From: Candidatus Fervidifonticultor quintus
GTDB taxonomy: Bacteria; Sysuimicrobiota; Sysuimicrobiia; Sysuimicrobiales; Humicultoraceae
Direction of reading: 5' to 3'
Assembly (NCBI GenBank): GCA_031459535.1
Contig: JAVKIJ010000008.1
Coordinates: 1-58,058 of the forward strand
DNA: 58,058 nt
Part shown: one piece after another, positions 1-58,058 of the stretch
How the letters are laid out: each line of letters starts with the position of its first letter
How positions within the stretch are numbered: position 1 is the stretch's first letter
Notes under the pieces: generated by a model
Told to the model about the DNA's origin: nothing
The model's database searches: none
Seen by the model: the letters and a program-made list of their open reading frames with translations, nothing else
Translations under genes and position numbers: made by a program

Positions 1-363
1 CCGCCGGGTGGCGGCCCGGACCTCCGCTTGCAACTGCGGACCGCGGTCGCCCACGCGCAGAACGCCGCGGCGTCCGAAGCCCTGCGCGGAGCTCAGTCTC
101 ATCTCCTTCACGTAGTCAACTGCTTGGAGGGCCCCCGTGGCCGCGACTATGCCCAGGCCGAGATCAACCCGTGCCAGGGTCAGGGAAACGGGATCCTCGT
201 AGACCTGCGCAGCAACCCGGGCCGCGCGTCGTGGGTACCTGTGGCGGAGGCGGCGAAGGACCTGGCGATGCGTGGAAGCAAGCTGGGTGAGCTGGCCTCA
301 GCCCGGGCGTCGGCCCGGGGCGTTGCGGCACTGCTGGCGACCGTCGCGGAGAACGTCAGGTAG
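1..363 (+). CDS. Hypothetical protein (5'-truncated) with a His/Cys motif
   Basis: Frame is open from position 1 to TAG at 363; motif HAQNA...HLLHVVNCLEG...NPCQGQGNG; followed by a GGAGG RBS for the next gene. Confidence 0.7.
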   Translation, partial: PPGGGPDLRLQLRTAVAHAQNAAASEALRGAQSHLLHVVNCLEGPRGRDYAQAEINPCQGQGNGILVDLRSNPGRASWVPVAEAAKDLAMRGSKLGELASARASARGVAALLATVAENVR

Positions 364-393
364 AGGACCTGCAGCCACGCCCAAGGAGGCCGC

Positions 394-798
394 ATGCCCA
401 CACTCTATCACCCCCTCGTCGTCCACTTCCCCGTCGCGTTGTGGTTGACCAGCGCCCTGTTCGATATCCTCTATCTGCGGACCGGCGAGCGGTTCCACCT
501 GCGAGCCGCTCAGTATCTTGTCGGATTGGGCCTGCTCGGCGCCCTGGCCTCGGTGGTCACCGGGTTCGTGGACTACGGCCCGCTGGTCCGTGAGGGCATC
601 GGGCAGGCATTCGTAGACCGGCACCGCGTCCACTCGCTGCTGGCCTACGGCGCGATCCTGGTCTACGCCGTGGCCTTCTACCTGCGGTGGCGCTTCCCAC
701 GGCCGGCGCGTGCCGCCCTGGCCGCACTGACGGTCGGCGGCGCCGCGCTGATCGCGTATGTGGGGTGGCTCGGTGGGGAACTGCGGCTGGTGATGTGA
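394..798 (+). CDS. DUF2231-like small membrane protein
   Basis: N-terminal HPLVVHFPVAL, four hydrophobic segments, C-terminal GWLGGEL; AGGAGG upstream. Confidence 0.8.
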   Translation: MPTLYHPLVVHFPVALWLTSALFDILYLRTGERFHLRAAQYLVGLGLLGALASVVTGFVDYGPLVREGIGQAFVDRHRVHSLLAYGAILVYAVAFYLRWRFPRPARAALAALTVGGAALIAYVGWLGGELRLVM

Positions 799-799
799 G

Positions 800-1522
800 A
801 TGGCGGCGCCTGCCCGCATCCTCGTGGTGGACGACGAACCGCACATCGTGGAACTGGTCAGGTACAACCTCCTGCAGGAAGGCTACGACGTCACGTCGGC
901 CGGCAACGGGGAGACGGCGCTCGAGAAGGTGCGCAGCGAGCGCCCGGACCTGGTCGTGCTGGACATCATGCTCCCCGGGCTCGACGGTCTCGAGGTCTGC
1001 CGCCGCCTGCGGCAGGAATCGGCTGTGCCCGTGATCATGCTCACGGCCAAGGGCGGAGAGCTGGAGCGGGTCGTCGGCCTGGAGATCGGCGCGGACGACT
1101 ATGTCACGAAACCCTTCAGCCCCCGCGAGCTCGTGGCGCGGGTTCGGGCCGTACTCCGGCGTCGCTCGCGCGAGGTCTCGGCGCCCACGCAGGACCCGAT
1201 CCAGGTGGGTGGCCTCAGGCTGGACCCCACCACGCATGAGGTGACCCTCCACGGCAACGCCATCGACCTCACGGCGCGGGAGTTCGAGCTGCTCTGGTTG
1301 CTGATGCGACACCCCAACCGCGTCTTCACCCGCGACTTCCTGCTTGAGCACCTGTGGGGGTACGATTTCTACGGGAGCACCCGCACCGTCGACATGCACG
1401 TCAGCCGGCTGCGGGAGAAGATCGAGGACGACCCGGCGCATCCCACCTACATCGTGACCGTCCGGGGGGTCGGCTACAAGCTGCGCGGCACAGAGACCGG
1501 CCGCCAGAAAGTCAGGGCCTGA
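800..1522 (+). CDS. OmpR/PhoB-family response regulator
   Basis: Receiver motifs VVDDE, LDIMLP, GADDYVTKPF; winged-helix end RTVDMHVSRLREKIE...TVRGVGY. Confidence 0.95.
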   Translation: MAAPARILVVDDEPHIVELVRYNLLQEGYDVTSAGNGETALEKVRSERPDLVVLDIMLPGLDGLEVCRRLRQESAVPVIMLTAKGGELERVVGLEIGADDYVTKPFSPRELVARVRAVLRRRSREVSAPTQDPIQVGGLRLDPTTHEVTLHGNAIDLTAREFELLWLLMRHPNRVFTRDFLLEHLWGYDFYGSTRTVDMHVSRLREKIEDDPAHPTYIVTVRGVGYKLRGTETGRQKVRA

Positions 1523-1531
1523 CCGTCGCGG

Positions 1532-3259
1532 ATGAGAATGCGCTCGATTCGCACCCGCCTGATGATCTCTTATATCCTGCTGGTCTTCGTGTGCCTGGTC
1601 CTCGTGGCCACCTTCGTCACCTGGAGGCTGCAGTTCCAGTACATGACCTACTACCGCCGGGTCGTGGGCACCCAGGCCGTGCTGATCAGCCGCATGCTTC
1701 AGGCGTACGCCCGCGAGGGCGCCGCGCCGGCGCGACTGGAGCAGCTCGCCCAGGAGTTCCGGTGGCGCGACGACGCCGCCATCCGGGTGTTGCCCGCGGC
1801 GGAGGTCAGCGGCCGGGACGACGCGCCTGAAGTCCTGGCGGCCGTCAGTGAGGGCAGGCCGGCCGATGTGGTGCGCGACGACCCCGCCACGGGGCAGGTG
1901 CGGATTTTCGCTGCGGCGCCCGTGGCGGTGGGCTCGCAGACCACCGCGGTCGTCCACGTCTCCGTGCCCACCCGGTGGGTGTGGGTGCAGCTCCGCGGCA
2001 TGCTGCCCCACCTGGGCGCCGCGCTGCTCATCGGGCTGGTGGCGGCATGGGTGGTCGGCACGCGGCTGGCCCACACCATCGTGGAACCGATCCATGAGCT
2101 CACCAGAGTGGCGTCCAGCATGAGCGCAGGCGACCTGTCTGTGTCCGTGCGGCCGCACGGGAGCCTCGAGATCGGGCGGCTCGGTGAGGTGTTCAACTGG
2201 ATGGCCGACCGGCTGCGGGCCACGATTACCACCCTCTCCGCCGAAAAGAAGAAGCTGGCCGCCATCGTGGCCAGTATGACCGACGGTGTCATCGCCACCG
2301 ACCGCAATGGCGCCGTCATCCTGGCCAACCGCGCGGCCATGGAGCTGTTGGGGTGGCCCGATGACGGCGACGCCGACAGGCGGGTGGAGTGGCCGCGGCT
2401 CCGTGCGGTGCTGGAAGACGCCGCGCTGCACGGCCGCATCTGCGCCGAGGAGCTGCCGCCCTCAGAGACGGCCAACCGGCTCGTCGAGGCGCACTGCGCG
2501 CCCATCAGCGGCGATGAGGGCCGACCGGCCGGTGCGGTCGCCGTGTTGCGCGACGTGGGCGAACTGCGACGGCTCGAACGCGCCCGCCGGGAACTGACCG
2601 CCAATGTCTCCCACGAGCTGCGCACGCCGCTCACGTCCATCAAAGGCTTTGCGGAGACTCTGCTGGCGGGAGCCGTGCGCGATGAGCCGACCGCCCGTCG
2701 GTTCCTGGAGATCATCGACCAGGAGACGAACCGGCTGGTCAAGCTGGTGGACGACCTGTTGGACCTCTCGCAGTTGGAGAGCAAGCGGCTGAGCCTCGAG
2801 CTGGGGCCCGTACGGGTCCGCGAGGTAGTTGCCGACGCCGTGCTCCGGATGAAGTCTTTGGCCGGGGCACGCGAGCTGGAGTTGCGGCCGGCAGAATCCG
2901 ATGTGGCCGTCGTGGCCGATCGCGACCGCCTGGCGCAGGTGCTCACCAACCTGCTGGACAACGCCATCAAGTTCACTCCGGAAGGCGGCCGGATCGCGGT
3001 GGGGTGGCGCACTCTCAACGGGGAGGTCGAGGTGACCGTGGCCGATGACGGACCCGGCATTCCACCCACAGACCTGCCGTACGTGTTCGAGCGGTTCTAC
3101 AAGGCCGACCGCTCGCGGTCACCGGTCCCCGGGGGTACCGGGTTGGGGCTGGCGATCACCAAGCACATCATCGAGGCCCACGGGGGCCGCATCCGGGTGG
3201 CCAGCACGCCGGGCGAGGGGACCACGTTCTCGTTCACCCTTCCTCGGGATGCCCCGTGA
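1532..3259 (+). CDS. PhoR/WalK-like sensor histidine kinase (2 TM, HAMP, PAS, HisKA, HATPase)
   Basis: H-box SHELRTPLT, N-box NLLDNAIKF, DDGPGI, GTGLGLAI; two TM helices. Confidence 0.95.
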   Translation: MRMRSIRTRLMISYILLVFVCLVLVATFVTWRLQFQYMTYYRRVVGTQAVLISRMLQAYAREGAAPARLEQLAQEFRWRDDAAIRVLPAAEVSGRDDAPEVLAAVSEGRPADVVRDDPATGQVRIFAAAPVAVGSQTTAVVHVSVPTRWVWVQLRGMLPHLGAALLIGLVAAWVVGTRLAHTIVEPIHELTRVASSMSAGDLSVSVRPHGSLEIGRLGEVFNWMADRLRATITTLSAEKKKLAAIVASMTDGVIATDRNGAVILANRAAMELLGWPDDGDADRRVEWPRLRAVLEDAALHGRICAEELPPSETANRLVEAHCAPISGDEGRPAGAVAVLRDVGELRRLERARRELTANVSHELRTPLTSIKGFAETLLAGAVRDEPTARRFLEIIDQETNRLVKLVDDLLDLSQLESKRLSLELGPVRVREVVADAVLRMKSLAGARELELRPAESDVAVVADRDRLAQVLTNLLDNAIKFTPEGGRIAVGWRTLNGEVEVTVADDGPGIPPTDLPYVFERFYKADRSRSPVPGGTGLGLAITKHIIEAHGGRIRVASTPGEGTTFSFTLPRDAP

Positions 3260-3276
3260 GAGCGGGAGGATCGTCC

Positions 3277-4449
3277 ATGACCAGCCCTGACGTGGTTGTC
3301 ATCGGCGGGGGATGCACCGGCGCCAGCGCCGCGTTCTGGCTGGCGTCCCGGTATCGCCTGCGCGTGGTGCTGCTCGAGCGCCGGCAGATCGGCGCCGGCC
3401 CGACCGGACAGTCCAGCGGCATCGTCCGCATGCACTACTCGTACGCGCCGCTCATCCGGTTGGCGCTGCGCAGCCTGCGGGTCTTCGAACAGTTCGACGA
3501 GGTCGTCGGTGGAACCGCCGACTTCCGGAGAACCGGGTTCCTCATCCTGGCACCGCACGCCCAGCGGGCTACGCTGGAAGCCAACGTCCGTCTGCAGCAG
3601 CAGCTGGGCGTCGCCACCTCGTTGCTGACCCCCCAGGAGGTCGCGGCCCTGGATCCCCGCCTTCGGGTCGACGACATTGGCGCCGGAGCCTACGAGCCGG
3701 GCTCGGGGTACGCCGATGGCTATGCTACCGCCACGGGGTTCGCGGTGGCTGCCAGGCGGCACGGCGCGACCGTCCAGGAGGCGACCCCCGTCGAGCGGAT
3801 CCTGGTGGAAGCAGGCCGCGTAGCCGGCGTCCAGACCAGGCAAGGCCGGATCGGCGCCGGCGCGGTGCTGGTGGCGGCGGGGCCCTGGACCCCGTCGCTC
3901 CTGGCCCCCCTGGGCATCCACGCGCCCATCCGCGCGACCCGACACCAGGTGGTTGTGGCCGAGACCCCGGAAGGCAGCGCGCCGCTGGCGTCGGTCATGG
4001 TGGACCTGGCCACGAGCCTGTATACACGCCCGGACGTCTCGCGGCAGTTCCTCATGGGGACGATCGAGGAGAGCCCCGAGGAAGAAGTGGCCCCGGACAC
4101 GTACAACGAGGCCACGGACTTCGCGTTCGTGGAACGCATGTCCGCGCGCCTCGCCCACCGCGTTCCCGCGTTCTCGTCGGTGGCCGTGCGGCGCGGGTAC
4201 GCCAGCCTGTACGACGTCACGCCCGACTGGCAGCCGATCCTGGGCGCCGTGCCCGAGGCCCCGGGGCTGTTCGTGGCGGCGGGCTTCAGTGGCCACGGCT
4301 TCAAACTCAGCCCGGCGATCGGCGAGGCGCTGGCCGGGCTGATCGCCACCGGCCAGAGCGGTGACGTGGACCTGAGCGCGTTCCGTCTGTCGCGTTTCGC
4401 CGAGGGGGCTCTGATCCACAGCCCGTACCAGTACGGCATCGTGGGATAG
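3277..4449 (+). CDS. FAD-dependent oxidoreductase, DadA/sarcosine oxidase beta family
   Basis: IGGGCTG dinucleotide-binding motif, TPDWQPILG, GFSGHGFKLSP; ATG at 3277 follows GGAGG. Confidence 0.88.
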   Translation: MTSPDVVVIGGGCTGASAAFWLASRYRLRVVLLERRQIGAGPTGQSSGIVRMHYSYAPLIRLALRSLRVFEQFDEVVGGTADFRRTGFLILAPHAQRATLEANVRLQQQLGVATSLLTPQEVAALDPRLRVDDIGAGAYEPGSGYADGYATATGFAVAARRHGATVQEATPVERILVEAGRVAGVQTRQGRIGAGAVLVAAGPWTPSLLAPLGIHAPIRATRHQVVVAETPEGSAPLASVMVDLATSLYTRPDVSRQFLMGTIEESPEEEVAPDTYNEATDFAFVERMSARLAHRVPAFSSVAVRRGYASLYDVTPDWQPILGAVPEAPGLFVAAGFSGHGFKLSPAIGEALAGLIATGQSGDVDLSAFRLSRFAEGALIHSPYQYGIVG

Positions 4450-4458
4450 GCGTGCGGC

Positions 4459-6003
<1,545 letters not shown>

Positions 6004-6007
6004 GCGC

Positions 6008-7669
6008 CTATTCCTCCTCCGCCGCGCGGAGTTCGCGCCGGACGGCGGCCGCGGGCAGCAGTCCCTCGGGTCGGAGCTGCATCATGACCACCAGGGCGGC
6101 GCCGTAGACCAGAAACCGGTACTCGGCGAACTCTCGCAACAACTCGGGCAGGCCCACCAGGACCAACGAGCCCACGATCACGCCAGGCAGGCTGCCCATT
6201 CCGCCCACGATGATGAGGCTCAGCACATTGATGGAGATCAGGAAGTTGAAGCTGTGGGGGAAGATCGACCCGATCATGACCGCGAAGATCGCCCCGCTCA
6301 CACCGCCGAATGCGGCGCCGAGCCCGAAGGCCAGCAGCTTGACATTGACCAGGTTGATGCCGGTGGCCTGGGCAACATCCTCGTCTTCACGCACGGCCAT
6401 CCAGGCCCGGCCCAGCCGCGAGTCCCTCAGCCGCGACGCTACGAAGATAATGATGGCGCAGCCCACCAGCGTCAGGTAGAAGAGTTGCTCGGGCCCCGAG
6501 AACTCGAAGCTTCCGATGGTCGGCTTGGGAATGTTCAGGATGCCCTGCGAGCCCCCAAGCCACGGTCGGAGGAAGTCGGAGAGCACCAGCAGCCGGATGA
6601 TCTCGCCGAACCCCAGCGTGACAATGGCCAGGTAGTCGCCGCGGATGCCCAGTACCGGGATGCCCAGCACGACACCCGCCAGCATCGAGACCACCAGCGC
6701 GATGGGGACCGCCGCCCAGAAGGACAGATGCAGGACGCCGTGCTCGCCCAGCGAGGTCAGCAGGCCCACGGTGTACGCGCCAATGGCGAAGAACGCCACG
6801 TAGCCCAGGTCCAGCAACCCGGCCAGTCCCACCACGATGTTGAGCCCCAGCCCCAGCAGCGCAAAGATCCCCACGAGCACCAGCACCTGGGCGAGGAACG
6901 AGCCGGCCACCACGGGCACCAGCAGCAACGCCACCAGGCTGATCGCCATGGCGAGGAGGCGCAGACCTCTGGCCCCTCCGGCCGGGCGCCGCGCCACCCA
7001 CTGCCGGGCCGTCGTCTCATACCGCCTCCACGCGGCGCTGGCACCGCAGGCAATCAGGGAAATGAGCACTGCTCCCCTGGGTGATACGCCGTCACTCGAG
7101 AACAGCAGATCGCGCAAGGCCGCCCGCAGCCCCTCGCCTCCCAGGACGACGAAGAGCAGTTCCTGGAAGACACCGAAGCCCAACACCCACGCCGCGCCCG
7201 TCGCCAGGGGCCGGCGCACGGCGCCGGGCAGCAGCGACGCGGCCGCGCCCAGCGCGCCCAGCCCGAGGCCGCCCAGAATGGGGAGGTACCACCCCGAAAG
7301 CCCTCGGCCCAAGGACAGCATCACAAACAGATCCGGGGAGGCACTCTCGAACATCGCCCGCAGGTTCACGAGGCTGCCCACGACCACGAGCGCACCGACC
7401 AACGCGCCAGCCGCCATGCCGGCCAAGCCCCCGCGCGCCACGGCGAGCAACGCGCGCTCGCGCCCCTGTTCTCTGTGCCGGGCCGCCTGATACCCGGCGC
7501 CGAGTCCGGTCAGCACCAGCAGGGTCATCCCCAGGGAGATCCACCCCGAGACGATCTGGCGGGCATCGAAGGTCTTCACCATGCCCACCATGGCCAGGAA
7601 GACGGCCACCCCGCCCCACAGCAGCCCTCCCCGAAGCGTCTGGACCCACAGCGGACGAGTGACAGACAT
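6008..7669 (-). CDS. livM: LivM-type ABC permease with a long hydrophobic N-terminal extension
   Basis: GLNIVVGLAGLLDLGYVAF, GDYLAIVTLGFGEI, GRAWMAVREDE. Confidence 0.88.
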   Translation of the reverse strand: MSVTRPLWVQTLRGGLLWGGVAVFLAMVGMVKTFDARQIVSGWISLGMTLLVLTGLGAGYQAARHREQGRERALLAVARGGLAGMAAGALVGALVVVGSLVNLRAMFESASPDLFVMLSLGRGLSGWYLPILGGLGLGALGAAASLLPGAVRRPLATGAAWVLGFGVFQELLFVVLGGEGLRAALRDLLFSSDGVSPRGAVLISLIACGASAAWRRYETTARQWVARRPAGGARGLRLLAMAISLVALLLVPVVAGSFLAQVLVLVGIFALLGLGLNIVVGLAGLLDLGYVAFFAIGAYTVGLLTSLGEHGVLHLSFWAAVPIALVVSMLAGVVLGIPVLGIRGDYLAIVTLGFGEIIRLLVLSDFLRPWLGGSQGILNIPKPTIGSFEFSGPEQLFYLTLVGCAIIIFVASRLRDSRLGRAWMAVREDEDVAQATGINLVNVKLLAFGLGAAFGGVSGAIFAVMIGSIFPHSFNFLISINVLSLIIVGGMGSLPGVIVGSLVLVGLPELLREFAEYRFLVYGAALVVMMQLRPEGLLPAAAVRRELRAAEEE

Positions 7670-7686
7670 GCCGCTCCCCCGTGGCG

Positions 7687-8802
7687 TCAGGCCTTCTTGG
7701 TCACCAGGCGCTCGCCCAGGATGCCCGAGGGCCGGAAAATCAGCACCATGACCAGCATGGTGAACGCAATCACGTCCTTGAGCTGGTATGGGGCCACGAT
7801 CCCCAGGCCATCCAGGATCAGGATGGGTCCCAGCGACTCGAAGATGCCCAGGAACATCCCGCCCAGCATGGCCCCCGGGATGTTGCCGATCCCCCCCAGC
7901 ACCGCGGCCGTGAAGGCCTTGATTCCTGGGATGAATCCCATGTAGAAGTGCACCTGCTTGAAGACCAGCGCGTAGAGCACCCCGGCCGCGCCGGCCATGG
8001 CTCCACCGATCCCAAACGTGATGGCAATGACCCTGTCAATATTGATCCCCATAAGGGCCGCCACGCCGATGTCCTCCGACACTGCCCGCATGTGGATGCC
8101 GGTCCTGGTGCGCATCACGAACGTATACAGCCCCAGCATCATAAGAAACGACGCCACGATGGCCACGGCCTGGGTGCGGAGAATCCCGATCCCCACCACG
8201 GTCCACTCCCCTTTGAGGATCTCCGCCTCGGGATACGCCTGGAACCCGGCCCCGTAGAACCCGCGGAACGTGTACTGGAGAAAGAAGGACGCGCCGATGG
8301 CGGCGATGAGCGGCACCAGGCGCGGGGAGCCCCGTAGCGGCCGGTAGGCCACGCGCTCCAGCAGCAGCGCCACGCCCGTGGAGACGGCCATGGAGACCAC
8401 CAGGACCACCAGGAGGCTTGTGACGGGGTTGCGGTTGAGGAATCCTGACGACGCGAAGGCGGCTGCGACAAAGTAGGCCGTGTAGGGTCCACTCATGAAG
8501 ACCTCGCTGTGGGCGAAGTTGATCATGCGCAGGACGCCGTAGACCATAGTGTACCCCAGGGCGATCAGGGCGTAGATGCTGCCCTGGGCGAGCCCGAACA
8601 CCGTCAGATCGATCCAGGTGTCGGCCCCATACTTCCGGGCCAGAACCGTCCCCACCGTACCCCAGACGACGATCACGAGCACGACCGCGCGGAACGCCCA
8701 CAGGTACAACTCCACTACCGACAACCGTGCGAGCCAGCTCCTCTGCACACCGCCGCCTCCTGTGTAACCAAAGGGGATGAGCCGGTGACGCGGACGGCTC
8801 AT
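7687..8802 (-). CDS. livH: LivH-type ABC permease
   Basis: GSIYALIALGYTMVYG...INFAH, KAFTAAVLGGIG. Confidence 0.9.
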   Translation of the reverse strand: MSRPRHRLIPFGYTGGGGVQRSWLARLSVVELYLWAFRAVVLVIVVWGTVGTVLARKYGADTWIDLTVFGLAQGSIYALIALGYTMVYGVLRMINFAHSEVFMSGPYTAYFVAAAFASSGFLNRNPVTSLLVVLVVSMAVSTGVALLLERVAYRPLRGSPRLVPLIAAIGASFFLQYTFRGFYGAGFQAYPEAEILKGEWTVVGIGILRTQAVAIVASFLMMLGLYTFVMRTRTGIHMRAVSEDIGVAALMGINIDRVIAITFGIGGAMAGAAGVLYALVFKQVHFYMGFIPGIKAFTAAVLGGIGNIPGAMLGGMFLGIFESLGPILILDGLGIVAPYQLKDVIAFTMLVMVLIFRPSGILGERLVTKKA

Positions 8803-8835
8803 CCCCCCACACTACCGTGCACGTGGCCTAGTGGC

Positions 8836-10089
8836 CTACGGGTAGATCTTCTTCGGATCCACCCCTGGGTTCCACTTGGCCGGATCCACCGAGATAGACT
8901 CGTAGACGGCAATCTTGGGGTCTGCGCAGTCGCCGTACCTGTCGCAGGTCAGCGTACCGGTCAGCCCCTTGAAGTTCTTCGTGGCGTACAGCGCGTCGCG
9001 CAGGGCCTTGCGGCCGATGTAGAGGTTGCCCGCGGCGTCCCGCTTGGCCACCTTCTCAATGGCCGCGAAGATCATCATGGCCGCGTCATAGGCGTGGGCA
9101 TGGAACGGCGCCAGAGGCTTGCCGCCGTACTTCTTCTCGTGCTTCTTCAGGAACTCGCCGTAGCGGGGTCCCAGCGCCTCAGGCGAGAGGTCGGGACTGG
9201 AGTGGTACATGCCCTTGGCCGCATCGCCGGCCGCCTTCCAGAAGTCCGGGGAGAACATGCCGTCGGCGCCCATCAACTTGGTCTTCTCCAGGCCGGCGAC
9301 CTCCTTGGCCTGCCGCGTGATGTGCCCGCCAGCGGCAATAAAGATGGGGTAGTAGAGGAATTCTGGCTTGCCTGCCGCGATCTTGGTCAGCACGGGCCGC
9401 ATGTCGGTGTCGGTGGGAGAGACGGCTTCCTGGGCCGTGATCTTGCCGCCAAGCTTCTTGAAGTTCTCGGCGAAAACGTTGGCCAGGGCCTCGGCGTAGG
9501 GGCTGCCGTCGTGGATGGTGGCGGCCGTCTTCACCTTGGCGAACTTCCACGCGAACTCCGCGGCTACCCTGCCCTGGACCTTGTCGTTGTGCGCGGTGCG
9601 CAGGTAGCCGTCGTATCCAGGCCCGCGGGCGGGATCGGTCAGTTTGGGGGCCGTGTTCGACGGCGAGACCGTGGGAATGCCCGCCTTCCAGAGGATCGGC
9701 GCACCCGGGACCGCCTCACTGGAGCAGTTGGACCCCACCGCCGCCACAATGGCCTTGTTGGCGGCCAGCTTGGTCGCCGCAGTGGTGCCGCCCTCGGCGT
9801 TGCAGCCGGTGTCCTCACCAATCAGCTTGATGGGAAAGCCGAGGAGTTTTCCGCCCTTGTCGTCGATGGCGATCTCGACGCCCCGCTTGGTGTCGGTGCC
9901 GAGACTCGCGTCGGGACCGGCGATCACCATCCAGTAGGCGATGGTAATGGGTTGCCCCCTTGCGATCTTGACCACACCAATCGGATCGGTCACAGGCCCC
10001 ATGGTTGCCGCGGGCGCGTGGGCCGTCAGCAACGACCCCGCCGCCACGGCCAGGGCCGGGATCAACAGCATCGTCAGTAGCCGCCTCAT
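8836..10089 (-). CDS. LivJ/LivK-type amino acid ABC substrate-binding protein
   Basis: Signal peptide MRRLLTMLLIPALA; GSNCSS, SPSNTAP, AYDA; ATG at 10089 follows AAGGAGG. Confidence 0.9.
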   Translation of the reverse strand: MRRLLTMLLIPALAVAAGSLLTAHAPAATMGPVTDPIGVVKIARGQPITIAYWMVIAGPDASLGTDTKRGVEIAIDDKGGKLLGFPIKLIGEDTGCNAEGGTTAATKLAANKAIVAAVGSNCSSEAVPGAPILWKAGIPTVSPSNTAPKLTDPARGPGYDGYLRTAHNDKVQGRVAAEFAWKFAKVKTAATIHDGSPYAEALANVFAENFKKLGGKITAQEAVSPTDTDMRPVLTKIAAGKPEFLYYPIFIAAGGHITRQAKEVAGLEKTKLMGADGMFSPDFWKAAGDAAKGMYHSSPDLSPEALGPRYGEFLKKHEKKYGGKPLAPFHAHAYDAAMMIFAAIEKVAKRDAAGNLYIGRKALRDALYATKNFKGLTGTLTCDRYGDCADPKIAVYESISVDPAKWNPGVDPKKIYP

Positions 10090-10160
10090 TCGTCGGATCC
10101 CTCCTTCGTTCGCTATGGCTGGCAATCCGAGAACCGCGTCCCCCGCGTCAACCCGCCTCC

Positions 10161-10170
10161 CACCTCCTCT
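10161..10170 (-). promoter_or_regulatory. Orphan Shine-Dalgarno-like element AGAGGAGGTG in the leader of the Liv binding-protein gene
   Basis: Identical 10-mer at 50116-50125 before another binding-protein gene; about 70 nt upstream of the start, which has its own RBS. Confidence 0.4.
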
Positions 10171-10222
10171 GCCGCACCACGTCCATCTCGCGCCGCCACA
10201 CAGCGGCCCCAGTCGCGCCCTC

Positions 10223-10251
10223 CTTCGCTACGGCCCCTGGGCAGTTCCTTC
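10223..10251 (-). promoter_or_regulatory. Putative sigma-H-like promoter GAAGGA-N19-GAAG
   Basis: One of six similar motifs found upstream of operon heads. Confidence 0.4.
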
Positions 10252-11242
10252 AGCCGCCCAGATCCACGAGGACGCCGCGACCAGCCGCCGATGCGCGCGC
10301 CAGGGCCAGGCGGGCGACCGCCAGGTCCTGCACCGCGTGGCCGACCGACTTGAAGAACGTGACCTCCGAGGAGCCGGTGCGGCCTGGAGCGGTTCCGCTG
10401 GCGACCTCACCGATCTCGGCGCGGATTCCCTCGGGGGTGATCAGCCCCTGGCGGATGGCCAGGACCAGATCCCCGGCCTCCGCCAGGGCGGCGGCGCGGC
10501 TGTCCACGAAGATGGCCGATCGGGCGACCAGTTCCCCCGGTACCTCACGGGTCGAGGGCGTGTATGCGCCCACGGCGGTGACGTGCGCACCCGGGCCGAC
10601 CCCGGTGGCGGGAAAGACCGGCTCGGCGCTGGTGGTGGCCGTGATGATGATCTCCGCTCCCCGCACCGCCGCCGCCGGATCGGTGACCGCGAGCACCGTC
10701 GCGCCGCCCAGCCACGGCTGCTCCTGCGCCCAGCGGACGAAGGCCTCGGCGGAAGCGGCCTGGCGGTCCACCACCCTCACCTGGGTGATGCGGCGAACCG
10801 CGCAGGCCGCCTCGAGCTGGGCGCGTCCCTGGACACCCGCGCCGAAGAGCGCCACGATGCCGGCGTCGGGGAGGGCGAACAGGTCGGCGGCCAGGCCGCC
10901 GGCTGCGCCCGTGCGCAGCGCCGTGAGCGACGAACCCTCGATGAGCGCGGCAGGCTCCCCGGTCTGCGCGTCCAGGAGCAGTACGGTCGCAAAGATGGTG
11001 GGCAGGCCGCGCTGCCGGTTGTGCGGGAACACCGTGACGAGCTTCGCGCCCAGCCCACCTGCTGCCCCCAGATACGCCGGCATGGCCAGCAGGGTCCCGT
11101 CGTGCTCGGCGACCGGCACGTGAGACCGCAGGGGCACCGTTGCGCGTCCTGCCGACAGCTCGATGAATCCCTCGCGGACGGCGGCAATGGCGTCCTTCAT
11201 GGGCACCAGCGCGCGCAGGTCGCGGGCCGGAATGACCCTCAC
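10250..11242 (-). CDS. Ornithine cyclodeaminase/mu-crystallin family protein
   Basis: GAKLVTVFP, TALRTGAAG, FGAGVQG, FFKSVGHAVQD. Confidence 0.9.
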   Translation of the reverse strand: MRVIPARDLRALVPMKDAIAAVREGFIELSAGRATVPLRSHVPVAEHDGTLLAMPAYLGAAGGLGAKLVTVFPHNRQRGLPTIFATVLLLDAQTGEPAALIEGSSLTALRTGAAGGLAADLFALPDAGIVALFGAGVQGRAQLEAACAVRRITQVRVVDRQAASAEAFVRWAQEQPWLGGATVLAVTDPAAAVRGAEIIITATTSAEPVFPATGVGPGAHVTAVGAYTPSTREVPGELVARSAIFVDSRAAALAEAGDLVLAIRQGLITPEGIRAEIGEVASGTAPGRTGSSEVTFFKSVGHAVQDLAVARLALARASAAGRGVLVDLGG

Positions 11243-11244
11243 GC

Positions 11245-12165
11245 CTACCCCCGGAGGACGTGGCGGAGCATGAAGAAGAGGTTGGCCGGGTGTTCGGCCA
11301 TCCGGCGCATGAAGTACGGATACCAGTGGGTCCCGTAGGGGACGTAGACGCGGACCCGCCAGCCCTCCCGCAGCAACCGGGCCTGGAGGTCGCGCCTGAC
11401 GCCGTAGAGGAACTGAAACTCAAAGTGGTCAGGCGCGATCCCCTCGGCCCGCGCCTGGTCCACCGCCGCCTGCACCAGCCGCTCGTCATGGGTCGCGATG
11501 GCGTGATGGGCACGGTGGCGCAGCAGGCGGGTCTGGAGCCTCAGGAAGCTGGCGTTGACGTCGGCCATGTTGGGGTAGGCGATGCTCGGTGGCTCCAAGT
11601 ACGCACCCTTCACCAGCCGGATCGACACGCCCAACCTCAGCAATCGCTCCACGTCGGCCTCGCTGCGGTACAGGTAGGTTTGAATCACCGCACCGAGGTT
11701 CGTGTAACCCTCGCCATGGAGTTGCTCGATGACCTCCAGCGTGGCGTCCACGTAGGCGGAGTGTTCCATGTCCACCCGCACGAAGGTCCCGGCCGGCCTG
11801 GCAGCATCCAGGATCCGGCGCAGATTCCGCGTGGTCAGCGCCCGGTCGAAGTCGAGGCCCAATTGGGTGAGCTTGACGGAGACGTAACAGTCACCCGGGC
11901 CGCTGCGATCTCTCAGGCGGAGGACCGCCTCCAGATAGTCCCTCGTGGCGAGATCGGCCTCGTGGGAATCGGTAATGCGCTCGCCCAGGTGGTTGAGGAT
12001 CGCATCGTACCCGGCCCGGCCCAATGTGTCGATGGCGGCCAGCGCCTCGTCCAGGGTCTCGCCAGCCACAAAACGACGAGACGCCCGCCGGGCCAGGGGA
12101 TGCCGCAGCACGAACGCCCGGGCACGGGGGCTCTCCGACAGATGAAAGAGCACGCGCCGCAGCAT
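11245..12165 (-). CDS. Monofunctional proline dehydrogenase
   Basis: RFVAGE, SVKLTQLG, RLVKGAY, IATHD, VYVPYG, YFMRRMAEHP. Confidence 0.93.
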   Translation of the reverse strand: MLRRVLFHLSESPRARAFVLRHPLARRASRRFVAGETLDEALAAIDTLGRAGYDAILNHLGERITDSHEADLATRDYLEAVLRLRDRSGPGDCYVSVKLTQLGLDFDRALTTRNLRRILDAARPAGTFVRVDMEHSAYVDATLEVIEQLHGEGYTNLGAVIQTYLYRSEADVERLLRLGVSIRLVKGAYLEPPSIAYPNMADVNASFLRLQTRLLRHRAHHAIATHDERLVQAAVDQARAEGIAPDHFEFQFLYGVRRDLQARLLREGWRVRVYVPYGTHWYPYFMRRMAEHPANLFFMLRHVLRG

Positions 12166-12180
12166 CCCCGGCGAGGCGGA

Positions 12181-13452
12181 CTACGGGTAGATGCCGCGCA
12201 GGAACAGGGCCTCGGCCACGCGGTCGATGGCCCGGATCATGGCAGCCGTGCGCATGTTGACCTTGCGGTCCTCCGAGACCTGCCAGACCTGACCGAAGGC
12301 GCGGACCATGATGCGCTCCAGGTTCTGGTTGACCTCCTCCTCGGTCCAGAAGAACTGCTGCAGGCCCTGTACCCACTCGAAGTAGGAGACGATGACCCCG
12401 CCGGCGTTTGCCAGGATGTCGGGAATCACGGGAATCCGCCGGTCATCGAGCACCGCGTCGCCGTCGAGGGTTGTGGGCCCGTTGGCCCCCTCCACCACCA
12501 GCTTCGTCTTGATCCTCGGCGCGTTCTCACCGTTGATCTGACCTTCCAAGGCACTGGGTACCAGGATGTCGCACGGGAGCTCCAGCAGCTCCTGGTTCGT
12601 GACCATGTCGGTGCCCGGGTAGCCGCTGACCGATCCGGTCCTGCGCTTGTGCTCGAGCACCTTGCGCGGATCTATCCCGTTCTTGCTGTAGATGCCGCCG
12701 CCGGTGTCGCTGACAGCGATGATCTTGCAGCCCATATCTGCCAGCAGGTAGGCGGCCACCGATCCCACGTTGCCGAATCCCTGGACCACGACAGATGCGC
12801 CGTCCAGCTTCAGCCCCATCCGCCGGGCGGCCTCCCGCGCGACGATCGCGCACCCCCGTCCGGTGGCCTCAACCCGACCCAGCGACCCGCCGATCGGGAC
12901 CGGCTTGCCGGTCACCACCGCCGGTGTGGAGTAGCCCCGGTGCATGCTGAACGTGTCCATAATCCACGCCATCGTCTGAGGATTGGTACCCACGTCGGGC
13001 GCCGGAATGTCGGCCTCGGGGCCGATCATGAGGGAGATCTCGGTGGCGTAGCGCCGGGTCAGGTGTTCCAGTTCGTTGAGGGAGAGTTCCTTAGGATTGA
13101 CGGCGACGCCCCCCTTGGCGCCGCCATACGGCAGGCCGACCAGAGAGCACTTCCAGGTCATCCACATCGCCAGGGCCCGCACCTCGTTGAGCGTCACGTC
13201 GGGGTGGTACCGGATGCCGCCCTTGCTGGGCCCCAGGACGGTACTGTGATGGACGCGATGGCCGGTGAACACCCGAACCGAGCCGTCGTCCATCTTGACC
13301 GGGAAGTACACCGTCAGCTCCCGCTTCGGGTAGGCCAGGAACTCCCTGATCCCGCGCTTGAGGGGCAGGTAGTCTGCAGCCTGGTTGAACTGTTTGAGCG
13401 CCTGCTCCCATGCATCTTCCTTCGGCGCCATGATCATGGCTTGCACGCTCAT
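12181..13452 (-). CDS. gdhA: Glutamate dehydrogenase
   Basis: [35 protein letters not shown] (glutamate-type Lys/Ser). Confidence 0.92.
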
Positions 13453-13500
13453 GCGCGAACCTCCTCATGGTCAGGTCAATGGGGCGAGGACGCCCCGCGT

Positions 13501-14460
13501 TCAGCGCACCAGCATCGACAGGGGGACCAGTTCCACGCCCTGCCGGTCGAACTCGTCCCGCATCTGCGCCACGATCCGCGGGGCCAGGTGTTGGGCGTGC
13601 CCGATGGCGATCGCCTCTCCCCGCGTGCGGGCCAGGCTGATGAGGCGCTGGACCTCGGCGCGGATCGCCTCCTCTTCATTGGCGTTGTCCAGGAAGATGG
13701 TCCGAGACGCCCGGGGCACACCGAGCTCGGCAGCCACATCGGCCGCCACGGTGTCGGCGGTGGTCCGGCTGTCCACGAAGTAGAGCCCCTTCTGCCGCGC
13801 CACCGCCAGTACAGCGCGCATGACGCGGCGGTCGGCGGTGCCCAGAGAGCCCATGTGGTTGTTGACGCCCACGGCGCCTGGCACCGTGTGCAGCGCGGCC
13901 CGCACGGTCGCCGCAATCTCCGCGTCGCTCATGGAGACCCTCACACCGTGCGGACCCAGCGGTTGGTGCCCGGTGGCTTCGATGGGGAGGTGCAGGATGA
14001 CCTCAAGACCGGCGGCCGCCGCGCGCCGCGCGACCTCGGACGAGTGCGCCAGACCGGGAAGCACCGCTACAGTCACAGGTCGTCCGATTGCTATGATCTC
14101 TTCGACGTCCTCGAGGCTGCCGCCTGCGTCGTCGAAGACGATGGCGATCCGAGGGCGCCCGGCCGGCGCCTCGGTCGCCCTCAGCCCGGGCGTCGGCTCT
14201 GGGGCAGGTGGCGGCGTCACTCGCGGCACGGGCGTGGAGGCCCGCACAGGTGTGGGCGCCGGCGGGCGCACCACGGGCCGCGGGGGTTCCACGCGCCGGG
14301 CCTGGCAGGACAGGCCGAGACCGACCAGCACGCCCAGGACGATCGCCAACCTCACGGCCGTGCCCGGCCGCCCGGTCCGGCGCCCGCCGTCGGGCCTGCG
14401 CCGGGCCGGGCGGCGCCTAGCGCGGGCGCGCGACGCGCTGCTTGAGGATCTCGATCCCAC
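13501..14460 (-). CDS. Divergent polysaccharide deacetylase family (YibQ-like), probable lipoprotein; alternative GTG start at 14355
   Basis: IAIVFDDAG, LHLPIE, NNHMGS, FVDSRT, IAIGH; LGLSC lipobox-like site and Pro-rich linker. Confidence 0.85.
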   Translation of the reverse strand: MGSRSSSSASRARARRRPARRRPDGGRRTGRPGTAVRLAIVLGVLVGLGLSCQARRVEPPRPVVRPPAPTPVRASTPVPRVTPPPAPEPTPGLRATEAPAGRPRIAIVFDDAGGSLEDVEEIIAIGRPVTVAVLPGLAHSSEVARRAAAAGLEVILHLPIEATGHQPLGPHGVRVSMSDAEIAATVRAALHTVPGAVGVNNHMGSLGTADRRVMRAVLAVARQKGLYFVDSRTTADTVAADVAAELGVPRASRTIFLDNANEEEAIRAEVQRLISLARTRGEAIAIGHAQHLAPRIVAQMRDEFDRQGVELVPLSMLVR

Positions 14461-15634
14461 GTTGCAGCTGCCCGCTCATCGTCTGTGCCAGGCCAGCGTC
14501 CGTCTGGCCCTCGAGCCGCTCGCCTACGGGCACATCTGGGGGGATCCCCCGGCCGTGGATGTCGTGGCCGGCCGGGGTCAGATACTTGGCGGTCGTGATG
14601 GCGGCGCCACCACCGCCGGTGAGATTGAATACCGACTGGATCACGCCCTTGCCAAACGTCTGGCGGCCGACCAGCGTGGCGCCCGCCGAATCCCTCAGCG
14701 CCCCGGCCAGAATCTCCGAGGCGCTGGCACTGAACTCGTTCACCAGCACCACCACCGGGATCGGGATTTTCTGCCCGCGGCTGGCGCGCTCCGTGGTGCG
14801 GCGTCCGTCGCGGCCGACGATGTGCACGATCGCTCGCCCCTCGGGGACGAACCGGTTCGCGATCTGCAGCGATGACTCCAGCAACCCGCCTCCGTTGCTG
14901 CGCAAGTCGATCAGCATCCCGCGCACGCCGGCCAGCAATTGGCGGTCCATCTCGGCGGTCACTTCACGAGGGGTCTGCTCCGTGAACGTCAAGATCCTCA
15001 TGTACCCGAGCCGCGCGGCCAGCAGCTGCCGCTGGGCGGACGCATCCAGCACCGAGGGCCCCTGCACCGTGACGATCTGCACCCGAGCCCGCGTGATCTC
15101 CACTTCGAAGGTCTGGTCGCCGCGGGTGATGGTGAGCTTGACCTTGGTGCCGGCGGGACCGCGGATGCGGGTGACCGCTTCCTGGAGCGCCATGCCGTCG
15201 GTCGGCGTGCCGTCGATCCTTCGGATCCGGTCGCCGGAGCGCAACCCGGCCCGTTGTGCCGGGGTGCCGTCGATGGGCTGCACGACGATCAGGTGACTGT
15301 CGCGGATGTCGATGAAGATGCCGATGCCGAAGAAGAACCCTCTGGCGTCCTGGGAGAACTCCCGGAACGCCTGGCCGTCCATGTAGCGCGTGTACGGATC
15401 GCCCAGGGCCTCCAGCATCCCGCGAGCCGCGCCGTCGAAGAGGCTGGAGGCCGGGGGGATGGGGTTCAGGTACTCCCGCCGCACGATGCCGAGCAGTTCC
15501 CGGATCAGGGCGAACCCCTGGTCGTCTGCGGACCTCGCCGCGGCCGCCTGCTGACCGTAGAGGTAGCCCGCTGCGAACATCGAGGCGGCTGCGACCACCA
15601 CCGCAAGCACAGCAGAGAACCGGAACTTCTTCAC
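14417..15634 (-). CDS. ctpA: S41 carboxy-terminal processing protease with PDZ domain
   Basis: DLRSNGGG, SASASEI, TFGKG, GIGI PDZ motif; GTG at 15634 follows GGAGG. Confidence 0.9.
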   Translation of the reverse strand: MKKFRFSAVLAVVVAAASMFAAGYLYGQQAAAARSADDQGFALIRELLGIVRREYLNPIPPASSLFDGAARGMLEALGDPYTRYMDGQAFREFSQDARGFFFGIGIFIDIRDSHLIVVQPIDGTPAQRAGLRSGDRIRRIDGTPTDGMALQEAVTRIRGPAGTKVKLTITRGDQTFEVEITRARVQIVTVQGPSVLDASAQRQLLAARLGYMRILTFTEQTPREVTAEMDRQLLAGVRGMLIDLRSNGGGLLESSLQIANRFVPEGRAIVHIVGRDGRRTTERASRGQKIPIPVVVLVNEFSASASEILAGALRDSAGATLVGRQTFGKGVIQSVFNLTGGGGAAITTAKYLTPAGHDIHGRGIPPDVPVGERLEGQTDAGLAQTMSGQLQRGIEILKQRVARPR

Positions 15635-15677
15635 CAGACATCGCCTCCCGGCCAGCTCGAGACGGGCCAGCGGGTGT

Positions 15678-15706
15678 AGCTTATCGTGGAGTCGCGGCGC
15701 GAACAA
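15678..15706 (-). promoter_or_regulatory. Putative sigma70 promoter TTGTTC-N17-TAAGCT upstream of ctpA
   Basis: 17-nt spacing, located in the intergenic gap. Confidence 0.45.
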
Positions 15707-15729
15707 GCAGCGGAGGCGTCCCACCAGGT

Positions 15730-16869
15730 CTAGGGCAAGGGATCCACAGGCCGCCCGTTCTGCCGCACCTCGAAGTGCAGGTGCGGACCGGTGCTGTAGC
15801 CGGTGCTCCCCACCCGACCGATCACCTGGTTGCGGGCGACGCGCTGGCCCACGGCGACACCGACCACGGAGAGATGGCCATAGAGGGTGGAGAGCCCCTG
15901 TCCGTGGTCGAGGACGACGAGCTTGCCGTAGCCACCGTACCAGCCGGCAAACAGCACCACGCCGGAGGCCGCGGCCCGCACGGGTGTCCCCCGCGGCGCG
16001 GCGATGTCCAAACCGGTGTGGAGGTGCCGGCGACCGAACAACGGGTGGATCCGGGACCCAAAGCGTGACGTGAACCGGCCCCGCAGCGGCAGGATGAACC
16101 CGGCCATCGCCCGGCGGCCCAGAACGGCACCCGCGCCCTGCAGCCGTTGGATCAGCGCCTCGAGCTCGGCGGAGTCCTCCTCAAGCTCGCGCACCGCCTG
16201 CTCGGCCATCAGGCGCTCCCTCATGATACGCCGGAGGATGGCGCGCTTCTCTTCGACCTGGTGGGCGAGGGCTGCCTGGCGCTCCTCGGTCTCCTGCATC
16301 AGGGTCCGGACCCGCGCGTGCTGCGCCTCGAGCTGCTCCCGGAGTTCCGCAGTCCGGTCCCGGTCCTTGGCGTAGGTCTGGACGAGCTGAGCATCCTGGT
16401 GGATGATGGCGCTGACCAAGCGCGCGCGGGCGACGAACTCCGGAAAGGACGTGGCGCCCAGTACCACGTCCAGGTACCCTGCCCGGCCCAGGCGGTGAGC
16501 GTCCACCAGTCGCTCGCCGAGGTGAGTCTGCTGGCGCGCCAGCGCGCTTTCGGCGCGGGCCAGGGCCGTCGCCGCGGCCTCTTCCTGGCGCCGCACCCGC
16601 CGCAGCTCCGCGGCCAGCCGGGCGAGCCGCTGCTCGGCAGCCTCGCGCCCCCGATCGAGGTCCCCGACCTCGTCGGCGAGCCGGCGCTCGTTGCGCCGGG
16701 TCCGGGCGAGCCGCTGGCGCTGCTCCTGCAGCCGCTGCTGCACCCGCCGCAGCTCCTCCCGCTTGGCTGGCAACTGGGCGCCTGCTGAGACCGGCGCGGC
16801 CGCGGCCCTACCGGCGGGGCCTCCTGCCAGCAGGCCGGCGACCAGCATGGCGACCAGACGACGAATCAC
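15730..16869 (-). CDS. EnvC-like coiled-coil M23 peptidase
   Basis: Signal peptide, long coiled coil, intact HTGLD and HLH M23 motifs; GTGA overlap with the ftsX stop. Confidence 0.9.
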   Translation of the reverse strand: MIRRLVAMLVAGLLAGGPAGRAAAAPVSAGAQLPAKREELRRVQQRLQEQRQRLARTRRNERRLADEVGDLDRGREAAEQRLARLAAELRRVRRQEEAAATALARAESALARQQTHLGERLVDAHRLGRAGYLDVVLGATSFPEFVARARLVSAIIHQDAQLVQTYAKDRDRTAELREQLEAQHARVRTLMQETEERQAALAHQVEEKRAILRRIMRERLMAEQAVRELEEDSAELEALIQRLQGAGAVLGRRAMAGFILPLRGRFTSRFGSRIHPLFGRRHLHTGLDIAAPRGTPVRAAASGVVLFAGWYGGYGKLVVLDHGQGLSTLYGHLSVVGVAVGQRVARNQVIGRVGSTGYSTGPHLHFEVRQNGRPVDPLP

Positions 16870-17819
16870 AGAGCGAGATACCTCCGCAGGCCGATTTCGC
16901 TTCCGCCGACCCCCACCGCGATCCCCAGGCCCCACACTAGGGCCAGCGCCGGCGGCAGCACACGAATCGGCTCAAGCAGCGGGAGAAACGGCAGCGACGC
17001 AGAGGTCTGGTTGACGAGCACCACGTAGCCGGGAGCCAGGATGGCGGTGGCCACCGCCGCGGCGGTGAGGCCCTGGAGCAGCCCTTCCACGAGAAACGGC
17101 CCGCGGATGAACCCGGCGGTCGCCCCCACCAGGGCCATGATCTCGATCTCCTGCCGGCGAGCCGCAATGGTGAGCCGGATGGTGTTGACAATGATGAGGA
17201 GCGCGGCAGCCGACAGCAGGCCGGCGACCAGGAGACCGGCGACACGCACCGCACGGGTCAGGGCCACCAGACGGTCCACCACGGGCGTGCCATAGGCGAC
17301 TTCCTCCACGCCCTCGAGCTGTCGGACCGCTTCGGCCACCGCCCGGATGTGGCGCGCATCGTTCACGCGCAGTTCGATGGAATCGGGCAGCGGGTTAGAG
17401 GGCAGTAGCTCATTGACGGCCGCCATGGACCGGAAGGTCCGCTGCAACCGCCGCATGGCGTCCACCCGGGTGACGATCTCGGCACTGCGCACCCCCCGGA
17501 TGGCCTCCGCGGCGGCCAGGATCCGCTGCTGCCCGGCGGCACTGACGTCGCGGCGCAGGAACGCCACCACCTCGACCTGGGACTCCAGGACGGCTGCCAC
17601 GTTGGCCAGGTTCGCCGACACCACGAAACCGGCACCGGCCGTGGCCAGCGCGACGCTAATCGTGGTGGTCGCGGCGGCCACCATGAGGCCGTTGCGGCGA
17701 AGGCCCCCCAGGGCATCGCCCAGCACGGCGCGGACCCCGCCCGAGCGGCCCGGGGCACCCCGCTGGCGGCGCGGGGGCTGGGGATCAGCGCGCGGTCTGG
17801 TAGAGACCCCGGAACTCAT
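16866..17819 (-). CDS. ftsX: Cell division permease FtsX (start uncertain)
   Basis: NPLPDS, IVNTIRLTI, EIEIMALVGAT, IRGPFLVEG. Confidence 0.92.
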   Translation of the reverse strand: MSSGVSTRPRADPQPPRRQRGAPGRSGGVRAVLGDALGGLRRNGLMVAAATTTISVALATAGAGFVVSANLANVAAVLESQVEVVAFLRRDVSAAGQQRILAAAEAIRGVRSAEIVTRVDAMRRLQRTFRSMAAVNELLPSNPLPDSIELRVNDARHIRAVAEAVRQLEGVEEVAYGTPVVDRLVALTRAVRVAGLLVAGLLSAAALLIIVNTIRLTIAARRQEIEIMALVGATAGFIRGPFLVEGLLQGLTAAAVATAILAPGYVVLVNQTSASLPFLPLLEPIRVLPPALALVWGLGIAVGVGGSEIGLRRYLAL

Positions 17820-18471
17820 CGCGGACGACGCGGCCAGCGCACAGCTCGATCACGCGGCGGCGGAGGATGTCGACCAGCGTAGGATTGTGCGTGGTCACCA
17901 CCATGGTGGTGCCGCGCAAATTGATGGAACTCAGCAGATGCATGATCTCCCACGCGGCCTCGGGATCCAGGTTGCCGGTGGGCTCATCGGCCAGCACGAC
18001 GCGCGGCCGGGTGACGATGGCGCGGGCGATCCCCACCCGTTGCTGTTCCCCGCCGGACAGTCGGGCCGGCAGGTCGCTGGCCCGTTCGGCCAGACCCACG
18101 GTCTCCAGGGCCCACTGCACCCGCGGCCCGATCTCGACGGGATCCACGCCGGTCACCCGGAGGGCAAAGGCCACGTTCTCAGCGGCGGAACGATCGGGCA
18201 GGAGTTTGAAATCCTGGAACACTACACCGAGGCGCCGCCGCAGATGGGGCACCTGGTGGGGCCGGAGGGCGCCCACGTCGATGCCGTCGACGATGACCCG
18301 GCCGGCGGTGGGGCACTCGGTGCGCTGGATCAACTTGAGGAAGGTGGACTTCCCGCTTCCGGTAGGGCCAACCAGGAAGACGAACTCGCCGGGCTCGATC
18401 CGAACTGTGACGTCCTCGAGGGCGACAACGCCGGTGGAGTACCGCTTGCCGACGTGTGCGAAGTGGATCAT
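17785..18471 (-). CDS. ftsE: Cell division ATPase FtsE
   Basis: GPTGSGKST, GVVFQDFKLL, LSGGEQQRV, ADEPTGNLD; adjacent to ftsX. Confidence 0.93.
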   Translation of the reverse strand: MIHFAHVGKRYSTGVVALEDVTVRIEPGEFVFLVGPTGSGKSTFLKLIQRTECPTAGRVIVDGIDVGALRPHQVPHLRRRLGVVFQDFKLLPDRSAAENVAFALRVTGVDPVEIGPRVQWALETVGLAERASDLPARLSGGEQQRVGIARAIVTRPRVVLADEPTGNLDPEAAWEIMHLLSSINLRGTTMVVTTHNPTLVDILRRRVIELCAGRVVRDEFRGLYQTAR

Positions 18472-18522
18472 ACGCTGCTCCGACGAAAAGGTGCGTCCGT
18501 TGGGTCGTTGTCGGTGGCCCGC

Positions 18523-18550
18523 TTTCGCCGATCGGCGGGTAATCTCCTGC
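18523..18550 (-). promoter_or_regulatory. Putative sigma-H-like promoter GCAGGA-N18-GAAA upstream of ftsE
   Basis: Recurring motif in the surE-ftsE gap. Confidence 0.45.
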
Positions 18551-18560
18551 CCAACCGCGG

Positions 18561-19340
18561 CTAGCCGACGGCCAGATGCCAGGTCTCCAGTTCCCGCAGG
18601 AGCCGCTCGTCGGTCATGTTGAGGTGCACCGGCGTGACCGACACATAGCCTGCCGCCAGGGCCCACGCGTCGGTCCCCTCCTCGTCCGAGGAGAGCTGGC
18701 GCTGCCCGGTCAACCAGTAGTACGTCTGCCCGCGCGGGTCGGTGCGCCGCTCCAGCGACGAGAGGTAGCGCCTGGCCCCCTGCCGCGTAAGCGCCACACC
18801 CTTGAGCTGCTCGACCGGCAGATTGGGCACGTTGACGTTCAACAGGGTATCGTCGGGGAGCGGGCCGTCAACGCAGCGCCGGGCGAGCCGGGCGGCGAAC
18901 CGAGCGGCGATGTCGAACCGGACGTTCTCGAACGCCGCCACCGAGATGGCGATGCTCGGAATGCCCAGGATCGCTCCCTCCATCGCCCCGGAGACCGTGC
19001 CCGAATACGTGAGGTCGCGGCCCAGGTTGGCGCCCATGTTGATACCCGAGACCACCACGTCCGGCCGGTGGTCCACGAGCTCCAGCACCCCCAGGATGAC
19101 GCAGTCGGCGGGCGTGCCGTTCGTCGCCCAGGCGACGACGCCCTGCGGGTATCCGAGAACGGGCCGGGCGCGCAGCGGCTTGTGCAGGGTGACCGCATGG
19201 CCGGTGGCGCTCCGTTCGTGCTCGGGAGCCACCACCACCGTCTCGTGTTCCGGGGCGAAAGCCTCGGCCAGGGCCCGCAGGCCCGGCGAGGCGATCCCGT
19301 CATCGTTGGTCAGCAGCACACGCATGGAGTCTGTGATCAC
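18561..19340 (-). CDS. surE: 5'/3'-nucleotidase SurE
   Basis: LLTNDDG, GTPADC, SGINMGAN, YSGT. Confidence 0.95.
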   Translation of the reverse strand: MITDSMRVLLTNDDGIASPGLRALAEAFAPEHETVVVAPEHERSATGHAVTLHKPLRARPVLGYPQGVVAWATNGTPADCVILGVLELVDHRPDVVVSGINMGANLGRDLTYSGTVSGAMEGAILGIPSIAISVAAFENVRFDIAARFAARLARRCVDGPLPDDTLLNVNVPNLPVEQLKGVALTRQGARRYLSSLERRTDPRGQTYYWLTGQRQLSSDEEGTDAWALAAGYVSVTPVHLNMTDERLLRELETWHLAVG

Positions 19341-20182
19341 ACCACCTCGGCGGTCGCGGCCGCATATCCGACAACGCTGTCATGACCGCCGCCGGTATCG
19401 CCCGAAGTCGCATACCTCAGGACATGGAACGACGTGGCGCCCAGGCGCCTGCAGGCCTCCAGGACTGCCGCGGCCGGTCCGGCCCCGCACATGGTCAGGC
19501 CCCGCCCGGCCACCGTCTCCAGCAGCCCCTCACTGTCACCGGCGGCCAGCGCATTGAGAATCGGTCGGTCGGCGGCCACCGCGCGCTGGTGGGGCAGGTA
19601 GTGGCTGAGATCAGTGGACGCAACCAGCGTCACGGCCAGACCCGCGCCGGCCGCCGCCAGCGCGTCGGCCAACCGTCGCACCGTCTGCCGGTCCTGCACG
19701 GCCATGACGATGGGTAGCACGCAGCCGCGGTATCCGAGATACTGCAGGAATGGAAGCTGAACTTCCACGCTGTGCTCATGCGCGTGACCGCGGCCGTCCA
19801 GGGCAAGACCGCGCTCTGCCAGCGCAGCCTTCGCCGGGTGGTCGGTATTCACCTGGCCCAACGGTGTGCGCCACGCCGAGTGGGGAGCCACGGCGACGGG
19901 GCTCCCCAGCCCGTAATGATCGGGGCCGACAATCACGATCACCTCAGGGGCCACCGATTCGGCCAGGTGGAGGTAGGCATGGGCGGCCACCGGCCCCGAG
20001 TACATGAGGCCGGCGTGGGGCGCCACGAGGCCGACCACGCGGCGGCGGCCCCACGGCCTGGGCCTGGCCCGCGGCCCGACCGGGTGGTCAAAGCACCACT
20101 CCAGTTGGCTCCGCAGCCTGCCAGGGTCGGCCTCGTAGAACGCGCCGGCGACCGCCGGGGGCCGCACGCTCAGATCGCCCAT
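19337..20182 (-). CDS. MEMO1/AmmeMemoRadiSam protein B family
   Basis: RPPAVAGAFY, PHAGLMYSG, GPDH, EHSVEVQLPFLQ, STDLSH, MCG, SVVGY. Confidence 0.9.
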   Translation of the reverse strand: MGDLSVRPPAVAGAFYEADPGRLRSQLEWCFDHPVGPRARPRPWGRRRVVGLVAPHAGLMYSGPVAAHAYLHLAESVAPEVIVIVGPDHYGLGSPVAVAPHSAWRTPLGQVNTDHPAKAALAERGLALDGRGHAHEHSVEVQLPFLQYLGYRGCVLPIVMAVQDRQTVRRLADALAAAGAGLAVTLVASTDLSHYLPHQRAVAADRPILNALAAGDSEGLLETVAGRGLTMCGAGPAAAVLEACRRLGATSFHVLRYATSGDTGGGHDSVVGYAAATAEVV

Positions 20183-20184
20183 GG

Positions 20185-20532
20185 TCACGCCCCCGAGGGC
20201 CGGGTTGGATCCGGCTGGGGACGGACCTGGCCGGTCAGCCATGCCAGGTATGCGTCGGAACCGGCGCTCACCGGGAGGGCCAGGACCTCGGGCACCGTGT
20301 ACGAGTGCAGGCTCTTGATCCGCTCGATCACCGCCGGCAGCGCGGGCTGCACCGTCTTGATCACCAGCAGCCACTCGGTCGCCCGTTCGACCTCTCCCTG
20401 CCAGCGATAGACGGACTGCACACCGGGTACCACGTTGACGCATGCGGCCAGGTGCTCGACGACCAGCGCCTGGGCCAGGCGTTCGGCCTCCTCGGCCCTA
20501 CCGGCTGTTACCAGGACCACCACCGGGATCAT
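20185..20532 (-). CDS. cutA: Divalent cation tolerance protein CutA
   Basis: LAACVN, SVYRWQG, HSYTVPE, YLAW. Confidence 0.92.
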   Translation of the reverse strand: MIPVVVLVTAGRAEEAERLAQALVVEHLAACVNVVPGVQSVYRWQGEVERATEWLLVIKTVQPALPAVIERIKSLHSYTVPEVLALPVSAGSDAYLAWLTGQVRPQPDPTRPSGA

Positions 20533-20554
20533 GGACGGTGCAGATGCGATGCGT

Positions 20555-21718
20555 TCAGTCTTGCTCGCGCCACCAGTCAGGTGACAGATCGCGCTTCGGC
20601 CGGACCTCCCGCACGCTGGGCCCGGCGCCGGCGCGCTCCTTGGCCACGCGGGCCCGCAGCTGCTCGAACTCCCGTAGGTCGGTGAGCACTTTCAAGGTGT
20701 TCCACACCGCCTCTTCCACGTGCTCGCCGCCCTCCCTGCTCACCAGGGCCACCAGGGGTTCGATGACCCGCTTGTTGCGCAGCTTACCGAGAATGCGAAT
20801 CGCCAGCCGCTTCACCTCCACATCCTCGTCTTCGAGGGAGGTGACGAACTGCTCGGTGGCGCCTTCCCCAAACAGTGCGAACAGGACCCGCAGGGCGAAC
20901 CGCCGCACCTTCGGCATGGGATTCTCCAGGGCCACCCGGAGCTGCTCCACCACCTCGGCCCGAGGCCGGCCGGCGAAGGCTTCCACGACGATCTTCGGCG
21001 GGTGGATCTCCCGGTCGACGTGGGCCGGTTCTGCCGCCTCCAGGACACCGCGCTCCTCCAGCCGTGCCAGCGTGGCCACCACCGCCTCCTGCAGCCGGGG
21101 ATCGCGCAGGAACAGATCCAGCAGCGGCCGGACGATCCGCCCATCGCCCACGCGGCCCAGCACCGATAGCGCCGTGGCCTGGATGACCTGGCTGTCGTGG
21201 CCCAGTGCCTCCAGGAGCGCCTCGATGGCCCGGGGCCCGATGTCCACCAGGATCTTCATCACCTGCGTCCCGATCTTGCGACGCAGGACCTTGTCCTCGA
21301 AGGTGGCCATGAGCGGGGCGACCCCATCGGGACCGATGCGCACCAGCGCCTCGGTGGCCGCCAGTTGCAGCGAGCGCTCACGGCGGGCCAGCACGCGGAT
21401 CAGGGGCTCCACCGCGCCCCGATCCCGCATGTCACGCAAGCCGTTGACGGCCTGGAGGACGACCTGTTCGCTCCGGTCGGCGAGTGCGGCCCGCAACGCC
21501 TCCGCCGCCGCCGGTCCGCTGATGCGGCGCAGCGCCATCACGGCGCTCTTGCGCACGTACTCGTCCGCGTCCTGCAACGCGCGCGCCAGGGCCGAGACCG
21601 CCGCCTCGTCGCCCAGCTTGCCCAGCGCATGGGCCGCATCGCTGCGCACGGTGACATCGTTGCTCTCGAGCTGGCGCAATAGCCTCTGTAGCTCGTCGGC
21701 CTTGGCGGCCTCCGGCAT
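20555..21718 (-). CDS. HEAT/PBS-lyase repeat protein
   Basis: Repeated VR..AA.ALG / AVEPLI units; AGGAGG upstream. Confidence 0.85.
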   Translation of the reverse strand: MPEAAKADELQRLLRQLESNDVTVRSDAAHALGKLGDEAAVSALARALQDADEYVRKSAVMALRRISGPAAAEALRAALADRSEQVVLQAVNGLRDMRDRGAVEPLIRVLARRERSLQLAATEALVRIGPDGVAPLMATFEDKVLRRKIGTQVMKILVDIGPRAIEALLEALGHDSQVIQATALSVLGRVGDGRIVRPLLDLFLRDPRLQEAVVATLARLEERGVLEAAEPAHVDREIHPPKIVVEAFAGRPRAEVVEQLRVALENPMPKVRRFALRVLFALFGEGATEQFVTSLEDEDVEVKRLAIRILGKLRNKRVIEPLVALVSREGGEHVEEAVWNTLKVLTDLREFEQLRARVAKERAGAGPSVREVRPKRDLSPDWWREQD

Positions 21719-21797
21719 GCCAGTTCCTCCTGCTTCTCGTCACGGACTAACGGGCAGCGCCCGCGGGCATGGCGCCGGCTGGGTGCCTGCTACAGTA

Positions 21798-21826
21798 ATT
21801 ATGCACAATTTCAGGGCATTCGACCA
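21798..21826 (-). promoter_or_regulatory. Possible promoter (CATAAT -10) of the HEAT...ftsEX run, overlapped by the DnaA-box match TTATGCACA (21799-21807)
   Basis: AT-rich patch in a GC-rich background; -35 is poor (TGGTCG at 17 nt). Confidence 0.35.
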
Positions 21827-21838
21827 TGGTCCTCCCTC

Positions 21839-21896
21839 ACCCGCCTGTGAACCGGACACACGGACCGCACCCGTGGGTCCGGGCAGTCGGGCGGGT
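21839..21896. repeat. 58-nt imperfect inverted repeat (20 paired positions) in the divergent intergenic region
   Basis: ACCCGCCTG/CGGGCGGGT, CCGGAC/GTCCGG and CACGG/CCGTG stems around a 7-nt loop. Confidence 0.7.
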
Positions 21897-21903
21897 CGCA
21901 ACC

Positions 21904-21932
21904 TTGCATTGGCAGAAGCCAGTTCCTATACT
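21904..21932 (+). promoter_or_regulatory. Sigma70 promoter TTGCAT-N17-TATACT, positioned for a leaderless transcript
   Basis: Near-consensus hexamers; ATG at 21940 lies 7 nt after the -10; no SD. Confidence 0.7.
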
Positions 21933-21939
21933 CAACGTA

Positions 21940-22284
21940 ATGGGATTGGCTGCTGCTGTCCGCTTCGCGCACGCCAGCGAAGCGGAGTTTGCGCGGATCC
22001 TGGACTTCTACGGCATCCGCTGGGAATATGAACCTCGGTCGTTTCCGCTGGAGTGGTCCGAGGACGGCCGCGTTATCGAGAGCTTCAGCCCGGATTTCTA
22101 TCTCCCCGACTTCGACCTCTACATCGAGCTGACAACCCTCAAGCAGAGCCTCGTGACCCGCAAGAACCGCAAGCTGCGCCGTCTGCGCGAACTGTACCCG
22201 GGCGTGCGCGTGAAGATCTTCTACGGCAGAGACTATCGCCATCTGCTGGCGAAGTATGACCTGCAGCCGAGCGGCGCGCGGTGA
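21940..22284 (+). CDS. Small hypothetical protein with a PD-(D/E)xK-like motif
   Basis: SEAEFA...WEYEP...PDFYLP...YIELTT; TGATG overlap with hpt. Confidence 0.75.
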   Translation: MGLAAAVRFAHASEAEFARILDFYGIRWEYEPRSFPLEWSEDGRVIESFSPDFYLPDFDLYIELTTLKQSLVTRKNRKLRRLRELYPGVRVKIFYGRDYRHLLAKYDLQPSGAR

Positions 22285-22841
22285 TGCCGCAGCCCCCCGT
22301 CACGCGGATCCTCTTCAGCGAAGAACAGATCCAGGCGCGCGTACGGGAGCTGGCCGACGAGATCCGGCGCGACTACCAGGGTCGCGATCTGGTGCTGGTT
22401 ACCGTCCTCAAGGGCGGCTTGTACTTCCTCGCAGACCTGACCCGCGCGCTGCGGATGCCGCTGGCCATCGACTTCATGGCCATCAGCTCCTACCGAGGCG
22501 GCAAGGGGGCCACGGGTGCGGTCAGGCTCATCAAGGACCTCGACGAAGAGATCACGGGCCGGTGGGTCCTCCTCGTCGAGGACATCATCGATACAGGTCT
22601 GACCGCTTCCTACCTGCTCCGGACGCTCCAGGCCCGCGACCCCGCCGATCTGGCGATCTGCACCCTGCTGGACAAGCGCGCCAGACGCATCGCCGAAGGG
22701 CTCCCCATCCGCTACTGCGGGTTCGAGGCTCCTGACGCGTTCCTGGTGGGGTACGGGCTGGACCACCGGCAGCTGCACCGCAACCTGCCCTACATCGGGG
22801 TCCTCGATCCCGCAGAGCTGGGTCTGGCGCCCGAGGCGTAG
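22284..22841 (+). CDS. hpt: Hypoxanthine phosphoribosyltransferase
   Basis: VLKG, ISSY, VLLVEDIIDTG, LLDK, FLVGYGLD, RNLPYI. Confidence 0.93.
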   Translation: MPQPPVTRILFSEEQIQARVRELADEIRRDYQGRDLVLVTVLKGGLYFLADLTRALRMPLAIDFMAISSYRGGKGATGAVRLIKDLDEEITGRWVLLVEDIIDTGLTASYLLRTLQARDPADLAICTLLDKRARRIAEGLPIRYCGFEAPDAFLVGYGLDHRQLHRNLPYIGVLDPAELGLAPEA

Positions 22842-22852
22842 CGCCTCTGCCG

Positions 22853-22879
22853 ACAGGGAATCGCCCCGGAGCCGCGAAT
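22853..22879 (+). promoter_or_regulatory. Putative sigma-H-like promoter ACAGGG-N17-GAAT
   Basis: Recurring motif, upstream of the ABC operon. Confidence 0.4.
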
Positions 22880-22925
22880 CGCCATCCCGTACCCGGCACA
22901 ACCGAACAGCACGGAGGGCGCTCAT

Positions 22926-23969
22926 ATGACGCACCTGGCAGTCCGGCTCGCACTGGTGGTAGCCGTCACTCTGGTTGCGGTCGCCGCGGCCCCTGCCCAG
23001 CCAGCCCGACCGACGGCCAGGGTCCAGTGGAAGTTCACCCTGGACTTCGTCGTCCAGGGACCTCAGGCGCCCTTCCTCGTTGCGTTGGAGAAGGGCTACT
23101 TCGCCGAAGAGGGCCTCGCGGTCACCATTGACCGTGGCTTCGGTTCGGCCGATGCGGTGACCAAGATCGCCACGGGTGCCTACCACCTGGGCTACGCCGA
23201 CATCAACTCGATGATCGAGTTCAACGCCCGGAACCCGGGACGCGAACTGGTCGCCATCGCCATCGTGCTCAACGAGCCGCCGTTCTCCATCATCACCCTC
23301 AAGCGGGAGGGCATCACGCGGCCCGTGGACCTCTACGGCAAGCGGCTGGGCGCGCCGGCCGGCGACGCGCCTCGGAGGCTATGGCCGCTGTTCGCCAGGG
23401 CGGTGGGGCTGCATCCGGCCTCGGTGGAGTGGGTGACGATGGACGTGCCCCTGCGCGAGCCCATGCTCATCCGCGGTGACGTCAATGCCATCTCGGGCTT
23501 CTACTTCACCTCGTACATCAACCTGAAGGCCGCCAGGGTCAATCCCGACGACATCGTGGCGTTCATGTACAGCGATCAAGGCCTGCCGCTCTATGGTAAT
23601 GCCATCATGGCGCCGCCGGCGCTACTCCAGGCTGAGCCGGCCGCCGTCCGGGGGTTCCTACGGGCGTTCATCCGCGCCCTACGGGACACCATCGCCAACC
23701 CCGCAGAGGCCGTCGCGATCATCAAGAGGCGCGACCCTCTGATCAACGAGGCGGTGGAGCTGGAGCGGCTGCAGCTCGCCCTGCGACTCAATATCCTGAC
23801 CCGGGACGTACGCGCTGCGGGGTTCGGCGCGGCCAAGGGAGAGCGGTTGGCCCGATCCATCGAGCTGCTGGCCGAGGCGTTCGGCCTGCCGGTCAAGCCG
23901 CGTTGGCAGCAGGTGTTCACCGACAGGTTCCTGCCCCCGAGGGCCGACCGCATGCTGCCGTTGAGGTGA
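22926..23969 (+). CDS. NMT1/THI5/SsuA-type ABC substrate-binding protein
   Basis: Signal peptide; ALEKGYFAEEGL, RGFGS, LYGNAI. Confidence 0.85.
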   Translation: MTHLAVRLALVVAVTLVAVAAAPAQPARPTARVQWKFTLDFVVQGPQAPFLVALEKGYFAEEGLAVTIDRGFGSADAVTKIATGAYHLGYADINSMIEFNARNPGRELVAIAIVLNEPPFSIITLKREGITRPVDLYGKRLGAPAGDAPRRLWPLFARAVGLHPASVEWVTMDVPLREPMLIRGDVNAISGFYFTSYINLKAARVNPDDIVAFMYSDQGLPLYGNAIMAPPALLQAEPAAVRGFLRAFIRALRDTIANPAEAVAIIKRRDPLINEAVELERLQLALRLNILTRDVRAAGFGAAKGERLARSIELLAEAFGLPVKPRWQQVFTDRFLPPRADRMLPLR

Positions 23970-24760
23970 TGCCGGAACCGTTCGTTGAACTCGAGCAGGT
24001 CACCCTGGACTACCGACACGAGGGTCGGGTCGTCCGCGCCATCGAGGACGTGGACCTCACGGTGGCCCGCGGCGAGTTCGTGGTCATCGCCGGGCCCAGC
24101 GGTTGCGGCAAGACTACCCTGCTCAAGAGCCTGGCCGGTCTGATTCTTCCTACCCGCGGAGCGATCCGGGTGGCGCGGGCACCAGTGCGCGGCCCGCTCA
24201 AGGTGGTAGGCATGGCGTTCCAGAACCCCATCCTCCTGCCCTGGCGCAAGACCCTGGACAACGTCCTGCTGCCCCTGGAAATCGTGACCCCTCACCGCGA
24301 GCGCTTCAAACAGCGGCGGGCGGCCTACGCCGCTGATGCCCGTAACCTGCTGGCGTCGGTGGGGCTGGCCGGCTTCGAGGACCGGTATCCCTGGCAACTG
24401 TCCGGTGGCCAGCAGCAGCGCGCGAGCCTGTGCCGGGCGCTCATCCACCAGCCCGAACTGCTGTTGCTGGACGAACCCTTCGGGGCGCTGGACGCCTTCA
24501 CGCGCGAAGAGCTGTGGGGGGTCCTCCAGGCGCTGTGGATGCAGAGGCGCTTCACGGTCGTGCTGGTCACCCACGACCTGAGGGAAGCGGTGTTCCTGGC
24601 CGACGTGGTGTACGTGATGAGTGCCCGGCCCGGCAGGCTGACCTACCGAACGGCGGTGCCGCTGCCGAGGCCGCGAACCCTGGAGGACACATTCAGCGAG
24701 GCGTTCACCCAGACGTACCACGAAGTCCGGCGGCGGGTCGGCGAGGTGCTGGCGGCGTGA
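23969..24760 (+). CDS. TauB/SsuB-type ABC ATPase
   Basis: GPSGCGKTT, LLPWR, LSGGQQQR, LDEPFGALD, SARPG. Confidence 0.92.
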   Translation: MPEPFVELEQVTLDYRHEGRVVRAIEDVDLTVARGEFVVIAGPSGCGKTTLLKSLAGLILPTRGAIRVARAPVRGPLKVVGMAFQNPILLPWRKTLDNVLLPLEIVTPHRERFKQRRAAYAADARNLLASVGLAGFEDRYPWQLSGGQQQRASLCRALIHQPELLLLDEPFGALDAFTREELWGVLQALWMQRRFTVVLVTHDLREAVFLADVVYVMSARPGRLTYRTAVPLPRPRTLEDTFSEAFTQTYHEVRRRVGEVLAA

Positions 24761-25533
24761 GGTCCACCGACCGGCTGCGCCAGTGGCTGCCGCCCGTGGC
24801 CGTCATCGCGGCGTGCATCGGCACCTGGGAACTGGGGGTGGCGGCGCTGGGGGTCCCCGAGTTCATCCTGCCGGGGCCCAGCGCGGTGTGGGCAGCCCTG
24901 GTGAAGTGGCGGAGCGCCATCTGGTTCAACGCCGCCCAAACGCTCTATACGACCCTGGTCGGGTTCGCGCTGGCCCTCGCGGGTGGCATGGGCCTGGGAC
25001 TGGCCATCGGGTACTCCACCCTGGTGTACCGGGCGCTGTACCCCCTGCTGGTGGCGTTCAACAGCGTGCCGAAGGTGGCCATCGTGCCGGTGCTGGTCAT
25101 CTGGTTCGGGATCGGCACCATCCCGGCCATCATCACCGCATTCGCCATCTCCTTCTTTCCCATCGTCGTGAACGTAGCGACCGGCCTGGCCACCCTGGAA
25201 CCAGAATGGCAGGACGTGCTCCGGTCGTTGGGGGCCAGCCGGTGGGACATCTTCGTCAAGATTGGCATCCCGCGCTCGCTGCCGTACTTCTTTGCGTCGC
25301 TCAAGGTGGCGGCCACCCTGGCCTTCGTCGGCGCCGTGATCTCCGAGACGGTGGCGGCCAACAGAGGCATCGGCTACCTGATGATCTCTGCCAGCGCTCG
25401 ATTCGAGGTTCCGCTGGTCTTCGCCGGTCTCGTGGTGGTCGCCGCGATGGGGGTGGCCCTCTTCGCGGTCTTCGCCGTGGTCGAGCAGCGGCTGGCCGGC
25501 TGGGCCTACCGCGGCGGAGCCATCATCACCTGA
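24757..25533 (+). CDS. TauC/SsuC-type ABC permease
   Basis: ILPGPS, PKVAIVP, FFPIVVN, P.SLPYFF; GTGA overlap with the ATPase gene. Confidence 0.9.
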   Translation: MRSTDRLRQWLPPVAVIAACIGTWELGVAALGVPEFILPGPSAVWAALVKWRSAIWFNAAQTLYTTLVGFALALAGGMGLGLAIGYSTLVYRALYPLLVAFNSVPKVAIVPVLVIWFGIGTIPAIITAFAISFFPIVVNVATGLATLEPEWQDVLRSLGASRWDIFVKIGIPRSLPYFFASLKVAATLAFVGAVISETVAANRGIGYLMISASARFEVPLVFAGLVVVAAMGVALFAVFAVVEQRLAGWAYRGGAIIT

Positions 25534-25536
25534 CGC

Positions 25537-25577
25537 GCCGGGCCCGGCCCGTGGCACCCGGGAGGCCGCGGCCCGGC
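25537..25577. terminator. GC-rich hairpin between convergent operons (possible bidirectional terminator)
   Basis: GCCGGGCC-CGGCC pairs with GGCCG-C-GGCCCGGC; no U-tract. Confidence 0.45.
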
Positions 25578-26525
25578 TCAATCGGGCACGATCCGCGTTC
25601 CCGTCTCGCCCGCCAGTGCCCGCTCGATGTTCTCAGGATTGGTGATGATTGCCTCGCGCCCACCCCGCTCCAGGTACCAGACGATGGCCTGGATCTTCGG
25701 CGCCATGCTGCCCGTGGCGAAGTGGCCACCCTCCTCCAGGTGACGTCGAGCCTCGGACAGCGTCATCCGCGACACCCACTCTTGATTGGGCTTCCCGAAG
25801 TTGAGCGCTACCTTCTCAACCGCGGTGCTGATTAGGAACAGATCGGCCTTGATGGCGGTGGCCAGCAACGATGAGGCATAATCCTTGTCAATCACGGCGG
25901 CCACGCCACGGAGGTTGCCCTCGGCATCGGCGACCACGGGCACGCCGCCGCCGCCGACGGTGATGACGGTGAAGCCGGCTCCGATCAAATTCAGCACGGC
26001 GTGCTCCTCCACGATGCGCCGCGGCAGCGGCGAGGGCACCACCCGGCGCCAGCCGCGGCCCGCGTCTTCCATGATCGCCCACCCTTCCTCATCGCGGCGG
26101 CGCTGTGCGGTTGCCCTGTCCATGTACGAACCGATGGGCTTGCTGGGAGCGGCAAACGCCGGGTCGTCGGCCGCCACCTCGACCTGGGTCACGACCGTGA
26201 CCGCGTGCTTGGCGAGGCCCATGCGCCGGAAGTGGTTGTAGAGGTTCTGCTGCAGCGCGTAGCCGATGGCGCCCTGGGTGTCGGCGCCGCACACGTCGAG
26301 CGGGACCTCGTGCAGTTCGTGGCGGGCCAGTTCGGATCGCCGGAGGATGAAACCGACCTGCGGCCCGTTCCCGTGGGTGATGGCCACGTCCCAGCCCTCT
26401 TTGATCATGGCGGCAATGTGTGCGCAGGTCTCGCCCGCAGCGCGGTACTGGTCCTCGACCGTCTGGTGTTGCGGGTCTTTGATGAGCGAATTCCCCCCGA
26501 TGGCGACCACAGCGACCTTCGGCAT
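25578..26525 (-). CDS. arcC: Carbamate kinase
   Basis: AIGGNSL, THGNGPQVG, KPIG, GWRRVVPSP, VIDKD, GSMAPK. Confidence 0.95.
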   Translation of the reverse strand: MPKVAVVAIGGNSLIKDPQHQTVEDQYRAAGETCAHIAAMIKEGWDVAITHGNGPQVGFILRRSELARHELHEVPLDVCGADTQGAIGYALQQNLYNHFRRMGLAKHAVTVVTQVEVAADDPAFAAPSKPIGSYMDRATAQRRRDEEGWAIMEDAGRGWRRVVPSPLPRRIVEEHAVLNLIGAGFTVITVGGGGVPVVADAEGNLRGVAAVIDKDYASSLLATAIKADLFLISTAVEKVALNFGKPNQEWVSRMTLSEARRHLEEGGHFATGSMAPKIQAIVWYLERGGREAIITNPENIERALAGETGTRIVPD

Positions 26526-26546
26526 GGTGCTCCTCCCTCCGGCCCT

Positions 26547-27521
26547 CTACCCCATGGTCAGAGCCATGACCGCCTTCTGCACGTGGAGCCGGTTCTCTGC
26601 CTGGTCATACACCACTGACCGCGGACCGTCGATGACTGGGTCGGTGACCTCGATGTTCCGGTCGGCGGGGAGGGGGTGCATATAGATCGCCCCGGGCGCC
26701 AGCGCCATGCGCCGCTCATCGGTGATCCAGTCCCTGTACTTCTGGATGATCTGCGCGCCCTGCGCCTCATCGGTGGTGGTGAGCAGCGCACCCCAGCTCT
26801 TGGCGTAGATCACATCACTGCCCCGAAAGCCGGCGTCGAAGTCGTCCAGGATCTCGAAGCCCACCCCGGCCGCCCGGGCGTTGGCCCTGGCCTGCTCCAC
26901 CACGTCGGGCATCAGCCCAAACTCCGGTGGGTGTACCAGCCGCACGTTGAGGCCAAAGCGCGGCAACAGTAGGATCAGGTCTTGCGGAATGCTGATGGGT
27001 TTCTGGTAGCTGGCCGCGCAGGCCCAGCTCACGGTGACGGTCTTGCCGCGGAGATCGCCCTTCTTCTCCATGATGGTCAGCAGGTCGGCGAGCGTCTGGA
27101 ACGGATGCCACAGGTCGCACTGCATGTTCAACACGGGCACCCGGCTGGCGGCGGCCACCTCGTTGATGTAGCGGTTGCCCACCCCCCAATCCACGTGGCG
27201 GATGGCTATGCCGTCGTTGTAGCGGCCCAGGATCTCCCCGATCTCCTTGGCGGTGTCGCCATGGGCGATCTGGGTGGTCCGACTCTCGATGAACTGGGCG
27301 TGACCCCCCAACTGGGCCATGCCAGCCTCAAACGAGGCGCGAGTCCGCGTGCTCGGGAAGAAGAACAGCAGGGCCAGGACCTTGTGGAGCAGATAGGGGT
27401 GGGGGATCCCCAGAGCCCGTTTGCGCTTCAGGTCCACGGCCACATCCAGCACCGTCTCGATCTCCTCCCTGGTCCACTCCTGGAGCGTGATCAGATCGCG
27501 ACCCCGAAGATGCGTCTGCAC
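26547..27521 (-). CDS. Knotted-type transcarbamylase (YgeW/ArgF'-like)
   Basis: STRT, HPFQ, SWACAASYQKPISIPQ (YgeW-like loop), YAKSWG in place of the OTC SMG motif, HPLPAD. Confidence 0.8.
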   Translation of the reverse strand: MQTHLRGRDLITLQEWTREEIETVLDVAVDLKRKRALGIPHPYLLHKVLALLFFFPSTRTRASFEAGMAQLGGHAQFIESRTTQIAHGDTAKEIGEILGRYNDGIAIRHVDWGVGNRYINEVAAASRVPVLNMQCDLWHPFQTLADLLTIMEKKGDLRGKTVTVSWACAASYQKPISIPQDLILLLPRFGLNVRLVHPPEFGLMPDVVEQARANARAAGVGFEILDDFDAGFRGSDVIYAKSWGALLTTTDEAQGAQIIQKYRDWITDERRMALAPGAIYMHPLPADRNIEVTDPVIDGPRSVVYDQAENRLHVQKAVMALTMG

Positions 27522-27532
27522 GGCGCCCCCTC

Positions 27533-28486
27533 CTACTCCACCGCGCCCAGCACCAGCGCCAGCAGGGCCATGCGCACCACCACGCCGTTGAAGGCCTCGG
27601 TCCAGTACCGCGCATGCCGCGTGGCGTCCACATCGGTGGGCAGCTCGTCCATACGCGGCAGCGAATGCAGGATGATGGCTCCCTTCTTGGCTCGATCGTG
27701 CAGCATCTGGCGCGTGACCCTGTAGGCCGGCGGCGTGGTGCCCACCTCACCGGCGCGCTCGTCCCGGGCCTTGGTGTAGTCGGGTTGGACGACGGGCTCC
27801 ATGTAGATCACATCCGCCTCGCCGATCGCGTCTTCGGCGGCGGCCACCTCCTGGTAGCGGACGTTGCGCTCGTCCAGCTCGGCCTTGAACTCGGGCAGCA
27901 GCGACATCTGGGGCGGGGAAACCACGAACGCCTCCACGTCGAACTGGGACATGGCGTAGAGAATGGAGTGCATGGTCCGCATGCGCATGTCGCCCACCAG
28001 CAGGAACTTCAGACCGTCCAGCGTCCCTAGCTCCTTCCAGGTGGTGTAGAGGTCGGTGAGCACCTGAGTGGGGTGCTCGCCCCAGCCGTCGCCGCAGTTG
28101 ATGACCGGGACGGAGGCCCAGCGGGCCGCTTCATGGGGCGCGCCCTGCTGGAAGTGGCGCATGGCGATCACGTCGCCGTAGTATTCCAGCATGTGCACCG
28201 TGTCCTTGATGGACTCCTGGTAGAAGTCGCCGGCACGGGTCATCTTGACGTCGGCGAACCCGAGCACGCTGCCGCCCAGGCGCAGCATGGCCGCCTCCGT
28301 GGCCAGCCGGGTGCGGGTGCTGGGCTGGTAGAATGCCACGCACAGCGTCTTGTGCTTCAACAGGTCGGTGTTGCGCCGGTCCCGGGCGTAGGGTGCCAGA
28401 TCGTCGGCGACCTGGAAGACCCGGAAAAACTCGTTCCGCTCGAAATCCTTGAGCGACAGGATGTCACGGCCCAGAAAGCTCCTCAT
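27533..28486 (-). CDS. ATCase-fold transcarbamylase with an altered substrate pocket
   Basis: STRTR, MRH, NCGDG..HPTQ, HSLPR are present; YMEPVVQ replaces YMTRVQ. Confidence 0.82.
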   Translation of the reverse strand: MRSFLGRDILSLKDFERNEFFRVFQVADDLAPYARDRRNTDLLKHKTLCVAFYQPSTRTRLATEAAMLRLGGSVLGFADVKMTRAGDFYQESIKDTVHMLEYYGDVIAMRHFQQGAPHEAARWASVPVINCGDGWGEHPTQVLTDLYTTWKELGTLDGLKFLLVGDMRMRTMHSILYAMSQFDVEAFVVSPPQMSLLPEFKAELDERNVRYQEVAAAEDAIGEADVIYMEPVVQPDYTKARDERAGEVGTTPPAYRVTRQMLHDRAKKGAIILHSLPRMDELPTDVDATRHARYWTEAFNGVVVRMALLALVLGAVE

Positions 28487-28526
28487 GCCCTTGCCCTCCT
28501 CTTCGTGGGGTCCTTCGGGGCGTCGT

Positions 28527-29873
28527 TCATCGTTCGACGCCGGTGAAGAGCACGGCGACGCGCTCGCTGGAGTCCACGCCGCCCTCATCCAACAACTGCA
28601 GCAGTCCGGCCAGCCCTGCGGAGCCGGTGGGGTCCACGTTGATACCCGCGGCGGTGTGGGCCAGATCATGGGCACGCCTCAACATCTCCTCGGACACCAC
28701 CACCGGGAAGCCCCCGGTGGTCAGCATGCCGCGGACCACCGCCAGCCAGTCATACGTCTCGTCGTCCAGGATCCCGTGGGCGATGCTCTTGGGCTCCTGC
28801 TCCCACGGCCACATGAACGCCCGCCGGTGCGCGGCCGCGTAGCGCAGAGCCTCCTCGGTGTTCCCGGACTCGGCGGCGCGCCGGGCCACCAAGTCGTAGG
28901 CTCGCTTCAGCGGATGGGCGCCCAGCGTCTGGACCGCGTGGATGCGCGGGAGGCGCGCCAGCGCGCCCAGGCGCACGGCGTCCTCCAACGCCTGGACGCA
29001 TGAGCTCGCCAGGGCCCCACCACCCACCTGGACGATCAGGCGGTCCAGATCGCCGCCGCTGCCCGCCAGCACCGAGACGATCTCGAAGCCGAGCGTCTTG
29101 CCGCCCTCGATGGTCAGGCCGTTCTCCGGCCCCTGGCAGGTAAAGGGCAGCGCGCCGGCTGCGATCGCTTGCTGCAACCGGCGATACGTGGGGTCGCCTG
29201 ACCTGCCTTCCTCGCGTGGGCACACCGTGAGGCGCGCCCCAAGGCGTTGCAGACGATCCAGCACCGGCGGATCGGCCCACGGCGGGACGAAGACCTCCAG
29301 AGGGCGCCCGCCGGCCCGGGCCACCACCGCGGCCGCCAGGGCCGCGTTGCCGCAACTGGCGATCGCCAGGGGTCGGGGCCCGTTGACCCTGCCGGGCGCC
29401 AGGCCGATACGCTCCACAACCTCCAGGTGGATGAGCAGGCCCATCAGGTGCCGGGCCTTGTGGGAGCCCGAGACGTTCCCGGTTTCGTCCTTGATCCAGA
29501 CGCCCCCTCCCCCCAAGAAACCGAGCCGACGGCTCAGGTCCTCGCTGGGGCCGAACGGCGTCACCACGAACCCGCGGCCGTCCACGCCGGCGACGGCCCG
29601 GTCCAGCCGCTCCACCAGCGCCACGTACTCGGCGTCTGAGGAGCCGTGGGACCGGGCCAGGTGGTACGAATACGACAGAGTCCGGTAGCGCACGAACGGA
29701 TTGGGCTCTCCGCCGCCCGGGAACTGCAGCCGCGCAGGATCCATGCGGGTGGCCATCACGTGGTCGATGTCGTCCCCCGGCCGCGCGTTGGGACAGCGGA
29801 ATGGATAGGGCTCCTCCGGCGGCGCCTCCACCCCGCACCCCGCGCAGACCACGACGATGGGCAGGCGGCTCAC
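28527..29873 (-). CDS. Threonine-synthase-like fold-II PLP enzyme
   Basis: [25 protein letters not shown]-terminal CxxC; GTGA overlap with the upstream gene. Confidence 0.8.
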
Positions 29874-31369
29874 AGGACCCGCGCCGCCCCGGTCCGGCCG
29901 TTGAACTCCTCGATCATCGCATCCCACACCGGGATGATGGTGCGCATCTGGCGCCAGAAGTGCTGATCGCGACGTGCCTCGAAGTCGGCCAGGGAGACAC
30001 CCTGCTGCTCGACCCAGGTGTAGTACCCCAGGTTGAAGATCCGGGTGCGCTCGGCGTGCGTCAGTTCCAACAGGTGGTCTATGGTGACGCCGGCGAGGCA
30101 CTCGCCAAACGTCTCCGCTGCGGCCACCTCGTCGAAGCCGCCGGGGAAGTACTTGCGGATCGACTTCGCCCGCTCGCTCCCGTACATGGCGGCGCCGTCG
30201 GTGGCCACGGTCACGATGACATCCGACGGCCCCCACCGGTAGTACCTGGCCACCTTGATGGCCGCCAGCACGTTGCAGATGCTGGACAGCCCCAGCGCGC
30301 CCAGCCCCTCGACCAGCGCCGGAGGCAGTCCCTTGCGCCGGACAAGAAACTCACGCCCCGGGTCGGTGTTGAACAGCACGTCGAGCCGATCGGTGTGCCG
30401 GTCGGAGATGGCGGTGACCAGGTCGGTGTTCATCACGTTGTGGATCAACGGAATGTGCTTGTCGCCAATGCCCTGGATGTTGTGTTCACCAAAACCGTTG
30501 TACAGCATGGTGGGGCACTCCAGAGCCTCGGCGGCCACGATGAGGGTGCCGTGCCGTTCCTTGAGGTAGTCGCCGGCGCCCAGGGTGCCGGCCGAGCCAG
30601 ACGCCGCCACGAACGCGCTGAGCCGGAGACTCGGGTCTCGGGCCGCAAGCGCTTCGAAGATCTGTTCCAGAGCCCGACCGGTGCACAGATAGTGCGCCAG
30701 GTGGTTCCCGAACTCGGAGAACTGGTTGAAGATGACCACGTCGGGCTCCTGCTCCAGCTCGGCGCATCTGTCGTAGATCTCCTTGACGTTGCTCTCCGTG
30801 CCCGGCGTGCGAATGATGTCGGCGGGATCGCTCACCCATCGCTCCAGCCAGGCGAAACGCTCGCGGCTCATCCCCTCGGGCAGCACGGCGATCCCGCGGC
30901 ACCGCATGATGCGCGAGATGGCCACACCACCGCGGGCGTAGTTCCCTGTGGACGGCCACACGGCCCGGTGGCGGGTGGGGTCGAACTGGCCGGTGATCAC
31001 CCGGGGCGCCAGGCAGGCATAGGCCGCCAGCACCTTGTGCGCCCGGATCATGGGGAAACGGTCTCCCAGCGCGATGACCACGGGCGCATCCACACCGGTC
31101 AGCGCCTTGGGCAGCACCAGGTGTTCGGGCAGCGGCACCTGGGTGCGTCGGTCGGCAGCGTTGTACCAGTGCACCCGGTAGAGGTTCAACGGATGTGCGG
31201 CGTCGGGGTCAATGGCGGCCAAGGCCGCCCGAATGTACTGCGGGATGCTGCCGGGACTGGCGAGCTGGGCAAACGTGGGCAGCGCGATGCCCGCCTCCCG
31301 AAACCGACCAACGGCGCGGTCCCGGACCGCGGCGTCCACGAGATCGCGTTCCAATCCCAGTCTGCGCAT
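29870..31369 (-). CDS. Large fold-II PLP-dependent enzyme (cysteine synthase/Trp synthase beta superfamily)
   Basis: AHKV (putative PLP Lys), PSTGNY, NQF, SGSAGT, IQGIG. Confidence 0.8.
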
Positions 31370-31404
31370 CGGTCTGCTCCTACCCTATCGTGAAGATCTC
31401 GTAC

Positions 31405-32295
31405 TCAAGATGTACCGGCCCGCACCAGACGGGGGTCCAGGACATCGCGCAGGCCGTCACCGACCAGATTCAGGCCGATGACCAGCACCATGATCGCCAG
31501 GCCGGGGAAGATGGTCATCCACGGCGCTTGCCCCATGTAGACCCGGCCGCCGCTGAGGATGGTCCCCAGGCTCGGCACGTGGGGCGGCACGCCGCTCCCG
31601 AGGAAGCTGAGCAGCGCCTCGCCCAGCACCGCATACGCCACCGTGAACGTGGCCTGGACCACCGCCGGCGACAGGCAGTTGGGCAACACGTGGCGCACCA
31701 TGATCCTGGGATCCGGCAGCCCTAGCGCCCGAGCGGCGGTGACGTACTCGAACTGCCCCACGACCAGCACGCTGCCGCGGACCACACGGGCCATGCGGGG
31801 CGAGTACACGATGCCCAGCGCCACGATCACGTTGGTGGCACTGGGGCCCAGCGCGGCCATCAGCGCAATGGCCAGGATGACCGCCGGAAACGCCATGAGC
31901 GCGTCCATGATGCGCATGAGCAGGTTGTCCAGGCCCGGCACGTATCCCGCCACCAGCCCGGTCGGCAATCCGATCGCGGTGCTCACCACGACCACCAGGG
32001 CGCCGATGGCCAGCGACAGTCTGATGCCGTAGAGCACGCGACTGAACACGTCCCGGCCGAAATCATCGGTGCCCAGCGGGTGCCGCGCCGACGGCGGAGC
32101 CAGCCGCTCGGTGATGCGCATGGCCTGGGGGCTGTCCGGGGCCAGGACCGGCGCCAGGAGCGCGCTGGCCACCAGCGTCAGGATCAACGCCGCACCGGCA
32201 ATGACCACGGGCCTGCGGACCAGCACCCGCCAGCGCAACCGCCACGGCGAGACCGGAGGCAGCTCTGCGTGCCGAGCAGCCCTTGGCTTCGGCAT
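31405..32295 (-). CDS. DppC/OppC-type ABC permease
   Basis: HPLGTDDFGRD, EYVTAARALG, HVLPN, LVGDGLRDVLDP. Confidence 0.92.
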   Translation of the reverse strand: MPKPRAARHAELPPVSPWRLRWRVLVRRPVVIAGAALILTLVASALLAPVLAPDSPQAMRITERLAPPSARHPLGTDDFGRDVFSRVLYGIRLSLAIGALVVVVSTAIGLPTGLVAGYVPGLDNLLMRIMDALMAFPAVILAIALMAALGPSATNVIVALGIVYSPRMARVVRGSVLVVGQFEYVTAARALGLPDPRIMVRHVLPNCLSPAVVQATFTVAYAVLGEALLSFLGSGVPPHVPSLGTILSGGRVYMGQAPWMTIFPGLAIMVLVIGLNLVGDGLRDVLDPRLVRAGTS

Positions 32296-32297
32296 CG

Positions 32298-33239
32298 TCA
32301 GTACCGAATCCTGGGATCCACGAAGGTGTACATTAGGTCCACGAGCAGGTTGATCAGGACGTAGGCGGTGGCGATCAGGAGTACGATGCCCTGGATCACC
32401 GGGTAGTCGCGTCGCAGCACGGAGGTGATCAGCAGCTGCCCGACGCCAGGGATGGTGAAAATGGTCTCGGCCACCACATTGCCCCCCATCATCACGGAGA
32501 AGATGATCCCGACCACGGTCACCACCGTGATGAGCGCGTTGGGGAACGCATGGCCCATGGTCACCCGGGCGAACGACAGCCCCTTGGCGCGCGCCGTCCT
32601 GATGTAGTCCTGACCCATGACCTCGAGCATGGCTGTGCGCGTCATGCGGGCGATGAGCGCCGACTGGACGAATCCCATGGTGAATGCCGGTAGGATCAGG
32701 TACCGCAGCGCGACGCCCAGGCCGGCGGACGGGGGCTGGTACCCGGCGACCGGCAGCAGACCCCACCGGACGGCGAAGAGCAAGACCAGGTTCAACGCCA
32801 GCCAGAACTCCGGCACGGACACACCGAGAAAGGCCACCAGCGTCACGGCCTGGTCGAGCAGCGAGCCGCGACGCACCGCGGACAGGATCCCGGCGGGCAC
32901 GCCGATACCGATGGCGATGGCGATGGCCAGCAGGCTGAGCAGGACGGTGGGCAGGAGGTGCCGACGCACCGTCTCGGTGACCGGAAGGCCAAAGAAGATC
33001 GACGTGCCCAGATCGCCGCCGAACACCCGCTGGAACCACCGGAGCCACTGCAGGTGGAAGGGCGCGTCCAGGCCCAACTCGGCCCGCAGCCTGGCCACGG
33101 CCTCCGCCGGCGCGTCCGGCCCCAGCATGATGACGGCGGGATCACCAGGCGTGAGGTGAATCAACAGGAACACGATGGTCCCGACCAGGACGATGATCGG
33201 GACCATGGTGATCAGGCGTCGGGCAATGTAGGCCTGCAT
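32298..33239 (-). CDS. DppB/OppB-type ABC permease
   Basis: PGDP, GDLGTS, DYIRTARAKGL, RDYPVIQG, VDPRI. Confidence 0.93.
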   Translation of the reverse strand: MQAYIARRLITMVPIIVLVGTIVFLLIHLTPGDPAVIMLGPDAPAEAVARLRAELGLDAPFHLQWLRWFQRVFGGDLGTSIFFGLPVTETVRRHLLPTVLLSLLAIAIAIGIGVPAGILSAVRRGSLLDQAVTLVAFLGVSVPEFWLALNLVLLFAVRWGLLPVAGYQPPSAGLGVALRYLILPAFTMGFVQSALIARMTRTAMLEVMGQDYIRTARAKGLSFARVTMGHAFPNALITVVTVVGIIFSVMMGGNVVAETIFTIPGVGQLLITSVLRRDYPVIQGIVLLIATAYVLINLLVDLMYTFVDPRIRY

Positions 33240-33243
33240 CCCC

Positions 33244-34821
33244 CTAACGGGGCGTCACCGAGACATTCCAGAAGAACAAATCGGGGCGCGTCGTGAGCCC
33301 CCCGACCCCAGGCCGGGCAATCGCCAGATTGAAGAAGTCCCCGAACTTGACCCCCGGCACATCTTCCCAGTAGAGCTTCTGTACCTCTTCCCAGATCTTC
33401 TTGCGGGCCTGCTGGTCGGGCTCTCGGATGAGACGGCCGATCAGGCGATCCTTCTCCTCGGTCGTCCACCAGCCGGGCCAGGTGGGCCCGAGGATCACGG
33501 GCTGGATGGGCGGGTCGATACCCGGGCTGAAGATGAACGACGTGCTGAAGACCTCGTAGAGATCGGGGTTGGCGCGCCGCGAGAGCACCGTGGCCCAGTC
33601 CAGCACCTGGAGGTCCATCACGAAGCCCGCTTCCTCGAGCTGCTGGGCGGCGATGAGGGCGGGCTTGTACGCCCAGTCGAACGCCTGGCTGGTAATCCAC
33701 CGCACGGGCTGGCCCCGGTATCCCGCCTCGGCCATCAACCGCCTGGCCAGGGCCAGGTCACGACGGTTGTAGGGCCCGAGCCCCTCCCGTGAGTACCAGG
33801 GTGACTCCTTGAACATCAGGCTGCCGTCCACGCGGAACATGAGCGGGTTGCCGAAGGTGCCCGCCATGATCTTGCCCATGTCCAGGGCGGCCAGGAATGC
33901 CTGCCGCATCCGACGATCGGCAAACAGCCCCTTGCGCTTGTTGAACACCGCCATGGGCTGACCGTAGGGTTTGAGGATCAGCGTCCGAACCCGCGGGTCG
34001 TTGCGCAGTTGCCCGTAGGCGTCTGGGGTGATGCTCTCCGCATAGTCATACTGGCCGGTGAGCACGCCGTTGATGCGCGTCTGCACGTCGGGCACGATGA
34101 CGAAGCGCAGCCGATCCACATATGCCACTTTGGCGCCACCGTAGCCGTCGGGGCTCCCCGGCCGCATCGCGTACCCGTCGAACCGCTCCAGTTCGATGAC
34201 CTGACCGGGCACCCAGCGGGCGAACTTGAAGGGACCGGTGCCGATCAGCTCCGAGAGCTCGGTGATGCGCCTGGTGCCAGCAGCATCCGCTACCGCGTGG
34301 GGGTAGATGCCGGCCAGTTGGATGGGCTGCGCCAGCGCCGCGATCAGGACGCCAGAAGGCTGGCGGAGCCGGATGACCACCGTGCGGGGCCCACGCGCCT
34401 CGACGGCTTCCACGTCGTCGCGGAAGAAGGGCACAGCGACCACCGCCAGCTTCATCCACCGCTGCAGGGAGGCCACCACGTCCCGCGCGGTCATCTCCTG
34501 ACCGTTGTGGAACTTCACGCTCGACCGCAACGTGATCGTGTACTCTCGCCCGCCTGCGCCCACGGTGAATCCCTCGGCGAGCATGGGGATGATCTTGAAG
34601 TTCCTGTCGTAGGTGAAGAGCGGCTCGAAGGCGTGCCACGCGGTGATTTCGGTGAGGTACGCCGTGGTGGAGTGGATGTCCAGCGCCGGTGGGTCGGCGC
34701 TGAGGGCCACGGTCAGGGTCCCGCCACGCGGCGGCGCGGCCGGCGCCCCGGCCCATCCGGGCGCGCTACCCCACAGGCCGATCACGACCAGCACCAACAG
34801 TGCCTGCCAGCGTGTCATCAT
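33244..34821 (-). CDS. Family 5 (peptide/nickel) ABC substrate-binding protein
   Basis: Signal peptide; GGTL, LRSSVKFHNG, IGTGPFKF. Confidence 0.9.
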   Translation of the reverse strand: MMTRWQALLVLVVIGLWGSAPGWAGAPAAPPRGGTLTVALSADPPALDIHSTTAYLTEITAWHAFEPLFTYDRNFKIIPMLAEGFTVGAGGREYTITLRSSVKFHNGQEMTARDVVASLQRWMKLAVVAVPFFRDDVEAVEARGPRTVVIRLRQPSGVLIAALAQPIQLAGIYPHAVADAAGTRRITELSELIGTGPFKFARWVPGQVIELERFDGYAMRPGSPDGYGGAKVAYVDRLRFVIVPDVQTRINGVLTGQYDYAESITPDAYGQLRNDPRVRTLILKPYGQPMAVFNKRKGLFADRRMRQAFLAALDMGKIMAGTFGNPLMFRVDGSLMFKESPWYSREGLGPYNRRDLALARRLMAEAGYRGQPVRWITSQAFDWAYKPALIAAQQLEEAGFVMDLQVLDWATVLSRRANPDLYEVFSTSFIFSPGIDPPIQPVILGPTWPGWWTTEEKDRLIGRLIREPDQQARKKIWEEVQKLYWEDVPGVKFGDFFNLAIARPGVGGLTTRPDLFFWNVSVTPR

Positions 34822-34850
34822 GCTCCCTCCCCGGCGCCCGCGGGCGGCGG

Positions 34851-35867
34851 TTAGAACTCCCCGCCCGCGAACGCGTCGATCATGAGGCGGACGTCGTCGC
34901 CCAGCGGATACAGCACCGGGCACGTACACCCGGCGTCCACGTACTCCCGCACCTTCGCCCGGCACTCCTCGGGGGTCCCTGACGCCGAGATCATCTGGAC
35001 CGCCTCATCCGGGACGATGTGCATGGCGCGGCGGATCTGGTCGGGCCCGGCGGGCCACGTGAGCACCTTGTTGATCTCTTCGATCAGGCCCGGGTCGACC
35101 CCGCTGGCCTTCATGATGTGCGGTTGCTGGCCCAGATACTGGGTCAGCAACTCCCGGGCGCGATCCAGGGCCACGGTGCGGTCCCGGTCGAGGGAACACA
35201 CCACCAGCTGGGGTCGGTCGATGTCCTCCACCCGCCGGCCTGCCCGGGCGGCACCGGTGGCAAGGGCCGCCATGGCCTCGCGGTTGTAGCGCGGGCTGAC
35301 CATGTAGTTGAGCAGGGCGCCGTCGGCGATCTGGCCGGCCAGCTCCATCATCTTCATGCCGGTGGCGCCCACATAGATCGGCACCCGCTTGGGCGACCGG
35401 TCGCCGTGCACAATGTCAATCTCGATGTCGGTGACGCGCACGAACTCGCCGTGATAGGTGACGCGTTCCATAGCCAGCAGACGGCGCGTCACCTCCACCA
35501 CTTCGCGCATGGCTTGCAGCGGCCGCCTGCGGGTGATACCGACCTTGGACGCCAGTGGATCCCACCACGCGCCGATGCCGAGCATTACCCGGCCGGGCGC
35601 CAGATCATCGAGGGTCGCAAACGTGGCGGCCAGCAAGCCCACGTTGCGGGTCCAGCAGTTGACCACGCCGGAGCCCACCTTGATGCGCGTGGTCACGGCC
35701 GCAAACGCCGCCATGGGCACCGTGGCCTCGCGCACCAGACGGCTCTCCGCCTGCCAGACGGCCTCAAAGCCGCGGGCCTCGGCGTAGCGCACGTAGTCCA
35801 TGCCATCACGGATCGGATGCTTGTCCTGCAGGTACAGCGCCACGCGCCCCTTGCTGGTGACTGCCAT
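34851..35867 (-). CDS. LLM-class (Mer-like) flavin/deazaflavin oxidoreductase
   Basis: [44 protein letters not shown]. Confidence 0.85.
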
Positions 35868-35869
35868 GG

Positions 35870-37198
35870 TCAGGCACCTCCTGCGGGCGTGAAGGGATGG
35901 ACGCCGACCGCCTCCAGGCGCTCCCACAGACGCCGGGCCTGCTCCGCCGTCTCCGCGGCGAGCCGGGCCGCATCGGCGCGCACCAGCTTGCGGTTCTCGA
36001 CCACGACGTCGCCCGCCACGAGTACGTCGCGCACGCACGCGGCGTGAAATCCAAACACCCAGTGTCCGGCCAGGTTGTCCTGGACCAGCGGCGTCGGCGC
36101 CGGATAGTCGAGCACCACCAAGTCAGCCGGCGCGCCGGGTGCGATGGTCCCCAGCAGCGGTTCGGCGAAGATGCGGCCCGCCAGGCGAGCGGCCTGGGCC
36201 GCGCGCGCCAGCGGCCACGTGATGGGCAGGAACACGTCCTCTTCGCGCGCGCGGAAGTACGCGGTCTGCACCTCGCGCCACATGTCGCCCCCGATCCCGT
36301 CCGTGCCAATGACGACCCGCTCGCCCAGCCGTCGCAGCGGGGTGTGCCCGACTGCGTTGTTCATGTTGGAGGTGGGGTTGTGGGCCACGGTGGCGCCCGA
36401 GGTGACCAGCAGGGACATCTCGTGCTCGTCGAGGTGGATGCAGTGCGCCAGCAACGCGTCTGCGGTCAGGGCGCCCGCCGCAGCCAGACGGGCGACGGGC
36501 GGCATGCCGAACCGCGCCAGGGCATCCCTGCGGTCCACCGGGTCCTCGGCGACGTGGATGTGGAGACCGACCCCGGCCGCCCGGGCACCTTCCACGCAGG
36601 CGGCCAGCGTCTCCGCCGACAGCGTGAAGGACGCGTGCGCGCCGAACAGGCCCCTGGTGAGGGCGCGGCGGCGGGCCAGGAACCGGCGGTTCTCCGCCAA
36701 CCCGGCAGACGCCCGCTGCGGCCCGTCACGGTCGCTCACTTCGTAACACAACACCGAACGGAGGCCGAGGCCTTCCAGCGCCTCCGCCACGATGTCGAGC
36801 GACCCGTCAATGGCGTTGGGCGAGGCGTGGTGGTCGATGAGCGTGGTGGTGCCGGCCAGCAGCGCTGCGGCGCCGCCGGCCAGGGCCGAGGCCCGGATCA
36901 TCTCTTCGTCCAGCGCCCGGTCCAGCCGCCACCACACGCGCTGGAGGATCTGGAGGAAATCTGCGGGGGGCGCCAGCCGGTAGGGCATCCCGCGCGCGAG
37001 CGACGAGTACAGGTGAGTGTGGCCGCAGACCTGCCCGGGGACGATCAGGCACCCCGAACAGTCCCGCCGCACACCCCCCGCGGGCGCCGCGCCTACGGCG
37101 CGCACCCGCCCATCCTCGACGACCACGTCCCCCGATGCGACCCGGGGCGGGTCCAGCGAGCTGACCACCAGGGCGCCGGTGAGGCTCAGCGTGGCGAT
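35870..37198 (-). CDS. SsnA-like amidohydrolase; probable ATC start at 37198 (first canonical start is GTG at 37168)
   Basis: [53 protein letters not shown]. Confidence 0.82.
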
Positions 37199-37223
37199 CG
37201 GTAGCTCCTCGCGTGCCGCCAGG

Positions 37224-39836
<2,613 letters not shown>

Positions 39837-39840
39837 GGGC

Positions 39841-42294
39841 CTATCCCTCTCTTTCTGGGGCCCCACTGGTGCGGGTACCTTCCTGTTGCTCGCCGGGTGT
39901 CATCAATTCCTGCTGCCCGGCTCCTAGACCGAAGTAATGGGGGACCGGCTCCGGCCCCGGGACATCCGGCGCTGGCGGCGGCCCAGCCGAGTGCGCCGGC
40001 GGGCTCAATCCCAAGAGATCGTCCGGACGGACGGGGACGCGGTTCAGCGCGCGGCCGGTGGCATCGCGCAGCGCCGCGACGATGGCCGCGGTGGACACCA
40101 CGGTCGGGAGCTCTCCCACCCCTTTGGCGCCGTAGGGCGCGCCCGGCTCAGGCTCCTCCACCACGGCGGTCTCTATCGCCGGCACGTCGAGGATGGTGGG
40201 AATCAGGTAGTCGGTGAACGAGGCGTTGCGGATCCGGCCGTCCTGGAGCTGCACTTGCTCCATCAAGGCAAGACCCAGGCCCATGGCCGTGCCACCTTCG
40301 ACCTGACCTTCCAGTCCCTGCGGGTTGAGGACCTTGCCCACGTCGTGAACCGACGCCACATGCACGACCCGCGCCAGGCCCAACTCGGTGTCCACGTCGA
40401 CGACCGCGCGCTGCGCGGCGAACGCCAGCATCACGTGCACGTCACCCTGGCCTCGGCCATCGAGCGCCTGCGTAGCTCGATGGTGATAGGTCCGCGTCTG
40501 CTCGATCGGCTCTTCCAGGAACGCATCAATGGGCCCCACGAGTTTCCCGCCGGCCAGGACCTGACCGCCCTCCAGCGTCAGCTCCCCCGGGAGGACCCGC
40601 CCGCCCGCGGCAGCGTGGCGCCGCACCCGGTCGAAGAGCACTTCCCGGACCGCTTGGCAGGCTCGCTGAACTGCGCCGCCGGACATGACGGATTGTCGGG
40701 AAGCCGACGTGGATCCCGCCGAACCCACTGAGGTGTCTGGGGGATGGATCATCACGCGCTCCACGCCCAGTTCGGTCCGGGCCACCTGGGCCAGCACCGT
40801 GTGGATCCCCTCGCCGACCTCGGCTGCGGCGCTGTGGACCTCGACCACCGGCCCTTCAGGGCCGAGGAAGAGCTTCACCCTCGCCTCGGACGAGTCGTCG
40901 AACCCCCCGCTATAGGCGATGTTCTTGTAGCCCACCGCGAACCCCACCCCGCGGCGTAGACTCTCGCCGCGCGACACATTGCCCGTCCCGCCCGGCAGGA
41001 ACAGCGGGCTGCGGCGGGACGGCTCGGCTTCCCCCGCAGGGAGCGGCATCGCCAGGCATCGCTCGATGACCCTCCGCACGGGCGCGCTGCCACCGATGAC
41101 CTGGCCGGTGATCGTCACTGATCCCGGGCCCAGCGCGTTCTTCAAGCGCAGCGCCACCGGGTCCATACCCAGCGCCTTTGCCAACCTGTCCATCTGCGCC
41201 TCATACGCGAAGCAGACTTGAGGCGCGCCAAACCCGCGCATGGCGCCGCAGGGAGGGTTGTTGGTGTACACGCATGTGGCCTCCACGAGCGCGTTGGGCA
41301 CCTCGTAGGGGCCCGCGGCGAAGGTGGCCGCGTTGCCCAGGACGGCCGACGATGACGACGCGAAGGCCCCTCCGTCGAGCAGCACACGGGCGTAGACGTT
41401 GAGGAGCCGCCCGTCCCTGGACGCGCCGTGGCGCATCCAGATCCGCGACGGGTGCCGGTGTACGTGACCGAAGAACGACTCCTCGCGGGAGTAGACCATC
41501 TTCACCGGCTTCCCCGTGCGAAGCGCGAGCATGGCCGCGTGAATGTGCATGCTGACGTCTTCCCGCGCTCCAAACGCGCCACCCACCCCCGCCAGGTGGA
41601 GCCGCACCTTCTCCAGTGGCAGGTTCAGGCATGGTGCAATCTGCTGCCGATCCACGTGGAGCCACTGCGTGGCCACGTAGAGATCGACGCCGCCGTCTCC
41701 CGAGGGTACCGCCAGCCCGGACTCCGGCCCCAGGAACGCCTGGTCCTGCATCCCGGTCTCGTAGTAGCCCTCCACCCAGACCTCCGCGGGCGCGTCGGGG
41801 TCGCCGTGCACGATCCGGAGATGGCGCAGCACGTTCCCGAACTCGTGGACGCGGGGCGCGTCGGCGCGCAGTGCCTGTTCCATATCGGTGACCGCGGGCA
41901 GCACCTCGTAGTCCACGACGATCCTGGAGGCGGCGCCCCGCGCGACCTCGAGATCGACCGCCGCCAGGATGGCCACCGGTTCACCAACGAACCGGACGCA
42001 TTCCCACGCCAGCACGGGCTGGTCCTCAAACTCCAGCCCGTAGGTCTTCCTGCCCGGCACATCGTCGGCCAGCAGGACCGCGTGCACGCCGGGAGTGGCC
42101 ACAGCCCCGGACACATCGATGGACCGGATGCGCGCGTGCGGGTGCGGGCTGCGCACCGTGAGCCCCCACAGCATGTCCTCGGCCCACAGGTCGCTGCCAA
42201 ACAGGAATGAACCCCGGACCTTGGGAACGCCATCCACGCGCCGCGCGCTTTCCCCGACGCCCCCCCGCGTCCGCGCCACCGCCCCGACACTCAT
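39841..42294 (-). CDS. Xanthine dehydrogenase Mo-binding subunit (PucD-like)
   Basis: DQAFLGPE, GGAFGARE, AMRGFG, SASRQ, GQVEGG, KGVGE. Confidence 0.88.
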   Translation of the reverse strand: MSVGAVARTRGGVGESARRVDGVPKVRGSFLFGSDLWAEDMLWGLTVRSPHPHARIRSIDVSGAVATPGVHAVLLADDVPGRKTYGLEFEDQPVLAWECVRFVGEPVAILAAVDLEVARGAASRIVVDYEVLPAVTDMEQALRADAPRVHEFGNVLRHLRIVHGDPDAPAEVWVEGYYETGMQDQAFLGPESGLAVPSGDGGVDLYVATQWLHVDRQQIAPCLNLPLEKVRLHLAGVGGAFGAREDVSMHIHAAMLALRTGKPVKMVYSREESFFGHVHRHPSRIWMRHGASRDGRLLNVYARVLLDGGAFASSSSAVLGNAATFAAGPYEVPNALVEATCVYTNNPPCGAMRGFGAPQVCFAYEAQMDRLAKALGMDPVALRLKNALGPGSVTITGQVIGGSAPVRRVIERCLAMPLPAGEAEPSRRSPLFLPGGTGNVSRGESLRRGVGFAVGYKNIAYSGGFDDSSEARVKLFLGPEGPVVEVHSAAAEVGEGIHTVLAQVARTELGVERVMIHPPDTSVGSAGSTSASRQSVMSGGAVQRACQAVREVLFDRVRRHAAAGGRVLPGELTLEGGQVLAGGKLVGPIDAFLEEPIEQTRTYHHRATQALDGRGQGDVHVMLAFAAQRAVVDVDTELGLARVVHVASVHDVGKVLNPQGLEGQVEGGTAMGLGLALMEQVQLQDGRIRNASFTDYLIPTILDVPAIETAVVEEPEPGAPYGAKGVGELPTVVSTAAIVAALRDATGRALNRVPVRPDDLLGLSPPAHSAGPPPAPDVPGPEPVPHYFGLGAGQQELMTPGEQQEGTRTSGAPEREG

Positions 42295-42328
42295 CGCCCG
42301 TTCCTCTCCCGGTCGCCGGCCGGCCTCA

Positions 42329-43702
42329 TCAGGCCCCACCGACAGACCGACCGAGGATGCGACGCGCCAGGCGGTGGCCGGCCTGGGCGATGACCTCCTC
42401 ATCGGCGCGGACCAGCCTGCCTTCCTGCACCACCGGTCGGCCCTCGACGAACAGGTGTCGCACCCGACGGGGTGCGCAGTACACCAGCGCCGCCACCGGG
42501 TCGGCCTCTGCACCGGCAAACTCTATTCCTTCGACGCTGAACAGCGCCACGTCGGCGCGTTTGCCGACCTCGAGCGACCCGATGTCGTCGCGACCCAGGC
42601 AAGCCGCGCCGCCCCGAGTGGCCATGCGCAGCACCTCACGCGCCGTCATCTGGTCCGCGCCCTGGTGCCGCGCCGCCAGGAGCCCCACGCGGGCCTCGGC
42701 CAGCAGGTTCCCGCTATCGTTGGATGCCGCGCCGTCCACGCCCAACCCCACGCGGCCGCCTGCGTCCAGGAGAGCCCTGGCGGGCGCGATGCCCGAGCCC
42801 AGCCGCAGATTGGACGTGGGACACCAGGCGACGCCGGCGCCCGACTCCACGATGCGGCCCACGGCGCGCCCGTCGAGGTGCACGCAGTGGGCGAGCCAGA
42901 CGTCGGGACCGACCCAGCCCAGGTCGTCGAGCAGCTCCAGCGGGCGCTTCCCGTAGCGCGCCAGGCAGTAGGCCTCCTCGTCCAGCGTCTCGGCGATGTG
43001 TGTGTGCAACCGCACGCCCAGGCGCCGGGCCAGGACGGCGGATTCCCGCATGAGTCGGTCGCTCACCGAGAACGGTGAGCACGGCGCCACCGCGACCCGG
43101 AGCATGGCGCCCGGGGCGGGATCGTGAAACTGCCGCACCGCCTCCTCGGTCTGAATCAGAATGGTCTCGATGTCTTGGACGATGGTATCCGGGGGCAGCC
43201 CGCCTGCCGACACGCCGAGATCCATCGAGCCCCGGGCCGGGTGGAACCGCAGGCCGATCTGCGCGGCGGCGTCGATCTCGGCTCGCAACAGGTCCAACCC
43301 CGCACCGGCGTCCGTCCGCGGGAAGATGTAGTGGTGATCCGTGGTGGTCGTGCACCCGGACAGCGCCAGCTCCGCCAGGCCAACGCGCGAGGCGACCTCC
43401 ATCCATTCAAAATCCACGCCGGCCCAGATGGGGTAGAGCGCCCGGAGCCAGCCGAACAGGCCCTCGGCCTGTGCCCGGACCCGGGTCAGGCTCTGGTAGA
43501 GGTGGTGGTGCGCATTGACCAACCCGGGAAGCGCCACGGTGCCCCGCCCGTCGACACGTGCCGCGTCCGCGGCGCCCGGCGGTTCCCCCGAGCCCACCCA
43601 GGCGATCACACCACCGTCGATGAGGACCGACCCACCCGAGATCTCGGTGCCGGCGTCGTCCATCACGACCACACGCTCACAGGACGCGATAAGCACCTTC
43701 AC
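42329..43702 (-). CDS. 8-oxoguanine deaminase-like amidohydrolase
   Basis: NAHHHLYQSLTR, TTTDHHY, RGSM, PCSPFS, HTHIAE, GVDGAASND. Confidence 0.85.
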   Translation of the reverse strand: MKVLIASCERVVVMDDAGTEISGGSVLIDGGVIAWVGSGEPPGAADAARVDGRGTVALPGLVNAHHHLYQSLTRVRAQAEGLFGWLRALYPIWAGVDFEWMEVASRVGLAELALSGCTTTTDHHYIFPRTDAGAGLDLLRAEIDAAAQIGLRFHPARGSMDLGVSAGGLPPDTIVQDIETILIQTEEAVRQFHDPAPGAMLRVAVAPCSPFSVSDRLMRESAVLARRLGVRLHTHIAETLDEEAYCLARYGKRPLELLDDLGWVGPDVWLAHCVHLDGRAVGRIVESGAGVAWCPTSNLRLGSGIAPARALLDAGGRVGLGVDGAASNDSGNLLAEARVGLLAARHQGADQMTAREVLRMATRGGAACLGRDDIGSLEVGKRADVALFSVEGIEFAGAEADPVAALVYCAPRRVRHLFVEGRPVVQEGRLVRADEEVIAQAGHRLARRILGRSVGGA

Positions 43703-44169
43703 GGCTGACCCGCCAGCCGCCGCGCGGCCAGTCGTACCGCGTCGACGATCTTGGTGTAACCGGTGCACCGACAGAGGTTGCCCGCGAGGGCCGCTCGGAT
43801 CTCGGCGTCGGTCGGGGCAGGATTCCGCTCCAGCAGGTCGACGGCGGTCACCACGAACCCGGGCGTGCAGAACCCACACTGCACCGCACCCGTCTCGACG
43901 AACGCCTCCTGCACCGGATGCAGGCCAAGGGGACCAGCCAGGGCCTCAACGGTGCGCACCTGGCTGCCGTGGGCCTGGGCGGCCAGCACCAGGCAGGCGC
44001 ACACCACCTCGCCGTCCAGCCACACGGAACACGACCCGCACTCTCCCTGCTCGCAGGCGTTCTTCGATCCGACCAGCCCCAGGACGTCCCGCAGCATGTG
44101 CAGCAGGCTCGCCCCGGGCCAGACGTCTGCCGTCCTCCACTCGCCGTTGACGTTGACTCGCACCATCAT
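43699..44169 (-). CDS. Xanthine dehydrogenase 2Fe-2S subunit (PucE/CoxS-like)
   Basis: CEQGECGSC, QCGFC, NLCRCTGY. Confidence 0.93.
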   Translation of the reverse strand: MMVRVNVNGEWRTADVWPGASLLHMLRDVLGLVGSKNACEQGECGSCSVWLDGEVVCACLVLAAQAHGSQVRTVEALAGPLGLHPVQEAFVETGAVQCGFCTPGFVVTAVDLLERNPAPTDAEIRAALAGNLCRCTGYTKIVDAVRLAARRLAGQP

Positions 44170-45035
44170 GACGAACGCCTCGCTTCCAGCGCCCAGGTCA
44201 GCGCCCGCCGGGCCAGCACGCCGCAGGCGTGGCGGCGGTACGCTGCGGTCGCCCGGACGTCATCGATGGGTCGCGCCGCAGCCGCGACCCGCTCGCCAAA
44301 ATCGGCGATCACGCCGGACGCGATGGGAACCCGGCGATCATCCCACGCACCCGCCTGGGCCAGCGCCCGCACGGCGAACGCTTCCGCCTCAAACGCGCGC
44401 AGGACCGTGGGCCCCACTGAGCCCAAGGCGACGCGCACGGCGCGGCGGTCCTCGTCCATTACCAGGCAGAGGCTCGCCACCGCGATGACCATGGCGCTGC
44501 GCGGCCCCACCTTTGAGAACGAGCCCGACCCGCGGTGGACGGCCCAGCGCGCACCGAGGATGAGCTCGTCGGGGGCCATGGCGGTCCGCTTGGGCCCCAG
44601 CATGAACCGATCGAGGGGCAGCGAGCGGGTCGCTGCGCCGGCCTTGATCAAGACGATCTCCGCGTCATAGGCGGCCAGCACGGGCAACGCATCGCCGGCC
44701 GGCGACGCCGTGCCCAGATTCCCGCCCACCGTGCCTCGGTTGCGGATCTGCGGTGAGCCCACCGAGGCCGACGCCTGCACGAGGGGTGGGAACGCGTCCA
44801 TCTCCCGGATGATGCGGGTGTAGGTCATCCCGGCGCCCAGAAACACGTGCCCGTTCTCCCGGCGCCAGGTGCACAGTTCCGGGAGTCGGCTGACATCCAT
44901 CAGGCATGCGGGACGCCGGCGGCCAAAGTTGAGATCTACCATCAGGTCGGTGCCTCCAGCAATGGGCACTGCCTCGGGGCGGTGGGCTTTCGCCTCCAGG
45001 GCCTCCTCCAGGGTGCGCGGCAGCAGTACGTCCAT
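44166..45035 (-). CDS. Xanthine dehydrogenase FAD subunit (PucC/CoxM-like)
   Basis: AGGTDL, QIRNRGTVGGN, SPAGD, PIDDVR...YR. Confidence 0.92.
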   Translation of the reverse strand: MDVLLPRTLEEALEAKAHRPEAVPIAGGTDLMVDLNFGRRRPACLMDVSRLPELCTWRRENGHVFLGAGMTYTRIIREMDAFPPLVQASASVGSPQIRNRGTVGGNLGTASPAGDALPVLAAYDAEIVLIKAGAATRSLPLDRFMLGPKRTAMAPDELILGARWAVHRGSGSFSKVGPRSAMVIAVASLCLVMDEDRRAVRVALGSVGPTVLRAFEAEAFAVRALAQAGAWDDRRVPIASGVIADFGERVAAAARPIDDVRATAAYRRHACGVLARRALTWALEARRSS

Positions 45036-45049
45036 CAGCGCCCACCCTC

Positions 45050-45622
45050 TCAGTCGGGCCAATCGCGCCTGAAGATGGGCAGGATGCCCAGGTGCCGAAT
45101 GCCCTCGCGCCGCTCGCCCTCGACCAGCAACACCGTGATCCCCGCGACCTCGCCGCCGGCCTGCCGGACCAGGGTTTCCATGGCCCGCAGCGTCTCACCG
45201 GTGCTCACGATGTCGTCCACGAGGCCCACCCGCCTGTCCTTGATCTTCAGCGCATCGCGGCCGTCCATGTAGAGCTCCTCATGGGTCCTGGCCGTGATGG
45301 GTTTGTAGCGTACCATCAACGGCGTCATCATGAAGGGCCGCAGCTGGCGTCGGCAGACCACGTAAGGTTTGAGCCCCGCCAGCGTGGCAATGGCGTGGGT
45401 GAGGGGAATGCCCTTGGTCTCCGTGGTGACCAACAGATCGCAGGCCTCGAGGCCGGGCGCCAGCAGGCGAGCGGCGCGGTCGATGACCTCGGTGTCGCCC
45501 AGGCTGTAGTAGTAGGCGATCCATGTGTCCGGCGCCACCTGGATGAGCGGCAACGTGCGGACCACGCCCGCCACGTGGAGCTCGTAGGTGGCCTGACCGC
45601 GATACGGGAGGACGTGGGACAC
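45050..45622 (-). CDS. Adenine/purine phosphoribosyltransferase (Thermus-type APRT-like)
   Basis: PRPP loop GLVDDIVSTGET; AGVVRTLP, LGDTE, ETKGIP; GTG at 45622 follows GGAGG. Confidence 0.82.
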   Translation of the reverse strand: MSHVLPYRGQATYELHVAGVVRTLPLIQVAPDTWIAYYYSLGDTEVIDRAARLLAPGLEACDLLVTTETKGIPLTHAIATLAGLKPYVVCRRQLRPFMMTPLMVRYKPITARTHEELYMDGRDALKIKDRRVGLVDDIVSTGETLRAMETLVRQAGGEVAGITVLLVEGERREGIRHLGILPIFRRDWPD

Positions 45623-45658
45623 GGCGAAACCTCCATCTGCGCGGGGTCCACGATGCAG

Positions 45659-45717
45659 GTTCTCGGTCCCCGACGGCGATGCCTGCCTCGGAGGAAGGCC
45701 GGGGGCAGCCGGGGAAG
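45659..45717. promoter_or_regulatory. Back-to-back sigma-H-like promoters: GCAGGC-N18-GAAC (minus, 45659-45686) and GGAGGA-N18-GAAG (plus, 45690-45717)
   Basis: Each motif points into one of the two divergent genes; the plus copy ends 9 nt before the ade ATG. Confidence 0.5.
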
Positions 45718-45726
45718 TCCGTCTCA

Positions 45727-47448
45727 ATGGATCTCTCCAGGCTGATTGCGGTCGCCCGGGCCAGGCGACCAGCCGACTTGCTCTTGTCCAACGCCCGCGT
45801 CGTCGATCTGTTCAACCTCCGGATCGTGGACGCTGACGTCGCCGTCGCCGGCAGCCACATCGCCGGAATTGCCACGGGGCCGACTCGCGGCGCCTATCAG
45901 GCCGTCCTGACCCACGATCTGGAGGGCGCCTACCTCACCGCTGGCTTCATTGACAGCCACGTCCACATCGAGAGTGCCATGGTCAGCGTGCCCGAGTTCG
46001 CCCGCCTCGTCGTCCCCCACGGCACCACCACCGTGATCGCCGATCCTCACGAGATCGCCAACGTGTTGGGCATGAGTGGCATCCGGTACATGCTCCAGGC
46101 GGCCAAGTACAACCCGCTGTCGGTCTTCATCATGGCGTCATCCTGCGTACCGGCCAGCCCCATGGAGAGCGCAGGGGCTGAACTGGGCGCCTATGACCTG
46201 GAGGTCCTCATGCAGGACAAGTGGGTGCTGGGCCTGGCGGAGATGATGAACACGCCCGGGGTTCTGGCCGCTGATCCCGAGGTGCTGGCCAAGATTGCCG
46301 CCGCTGGCGGCCGGCCCATTGACGGCCATGCGCCGGGCGTGCTCGGGTTGGACCTCAACGCCTACGTGGCCGCTGGCATCCGCACCGACCACGAATCCAC
46401 CACGCTGGCTGAGGCCGAGGAGAAACTGCGGCGCGGCATGACCATCCTGCTCCGCGAAGCCACCGGTGCGCGGAATCTGCGCGACCTGCTCCCCCTGGTG
46501 ACCCCGCAGAACAGCCGCCGGTTCGCCTTCTGCACCGACGACCGCACCCCGCTCCACCTCCTCGCCGAAGGCCACATCGACGCCATGGTCCGGGATGCCA
46601 TCGCGTTCGGGCTGGATCCCCTCGTGGTGCTACAGATCGCCAGCCTCAACGCCGCGGAGTGCTTCGGCCTGCGGGACCGGGGCGCGGTGGCACCCGGGAG
46701 GGTCGCCGACCTGGTGGTCTTCGACGACCTGCAGGCACCCAGGCCCCGTCTGGTCTACCGCGGAGGACGTCTGGTGGCTCGGGACGGCGAGCTGTTGCCG
46801 TACGACCGGCCCGAGAGGCTGCCGGCGCTGCGCAGCTCCATCAACGTGCCGCGTAGCACGCTGCACTTTCGGGTACCCGCCCAAGGGCGCCGCGTCCGGG
46901 TGATCGAGGTGATTCCGAACCAGATCATCACCGGCGCCGGCGAGGCGGATGCGACCATCGTGGGGGACGAGGCGGTCGCCGATCCCCAACGTGACCTCCT
47001 GAAGCTGGCTGTCATCGAACGCCACACCGGCAGCGGCCGGGTGGGCCTGGGATTCGTGCGGGGTTTCAATCTGAAGCTGGGCGCCCTGGCGTCGTCGGTG
47101 GCCCACGATGCCCACAACATCGTGGTGGTCGGCACCAGCGATGAGGAGATGCGCGCGGCGGTGGAGTTGATCCTCGAGTTGCAGGGAGGTCAGGTCGCCG
47201 TCGCGGGCCGCGAAGCGGCGGTGCTGCCGCTGCCGATCGCCGGGCTGATGTCGGACCAACCGGTCTCGGTGGTCGCCGAGCAGGCAAGGGCCCTCCAGCG
47301 CATGGCCCGCCGCATGGGCAGCACGTTGCCCGATCCCTTCATGACCCTGGCCTTCATGGCGATCTCGGTGATCCCGGCCCTCAAGCTGACCGACCGCGGG
47401 CTGCTGGACGTGAATCGCTTCGAGCTGGTTCCGCTGTTCCTCGACTGA
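45727..47448 (+). CDS. ade: Adenine deaminase
   Basis: IDSHVHIES, DPHEIANV, LAEMMN, DGHAP, DHE, CTDD, AHDAHN, VIPALKLTD. Confidence 0.95.
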   Translation: MDLSRLIAVARARRPADLLLSNARVVDLFNLRIVDADVAVAGSHIAGIATGPTRGAYQAVLTHDLEGAYLTAGFIDSHVHIESAMVSVPEFARLVVPHGTTTVIADPHEIANVLGMSGIRYMLQAAKYNPLSVFIMASSCVPASPMESAGAELGAYDLEVLMQDKWVLGLAEMMNTPGVLAADPEVLAKIAAAGGRPIDGHAPGVLGLDLNAYVAAGIRTDHESTTLAEAEEKLRRGMTILLREATGARNLRDLLPLVTPQNSRRFAFCTDDRTPLHLLAEGHIDAMVRDAIAFGLDPLVVLQIASLNAAECFGLRDRGAVAPGRVADLVVFDDLQAPRPRLVYRGGRLVARDGELLPYDRPERLPALRSSINVPRSTLHFRVPAQGRRVRVIEVIPNQIITGAGEADATIVGDEAVADPQRDLLKLAVIERHTGSGRVGLGFVRGFNLKLGALASSVAHDAHNIVVVGTSDEEMRAAVELILELQGGQVAVAGREAAVLPLPIAGLMSDQPVSVVAEQARALQRMARRMGSTLPDPFMTLAFMAISVIPALKLTDRGLLDVNRFELVPLFLD

Positions 47449-47454
47449 GCGGCC

Positions 47455-48849
47455 TCAGGGTTCCGCCAGGGGGCCGCGGACCAGATACTGGCCCGCGGCC
47501 GGCTCGCCCACGAACCGGTCGCCATCCACCACCTGCCGGCCCCGGACCCAGACGGCGACGGGGATGCCGCGCACCCGCATGCCCTCGAAGAGGTTGTAGT
47601 CCACCCGCATGTGGTGGGTCCGGGCGCTCAGCGTGCGCTCGGCAGTCAGATCCCACAGCGCCAGGTCTGCGTCGGCGCCTGGGGCGATGGTGCCCTTGCG
47701 AGGATACAGTCCGAAGAGCTTGGCCGGGTTGGTCGCGGTCAGCTCCACGAACCGGTTCAACGAGAGGCGGCCGCCGGCCACGCCGGCATGGTGGAGGGTG
47801 CTCAACCGGTCCTCGATGACCGGCAGGCCGTTGGGGATCTTGGTGAAATCGCCGCGGCCCGCCATCTTGTGGGTGGCGAAGTCAAACGGGCAGTGGTCGG
47901 TCGACACCACCGCCAGGGTGCCGTCCCGCAGCCCGTTCCACAGCGCTTCCTGGTCGCGTCTGGTGCGCAGCGGCGGAGAGCACACGAACTTGGCGCCCTC
48001 GAACCCGGGCCGGTCCAGGTCGTCGGCGGTGAAGAAGAGGTACTGCGGGCAGGTCTCGGCCCAGACCCGCGCGCCCGTGGCCCTGGCGGCTCGCACCTGT
48101 CGCAAAGCCAGCTCGCACGTGAGGTGCACCACGTACAGCGGCGCGCCGGTGGCGGCGGCCAGCGCGATCGCGCGGCCGGTGGCTTCCCCCTCCAGCTCTG
48201 GCGGCCGCGTCAGCGCATGATACTTGGGCGCCAGACGGCCGGTGGCCAGCGCTTCCTCTACCAGGAGGTCAATGGCGTCGCCGTGCTCGCAGTGCACCAT
48301 GGTCAGGAGCCCGACGGCTGCCGCCCGACGCATCACCCGAACGATGTCGGCGTCCTCGAGCATGACCCGGCCCCTGTACGCCATCAACACCTTGACGGAC
48401 GTGATCCCCCAGGCGGGTAGCGATGCGATCTCCTCGAGCACGGCCGGTGTGGCATCGGTGATGGTCATGTGGAACCCGTAGTCAATGCATGCCTTGTCGC
48501 GGGCCTTGGCCTGCCACAGTTCCAGCGCCTCACGCAGGCTGGCGCCCTTGGGCTGAATGGCGAAGTCAAGGTGCGATGTGGTCCCACCGAACGCCGCGGC
48601 GACCTGTCCGGACTCGAAGTCGTCGGTCGAGGTGATCCCGCCCAGGGGCATGTCCAGGTGCGTGTGGACATCAATGCCGCCGGGCAGCAGGTGCAGCCCG
48701 GCGGCGTCGACGATGCGGGCACCGCCCGCGGGCAGGTGTCGTCCGATGACCGCAACTCGCCCGGCTGTGACCAGGACGTCGCCCTGGTAGGTCTGCGCGG
48801 CGGTCACGATGGTGGCGCCGCGGATCAGGGTGGCAGAATCACCGGCCAT
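47455..48849 (-). CDS. hydA: Dihydropyrimidinase/hydantoinase
   Basis: GGIDVHTH, SVKVLMAY, HCE, VVHL, ETCPQYL, STDHCPF, IPNG. Confidence 0.9.
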   Translation of the reverse strand: MAGDSATLIRGATIVTAAQTYQGDVLVTAGRVAVIGRHLPAGGARIVDAAGLHLLPGGIDVHTHLDMPLGGITSTDDFESGQVAAAFGGTTSHLDFAIQPKGASLREALELWQAKARDKACIDYGFHMTITDATPAVLEEIASLPAWGITSVKVLMAYRGRVMLEDADIVRVMRRAAAVGLLTMVHCEHGDAIDLLVEEALATGRLAPKYHALTRPPELEGEATGRAIALAAATGAPLYVVHLTCELALRQVRAARATGARVWAETCPQYLFFTADDLDRPGFEGAKFVCSPPLRTRRDQEALWNGLRDGTLAVVSTDHCPFDFATHKMAGRGDFTKIPNGLPVIEDRLSTLHHAGVAGGRLSLNRFVELTATNPAKLFGLYPRKGTIAPGADADLALWDLTAERTLSARTHHMRVDYNLFEGMRVRGIPVAVWVRGRQVVDGDRFVGEPAAGQYLVRGPLAEP

Positions 48850-48859
48850 GCCCGGGCAC

Positions 48860-48888
48860 GCGGCAGGGCGCGGCTGGCGCCCTGCCGC
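48860..48888 (-). terminator. Perfect 12-bp GC hairpin downstream of the BMP gene (terminator or 3' stabiliser)
   Basis: GCGGCAGGGCGC-ggctg-GCGCCCTGCCGC; no U-tract. Confidence 0.55.
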
Positions 48889-48907
48889 ATCCGCCGCCTG
48901 GGACCGA

Positions 48908-50059
48908 CTACGGTTCCTTGGGCCAGGGCCCGACGACGCCCGGGGCCGCCCACTCCAGGCTCGTGAGCTCGCCGACAGTCATGCGCTTGCCCGCCGGAAC
49001 CCGCAGGATCCCCTTGCGGTCCTTGATCGGCCCCGTGAACGGGTCAAACGTCACTTTGGGATCGGCCATCTGCGCGTGGCGCTTCATCACCAGCGCGTAG
49101 ACGGACAACCGGCCGAGATCCGGGGTCATCACCCGGACCGCCTCGAGCCTGGCCTTGTAGGCCGGGTTGATCGGCACGCCGAAGTCACCGCCCAGCTCCA
49201 CGGCCTTCTCGGCCAGCAGCCACCAGTAGTCCACGTTTGCCAGGTTCTCGGTAGTGTACTTGCCCGCGTGGACCTTGGAGAGGAAATCCACGTAGATGGT
49301 CTCCCAGTGGACGAGCTGGCCCGAGACAACGTGGTTGGGCGCGAACTTCTGCATCGGCGAGTAGTGCCCGAAACTGGGGAGGTTGCGCCGGGCGGCAACC
49401 TGCACCACCGTGGGCGAATCCTCGGTGAAGGCGAACACATCGGCGCCTTCGGCGATGAGGGCCTCGGTGGCCTCCTTGGCCGCGGCTGGATTGAACCACT
49501 CGAAGATCCACCGGACGTGAACCGTCGCTTTGGGGTTGACGGTCCGCACCCCCAGGGCGTACGCGTTGAGGTGCCGCTTGACCTCCGGAATCGGAAACGC
49601 GCCCACATAGGCCACCTTGTTGGTCTTGGTGAGGGCGCCGGCCATCAGGCCGTTGAGATAGTAGATCTGGTAGAAGTCCGCCATGTAGGTGGCCATGTTG
49701 GCATGGCGCTTGAAGCCCGACGCGTGAGCGAAGATGTGGTTGGGGTATCGCTTGGCCGCCGCCAGCGTCCCGTCCATGAAGCCAAAGCTGGTGGTGAAGA
49801 TGACCCTGGCACCTTGCTGGATCATGCGGTCGATGTACGGTTCAACCTGGCCCTCCGGCACCGACTCCACGTAGATGGTCTCCAGCCACGGGAGCTTCTG
49901 CATGGCGATCTTGCGCGCCTGATCGTGGGCATGAGTCCACCCGTAGTCGCCGATGGGCCCCACGTAGATGAATCCCGCCTTGAGCTTCGGCTGCGCGAGG
50001 CCCGGCGCTGCCAGGCTCGCCAGCAGTACGAGGACCACCACAGCGTATCTGTAGCCCAT
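48908..50059 (-). CDS. BMP-family nucleoside/purine ABC substrate-binding protein
   Basis: GFIYVGPIGDYGW, TTSFGF, FPIPEV, WFNP. Confidence 0.9.
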   Translation of the reverse strand: MGYRYAVVVLVLLASLAAPGLAQPKLKAGFIYVGPIGDYGWTHAHDQARKIAMQKLPWLETIYVESVPEGQVEPYIDRMIQQGARVIFTTSFGFMDGTLAAAKRYPNHIFAHASGFKRHANMATYMADFYQIYYLNGLMAGALTKTNKVAYVGAFPIPEVKRHLNAYALGVRTVNPKATVHVRWIFEWFNPAAAKEATEALIAEGADVFAFTEDSPTVVQVAARRNLPSFGHYSPMQKFAPNHVVSGQLVHWETIYVDFLSKVHAGKYTTENLANVDYWWLLAEKAVELGGDFGVPINPAYKARLEAVRVMTPDLGRLSVYALVMKRHAQMADPKVTFDPFTGPIKDRKGILRVPAGKRMTVGELTSLEWAAPGVVGPWPKEP

Positions 50060-50115
50060 GCTCTCCCTCCTCCGTTCATTGAGCGCCCACTGCGTACGTC
50101 CGCCGCCCGCCGCCT

Positions 50116-50125
50116 CACCTCCTCT
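50116..50125 (-). promoter_or_regulatory. Orphan Shine-Dalgarno-like element AGAGGAGGTG in the BMP gene leader
   Basis: Identical to 10161-10170; about 57 nt upstream of the start, which has its own GGAGG. Confidence 0.4.
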
Positions 50126-50147
50126 TCCTCTGATCCTGGCCCTGGAC

Positions 50148-51014
50148 TCAGCGCTCGCCGCTCACGTAGGGCACGCCGAGCGCCTCGGGGGCACCCTGTC
50201 CCCGCCTCCCCCCGGCCGTGGCCGCGAGCGCCACGACAGTGAACGCAAACGGCATCATCTTTAGCAGTTCCGGCGCCACCCATGCCTGCAGGCGAAACGA
50301 CAGGTGGAACAGGGCGCCGAACAGCACCGAGCCAATCACGGCGCGCAGCGGATCCCACGACGCGAAGATGGCGATGGCGATCACGATCCACCCCATCCCG
50401 GCCGTCATGCCCTCGGTCCAGGCCGGGCGGTAGGCCACGGACAGGAATCCACCGGCGACCCCGGCCAGCAGGCCGCCAACGACCACCGCCAGGTAGCGCA
50501 CCAGCGCCACGTTGACGCCCAGCGCATCGGCGGCGGCCGGCATCTCACCCGTTGACCGCAGGACGATGCCCCAGCGCGTGTGGTACAACACAAACCACAT
50601 CAGGACGGCCAGCACAAGTCCCAGATAGGTGAGGGTCGAGACTTCCGGCAGGGTGTGCACCAGGGGCGTCCCTTCGTAGCCCCGGCCCAGCAGTCCGGCG
50701 AGGCCAAGGCCCAGCATGGTCAGTGCCAGCCCGGACACGTACTGGTTCGCGCGGAGCGTCACCGAGACGAACGCGTGGAGCAGCGCGGCCAGGCCACCGA
50801 CGGCCGCAGCGACGACCAGGGCCAGGGCGGGATTGCCGGTGCCCTGCGCCGAGGCAAACGCGAAGAACGCCCCGAGGATCATCATGCCCTCGACGCCCAG
50901 ATTCACCACGCCCGCCCGCTCCGCGTAGATCTCGCCCAGGGCGCCCCAGAGGATGGGCGTGCCCAGCGCCAGCGCCCGGCCGACGGTGGTGGCGATCCAC
51001 CCGCCGTCGCTCAT
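50148..51014 (-). CDS. Nucleoside ABC permease (NupC-like)
   Basis: ERAGVVNLGVEG, ANQYVSG, TAGMGW, APEALG.PY. Confidence 0.9.
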   Translation of the reverse strand: MSDGGWIATTVGRALALGTPILWGALGEIYAERAGVVNLGVEGMMILGAFFAFASAQGTGNPALALVVAAAVGGLAALLHAFVSVTLRANQYVSGLALTMLGLGLAGLLGRGYEGTPLVHTLPEVSTLTYLGLVLAVLMWFVLYHTRWGIVLRSTGEMPAAADALGVNVALVRYLAVVVGGLLAGVAGGFLSVAYRPAWTEGMTAGMGWIVIAIAIFASWDPLRAVIGSVLFGALFHLSFRLQAWVAPELLKMMPFAFTVVALAATAGGRRGQGAPEALGVPYVSGER

Positions 51015-52159
51015 CAGCCCTCTCCTCCCGCCGACGGCGGGCTCGGCTCCGCCGGATGGGCTTCAGCGGCCGCAGCGGCTGCCCGGGCCGGCGCCACGCG
51101 CACGCGGTAATACAGCAGGCGCTCGCTGCCGATCAGGAAGAACAGCATGAGGCCGTTGAACACGTCGGTCACCCGGAATGGCATCTGCATGACGACCTTG
51201 AGCACGTCGCCGCTGGTGAAGATCAGACCGAGGAAGGTCGCGGTGAGCACCACGGCCAGCGGACTTCCCCGGGCCAGCCAAGCCACGATGATGGCGGCAT
51301 ATCCATATCCGAGGGAGACCTGGTTGGGGTCCAGTAGCTTGTGGTGCACCCCAGCTACCTCGCCCACACCGGCCAGTCCCGCCACCCCGCCGGAGACCAG
51401 CATGACCACCAGGGTCGTGCGCAGCGGGTTGATGCCCGCGTAGAGGCCGGCCGCAAGGTTCTGGCCCAGGACCCGGATCTCGAAGCCCAGGCGCGTGCGG
51501 GACAGCACGAACCCCAGTACGAGGGCCAGGGCTAGGCCGATGAGCAGCGTGGGCCAGTGGACCCGGGTGCCCGGAATGAGCGGGAGCCGCGCCGCCTCGG
51601 CAAACGGATCGGTGTACGCAAATCCAAACATGGTCGCGCCCTTCCAGGGGCCGTGGACCAGCCACGCGACCACGTAGAGGGCGACGTAGTTCATCATCAA
51701 CGTGGTGATAACCTCGTTGACCTCGAGCCGCAGCCGCAGCAGCGTGGGCATCAGGCCCCACAGCGCCCCGGCGACAAAGCCGGCCAGGAACATGGCCGGG
51801 ATGATCCACCGGCCGTGGATGGGCGCGAACAGCGCCACGGCCGTGGCGCCCACGGCGCCGGCCAGCAACTGTCCTTCCGCCCCGATGTTCCAGAACTGTG
51901 CCCGGAACGCGAGGGTCAGCCCGACGCCGCAGAGCAGCAGGGGAATGGTGCGGCGGACGACTTCGGAGGCGGCCCCGACGTTGATGAACGTCTCCCGCAC
52001 GACCGCCGCGTAGGCGCCCACGGGGTCGGTGCCGTAGGCCCAGAACACCAGACCCGCCGCCGCCAGCGCCGCCGCGATGGCGAGCAGCGACACGCCAAGC
52101 ATCCACCCGGTGGTGGGGTTGACGTCGCGCTCGATGACCAGGGGGCCGAGGCGCCTCAC
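51014..52159 (-). CDS. Nucleoside ABC permease (NupB-like)
   Basis: WNIGAEGQ, NEVITTLMMNY, GYGYAAIIVAWL. Confidence 0.9.
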   Translation of the reverse strand: MRRLGPLVIERDVNPTTGWMLGVSLLAIAAALAAAGLVFWAYGTDPVGAYAAVVRETFINVGAASEVVRRTIPLLLCGVGLTLAFRAQFWNIGAEGQLLAGAVGATAVALFAPIHGRWIIPAMFLAGFVAGALWGLMPTLLRLRLEVNEVITTLMMNYVALYVVAWLVHGPWKGATMFGFAYTDPFAEAARLPLIPGTRVHWPTLLIGLALALVLGFVLSRTRLGFEIRVLGQNLAAGLYAGINPLRTTLVVMLVSGGVAGLAGVGEVAGVHHKLLDPNQVSLGYGYAAIIVAWLARGSPLAVVLTATFLGLIFTSGDVLKVVMQMPFRVTDVFNGLMLFFLIGSERLLYYRVRVAPARAAAAAAEAHPAEPSPPSAGGEG

Positions 52160-53712
52160 GGCCGGTGTCCCGCCATCATCAGGCCGATCTGCTCCGGGCT
52201 GGCGCGGTCGGCAGGCACCGTGCCGACGATCTCGCCGCGAAAGATGACGGCAACCCGGTCCGACAGTGCCAGCACCTCGTCCAGGTCCTCTGAGACCAGA
52301 AACACGCCCGCGCCCTGTTCCCGCCGACGGAGCAACAGGCTGTGGATCTGCTCAGTCGCGCTCACGTCGAGCCCGTACGTGGGATGCGACGCGATGATCA
52401 GCCCCGGCTGGGCGGCCAGCTCCCGGGCCAGGATGAGACGCTGGATGTTGCCGCCTGACAGCAGCTTTGCCGGTAGAGCGGGCGACGGCGTGGCGATCTC
52501 ATACTCCTCGATAAGTCCCCGGGCAAACTGCCCGATGGCCGCGTAGTCCAGCAGCGGGCCGCGGGAAAACGGCGGATATCGGTAGCGGCGCAGGACCAGG
52601 TTCTCGGCGACCGACATGCCAGGTACGATCCCGGTTCGGATGCGGTCCTCGGGGATGTGCGCCGCGCCGGCCTCCAGCACCTCGCGCGCCGACCGGTTGG
52701 TCACATCGCGCCCCAGGATCCGCACACGGCCCCGGCGTGCCGGCCGCAGGCCCGCGAGCACCTCCACCAGCTCGCGCTGCCCGTTGCCAGCCACACCGGC
52801 CAGACCCAGAATCTCTCCGCCGCGTACTACAAACGACACCCCGCGCAGGGCCGGGAGACCACGATCCGTGGTCGCCTCCAGATCCTCGACCGCCAGGGCC
52901 TCGCCCTCCGGCGTCCTGGCCGGCTTGTCCACCCGGAACTCGACCTCGCGGCCCACCATCATGCGGGCCAGCGCCCGCTTGTCCACCGCGAGGGTGGAGG
53001 CGGTGCCAACGAGCCGGCCTTTGCGCAACACCGAGACGCGATCGGCGATGGCCGCTACCTCGTCCAGCTTGTGGGTGATGAAGATGATGGCGTGCCCCTC
53101 GGCCTTCATGCGCCGGAGCACGTCGAACAATCCCTGGGTCTCCTGCGGGGTGAGCACACTGGTCGGCTCGTCGAGGATGAGGATGCGGGCACCCCGGATC
53201 AGAGCCTTGAGGATCTCCACCCTCTGGTGCTCGCTGGGCGACAGCTCCCAGATCCGCGCCCGGGGGTCGATGACCAGCCCATATCTCTCCCCCAGGGCGG
53301 CGATGCGGGCCTCGATGCGCCGTGCGGGAAAGAGAAACGACTCCTCGGGCAGTCCCAACGCCACGTTCTCTGCCACGGTGTGGCGCCGCACCAGGAGAAA
53401 GTGCTGCGGGACCATGCCGATGCCCAGCGCGATCGCATCGCGAGGCGACCGGATGCGCGCCAATCTGCCCCAGACGACCACCTCGCCCGCGTCGGGCTGG
53501 TAGACGCCGTACAACACGTTCATCAGGGTGGTCTTGCCCGCCCCGTTCTCGCCGAGCAGCGCGTGGACTTCTCCCGCCCGGACTTCAAGGGTGATGCGGT
53601 CGTTGGCCACGACTCCGGGGAAGGTCTTGGTGATGTCGCGCAGGACCACGACCGGTCCGGCGGCAGGGACCGGTGTGGCGACCGACGGCGGGGCGCTCTG
53701 GGGGCGAATCAC
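52156..53712 (-). CDS. Nucleoside/sugar ABC ATPase with two NBDs (NupA-like); GTG start at 53712 is inferred
   Basis: FPGVVAND, GENGAGKTT, LDEPT, ITHKL, GVAGNGQ, IPEDR, LSGGN. Confidence 0.9.
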   Translation of the reverse strand: MIRPQSAPPSVATPVPAAGPVVVLRDITKTFPGVVANDRITLEVRAGEVHALLGENGAGKTTLMNVLYGVYQPDAGEVVVWGRLARIRSPRDAIALGIGMVPQHFLLVRRHTVAENVALGLPEESFLFPARRIEARIAALGERYGLVIDPRARIWELSPSEHQRVEILKALIRGARILILDEPTSVLTPQETQGLFDVLRRMKAEGHAIIFITHKLDEVAAIADRVSVLRKGRLVGTASTLAVDKRALARMMVGREVEFRVDKPARTPEGEALAVEDLEATTDRGLPALRGVSFVVRGGEILGLAGVAGNGQRELVEVLAGLRPARRGRVRILGRDVTNRSAREVLEAGAAHIPEDRIRTGIVPGMSVAENLVLRRYRYPPFSRGPLLDYAAIGQFARGLIEEYEIATPSPALPAKLLSGGNIQRLILARELAAQPGLIIASHPTYGLDVSATEQIHSLLLRRREQGAGVFLVSEDLDEVLALSDRVAVIFRGEIVGTVPADRASPEQIGLMMAGHRP

Positions 53713-53721
53713 ATCCTGGAT

Positions 53722-53750
53722 GTTCTGCGGGCAGCCAGCCGCTTCCCTTC
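53722..53750 (-). promoter_or_regulatory. Putative sigma-H-like promoter GAAGGG-N19-GAAC, ending 9 nt before GTG 53712
   Basis: Same motif-to-start distance as at ade. Confidence 0.45.
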
Positions 53751-53785
53751 GAACGGCCTCGGGCGCGTGGCGCGGCACCGCTCCC

Positions 53786-54397
53786 TTATGCGCCGCGCGC
53801 GGCCAACACCTCCATGACGCGCGCCAGCGATACGCGTCGCGCGGCCAGCAGTACCAGCAAGTGGTAGAGCAGGTCGGCCGCCTCTTCGGCGACGCGCATG
53901 TCCGACTCGTCCCCGGCAGCGCGGACGACCTCCTCGGCCTCCTCGGTGACCTTGGCACCGATCCGGTCGGCCCCGGCCCGCAGGAGCGAGGCGGTGTACG
54001 ACTCCGACGGCATCACGGCCTGCCGGTGAGCGATGACCTGTTCAAGCCGCGCCAGCACCGGACCGCCGGGTCCCTGCTCCTCGCCGTCGGCGCCCCGGTA
54101 GAAGCACGACTCCCGTCCCGTGTGGCAGGCCGGTCCGGCCGGGACCACCTGCACCACGATCGCGTCTCCATCACAGTCGACGCGGAGATCGGTCACGCGC
54201 TGCGTGTGCCCGGACGCCTCGCCCTTGTGCCACAGCGTCTGACGGGACCGGCTGAAGAACCATGTCTCACCCGTCTGTCGGGTGCGCTCGAGGGCCTCGC
54301 GATTCATCCACGCCAGGGTGAGCACCACCCCGGTTCGCGCATCCTGGACCACCGCGGGCAGCAGCCCGGCGTCCCAGCACAGCGGCGCGTCGCTCAC
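53786..54397 (-). CDS. hisIE: Bifunctional PR-AMP cyclohydrolase/PR-ATP pyrophosphatase
   Basis: [38 protein letters not shown]. Confidence 0.95.
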
Positions 54398-55182
54398 GTG
54401 TACACCTCCTGCGGGTCCAGGCGCACCGGCACGCCGGAGGCGGCCAGTGCGGCCTTCACGGTCGGAATCGGGTATTGATCGAAGTGAAAGATCGAGGCGG
54501 CCAGCGCCGCGTCCGCGCCGCCGAGCGTGAGCACCTCGACCAGATGCTGAGGGCTGCCGGCACCACCCGAGGCGATGACCGGGATGTCGACAGCCCGGGC
54601 CACCAGCCGAGTCAGCTCCAGGTCGTAACCGTTTGCGGTGCCGTCACGATCGATGCTGGTCAACAGGATCTCCCCGGCGCCCAGGCGCGCCACCTCGACG
54701 GCCCAAGCGACGGCGTCGGCCCCGGTTGGCCTGCGGCCGCCATGGGTCACCACCTCGAACCACGGGGCGTGGCCGTCGGCCCGTCGGCGGGCGTCAATGG
54801 CGACCACGACGCACTGGCTGCCGAAGCGATCGGCGCACTCGGCCACCAGGGCCGGCCGAACCACCGCGGCCGTGTTGATGGCGACCTTGTCGGCGCCCGC
54901 CAGCAACAGGTCGCGCACGTCGTCCGCGCTCCGCACACCTCCACCCACCGTGAGCGGGATGAACACCTGCTCGGCTGTGCGCCGCACTACGTCCAGGAGC
55001 GCGCCGCGCCCCTCCACCGACGCCGTGATGTCCAGGTAGACTAGCTCGTCGGCGCCGTCGCGGTCGTAGCGCGCGGCCAGGTCCACCGGATCGCCCGCGT
55101 CGCGCAGGTCCACGAACGCCCGGCCCTTCACGACCCGGCCCGCGCGCACATCAAGGCATGGCACCACCCGCCTCGCCAGCAT
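54394..55182 (-). CDS. hisF: IGP synthase cyclase subunit
   Basis: [32 protein letters not shown]. Confidence 0.97.
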
Positions 55183-55928
55183 CAGCCCCTCCCCCCGACG
55201 GCCGCCAGTGCGGCGCCCAGCCTCAGCCCTCCATCGTAGAGCGCCCGGCCGATGATCGCACCCTCGGCGCCAGCGGCGACGACGCCGCGCAGATGCTCAA
55301 TGGTCGCGATCCCCCCTGCGGCGATGACGGGCACCGGCGTCGCGGCAATCAGCCGCCGTAGCCCGTCCAGATCGGGGCCGGCGAGCATCCCGTCCGCCTC
55401 CACGTCCGTGTAGACGAAGCGAGGGACGCCGCAGGCCGCCAGTTGCTCGGCGGCCTCGAGGACCGAGCGGCGCGACGTGCGGCGCCAGCCCTCGATGGCC
55501 ACCGCGCCGCCGCGCCCATCCAGCGCCACCGCGATGCGCGCACCGTAGGCCGCGATCGCTTCGGGCAGCAGATCGCCGGCCAGGGCCGCGGTGCCGAGGA
55601 TGGCCCGCGCCGCCCCGGCGTCGAAGACCGCGCGCAGGTCCGCCATCGTCCGCAGGCCGCCCCCCACCTGTACCGCGATGCGCACGGTGCCACAGATGCG
55701 CTGGATGACCCCCAGGTGCCGTGGCGCCCCTGCCAGCGCGCCGTCCAGGTCCACGACGTGCAACCAGCGCGCGCCTTCCGCTTCCCACTGGATGGCCACG
55801 GCGACGGGATCGGCGTCAAAGGGAGTCTGCCGCGACGGATCGCCCTGCCGGAGCCTGACGGCCCGCCCGGCGAGCAGGTCGATGGCGGGATAGAGGACGA
55901 ACGGCCCGTGGTCCACCGCGCGCTCCAC
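55182..55928 (-). CDS. hisA: ProFAR isomerase
   Basis: [31 protein letters not shown]. Confidence 0.95.
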
Positions 55929-55933
55929 CTCCG

Positions 55934-56560
55934 TTACACGAGCTCGCGTCCAGACGCGATCAGCGCCAGGAGATTGCGAAGAATGGCCGCCCCCGTGCGG
56001 CTGCTCTTCTCGGGATGGAACTGCAACCCCCAGATCCGGCCCTGCCTCACCACAGACGCGAACCGGACACCGTACTCGGTCTGCGCCACGACGATACCAG
56101 GGTCGTCGGGAGTGGCGATGTACGAGTGCACGAAGTACACGTATGGCCGGGCGGCCAGTCCGGCAAAGAGCGGATCGCCCGGCCGCGGCTCGAGGGCGTT
56201 CCAGCCCATGTGCGGCACCTTCACCGATGCCGGGAGCCGGCGCACGGTCCCGCGGAGCAGCGACAGGCCCGGGGTGGGTTCTCCCTCCTCGCTGCGCTCG
56301 AACAGGACCTGCATCCCGAGGCAGATGCCCACCAGAGGTACGCCTCTGTGGGCGGCGTCTACCAGGGGCCCGGCAAGGCCCGCCGCGGTCAACCGGCGCA
56401 TGGCAGGTGCGAACGCGCCCACCCCCGGGACCACGATGAAGTCAACACCCGCCAGGCCATCGGCACTCGAGGTGACCACGGGATTGCCGCCTGCCTCGGC
56501 CAGCGCGCGGGCTGCGCTGCGCAGGTTGCCAGCGCCGTAGTCAATCAGGGCAACTCGCAT
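55934..56560 (-). CDS. hisH: IGP synthase glutaminase subunit
   Basis: DYGAGN, PGVG, GICLGMQ, PHMGWN, QFHPEKS. Confidence 0.96.
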   Translation of the reverse strand: MRVALIDYGAGNLRSAARALAEAGGNPVVTSSADGLAGVDFIVVPGVGAFAPAMRRLTAAGLAGPLVDAAHRGVPLVGICLGMQVLFERSEEGEPTPGLSLLRGTVRRLPASVKVPHMGWNALEPRPGDPLFAGLAARPYVYFVHSYIATPDDPGIVVAQTEYGVRFASVVRQGRIWGLQFHPEKSSRTGAAILRNLLALIASGRELV

Positions 56561-57141
56561 CAGAGGACGCCTTTCGTGGAGGGGACGTCACCTCCGGCTA
56601 CAGCCAGGGCCCGCTGGAGCGTCACACCCAGCCCCTTGAAGATCGCCTCGGCCAGATGGTGGCTGTTCCGGCCATACTGCCCCACGACGTGCAGGGTGAC
56701 GGCGGCATGGGTGACGAACGCCCGCAGGAACTCCTCGACCAGGTCCACAGGGAATGCGCCCACCCGATCCGCGGGAAACGTCACGTCGAAGTGCAGGAAC
56801 GGTCGCCCCGACACGTCCAGGGCCACCAGCACCAACGCATCGTCCATCGGCAGGTGCACCGAGGCGAACCGGGCGATCCCCTCGCCCGGGCCGACGGCCT
56901 GGCGCAGCGCCTGGCCCAGGACGATCCCCGCGTCCTCCACGGTGTGGTGGGCGTCGACGGCCAGGTCCCCCGTGGCCCGTACCGACAGGTCCAATCGTCC
57001 GTGGCGCGCCAGCGCCGACAGCAGGTGATCGAAGAATGCCACCCCGGTGGCGACCTCGGCTCGGCCCGCGCCATCCAGGAGCAGCTCCACGGAGACGTCG
57101 GTCTCACTCGTGGTGCGCCTCACCGATGCACCCCGGCTCAC
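56560..57141 (-). CDS. hisB: Imidazoleglycerol-phosphate dehydratase
   Basis: RTTSET, DAHHTVED, PMDD, NSHHLAEAIFK, PSTKG. Confidence 0.95.
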   Translation of the reverse strand: MSRGASVRRTTSETDVSVELLLDGAGRAEVATGVAFFDHLLSALARHGRLDLSVRATGDLAVDAHHTVEDAGIVLGQALRQAVGPGEGIARFASVHLPMDDALVLVALDVSGRPFLHFDVTFPADRVGAFPVDLVEEFLRAFVTHAAVTLHVVGQYGRNSHHLAEAIFKGLGVTLQRALAVAGGDVPSTKGVL

Positions 57142-58058
57142 CGTCGGCCCTCCCGCAGCGACCGGAGCACGGCGTCCAGGGCGTCCAGGAACCGATCGTT
57201 GGCTGCAGGCGATCCGACAGACACCCGCAGGCAGGCGGCGAGCTGGGCGGATCCTGAGACGTCCCTCACCAGCACGCCACGGTCGGCGAGGCCTTCCCAC
57301 ACCGCAGTCGGTGAGAAACCGGGTTCGAACAGCAGGAAGTTCGCCTCGCTAGGATAGGTGCGCAGGCCCATCGCCTCCAGCGCGGCTGTCAGGCGGGCAC
57401 GCTCGAGCAAGACCATCCGCACGCGGGCGGCGGCGATGTCCCGGTGCGCGACCAGCACCGGTGCGGCGGCCTGCACGAACACGTTGAGACCGTAGGGCGG
57501 TGTGACCTTCAGCAGCTCGGCGATGGCGGGCGCTTGGGCCGTCACCCATCCCAATCGCAGCCCGGCACCTGCCATCGCCTTGCTGAACGTTCGCACCACG
57601 AACAGGTGGGGGTACCGGTCAACCGCACCCAACCAGGTGGCGGTCGTGAACTCCCAGTAGGCCTCGTCCAACACCACGGCGCCGGGCGCGCCGGCGATGA
57701 CTGCATCAACGGCGTCGGTCGCCAGCGCGTTGCCAGTGGGGTTGTTGGGGCACGCGAGGTAGATGGCCTCGGCCCGGTGCGCGTGCGCGGCGAAGAGCAG
57801 CGTTTCAGGATCGAGGGTGAAGTCCGGCCCCAGAGGCACCTCGACCACCCTGGCACCGGCGACGGTCGCCAGCGTCCTGGCCATGGAGTAGGTCGGCGCA
57901 GGCATGACCACGGTCCCTCGGGCGGCGAGGGCGCCGAAGAGGGCTCGCAGCGCATCGTTGGACCCCGCAGTTGGCGCCACCATGGACGCCGGTGTCCCCT
58001 GCAGCCGACCGATGGCTTCGCAGACATCTTCGGCCCGCATGCCGGGGTACTGGTGCCA
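57138..58058 (-). CDS. hisC: Histidinol-phosphate aminotransferase (5' end outside the window)
   Basis: PNNPTG, DEAY, RTFSKA..GLRLG, SEANF; position within the his operon. Confidence 0.88.
   Translation of the reverse strand, partial: WHQYPGMRAEDVCEAIGRLQGTPASMVAPTAGSNDALRALFGALAARGTVVMPAPTYSMARTLATVAGARVVEVPLGPDFTLDPETLLFAAHAHRAEAIYLACPNNPTGNALATDAVDAVIAGAPGAVVLDEAYWEFTTATWLGAVDRYPHLFVVRTFSKAMAGAGLRLGWVTAQAPAIAELLKVTPPYGLNVFVQAAAPVLVAHRDIAAARVRMVLLERARLTAALEAMGLRTYPSEANFLLFEPGFSPTAVWEGLADRGVLVRDVSGSAQLAACLRVSVGSPAANDRFLDALDAVLRSLREGRR

Follow-up and report, generated by a model that had tools for sequence, protein, structure and literature searches.

A putative variant of the reductive urate pathway with replaced enzymes and a proposed second phosphorolysis in a Candidatus Sysuimicrobiota-related genome

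Which pathway is encoded by a purine-related gene cluster that resembles the reductive urate cluster of E. coli, yet is without YgfK, YgeY and YgeX? The E. coli cluster comprises xdhD-ygfM, ygfK, ssnA, hyuA, ygeW, yqeA, ygeY and ygeX (PMC12507026; bioRxiv 10.1101/2025.04.24.650524), and the chemistry of oxygen-free uric-acid breakdown in gut bacteria is taken here from Li et al. 2025 (PMC12507026) and Liu et al. 2025 (bioRxiv 10.1101/2025.04.24.650524). The cluster in the window (the whole analysed stretch of 58,058 nucleotides) probably encodes a variant of this reductive urate (2,8-dioxopurine, 'yanthine') pathway, with enzymes replaced and a double phosphorolysis, all steps being deduced from homology and comparative genomics. 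Using Pfam and NCBIfam models, we recovered every gene type that an earlier note on this DNA had listed, each in its place, in an operon of 20 kb on the minus strand (25578-45727) and in two units next to it; scores below are in bits, followed by the family cut-off where there is one.

25578-26525, minus: carbamate kinase (YqeA counterpart), 315 aa (NF009007, 388 against 266; TIGR00746, 358.8 against 358.25)
26547-27521, minus: TC1, compact YgeW-lineage carbamoyltransferase, 324 aa (OTCace_N and OTCace domains)
27533-28486, minus: TC2, divergent ATCase-lineage carbamoyltransferase, 317 aa (TIGR00670, 248.6 against 236.95)
28527-29873, minus: PLP1, ThrC/serine-racemase-like fold-II PLP enzyme with an N-terminal Cys-rich ribbon, 448 aa (PALP, 131)
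29870-31369, minus: PLP2, CysK/CBS-like fold-II PLP enzyme with N- and C-terminal extensions, 499 aa (PALP, 35.9, just over 35)
31405-34821, minus: Dpp/Opp-type ABC importer parts, namely permease C (31405-32295), permease B (32298-33239) and a family-5 binding protein (33244-34821) (Pfam BPD_transp_1, OppC_N, BPD_transp_1_N, SBP_bac_5)
34851-35867, minus: Mer-like luciferase-family (LLM) oxidoreductase, 338 aa (Bac_luciferase, 232)
35870-37168, minus: SsnA-like amidohydrolase, 432 aa (NF005540, 413 against 444; TIGR03314, 400 against 455.5; both just below)
37224-39866 (start 39836 or 39866), minus: fused 2Fe-2S and molybdopterin hydroxylase of the 'selenium-dependent XDH' family (TIGR03311, 1014 against 830; Fer2, Fer2_2, Ald_Xan_dh_C, MoCoBD_1/2)
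39841-45062, minus: conventional three-subunit XDH and deaminase, namely PucD (39841-42339, or start 42402; TIGR03196, 864 against 784), an 8-oxoguanine deaminase-like enzyme (42329-43702; NF006055, 613 against 532), the XDH 2Fe-2S subunit (43699-44169; Fer2_2) and the XDH FAD subunit (44166-45035, or start 45062; FAD_binding_5 and CO_deh_flav_C)
45050-45727 (start 45622 or 45727), minus: APRT-like phosphoribosyltransferase, first gene of the run (NF005592, 181 against 143; Pribosyltran)
45679-47448, plus: adenine deaminase (ade), divergent from the operon (TIGR01178, 583 against 472)
47455-48849, minus: D-hydantoinase/dihydropyrimidinase (HyuA counterpart), last gene of the BMP ABC unit (TIGR02033, 580 against 393)
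48908-53778, minus: BMP/PnrA-family ABC importer (Bmp domain), namely a BMP binding protein (48908-50059), permeases (50148-51014 and 51014-52159) and a double ATPase (52156-53778, or start 53712)

With the starts chosen, the 16 genes of the minus-strand run are separated by -11 to 55 nt, with a GTGA start/stop overlap at two junctions; in several long ORFs the start lies later than the first start codon (PLP1 at 29873, LLM at 35867, TC2 at 28486). A module consisting of PLP2-PLP1-TC2-XdhD-SsnA-LLM-(XDH)-TC1-carbamate kinase recurs, with its gene order shuffled, at dozens of loci in several phyla; among named relatives of the window, a MAG of Candidatus Sysuimicrobiota (CSP1-3) comes closest, and the majority of close loci carry the label Actinomycetota. 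The Dpp/Opp-type importer of the operon (an SBP_bac_5 protein and two permeases, with no ATPase gene) is an accessory insertion outside this conserved module, because homologues of its genes were found at none of 80 related loci. For the BMP unit, the ABC_B6 permease and ATPase families come closest among NCBIfam models, with every score below cut-off.

In the upper part of the proposed pathway, purines would enter, probably through the BMP-type system, and be converted to urate by adenine deaminase, the 8-oxoguanine-deaminase-like enzyme and the PucD/FAD/FeS xanthine dehydrogenase. The fused FeS-Mo enzyme beside ssnA is a proposed urate/2,8-dioxopurine dehydrogenase, which would take off the 6-oxo group to give 2,8-dioxopurine; its gene adjoins ssnA in most related loci, and the genome encodes a SelD with an in-frame TGA. 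While a Mo hydroxylase beside ssnA is a feature shared with E. coli, that of the window falls into the 'Se-dependent XDH' family of clostridia (TIGR03311), with only 26% identity to XdhD. The reduction of 2,8-dioxopurine that would follow is carried out in E. coli by YgfK, which depends on NAD(P)H, and has been proposed for UacX in C. difficile. Here we propose the LLM oxidoreductase in place of YgfK/UacX, as an F420H2:2,8-dioxopurine reductase. Its best 17 NCBIfam matches are all F420-type LLM families, although all score below cut-off (Mer, 176 against 276), and its best 10 PDB relatives are all F420 enzymes (Mer, 148.7 bits, against about 30 bits for FMN enzymes). The ATG of this gene lies 2 nt after the ssnA stop, cofE was found in all five genomes tested, the source genome among them, and at one related locus (L088) a CofC-like gene stands immediately before that of the LLM. 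Opening of the pyrimidine ring is tentatively assigned to SsnA, which is 36% identical to the E. coli protein (229 bits); the hydantoin ring would be opened by the hydantoinase (41% identity to E. coli HyuA, 337 bits), giving 2,3-diureidopropionate. The hydantoinase gene sits in the neighbouring unit and has three paralogues in the genome; at locus L032, a 72%-identical orthologue stands directly before PLP2.

For the removal of the two ureido groups, the favoured reading is that both are taken off by phosphorolysis, as opposed to one phosphorolysis and one hydrolysis. TC1 would take one of them, in the favoured assignment the 3-ureido group, which resembles citrulline. Although TC1 scores below the cut-off of every NCBIfam model (YgeW, 181 against 453; OTC, 240 against 306), its identity to E. 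coli YgeW is 34% (190 bits), it carries the YgeW-type QCDxxHPxQ motif, SYxKPxSxPQ insertion and KSWG motif, and it forms one clade with YgeW (support 100/99), outside of which fall the genome's two true OTCs. TC2, with a rebuilt amino-acid site, would take the other, in the favoured assignment the 2-ureido group, which would be part of an N-carbamoyl-alpha-amino acid, as in carbamoyl-aspartate. The best solved relative of TC2 is the archaeal ATCase 1ml4 (244 bits), and mapping on E. coli PyrB shows that S52-R56, R105, H134, Q137 and R167 are kept. Three residues of the ATCase aspartate site, K84, R229 and Q231, have disappeared from 11 of 11 members of the TC2 clade (support 100/100, stem 0.86), whereas all four PyrBs of related genomes still have them. 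Judged by this mapping, TC2 retains the carbamoyl-phosphate site and the alpha-carboxylate arginine R167 but not these three residues, and we propose it as a second phosphorolytic de-carbamoylase in place of YgeY. The carbamate kinase (49% identical to E. coli YqeA, with a Shine-Dalgarno-like sequence before its ATG) would then turn two carbamoyl phosphates into up to two ATP. The earlier note had suggested a possibly more energy-conserving pathway, and two carbamoyl phosphates per urate, with possibly twice the ATP yield, are a reasonable inference.

A whole-genome profile of 94 genomes of the window's class, tabulated by hand and including 54 that are at least 90% complete, bears on these replacements. 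SsnA is present in 32 genomes, LLM in 29, and TC2 and PLP1 in 20 each, every carrier of the latter three lying within the SsnA-positive set; among the 62 SsnA-negative genomes neither LLM nor TC2 was found. YgfK and DpaL were detected in none of the 94 genomes, nor was YgfK at any of 80 LLM-anchored loci. At 25 of those 80 loci the fetched stretch is without SsnA, six of them with full 10-kb flanks, and therefore the LLM family is not tied to ssnA everywhere. YgeY occurs in eight genomes, all SsnA-positive, and the 32 SsnA-positive genomes divide into 19 with TC2 only, seven with YgeY only, one with both and five with neither; the corresponding numbers for 55 SsnA loci are 30, 5, 0 and 20. TC2 and YgeY are thus near-exclusive alternatives in this sample. 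PLP1 and TC2 occur together in 19 genomes and each alone in one, and PLP1 is found in none of the seven YgeY-only genomes. Two sub-variant loci (L024 and L038) carry YgeY and a single 317-aa PALP enzyme without TC2, an arrangement expected if TC2, PLP1 and PLP2 on the one hand, and YgeY with one PLP enzyme on the other, are alternatives. One same-genus genome (G013), however, holds YgeY and TC2 in one cluster, and therefore TC2 is not a strict replacement of YgeY. The mutual exclusivity that the earlier note had proposed to profile is accordingly not absolute for the ATCase-like enzyme and YgeY. The note's core reading, replacement by non-orthologous enzymes in a reductive urate pathway, fits all the comparative evidence gathered, while its description of three unrelated enzyme types goes too far: TC2 and the PLP enzymes share superfamilies (PF00185/PF02729 and PF00291) with YgeW and YgeX.

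In the last proposed step, the two fold-II PLP enzymes would convert 2,3-diaminopropionate to pyruvate and ammonia, but the roles of this pair are the weakest part of the pathway reading, the likeness of either protein to DpaL being limited to the fold. The GTG start of PLP1 overlaps the PLP2 stop (GTGA) and is marked by a rise in GC3; C10, C13, C27, H38 and K139 are invariant in 23 sequences. PLP1 scores 81 against a cut-off of 303 for NCBIfam ThrC, and the best Foldseek matches of its AF2 model (pLDDT 87.5) are threonine synthases, followed by serine/aspartate racemases and threonine deaminases; of the two, PLP1 is the likelier to be a beta-eliminating or racemising enzyme. PLP2 (cysKM, 71 against 344) has an invariant K112, STGNY (140-144) and GSAG (258-261) in 26 sequences, and its AF2 model (pLDDT 91.5) best matches the cystathionine beta-synthase core, beta-cyanoalanine synthase and cysteine synthases (TM 0.76-0.85, depending on the target).

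It is unlikely, but a reading to be weighed, that the upper pathway runs as described and PLP2-PLP1-TC2 perform something other than a second phosphorolysis and a diaminopropionate ammonia-lyase reaction. A PLP enzyme might use albizziin, a mono-ureido acid with a free alpha-amino group, as its direct substrate for beta-elimination or beta-replacement; alternatively, the three enzymes might turn the C3 skeleton into a different amino acid, for instance serine or cysteine, while TC2 uses some other N-carbamoyl substrate. The modelled structure of PLP2 would suit this, as it is that of beta-substituted-alanine synthases (CBS, cyanoalanine synthase, CysK), which swap beta-substituents and, unlike DpaL, are not lyases. 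The three genes also travel as a unit (of the SsnA loci, 27 have both TC2 and PLP1, 24 have neither and four are discordant), one genome has YgeY in addition to TC2, and the order of ureido cleavage is unsettled in the literature (PMC12990295). On the other side, carbamoyl transfer on an amino acid is the simplest reading of a TC2 that keeps its full carbamoyl-phosphate site and alpha-carboxylate arginine, the near-exclusive pattern of TC2 and YgeY (19, 7 and 1) fits replacement, and the cluster has no gene to handle urea if it were released.

The absence of ygfK, ygeY and a recognisable dpaL from the window, as claimed in the earlier note, was confirmed with E. coli YgfK, YgeY and YgeX, which gave no tblastn match there at E<=1e-5. 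In the whole 3.1-Mb MAG, none of the NCBIfam models for YgfK, YgeY and DpaL/YgeX was passed, the best scores being 298 (cut-off 835), 124 (321.5) and 40 (532), respectively; partial YgfK-like matches outside the cluster represent GltD-type modules of a generic kind, of which one is NfnAB-like and the other belongs to a NuoE fusion. These absences are provisional because the MAG is 88.85% complete, with 5.24% contamination. It is improbable, all the same, that the unassembled 11% of the genome contains canonical YgeY, possibly with others, and that TC2 and the PLP genes are extras. Such a gap gains some plausibility from the 138 contigs of the assembly, from a same-genus genome with YgeY inside the cluster (locus L021) and from the canonical pyrB, which is also unseen in the MAG, so that real genes are missing. 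It is opposed by the class-wide absence of YgfK and DpaL, which extends to the five other cluster-bearing genomes (L034, recorded as a single chromosome, among them), by the finding of YgeY over cut-off in only one of the five other genomes of the genus, and by the ABC transporter genes that occupy, in the window, the position of the relative's ygeY.

Even less probable is an ordinary purine salvage or oxidation locus in which TC2 is PyrB and TC1 with carbamate kinase is an arginine-deiminase-type unit: TC2 alone passes the ATCase cut-off in a MAG where canonical PyrB was not found, and TC1 scores nearly as well with OTC/AOTC models as with any other, but TC2 is without K84, R229 and Q231, four of five related genomes have a separate, canonical and higher-scoring PyrB, no housekeeping gene would be missing from all 62 SsnA-negative genomes, two genuine OTCs lie elsewhere in the genome (429 and 419 bits), and TC1 groups with YgeW and is without the OTC SMG motif.

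Regarding the oxidative route, neither uricase (PF01014), which the earlier note had not seen either, nor OHCU decarboxylase (PF09349) was found in the source genome, and an allantoicase search gave no match in six genomes of the genus, its control likewise matching nowhere. Of four related cluster-bearing genomes, three have OHCU decarboxylase, which marks the oxidative route, and one has uricase; therefore the cluster is not always a stand-in for that route.

Compared with known systems, the window shares with E. coli the SsnA, HyuA, YgeW (TC1) and YqeA counterparts, the clustering of a conventional XDH and purine deaminases, and the proposed gain of ATP through carbamoyl phosphate and carbamate kinase; it differs in the Mer-like LLM after ssnA, the second, ATCase-lineage transferase and the two non-DpaL PLP enzymes. 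With XdhD included, the orthology covers five E. coli proteins of the pathway that have been studied by experiment. In Chloroflexota, a putative F420-type luciferase-like reductase replacing YgfK was noted by Li et al. 2025 (PMC12507026), who relied on gene neighbourhoods only, and the window resembles those SsnA clusters in having a PF00296 enzyme for YgfK/UacX beside ssnA; LLMs from Chloroflexota loci are 62-75% identical to that of the window. Chloroflexota are the only host named for this variant in that paper, whereas the window is Candidatus Sysuimicrobiota-related. That study scores any PF00185 protein as 'YgeW' and any PF00291 protein as 'YgeX', so that TC2 and the PLP pair are not separated there. 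With the LLM-for-YgfK swap already noted for Chloroflexota, the interpretation, although largely supported, is only partly new; what is added here is the class-wide profile, the near-exclusivity of TC2 and YgeY, the loss of three aspartate-site residues in TC2 and the grouping of TC1 with YgeW. In C. difficile, UacX stands in for YgfK and the hydrolytic UacY for YgeW and YqeA (PMC12507026). Both systems have pathway steps swapped for non-orthologous enzymes in different lineages, but in opposite directions, as C. difficile gives up the ATP-yielding phosphorolysis that the window's cluster appears to double. Liu et al. name the arginine deiminase pathway as a parallel (bioRxiv 10.1101/2025.04.24.650524). 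The window's cluster would resemble catabolic carbamoyltransferase and carbamate kinase pairs in splitting a ureido compound by phosphorolysis, with ATP from carbamate kinase. Such pairs also serve the agmatine/putrescine and oxalurate routes. Unlike these, the window's cluster would have two distinct transferases supplying the same kinase in one pathway, and one of them, TC2, descends from the biosynthetic ATCase lineage.

The genes that run from 45727 to 25578 on the minus strand form a real and conserved cluster, very probably one of the reductive type for purine/urate catabolism. Since long spurious ORFs are abundant at the ~69% G+C of the source MAG (3.1 Mb, 138 contigs, 88.85% complete, 5.24% contaminated), we chose genes by third-position G+C and then refined their starts, which gave 16 co-directional genes with intergenic gaps of -11 to 55 nt. 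GTGA start/stop overlaps suggest translational coupling at two junctions, PLP2/PLP1 (29870-29873) and FeS-subunit/deaminase (43699-43702), and the TC1 and carbamate kinase genes are neighbours spaced by 21 nt. Pfam and NCBIfam searches confirmed each gene type that an earlier note on this DNA had named.

Genes of the operon and of neighbouring transcription units (assigned by Pfam/NCBIfam within the operon unless another basis is given)
within 45727-25578, minus strand: APRT-like protein
within 45727-25578, minus strand: FAD subunit and 2Fe-2S subunit
within 45727-25578, minus strand: 8-oxoguanine-deaminase-like protein
within 45727-25578, minus strand: PucD
within 45727-25578, minus strand: fused FeS-Mo 'selenium-dependent XDH' (TIGR03311, 1014 bits against a cut-off of 830)
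within 45727-25578, minus strand: SsnA-like protein (NF005540, 413 against 444)
34851-35867, minus strand: Mer-like luciferase-family oxidoreductase (LLM)
31405-34821, minus strand: family-5 binding protein and two Dpp/Opp-type permeases, without an ATPase gene, in mid-operon
28527-29873 and 29870-31369, minus strand: two fold-II PLP enzymes, ThrC-like PLP1 and CysK/CBS-like PLP2
26547-27521 and 27533-28486, minus strand: two carbamoyltransferases, TC1 and TC2
within 45727-25578, minus strand: carbamate kinase (above two NCBIfam cut-offs)
divergent from the operon, plus strand: adenine deaminase
53778-47455, minus strand: BMP-type ABC importer unit with a D-hydantoinase as its last gene

The D-hydantoinase in the neighbouring transcription unit is of the HyuA type (TIGR02033, 580 against 393; 41% identity to HyuA). 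Beyond these units, below 25578 and above 53958, lie unrelated genes (a two-component system, a Liv-type ABC transporter, proline/ornithine genes, FtsEX, SurE and the his operon), and a terminator/promoter scan below the carbamate kinase gene found nothing.

In the accessible parts of two 2025 papers that established the reductive urate pathway (Liu et al., bioRxiv 10.1101/2025.04.24.650524; Li et al., PMC12507026), XdhD/XdhAC converts urate to 2,8-dioxopurine, YgfK reduces 2,8-dioxopurine, SsnA and HyuA open the ring to give 2,3-diureidopropionate, phosphorolysis by YgeW (with ATP formed via YqeA) and hydrolysis by YgeY lead to diaminopropionate, and YgeX yields pyruvate. Gut clusters of this kind and the window have in common a carbamoyltransferase and a carbamate kinase for ATP, whereas YgfK, YgeY and YgeX (DpaL) are found neither in the window nor in its MAG. 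The proposal of three non-orthologous replacements, LLM for YgfK, TC2 for YgeY and the PLP pair for DpaL, stands as a set of candidate substitutions, although the first is already in print as a neighbourhood observation in the accessible text of PMC12507026. The network of Li et al., as described there, colours any PF00185 protein as YgeW and any PF00291 protein as YgeX, and would therefore hide both TC2 and the PLP pair; figures and supplements of that paper aside, we found no published double-transferase or ATCase-like variant in the literature.

The absence of the three canonical enzymes was borne out at both scales. E. coli YgfK, YgeY and YgeX (queries taken from locus L108) gave no tblastn match in the window and weak, generic matches only elsewhere in the genome, and their NCBIfam models were over cut-off nowhere in the 88.85%-complete MAG, with best scores of 298 against 835 for YgfK (TIGR03315), 124 against 321.5 for YgeY (TIGR03526) and 40 against 532 for DpaL (TIGR03528), the last with no window match among those listed. 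We rejected a YgfK acting in trans, as the partial TIGR03315 matches on contigs C88 and C57 are generic modules, one being an NfnAB-like pair and the other, located next to FolD, a fusion of GltD and NuoE. The genome also holds four tandem M20-family peptidase genes (G000:C128:18402-24320; 25-27% identity to YgeY), all far below the YgeY cut-off. Uricase, reported as missing from the window, was not found by whole-genome search of the MAG either, nor was OHCU decarboxylase, which marks the oxidative urate route; the allantoicase search was uninformative, its control having matched nowhere. Four other cluster-bearing genomes (G001, G002, G003, G005) have OHCU decarboxylase in three cases and uricase in one, so the cluster can coexist with the oxidative route, and in G002 an OHCU decarboxylase gene (G002:C2:990629-991048, near locus L036) lies ~8 kb from a reductive-type cluster.

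A search with LLM, taking one genome per species, returned 587 relatives, of which we analysed the best 80 loci (LLM 62-86% identical), most of which carry Actinomycetota or Chloroflexota titles. A tblastn search of these loci with the window proteins, which gives lower bounds as many loci are short, placed SsnA in at least 55 of these 80, PLP2 in at least 39, TC1 in at least 38, TC2 in at least 32, PLP1 in at least 30, carbamate kinase in at least 18 and the hydantoinase in at least 13. The gene set persists while its order is shuffled, as in PLP2-PLP1-TC2-XdhD-SsnA-LLM-FAD-FeS-PucD-TC1-CK. With E. coli queries the same loci gave YgfK in 0/80, YgeX in 1/80 and YgeY in 5/80; the 55 with SsnA divided into 30 with TC2 only, 5 with YgeY only, none with both and 20 with neither. 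Two loci (L024, L038) represent a sub-variant without TC2, YgeY-XdhD-(317-aa PALP enzyme)-SsnA-LLM-...-TC1. As counter-evidence, no SsnA was seen in the retrieved stretch of 25 of the 80 LLM loci, including 6 whose flanks were complete; in one such locus LLM follows a CofC-like gene, and in another it lies beside an amidohydrolase. Parts of the Dpp-type ABC transporter were seen in 0/80 loci, many of them short, which sets the stretch 31405-34821 apart as an insertion; in G010, of the same genus, the PLP1-LLM spacing suggests a comparable one.

For the class to which the window belongs, we searched all 94 genomes and tabulated the results by hand. One genome flagged as unpublished (G021) is positive for SsnA, TC2, LLM and PLP1, and each of these tallies is one lower without it.

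Occurrence of pathway enzymes among the 94 genomes of the class
SsnA: 32/94
LLM: 29/94, all SsnA-positive
TC2: 20/94, all SsnA-positive
PLP1: 20/94, all SsnA-positive, 19 in common with TC2
YgeY over cut-off: 8/94, all SsnA-positive
YgfK: 0/94
DpaL: 0/94

Of the proposed replacement pairs, LLM and YgfK occur in 29/94 and 0/94 genomes, and PLP1 and DpaL in 20/94 and 0/94. TC2 and YgeY are near-exclusive: among the 32 SsnA-positive genomes, 19 have TC2 only and 7 YgeY only, whereas one, G013 of the window's own genus, has both, and five have neither, all of these being <90% complete or having the cluster at a contig edge. PLP1 occurs in 0/7 of the YgeY-only genomes. We give no P value because the genomes are related to one another and the pattern goes by genus. 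YgfK, YgeY and DpaL were likewise each found in 0/5 of the other cluster-bearing genomes (G001-G005). The closest named locus (L021, Candidatus Fervidifonticultor tertius, placed by NCBI in Candidatus Sysuimicrobiota (CSP1-3)) shares 66-86% identity with the window in its five cluster proteins; the paper that described the Sysuimicrobiota phylum makes no reference in its main text to purine, xanthine, urate, F420 or carbamate. Cluster proteins are 75-86% identical to those of Actinomycetota-titled MAGs, and the distribution is patchy and all-or-none by genus (8/31 genera), which together suggest that the whole cluster may have spread horizontally.

For the upper part of the pathway, a TIGR03311-type Mo hydroxylase adjoins ssnA in the window and in related loci; it would be the XdhD/XdhAC (DOPDH)-type enzyme by which reductive urate clusters are recognised. 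SsnA models are by far the best match of the SsnA-like protein (36% identity to E. coli SsnA over 436 residues), below the curated cut-offs (NF005540, 413 against 444; TIGR03314, 400 against 455.5). The 17 best NCBIfam matches of LLM are all F420 LLM families, every one below cut-off, its 10 best PDB relatives are all F420 enzymes with Mer first, and cofE is over cut-off in the window's genome and present in 5/5 genomes tested, consistent with a putative F420-dependent, Mer-like oxidoreductase.

TC1 falls below the cut-offs of the YgeW equivalog models (NF005538, 181 against 453; TIGR03316, 167 against 500), with 34% identity to YgeW; it has the signature insertion and motifs in common with YgeW, and is without the SMG motif of ornithine carbamoyltransferases (OTCs) and without YgeW's long insertions and C-terminal tail. 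In a 28-row transferase tree, to which long-branch caveats apply and in which YgeW is on a long branch, TC1 and E. coli YgeW form one clade (100/99), with the genome's two genuine OTCs (G000:C58:807-1736, 429 bits; G000:C115:5534-6457, 419 bits) outside it. On the ATCase side of the same tree, TC2 falls in a clade with 100/100 support and a long stem; it scores as an ATCase (TIGR00670, 248.6 against 236.95), and its best solved relative is an archaeal ATCase. Mapped on E. coli PyrB, TC2 keeps S52-R56, R105, H134, Q137 and R167, whereas K84, R229 and Q231, which we take to be aspartate-binding residues of E. coli ATCase, are lost in 11/11 TC2-clade sequences, with insertions in both loops (K84 to Y inside a loop insertion; R229 to P; Q231 to T or E, with 5 residues inserted). 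The canonical PyrBs of related genomes retain all three in 4/4 cases, and the residues lost are presumably those that hold the aspartate beta-carboxylate.

No canonical pyrB was found in the 88.85%-complete MAG, most simply owing to incompleteness, with the 5% contamination as another likely cause; PyrB and TC2 are both present in 4/5 related genomes, and the active-site residues and the distribution of TC2 led us to reject it as the housekeeping PyrB. By analogy with their ancestors, we infer that TC1 would act on the omega-ureido group, because its descent is from the YgeW/OTC side, whose enzymes use citrulline-like ureido groups, and TC2 on the alpha-ureido group, because its ancestor acts on an N-carbamoyl-alpha-amino acid and the beta-carboxylate residues have been lost. 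The finding for YgeW in the accessible part of Liu et al. (bioRxiv 10.1101/2025.04.24.650524) agrees with the omega assignment of TC1; the alternative is that the ureido groups are cleaved in the order given in the accessible part of Li et al. (PMC12507026).

Within the proposed pathway, we are least sure of the PLP pair. By Foldseek, PLP1 (predicted model, pLDDT 87.5) resembles threonine synthases, serine/aspartate racemases and threonine deaminases, and has an invariant Cys-rich N-terminal ribbon and an invariant lysine, K139; PLP2 (pLDDT 91.5) resembles cystathionine beta-synthase, cyanoalanine synthase and CysK, with K112 invariant and PLP loops of the usual kind. Among the Foldseek matches listed for the two proteins, none is described as a diaminopropionate ammonia-lyase, and we rejected the possibility that PLP1 or PLP2 is a distant DpaL, only the PF00291 fold being in common. 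The Protein Atlas names both generically as 'PLP-dependent enzyme', and a single complex prediction with both alignments (score 0.00, mark 0.32) was uninformative on PLP1-PLP2 binding either way.

Read jointly, these sequence features lead us to propose, tentatively and at somewhat less than even odds, a widespread environmental anaerobic purine catabolism (hot-spring CSP1-3/Sysuimicrobiota, soil Actinomycetota, Chloroflexota) that would differ from the gut pathway at three steps: 2,8-dioxopurine would be dearomatised with F420; both ureido groups would be converted to carbamoyl phosphate, giving two ATP per urate, with one transferase derived from ATCase and adapted to an N-carbamoyl diamino acid; and a new PLP pair would process the C3 remnant and may handle D-configured intermediates. 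If true, the variant would extend a gut-bacterial pathway solved only in 2025 to environmental, largely uncultured lineages and to F420. To our knowledge, it would also be the first case of an ATCase-lineage enzyme used in catabolism. What TC1 and TC2 prefer as substrates would then settle the disputed order of ureido cleavage, which the accessible part of a commentary (PMC12990295) lists, with D/R stereochemistry, among unsettled questions, and the two would serve as natural enzymes for probing which ureido group goes first.

Further observations concern the molybdenum hydroxylases and selenium. Six LLM loci (L029, L030, L077, L080, L082, L096) also encode a full-length E. coli-XdhD-type protein (35-38% identity) distinct from the window's TIGR03311-type enzyme, and the candidate dioxopurine dehydrogenase may thus comprise two lineages. 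Outside the window, a selD match (G000:C46:26773-27696, 374 bits) contains one in-frame TGA, as does selD in three genomes of the window's genus, which suggests a selenocysteine-containing SelD and selenium use and would fit the 'Se-dependent' family of the Mo hydroxylase; cluster-bearing G001 has no selD over cut-off. SsnA matches with a single in-frame TGA occur in three genomes of one genus (G052:C15:3701-4936, G054:C8:2415-3662, G057:C74:12527-13771), where the TGA could reflect selenocysteine, a frameshift or a split gene. The MAG also carries two further Mo-hydroxylase clusters (G000:C81:16962-21941 and G000:C64:11019-15089; loci L102 and L103): in one, FAD-FeS-Mo genes precede a hydantoinase-like gene, and in the other, an LLM paralogue (32% identical) and BMP binding proteins come after FeS-Mo genes.

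Follow-up and report, generated by a model that had tools for sequence, protein, structure and literature searches.

The window, the whole stretch of 58,058 nucleotides that we analyzed, raises the question of what a gene named as an aspartate carbamoyltransferase (ATCase, PyrB) does in an operon that runs, in order, two PLP enzymes, the ATCase-like gene, a second carbamoyltransferase and a carbamate kinase (Table 1). Genes of the pyr series are missing from its neighborhood: as had been noted from the sequence, neither pyrI nor pyrC is adjacent, a tblastn search of the genome with E. coli PyrI was empty, and 19 kb separate the gene from the closest cyclic amidohydrolase, a hydantoinase. A sequence-only reading of this DNA had also predicted that the 317-aa product would be mis-annotated as pyrB, and databases do label it aspartate carbamoyltransferase; its score against TIGR00670 is above the cut-off (249.6 vs 236.95), and that against NF002032 is below (214.9 vs 263). 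We propose, with a probability of roughly 0.6, that this protein works in catabolism, as a carbamoyltransferase in reductive urate breakdown by way of 2,8-dioxopurine, where it would replace YgeY and take the N-alpha-ureido group by phosphorolysis.

Table 1. Features of the urate cluster, with positions in the window
Feature	Position	Strand	Basis or remark
Carbamate kinase	25578..26525	-	NF009007 387.9 bits, cut-off 266; 47% identity to E. coli YqeA
Second carbamoyltransferase, 324 aa, AOTCase/SOTCase/YgeW branch	26547..27521	-	Profile scores, tree
ATCase-fold carbamoyltransferase ("pseudo-ATCase"), 317 aa	27533..28486	-	Motif alignment, Pfam, tree, AF2 model
Threonine-synthase-like PLP enzyme	28527..29840	-	Start codon uncertain; directly upstream of ATCase-like gene in 42/80 loci
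Cysteine-synthase-like PLP enzyme, 499 aa	29870..31369	-	In 59/80 loci
Dpp-type ABC transporter, two permeases and binding protein	31405..34965	-	Inserted in cluster; named from translations alone
LLM-class F420-dependent oxidoreductase	34851..35870	-	Profile searches
SsnA-type aminohydrolase, soil type	35870..37168	-	413 bits vs NF005540, cut-off 444
XdhD-like molybdenum hydroxylase with 2Fe-2S domain	37224..39866	-	TIGR03311, 1014 bits
D-hydantoinase	47455..48978	-	41% identity to E. coli HyuA

The ATCase-like gene starts with an ATG that has GAGGAGG upstream, and its product contains the two domains of the fold (OTCace_N, PF02729, 145.4 bits; OTCace, PF00185, 90.2 bits). Its AF2 model (pLDDT 94.5) had P. 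abyssi ATCase (1ML4, TM 0.88) as its top Foldseek match; pseudo-ATCase structures were absent among the matches listed, and a fold search cannot separate ATCases from pseudo-ATCases. Identity to PyrB proteins such as those of P. abyssi and E. coli is 36-41%. In a tree of 99 rows, a comparison that the sequence-only reading had proposed, the ATCase-like family formed a clade of its own (SH-aLRT 100) apart from genuine ATCases, and this clade is tight, with identities of at least 76% inside it and at most 50% to anything else. It nests in a clade of 17 rows that lack the RxQ motif (support 96), and the 44 RxQ sequences group together save for two exceptions; this is a quick tree, which does not resolve the deep branching order.

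To pair active-site residues, we aligned 23 family members with 43 canonical ATCases by profile-profile comparison (hhalign; E. coli numbering is given first). The motifs quoted in the sequence-only reading (STRT, MRH, HPTQ, LP, MRTMHS, YMEPVVQ and TRAGDFYQE) are all present in the translation. The carbamoyl-phosphate residues S52-T55, R105, H134 and Q137 are kept, with equivalents that are invariant in 201/201 family sequences, and so is the alpha-carboxylate binder R167. The loss of R229 and the replacement of the S80/K84 loop, which had been read by eye, were borne out against the 43 canonical ATCases: in the loop S80 becomes R84, K83 becomes F88 and K84 becomes Y89, and around R229 the changes are T228 to E230, R229 to P231, Q231 to V233 and R234 to D236. 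In addition, P266 becomes S275, which turns HPLP into HSLP. Five residues that are invariant across the canonical set (K84, R229, Q231, E233 and R234) are all changed in the ATCase-like protein. The replacement segments are themselves conserved: 200-201 of the 201 family sequences have TRAGDFYQE and YMEPVVQxDY without change, and D87, E230 and D236, all acidic, do not vary across the family, whereas A stands in place of P235 in 109/201.

One alternative MAFFT run gave an eight-residue insert, EPVVQPDY, and paired T-K-A-R-D-E-R with T-R-V-Q-K-E-R. We set this alignment aside because HMMER, MAFFT on a mixed set and hhalign agree on R229 to P, because K239 varies (K 160, Q 20, A 9, V 7 and S 4 of 201) while YMEPVVQxDY is invariant, and because the strand appears to end at M229 in the model. 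Assignment of the replaced residues to the side-chain pocket comes from alignment to ATCase, and the comparison supports the conclusion that the protein is not a canonical ATCase. The kept carbamoyl-phosphate residues and R167, the change of K83, K84, R229, Q231 and R234 to F, Y, P, V and D, and the acidic D87, E230 and D236 together fit an N-carbamoyl-alpha-amino-acid substrate with a neutral or cationic side chain.

The operon around this gene resembles the reductive urate pathway of E. coli and Clostridium sporogenes, for which the accessible text of two reports lists XdhD, YgfK, SsnA, HyuA, YgeW, YqeA, YgeY and YgeX (PMC12507026; bioRxiv 10.1101/2025.04.24.650524). Shared with that pathway are an XdhD-like enzyme, SsnA, a hydantoinase, one YgeW-branch carbamoyltransferase and a carbamate kinase, and these genes support placing the operon within a reductive urate cluster of the F420/SsnA/XdhD type. 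The LLM-class oxidoreductase is probably the 2,8-dioxopurine reductase in place of YgfK, as the part of the work of Li et al. available to us describes an F420 luciferase-family enzyme replacing YgfK in Chloroflexota clusters (PMC12507026), and the D-hydantoinase probably opens ureidomethyl-hydantoin to give 2,3-diureidopropionate. The window differs from the E. coli and C. sporogenes pathway in having an ATCase-fold carbamoyltransferase and two unrelated PLP enzymes instead of YgeY and YgeX, homologs of which are absent from the window and do not exceed 27% identity anywhere in the genome. The main text of neither report mentions an ATCase-like enzyme. An insertion similar to that of the ABC transporter occurs in one of 80 related loci.

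The second carbamoyltransferase starts 11 nt past the stop of the ATCase-like gene. It had been called YgeW-like, a description that holds for its placement on the YgeW branch and for the motif QIAHG[DE]T, which it has in common with YgeW. It does not hold at the level of profile scores, which are below every NCBIfam cut-off and far under those for YgeW (NF005538, 181.4 vs 453; TIGR03316, 166.5 vs 500). The protein is no closer to YgeW than to AOTCase and OTCase and has YAKSWGAL in common with AOTCase; it is 34% identical to E. coli YgeW and has 324 aa, compared with about 396 aa for YgeW. The pairing of the two carbamoyltransferases with a carbamate kinase was correctly recognized from the sequence, as the adjacent gene belongs to NF009007.

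The arrangement is repeated in 80 loci, which belong to several phyla. In 45 of these loci the gene that follows the ATCase-like gene downstream, at a distance of up to 300 nt, is that for the second carbamoyltransferase, in 23 it is that for XdhD and in 4 that for carbamate kinase. Where full 10-kb flanks were available (39 loci), XdhD, SsnA or the LLM enzyme was present in 34 and a second carbamoyltransferase or the kinase in 37. Among 31 related genomes, SsnA (at least 390 bits) and the ATCase-like protein occurred in an identical set of 12, on one contig in 10 of them; 17 genomes had neither and two were cut at contig ends.

The distribution of YgeY is complementary. Among 301 evenly drawn Actinomycetota genomes, 17 had YgeY, six had the ATCase-like protein and none had both. 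The 12 of these with a soil-type SsnA divided into eight with YgeY, on the SsnA contig in each, and four with the ATCase-like gene, 2.6-5.8 kb from SsnA, with no genome having both or neither; the counts are low, and related genomes do not represent independent cases. A single carbamoyltransferase was found beside or near SsnA in 5/5 YgeY-type genomes, and two were found in or near the cluster in 4/5 genomes of the ATCase-like type, with the second gene on another contig in the fifth. Across the 80 loci, a YgeY homolog (at least 40% identity) was present along with the ATCase-like gene in only two (L012 and L021). The 8-to-4 split without overlap thus agrees with the earlier suggestion that the ATCase-like protein occupies the place of YgeY. 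If the enzyme does replace YgeY, its substrate would be the mono-ureido intermediate rather than 2,3-diureidopropionate, on which it had been proposed to act.

ATCase look-alikes are known as "pseudo-ATCases" since their description in 2013 by Barba et al., whose accessible text reports that Rxyl_2847 of Rubrobacter xylanophilus phosphorolyses allantoate (diureidoacetate) to carbamoyl phosphate (PMC4016543). Like the members of that class, to the extent that this text describes them, the 317-aa protein is an ATCase-like paralog with an ATCase name that keeps STRT and HPTQ, has lost RXQ, has an altered motif 3, and has a carbamate kinase alongside among purine-catabolic genes; in both cases the enzyme is proposed to stand in for a hydrolase by phosphorolysing a ureido acid. 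In the protein studied here, P-V-V takes the place of RXQ and HSLP that of HP[LG]P. A similar gene context in that text is that of subgroup 2 (Nocardioides sp. JS614), which adjoins a ygeW homolog, xdhABC and hyuA and for which it gives no proposed function (PMC4016543). Compared by published signatures, the combination of HSLP with P-V-V matches none of the three subgroups exactly, and VXP fits only with a two-residue shift. The reductive SsnA/F420 context also differs from the uricase/allantoinase route described there. Although the class was already known, we did not find its tie to the 2025 urate pathway in print.

We can arrange these genes in a scheme for urate breakdown. The XdhD-like enzyme, the F420-dependent reductase, SsnA and the hydantoinase would convert urate to 2,3-diureidopropionate, from which the AOTCase/YgeW-branch enzyme would take off the 3-ureido group with phosphate. 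The ATCase-like enzyme, again with phosphate, would then convert 3-amino-2-ureidopropionate to 2,3-diaminopropionate and a second carbamoyl phosphate, at the step where YgeY hydrolyzes in E. coli. Carbamate kinase would turn both carbamoyl phosphates into ATP, a yield of two by arithmetic, and the two PLP enzymes would process diaminopropionate in place of YgeX. The most likely substrate of the ATCase-like enzyme would be 3-amino-2-ureidopropionate, or otherwise 2,3-diureidopropionate. We suggest tentatively, at less than even odds, the more specific idea that the charge of the side-chain pocket has been inverted for phosphorolysis of N-alpha-carbamoyl-2,3-diaminopropionate, so that the widespread soil pathway keeps both ureido groups and gains two ATP per urate compared with one in E. 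coli. If the YgeY-replacement reading is right, the ureido groups of urate would yield twice as much ATP at the substrate level, and the case of allantoate would be joined by another worked example in which an ATCase-fold phosphorylase has been swapped in for a hydrolase.

Which ureido group of 2,3-diureidopropionate is cleaved first, and which second, was flagged as unresolved by a 2025 commentary (PMC12990295), and the ATCase-like enzyme offers a direct handle on this question. As ATCase chemistry acts at N-alpha, a one-for-one exchange with YgeY would mean that the 3-ureido group leaves first and the 2-ureido group second, which would settle the dispute. The opposite order, in which the ATCase-like enzyme would remove the 2-ureido group of 2,3-diureidopropionate and leave albizziin for phosphorolysis by the AOTCase/YgeW-branch enzyme, strikes us as unlikely, even though 2,3-diureidopropionate corresponds to carbamoyl-aspartate whose beta-carboxylate is exchanged for a ureido group and the characterized pseudo-ATCase uses a di-ureido acid, allantoate, in the accessible text (PMC4016543). 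It would also account for albizziin, which bears a 3-ureido group and which Li et al., in the part available to us, report as an intermediate and YgeY substrate (PMC12507026); this short citrulline analog resembles the OTCase-branch substrate citrulline. Against it, the either/or partner is YgeY, which handles a mono-ureido intermediate, and not YgeW; the second carbamoyltransferase resembles AOTCase, with its N-alpha-acylated substrate, so that 2,3-diureidopropionate would suit it better than free albizziin; and the three invariant acidic residues of the remodeled loops would favor a cationic side chain over a ureido group. The assignment of albizziin to YgeY by Li et al. counts against our reading, as a strict replacement would then cut the beta-ureido group, unlike ATCase chemistry; in that account, YgeY with YgeX does convert albizziin to pyruvate (PMC12507026, accessible part). 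That the ATCase-like enzyme performs this cut is favored by its replacement of YgeY in the sampled genomes, but we regard it as improbable: retention of the ATCase fold, of R167 and of the further residues that place the alpha-carboxylate next to the carbamoylated nitrogen points to N-alpha chemistry, and the known carbamoyltransferases for the beta-amino group of diaminopropionate are called OTCase relatives in the text available for them (PMC4581275).

Both proposed alternatives with a different pathway are weaker than our preferred reading of a YgeY replacement in urate breakdown. An allantoate-splitting ureidoglycine carbamoyltransferase like Rxyl_2847 would belong to the same broad class, pseudo-ATCases found with carbamate kinase in purine catabolism, yet this identity is very improbable, as the signature here is HSLP with P-V-V compared with HPLA and AIA, AIS or SIA, the neighbors are SsnA, XdhD, the F420 reductase (LLM enzyme), the PLP enzymes and a second carbamoyltransferase rather than uricase and allantoinase, and the gene alternates with YgeY. 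The other candidate role, that of a housekeeping ATCase whose aspartate site is unusual, draws on the gene content of this organism's genome. The assembly, which is 88.85% complete, contains pyrD, pyrF and carB, and the only carbamoyltransferase-fold genes found in it are four, two OTCases and the two in the window, with no canonical pyrB; the protein also passes TIGR00670. The sequence-only reading had expected the real pyrB elsewhere. That expectation was correct for carriers of other lineages, where a canonical ATCase (290-313 bits) is present at a separate site in 5/5 genomes, and failed for this genome and for 18 of the 19 family genomes, in which none was found; five family members searched at E 0.01 gave one OTCase each. 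Dihydroorotase-like matches were considered as pyrC and rejected, all being catabolic amidohydrolases beside N-carbamoyl-amino-acid amidohydrolase or xanthine dehydrogenase genes. Nevertheless, we give a housekeeping role scant credence, because the five side-chain and closure positions without variation among the 43 ATCases have all changed, other lineages have the ATCase-like gene in addition to a canonical ATCase, and no pyr genes adjoin it. Moreover, family members that have neither the urate cluster nor the ATCase-like gene still keep pyrD and pyrF (G011 and G012, 97-98% complete, G012 in 4 contigs) or pyrF (G015).

The ATCase-like gene, under the name pyrB, occurs in soil and sediment bacteria, with a count of at least 586 species-level genomes. 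Metabolic reconstructions that follow this name would include a pyrimidine step for which the gene is probably not responsible and would miss a step of purine fermentation. The carriers include Actinomycetota, Chloroflexota, Planctomycetota and Sysuimicrobiota-like lineages.

The ATCase-like gene of the source genome (a MAG of 3.1 Mb in 138 contigs, 88.85% complete, ~69% G+C) sits in a tight row of genes, and a Shine-Dalgarno sequence comes ahead of each start that we inspected. The gaps from the threonine-synthase-like PLP enzyme through the ATCase-like protein and its partner to the kinase are 40, 11 and 21 nt. Upstream on the same strand are a Dpp-type ABC transporter, an LLM-class F420-dependent oxidoreductase, SsnA, an XdhD-like molybdenum enzyme, a PucD/XdhC xanthine dehydrogenase and an 8-oxoguanine deaminase. 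An adenine deaminase (+ strand) and a D-hydantoinase with 41% identity to E. coli HyuA lie farther out in the window. With this gene content, the island covers most of the 2,8-dioxopurine (reductive urate) pathway described in 2025 (PMC12507026; bioRxiv 10.1101/2025.04.24.650524). The F420 enzyme occupies the place of YgfK, as Li et al. (PMC12507026) had already remarked for Chloroflexota clusters. Of 80 related loci, just one (L021) showed an insertion comparable to that of the transporter.

Coordinates of the gene row and the interposed transporter
Feature	Coordinates	Strand	Arrangement
Dpp-type peptide/nickel ABC transporter	31405-34965	-	interposed between PLP genes and F420 reductase
Cysteine-synthase-like PLP enzyme	29870-31369	-	tight gene row
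Threonine-synthase-like PLP enzyme	28527-about 29840	-	tight gene row
ATCase-like protein	27533-28486	-	tight gene row
Second carbamoyltransferase (partner)	26547-27521	-	tight gene row
Carbamate kinase	25578-26525	-	tight gene row

Residue equivalences come from aligning the profile of 23 family members with that of 43 canonical ATCases; a HMMER comparison with P. abyssi ATCase and a MAFFT alignment of a mixed set gave the same equivalences. ATCase residues S52-T55, R105, H134, Q137 and R167 are retained in the family, HPLP has become HSLP, and the remaining changes are S80 to R84, K83 to F88, K84 to Y89, T228 to E230, R229 to P231, Q231 to V233 and R234 to D236. K84, R229, Q231, E233 and R234 are invariant across the 43 canonical ATCases. 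The family has lost K83, K84, R229, K232 and R234 and gained invariant D87, E230 and D236. The loss of R229 and the replaced S80/K84 loop had been read by eye from the sequence alone; the alignment bears both out, and every motif quoted in that reading is present. Across 201 family sequences, 200-201 carry the segments TRAGDFYQE and YMEPVVQxDY unchanged; the set comprises 120 cluster representatives, the translations of 80 loci and the window protein, and the same protein may recur in it. An AlphaFold2 model (pLDDT 94.5, pTM 0.93), in which the strand ends at M229, matches the P. abyssi ATCase-PALA structure with a TM of 0.88. Judged by these equivalences, the residues that bind carbamoyl phosphate and the alpha-carboxylate are all retained, and the two remodelled loops correspond to those that hold the beta-carboxylate of aspartate in ATCase. 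The roles of K84, R229 and similar residues in E. coli ATCase derive in part from the older mutagenesis literature.

These features match the family to the pseudo-ATCases that Barba et al. described in 2013 (PMC4016543) as paralogues annotated as ATCase that retain STRT and HPTQ and have lost RXQ. One subgroup was demonstrated there to phosphorolyse allantoate, and is thus a ureidoglycine carbamoyltransferase. Another, from Nocardioides JS614, adjoins a ygeW homologue, xdhABC and hyuA, and the paper proposes no function for it. The HSLP; P-V-V combination of the window protein fits none of the three published signatures exactly. The class is already known; a link between such an enzyme and the reductive urate pathway turned up neither in literature searches nor in the main texts of the two pathway papers, whose supplements, like those of Barba et al., may hold relevant neighbourhood tables.

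As anticipated, the protein is misnamed as pyrB: sources call it aspartate carbamoyltransferase, and it clears TIGR00670 by 13 bits. It belongs to a very tight clade, in which all 120 listed cluster representatives share at least 82% identity and span 308-317 aa (113 have 317 aa); when representatives are clustered at 50% identity, just two full-length proteins reach at least 79%, and the next are at most 50%. It is encoded in at least 586 species-level genomes. By their titles, the best 80 loci (76-88% identity to the window protein) come from Actinomycetota, Chloroflexota, Planctomycetota, one Candidatus Sysuimicrobiota and a few other phyla. Across phyla (loci L009-L088), identity is 76-88% for the ATCase-like protein and 64-85% for the partner, which suggests that the module spread horizontally and recently among soil and sediment bacteria. 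A tree had been proposed as a check of the enzyme; in a quick tree of 99 rows, which retained 88 of 149 listed representatives (61 fragments, fusions or sequences without the motifs were dropped), the window family forms a clade (support 100) nested in a 17-row clade (support 96). The 44 RxQ sequences cluster, with two exceptions among them, and the 51 without RxQ (51 of 95 ATCase-side rows), nearly all with a TRxG-type loop, fall in unresolved basal clades. Protein representatives P0128-P0265 include a large, diverse and mostly metagenomic set of ATCase-like proteins that lack RxQ and have a TRxG(D) loop.

The association with the pathway recurs across genomes. Of the best 80 loci, 45 have the second carbamoyltransferase within 300 nt downstream, 23 have XdhD there, 4 carbamate kinase and 2 XdhC; 42 have the threonine-synthase-like enzyme within 300 nt upstream. 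At the 39 loci with full flanks, the second carbamoyltransferase is present in 36, XdhD in 33, the kinase in 30 and SsnA in 28; XdhD, SsnA and the LLM enzyme are all absent from five. In 31 related genomes (including the unpublished G013), the same 12 hold SsnA (at least 390 bits) and the ATCase-like protein, on one contig in 10; 17 have neither, and 2 are cut at contig ends.

The sequence-only reading had proposed that the enzyme replaces the hydrolase YgeY. No YgeY or YgeX homologue above 27% identity was found in the source genome, and among the best 80 loci YgeY (at least 40% identity) and YgeX (36-39%) each occur in two. We tested displacement in 301 evenly drawn genomes of Actinomycetota, the phylum of one carrier, where YgeY occurs in 17, the ATCase-like protein in 6 and both in none. 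SsnA is present in 23, of gut type in 11 (at least 527 bits) and of soil type in 12 (320-429 bits). In eight soil-type genomes YgeY shares a contig with SsnA, and in the other four the ATCase-like gene lies 2.6-5.8 kb from SsnA; every one of the 12 has exactly one of the two genes. This either/or pattern in 12 of 12 genomes, small in number and related as they are, is what non-orthologous displacement predicts and supports the proposal. Among the eight YgeY-type genomes, four (G053, G155, G206, G263) are unpublished, as is G287, an ATCase-like carrier without SsnA; without unpublished genomes the split is 4 versus 4. Each of five YgeY-type genomes has three carbamoyltransferase genes, of which one lies next to SsnA (in four genomes) or ~6 kb from it (in one). 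Each of five ATCase-like-type genomes has four or five such genes, with two in or near the cluster in four; the second of G270 is on another contig. The YgeY swap is separable from the PLP swap: G094 carries YgeY together with the PLP pair, and G144 has a YgeX-like lyase alongside the ATCase-like gene.

In both published schemes, YgeY acts on the mono-ureido intermediate, which Liu et al. give as 3-amino-2-ureidopropionate, that is, carbamoyl-aspartate with an ammonium group replacing the carboxylate. For this reason we favour 3-amino-2-ureidopropionate as the compound that the ATCase-like enzyme would phosphorolyse. In the preceding step, the partner, of the AOTCase/YgeW branch, would take the 3-ureido group of 2,3-diureidopropionate, an N-acetylcitrulline analogue. 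The reverse order, proposed from the sequence alone, may apply instead, with the ATCase-like enzyme taking the di-ureido acid. The label "YgeW-like" is fair as a working name for the partner, which shares QIAHG[DE]T and 34% identity with E. coli YgeW, but it is 72 residues shorter and falls below every curated cut-off (AOTCase 243.6 vs 288; OTCase 239.6 vs 306; YgeW 181.4 vs 453). It shares YAKSWGAL with AOTCase, and sources name it OTCase or AOTCase. On one 17-kb contig of a Phycisphaerales MAG (L065), the ATCase-like gene and carbamate kinase accompany a true YgeW orthologue (60% identity to E. coli YgeW) in place of the short 324-aa type.

That the gene might instead be a missing pyrB has to be weighed, as no canonical ATCase was found in the source genome or in 18 of the 19 genomes of its family (G000-G018), and no clear biosynthetic pyrC in 18 of 19. 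The expectation of a real pyrB elsewhere held in all five other carrier genomes, which have a canonical ATCase (290-313 bits) at another site, and failed in the source genome. Family members G011, G012 (4 contigs, 97% complete), G014 and G015, with completeness of 93-98%, have no ATCase-type gene at all; all four keep pyrF, and pyrD and carB are present in all five family genomes searched for them, including G011 and G012. With or without the ATCase-like gene, the family thus lacks a recognisable means of making carbamoyl-aspartate, which argues against the gene being the missing pyrB. The source genome also encodes two full ornithine carbamoyltransferase paralogues (G000:C58:807-1757 and G000:C115:5525-6457, both >419 bits against TIGR00658). 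At G000:C52:22472-25391 (L005:3472-6392), an allantoinase-like amidohydrolase adjoins an N-carbamoyl-amino-acid/allantoate amidohydrolase and a GntR regulator, a group that constitutes a hydrolytic route of its own for ureides or hydantoins.

Two divergent fold-type-II PLP enzymes (28527-31369, - strand) accompany the ATCase-like gene, the threonine-synthase-like one in 54 and the cysteine-synthase-like one in 59 of 80 loci, and occupy the place of the diaminopropionate ammonia-lyase YgeX. The closest PDB hits to these two reach no more than 49 and 59 bits. A paralogue branch of the cysteine-synthase-like enzyme (mostly 59-63% identity to that of the window, one 48%) occurs in 13 Actinomycetota genomes (G097, G126, G180, G193 and others) that lack both SsnA and the ATCase-like gene, which points to a wider role of the cysteine-synthase-like family.
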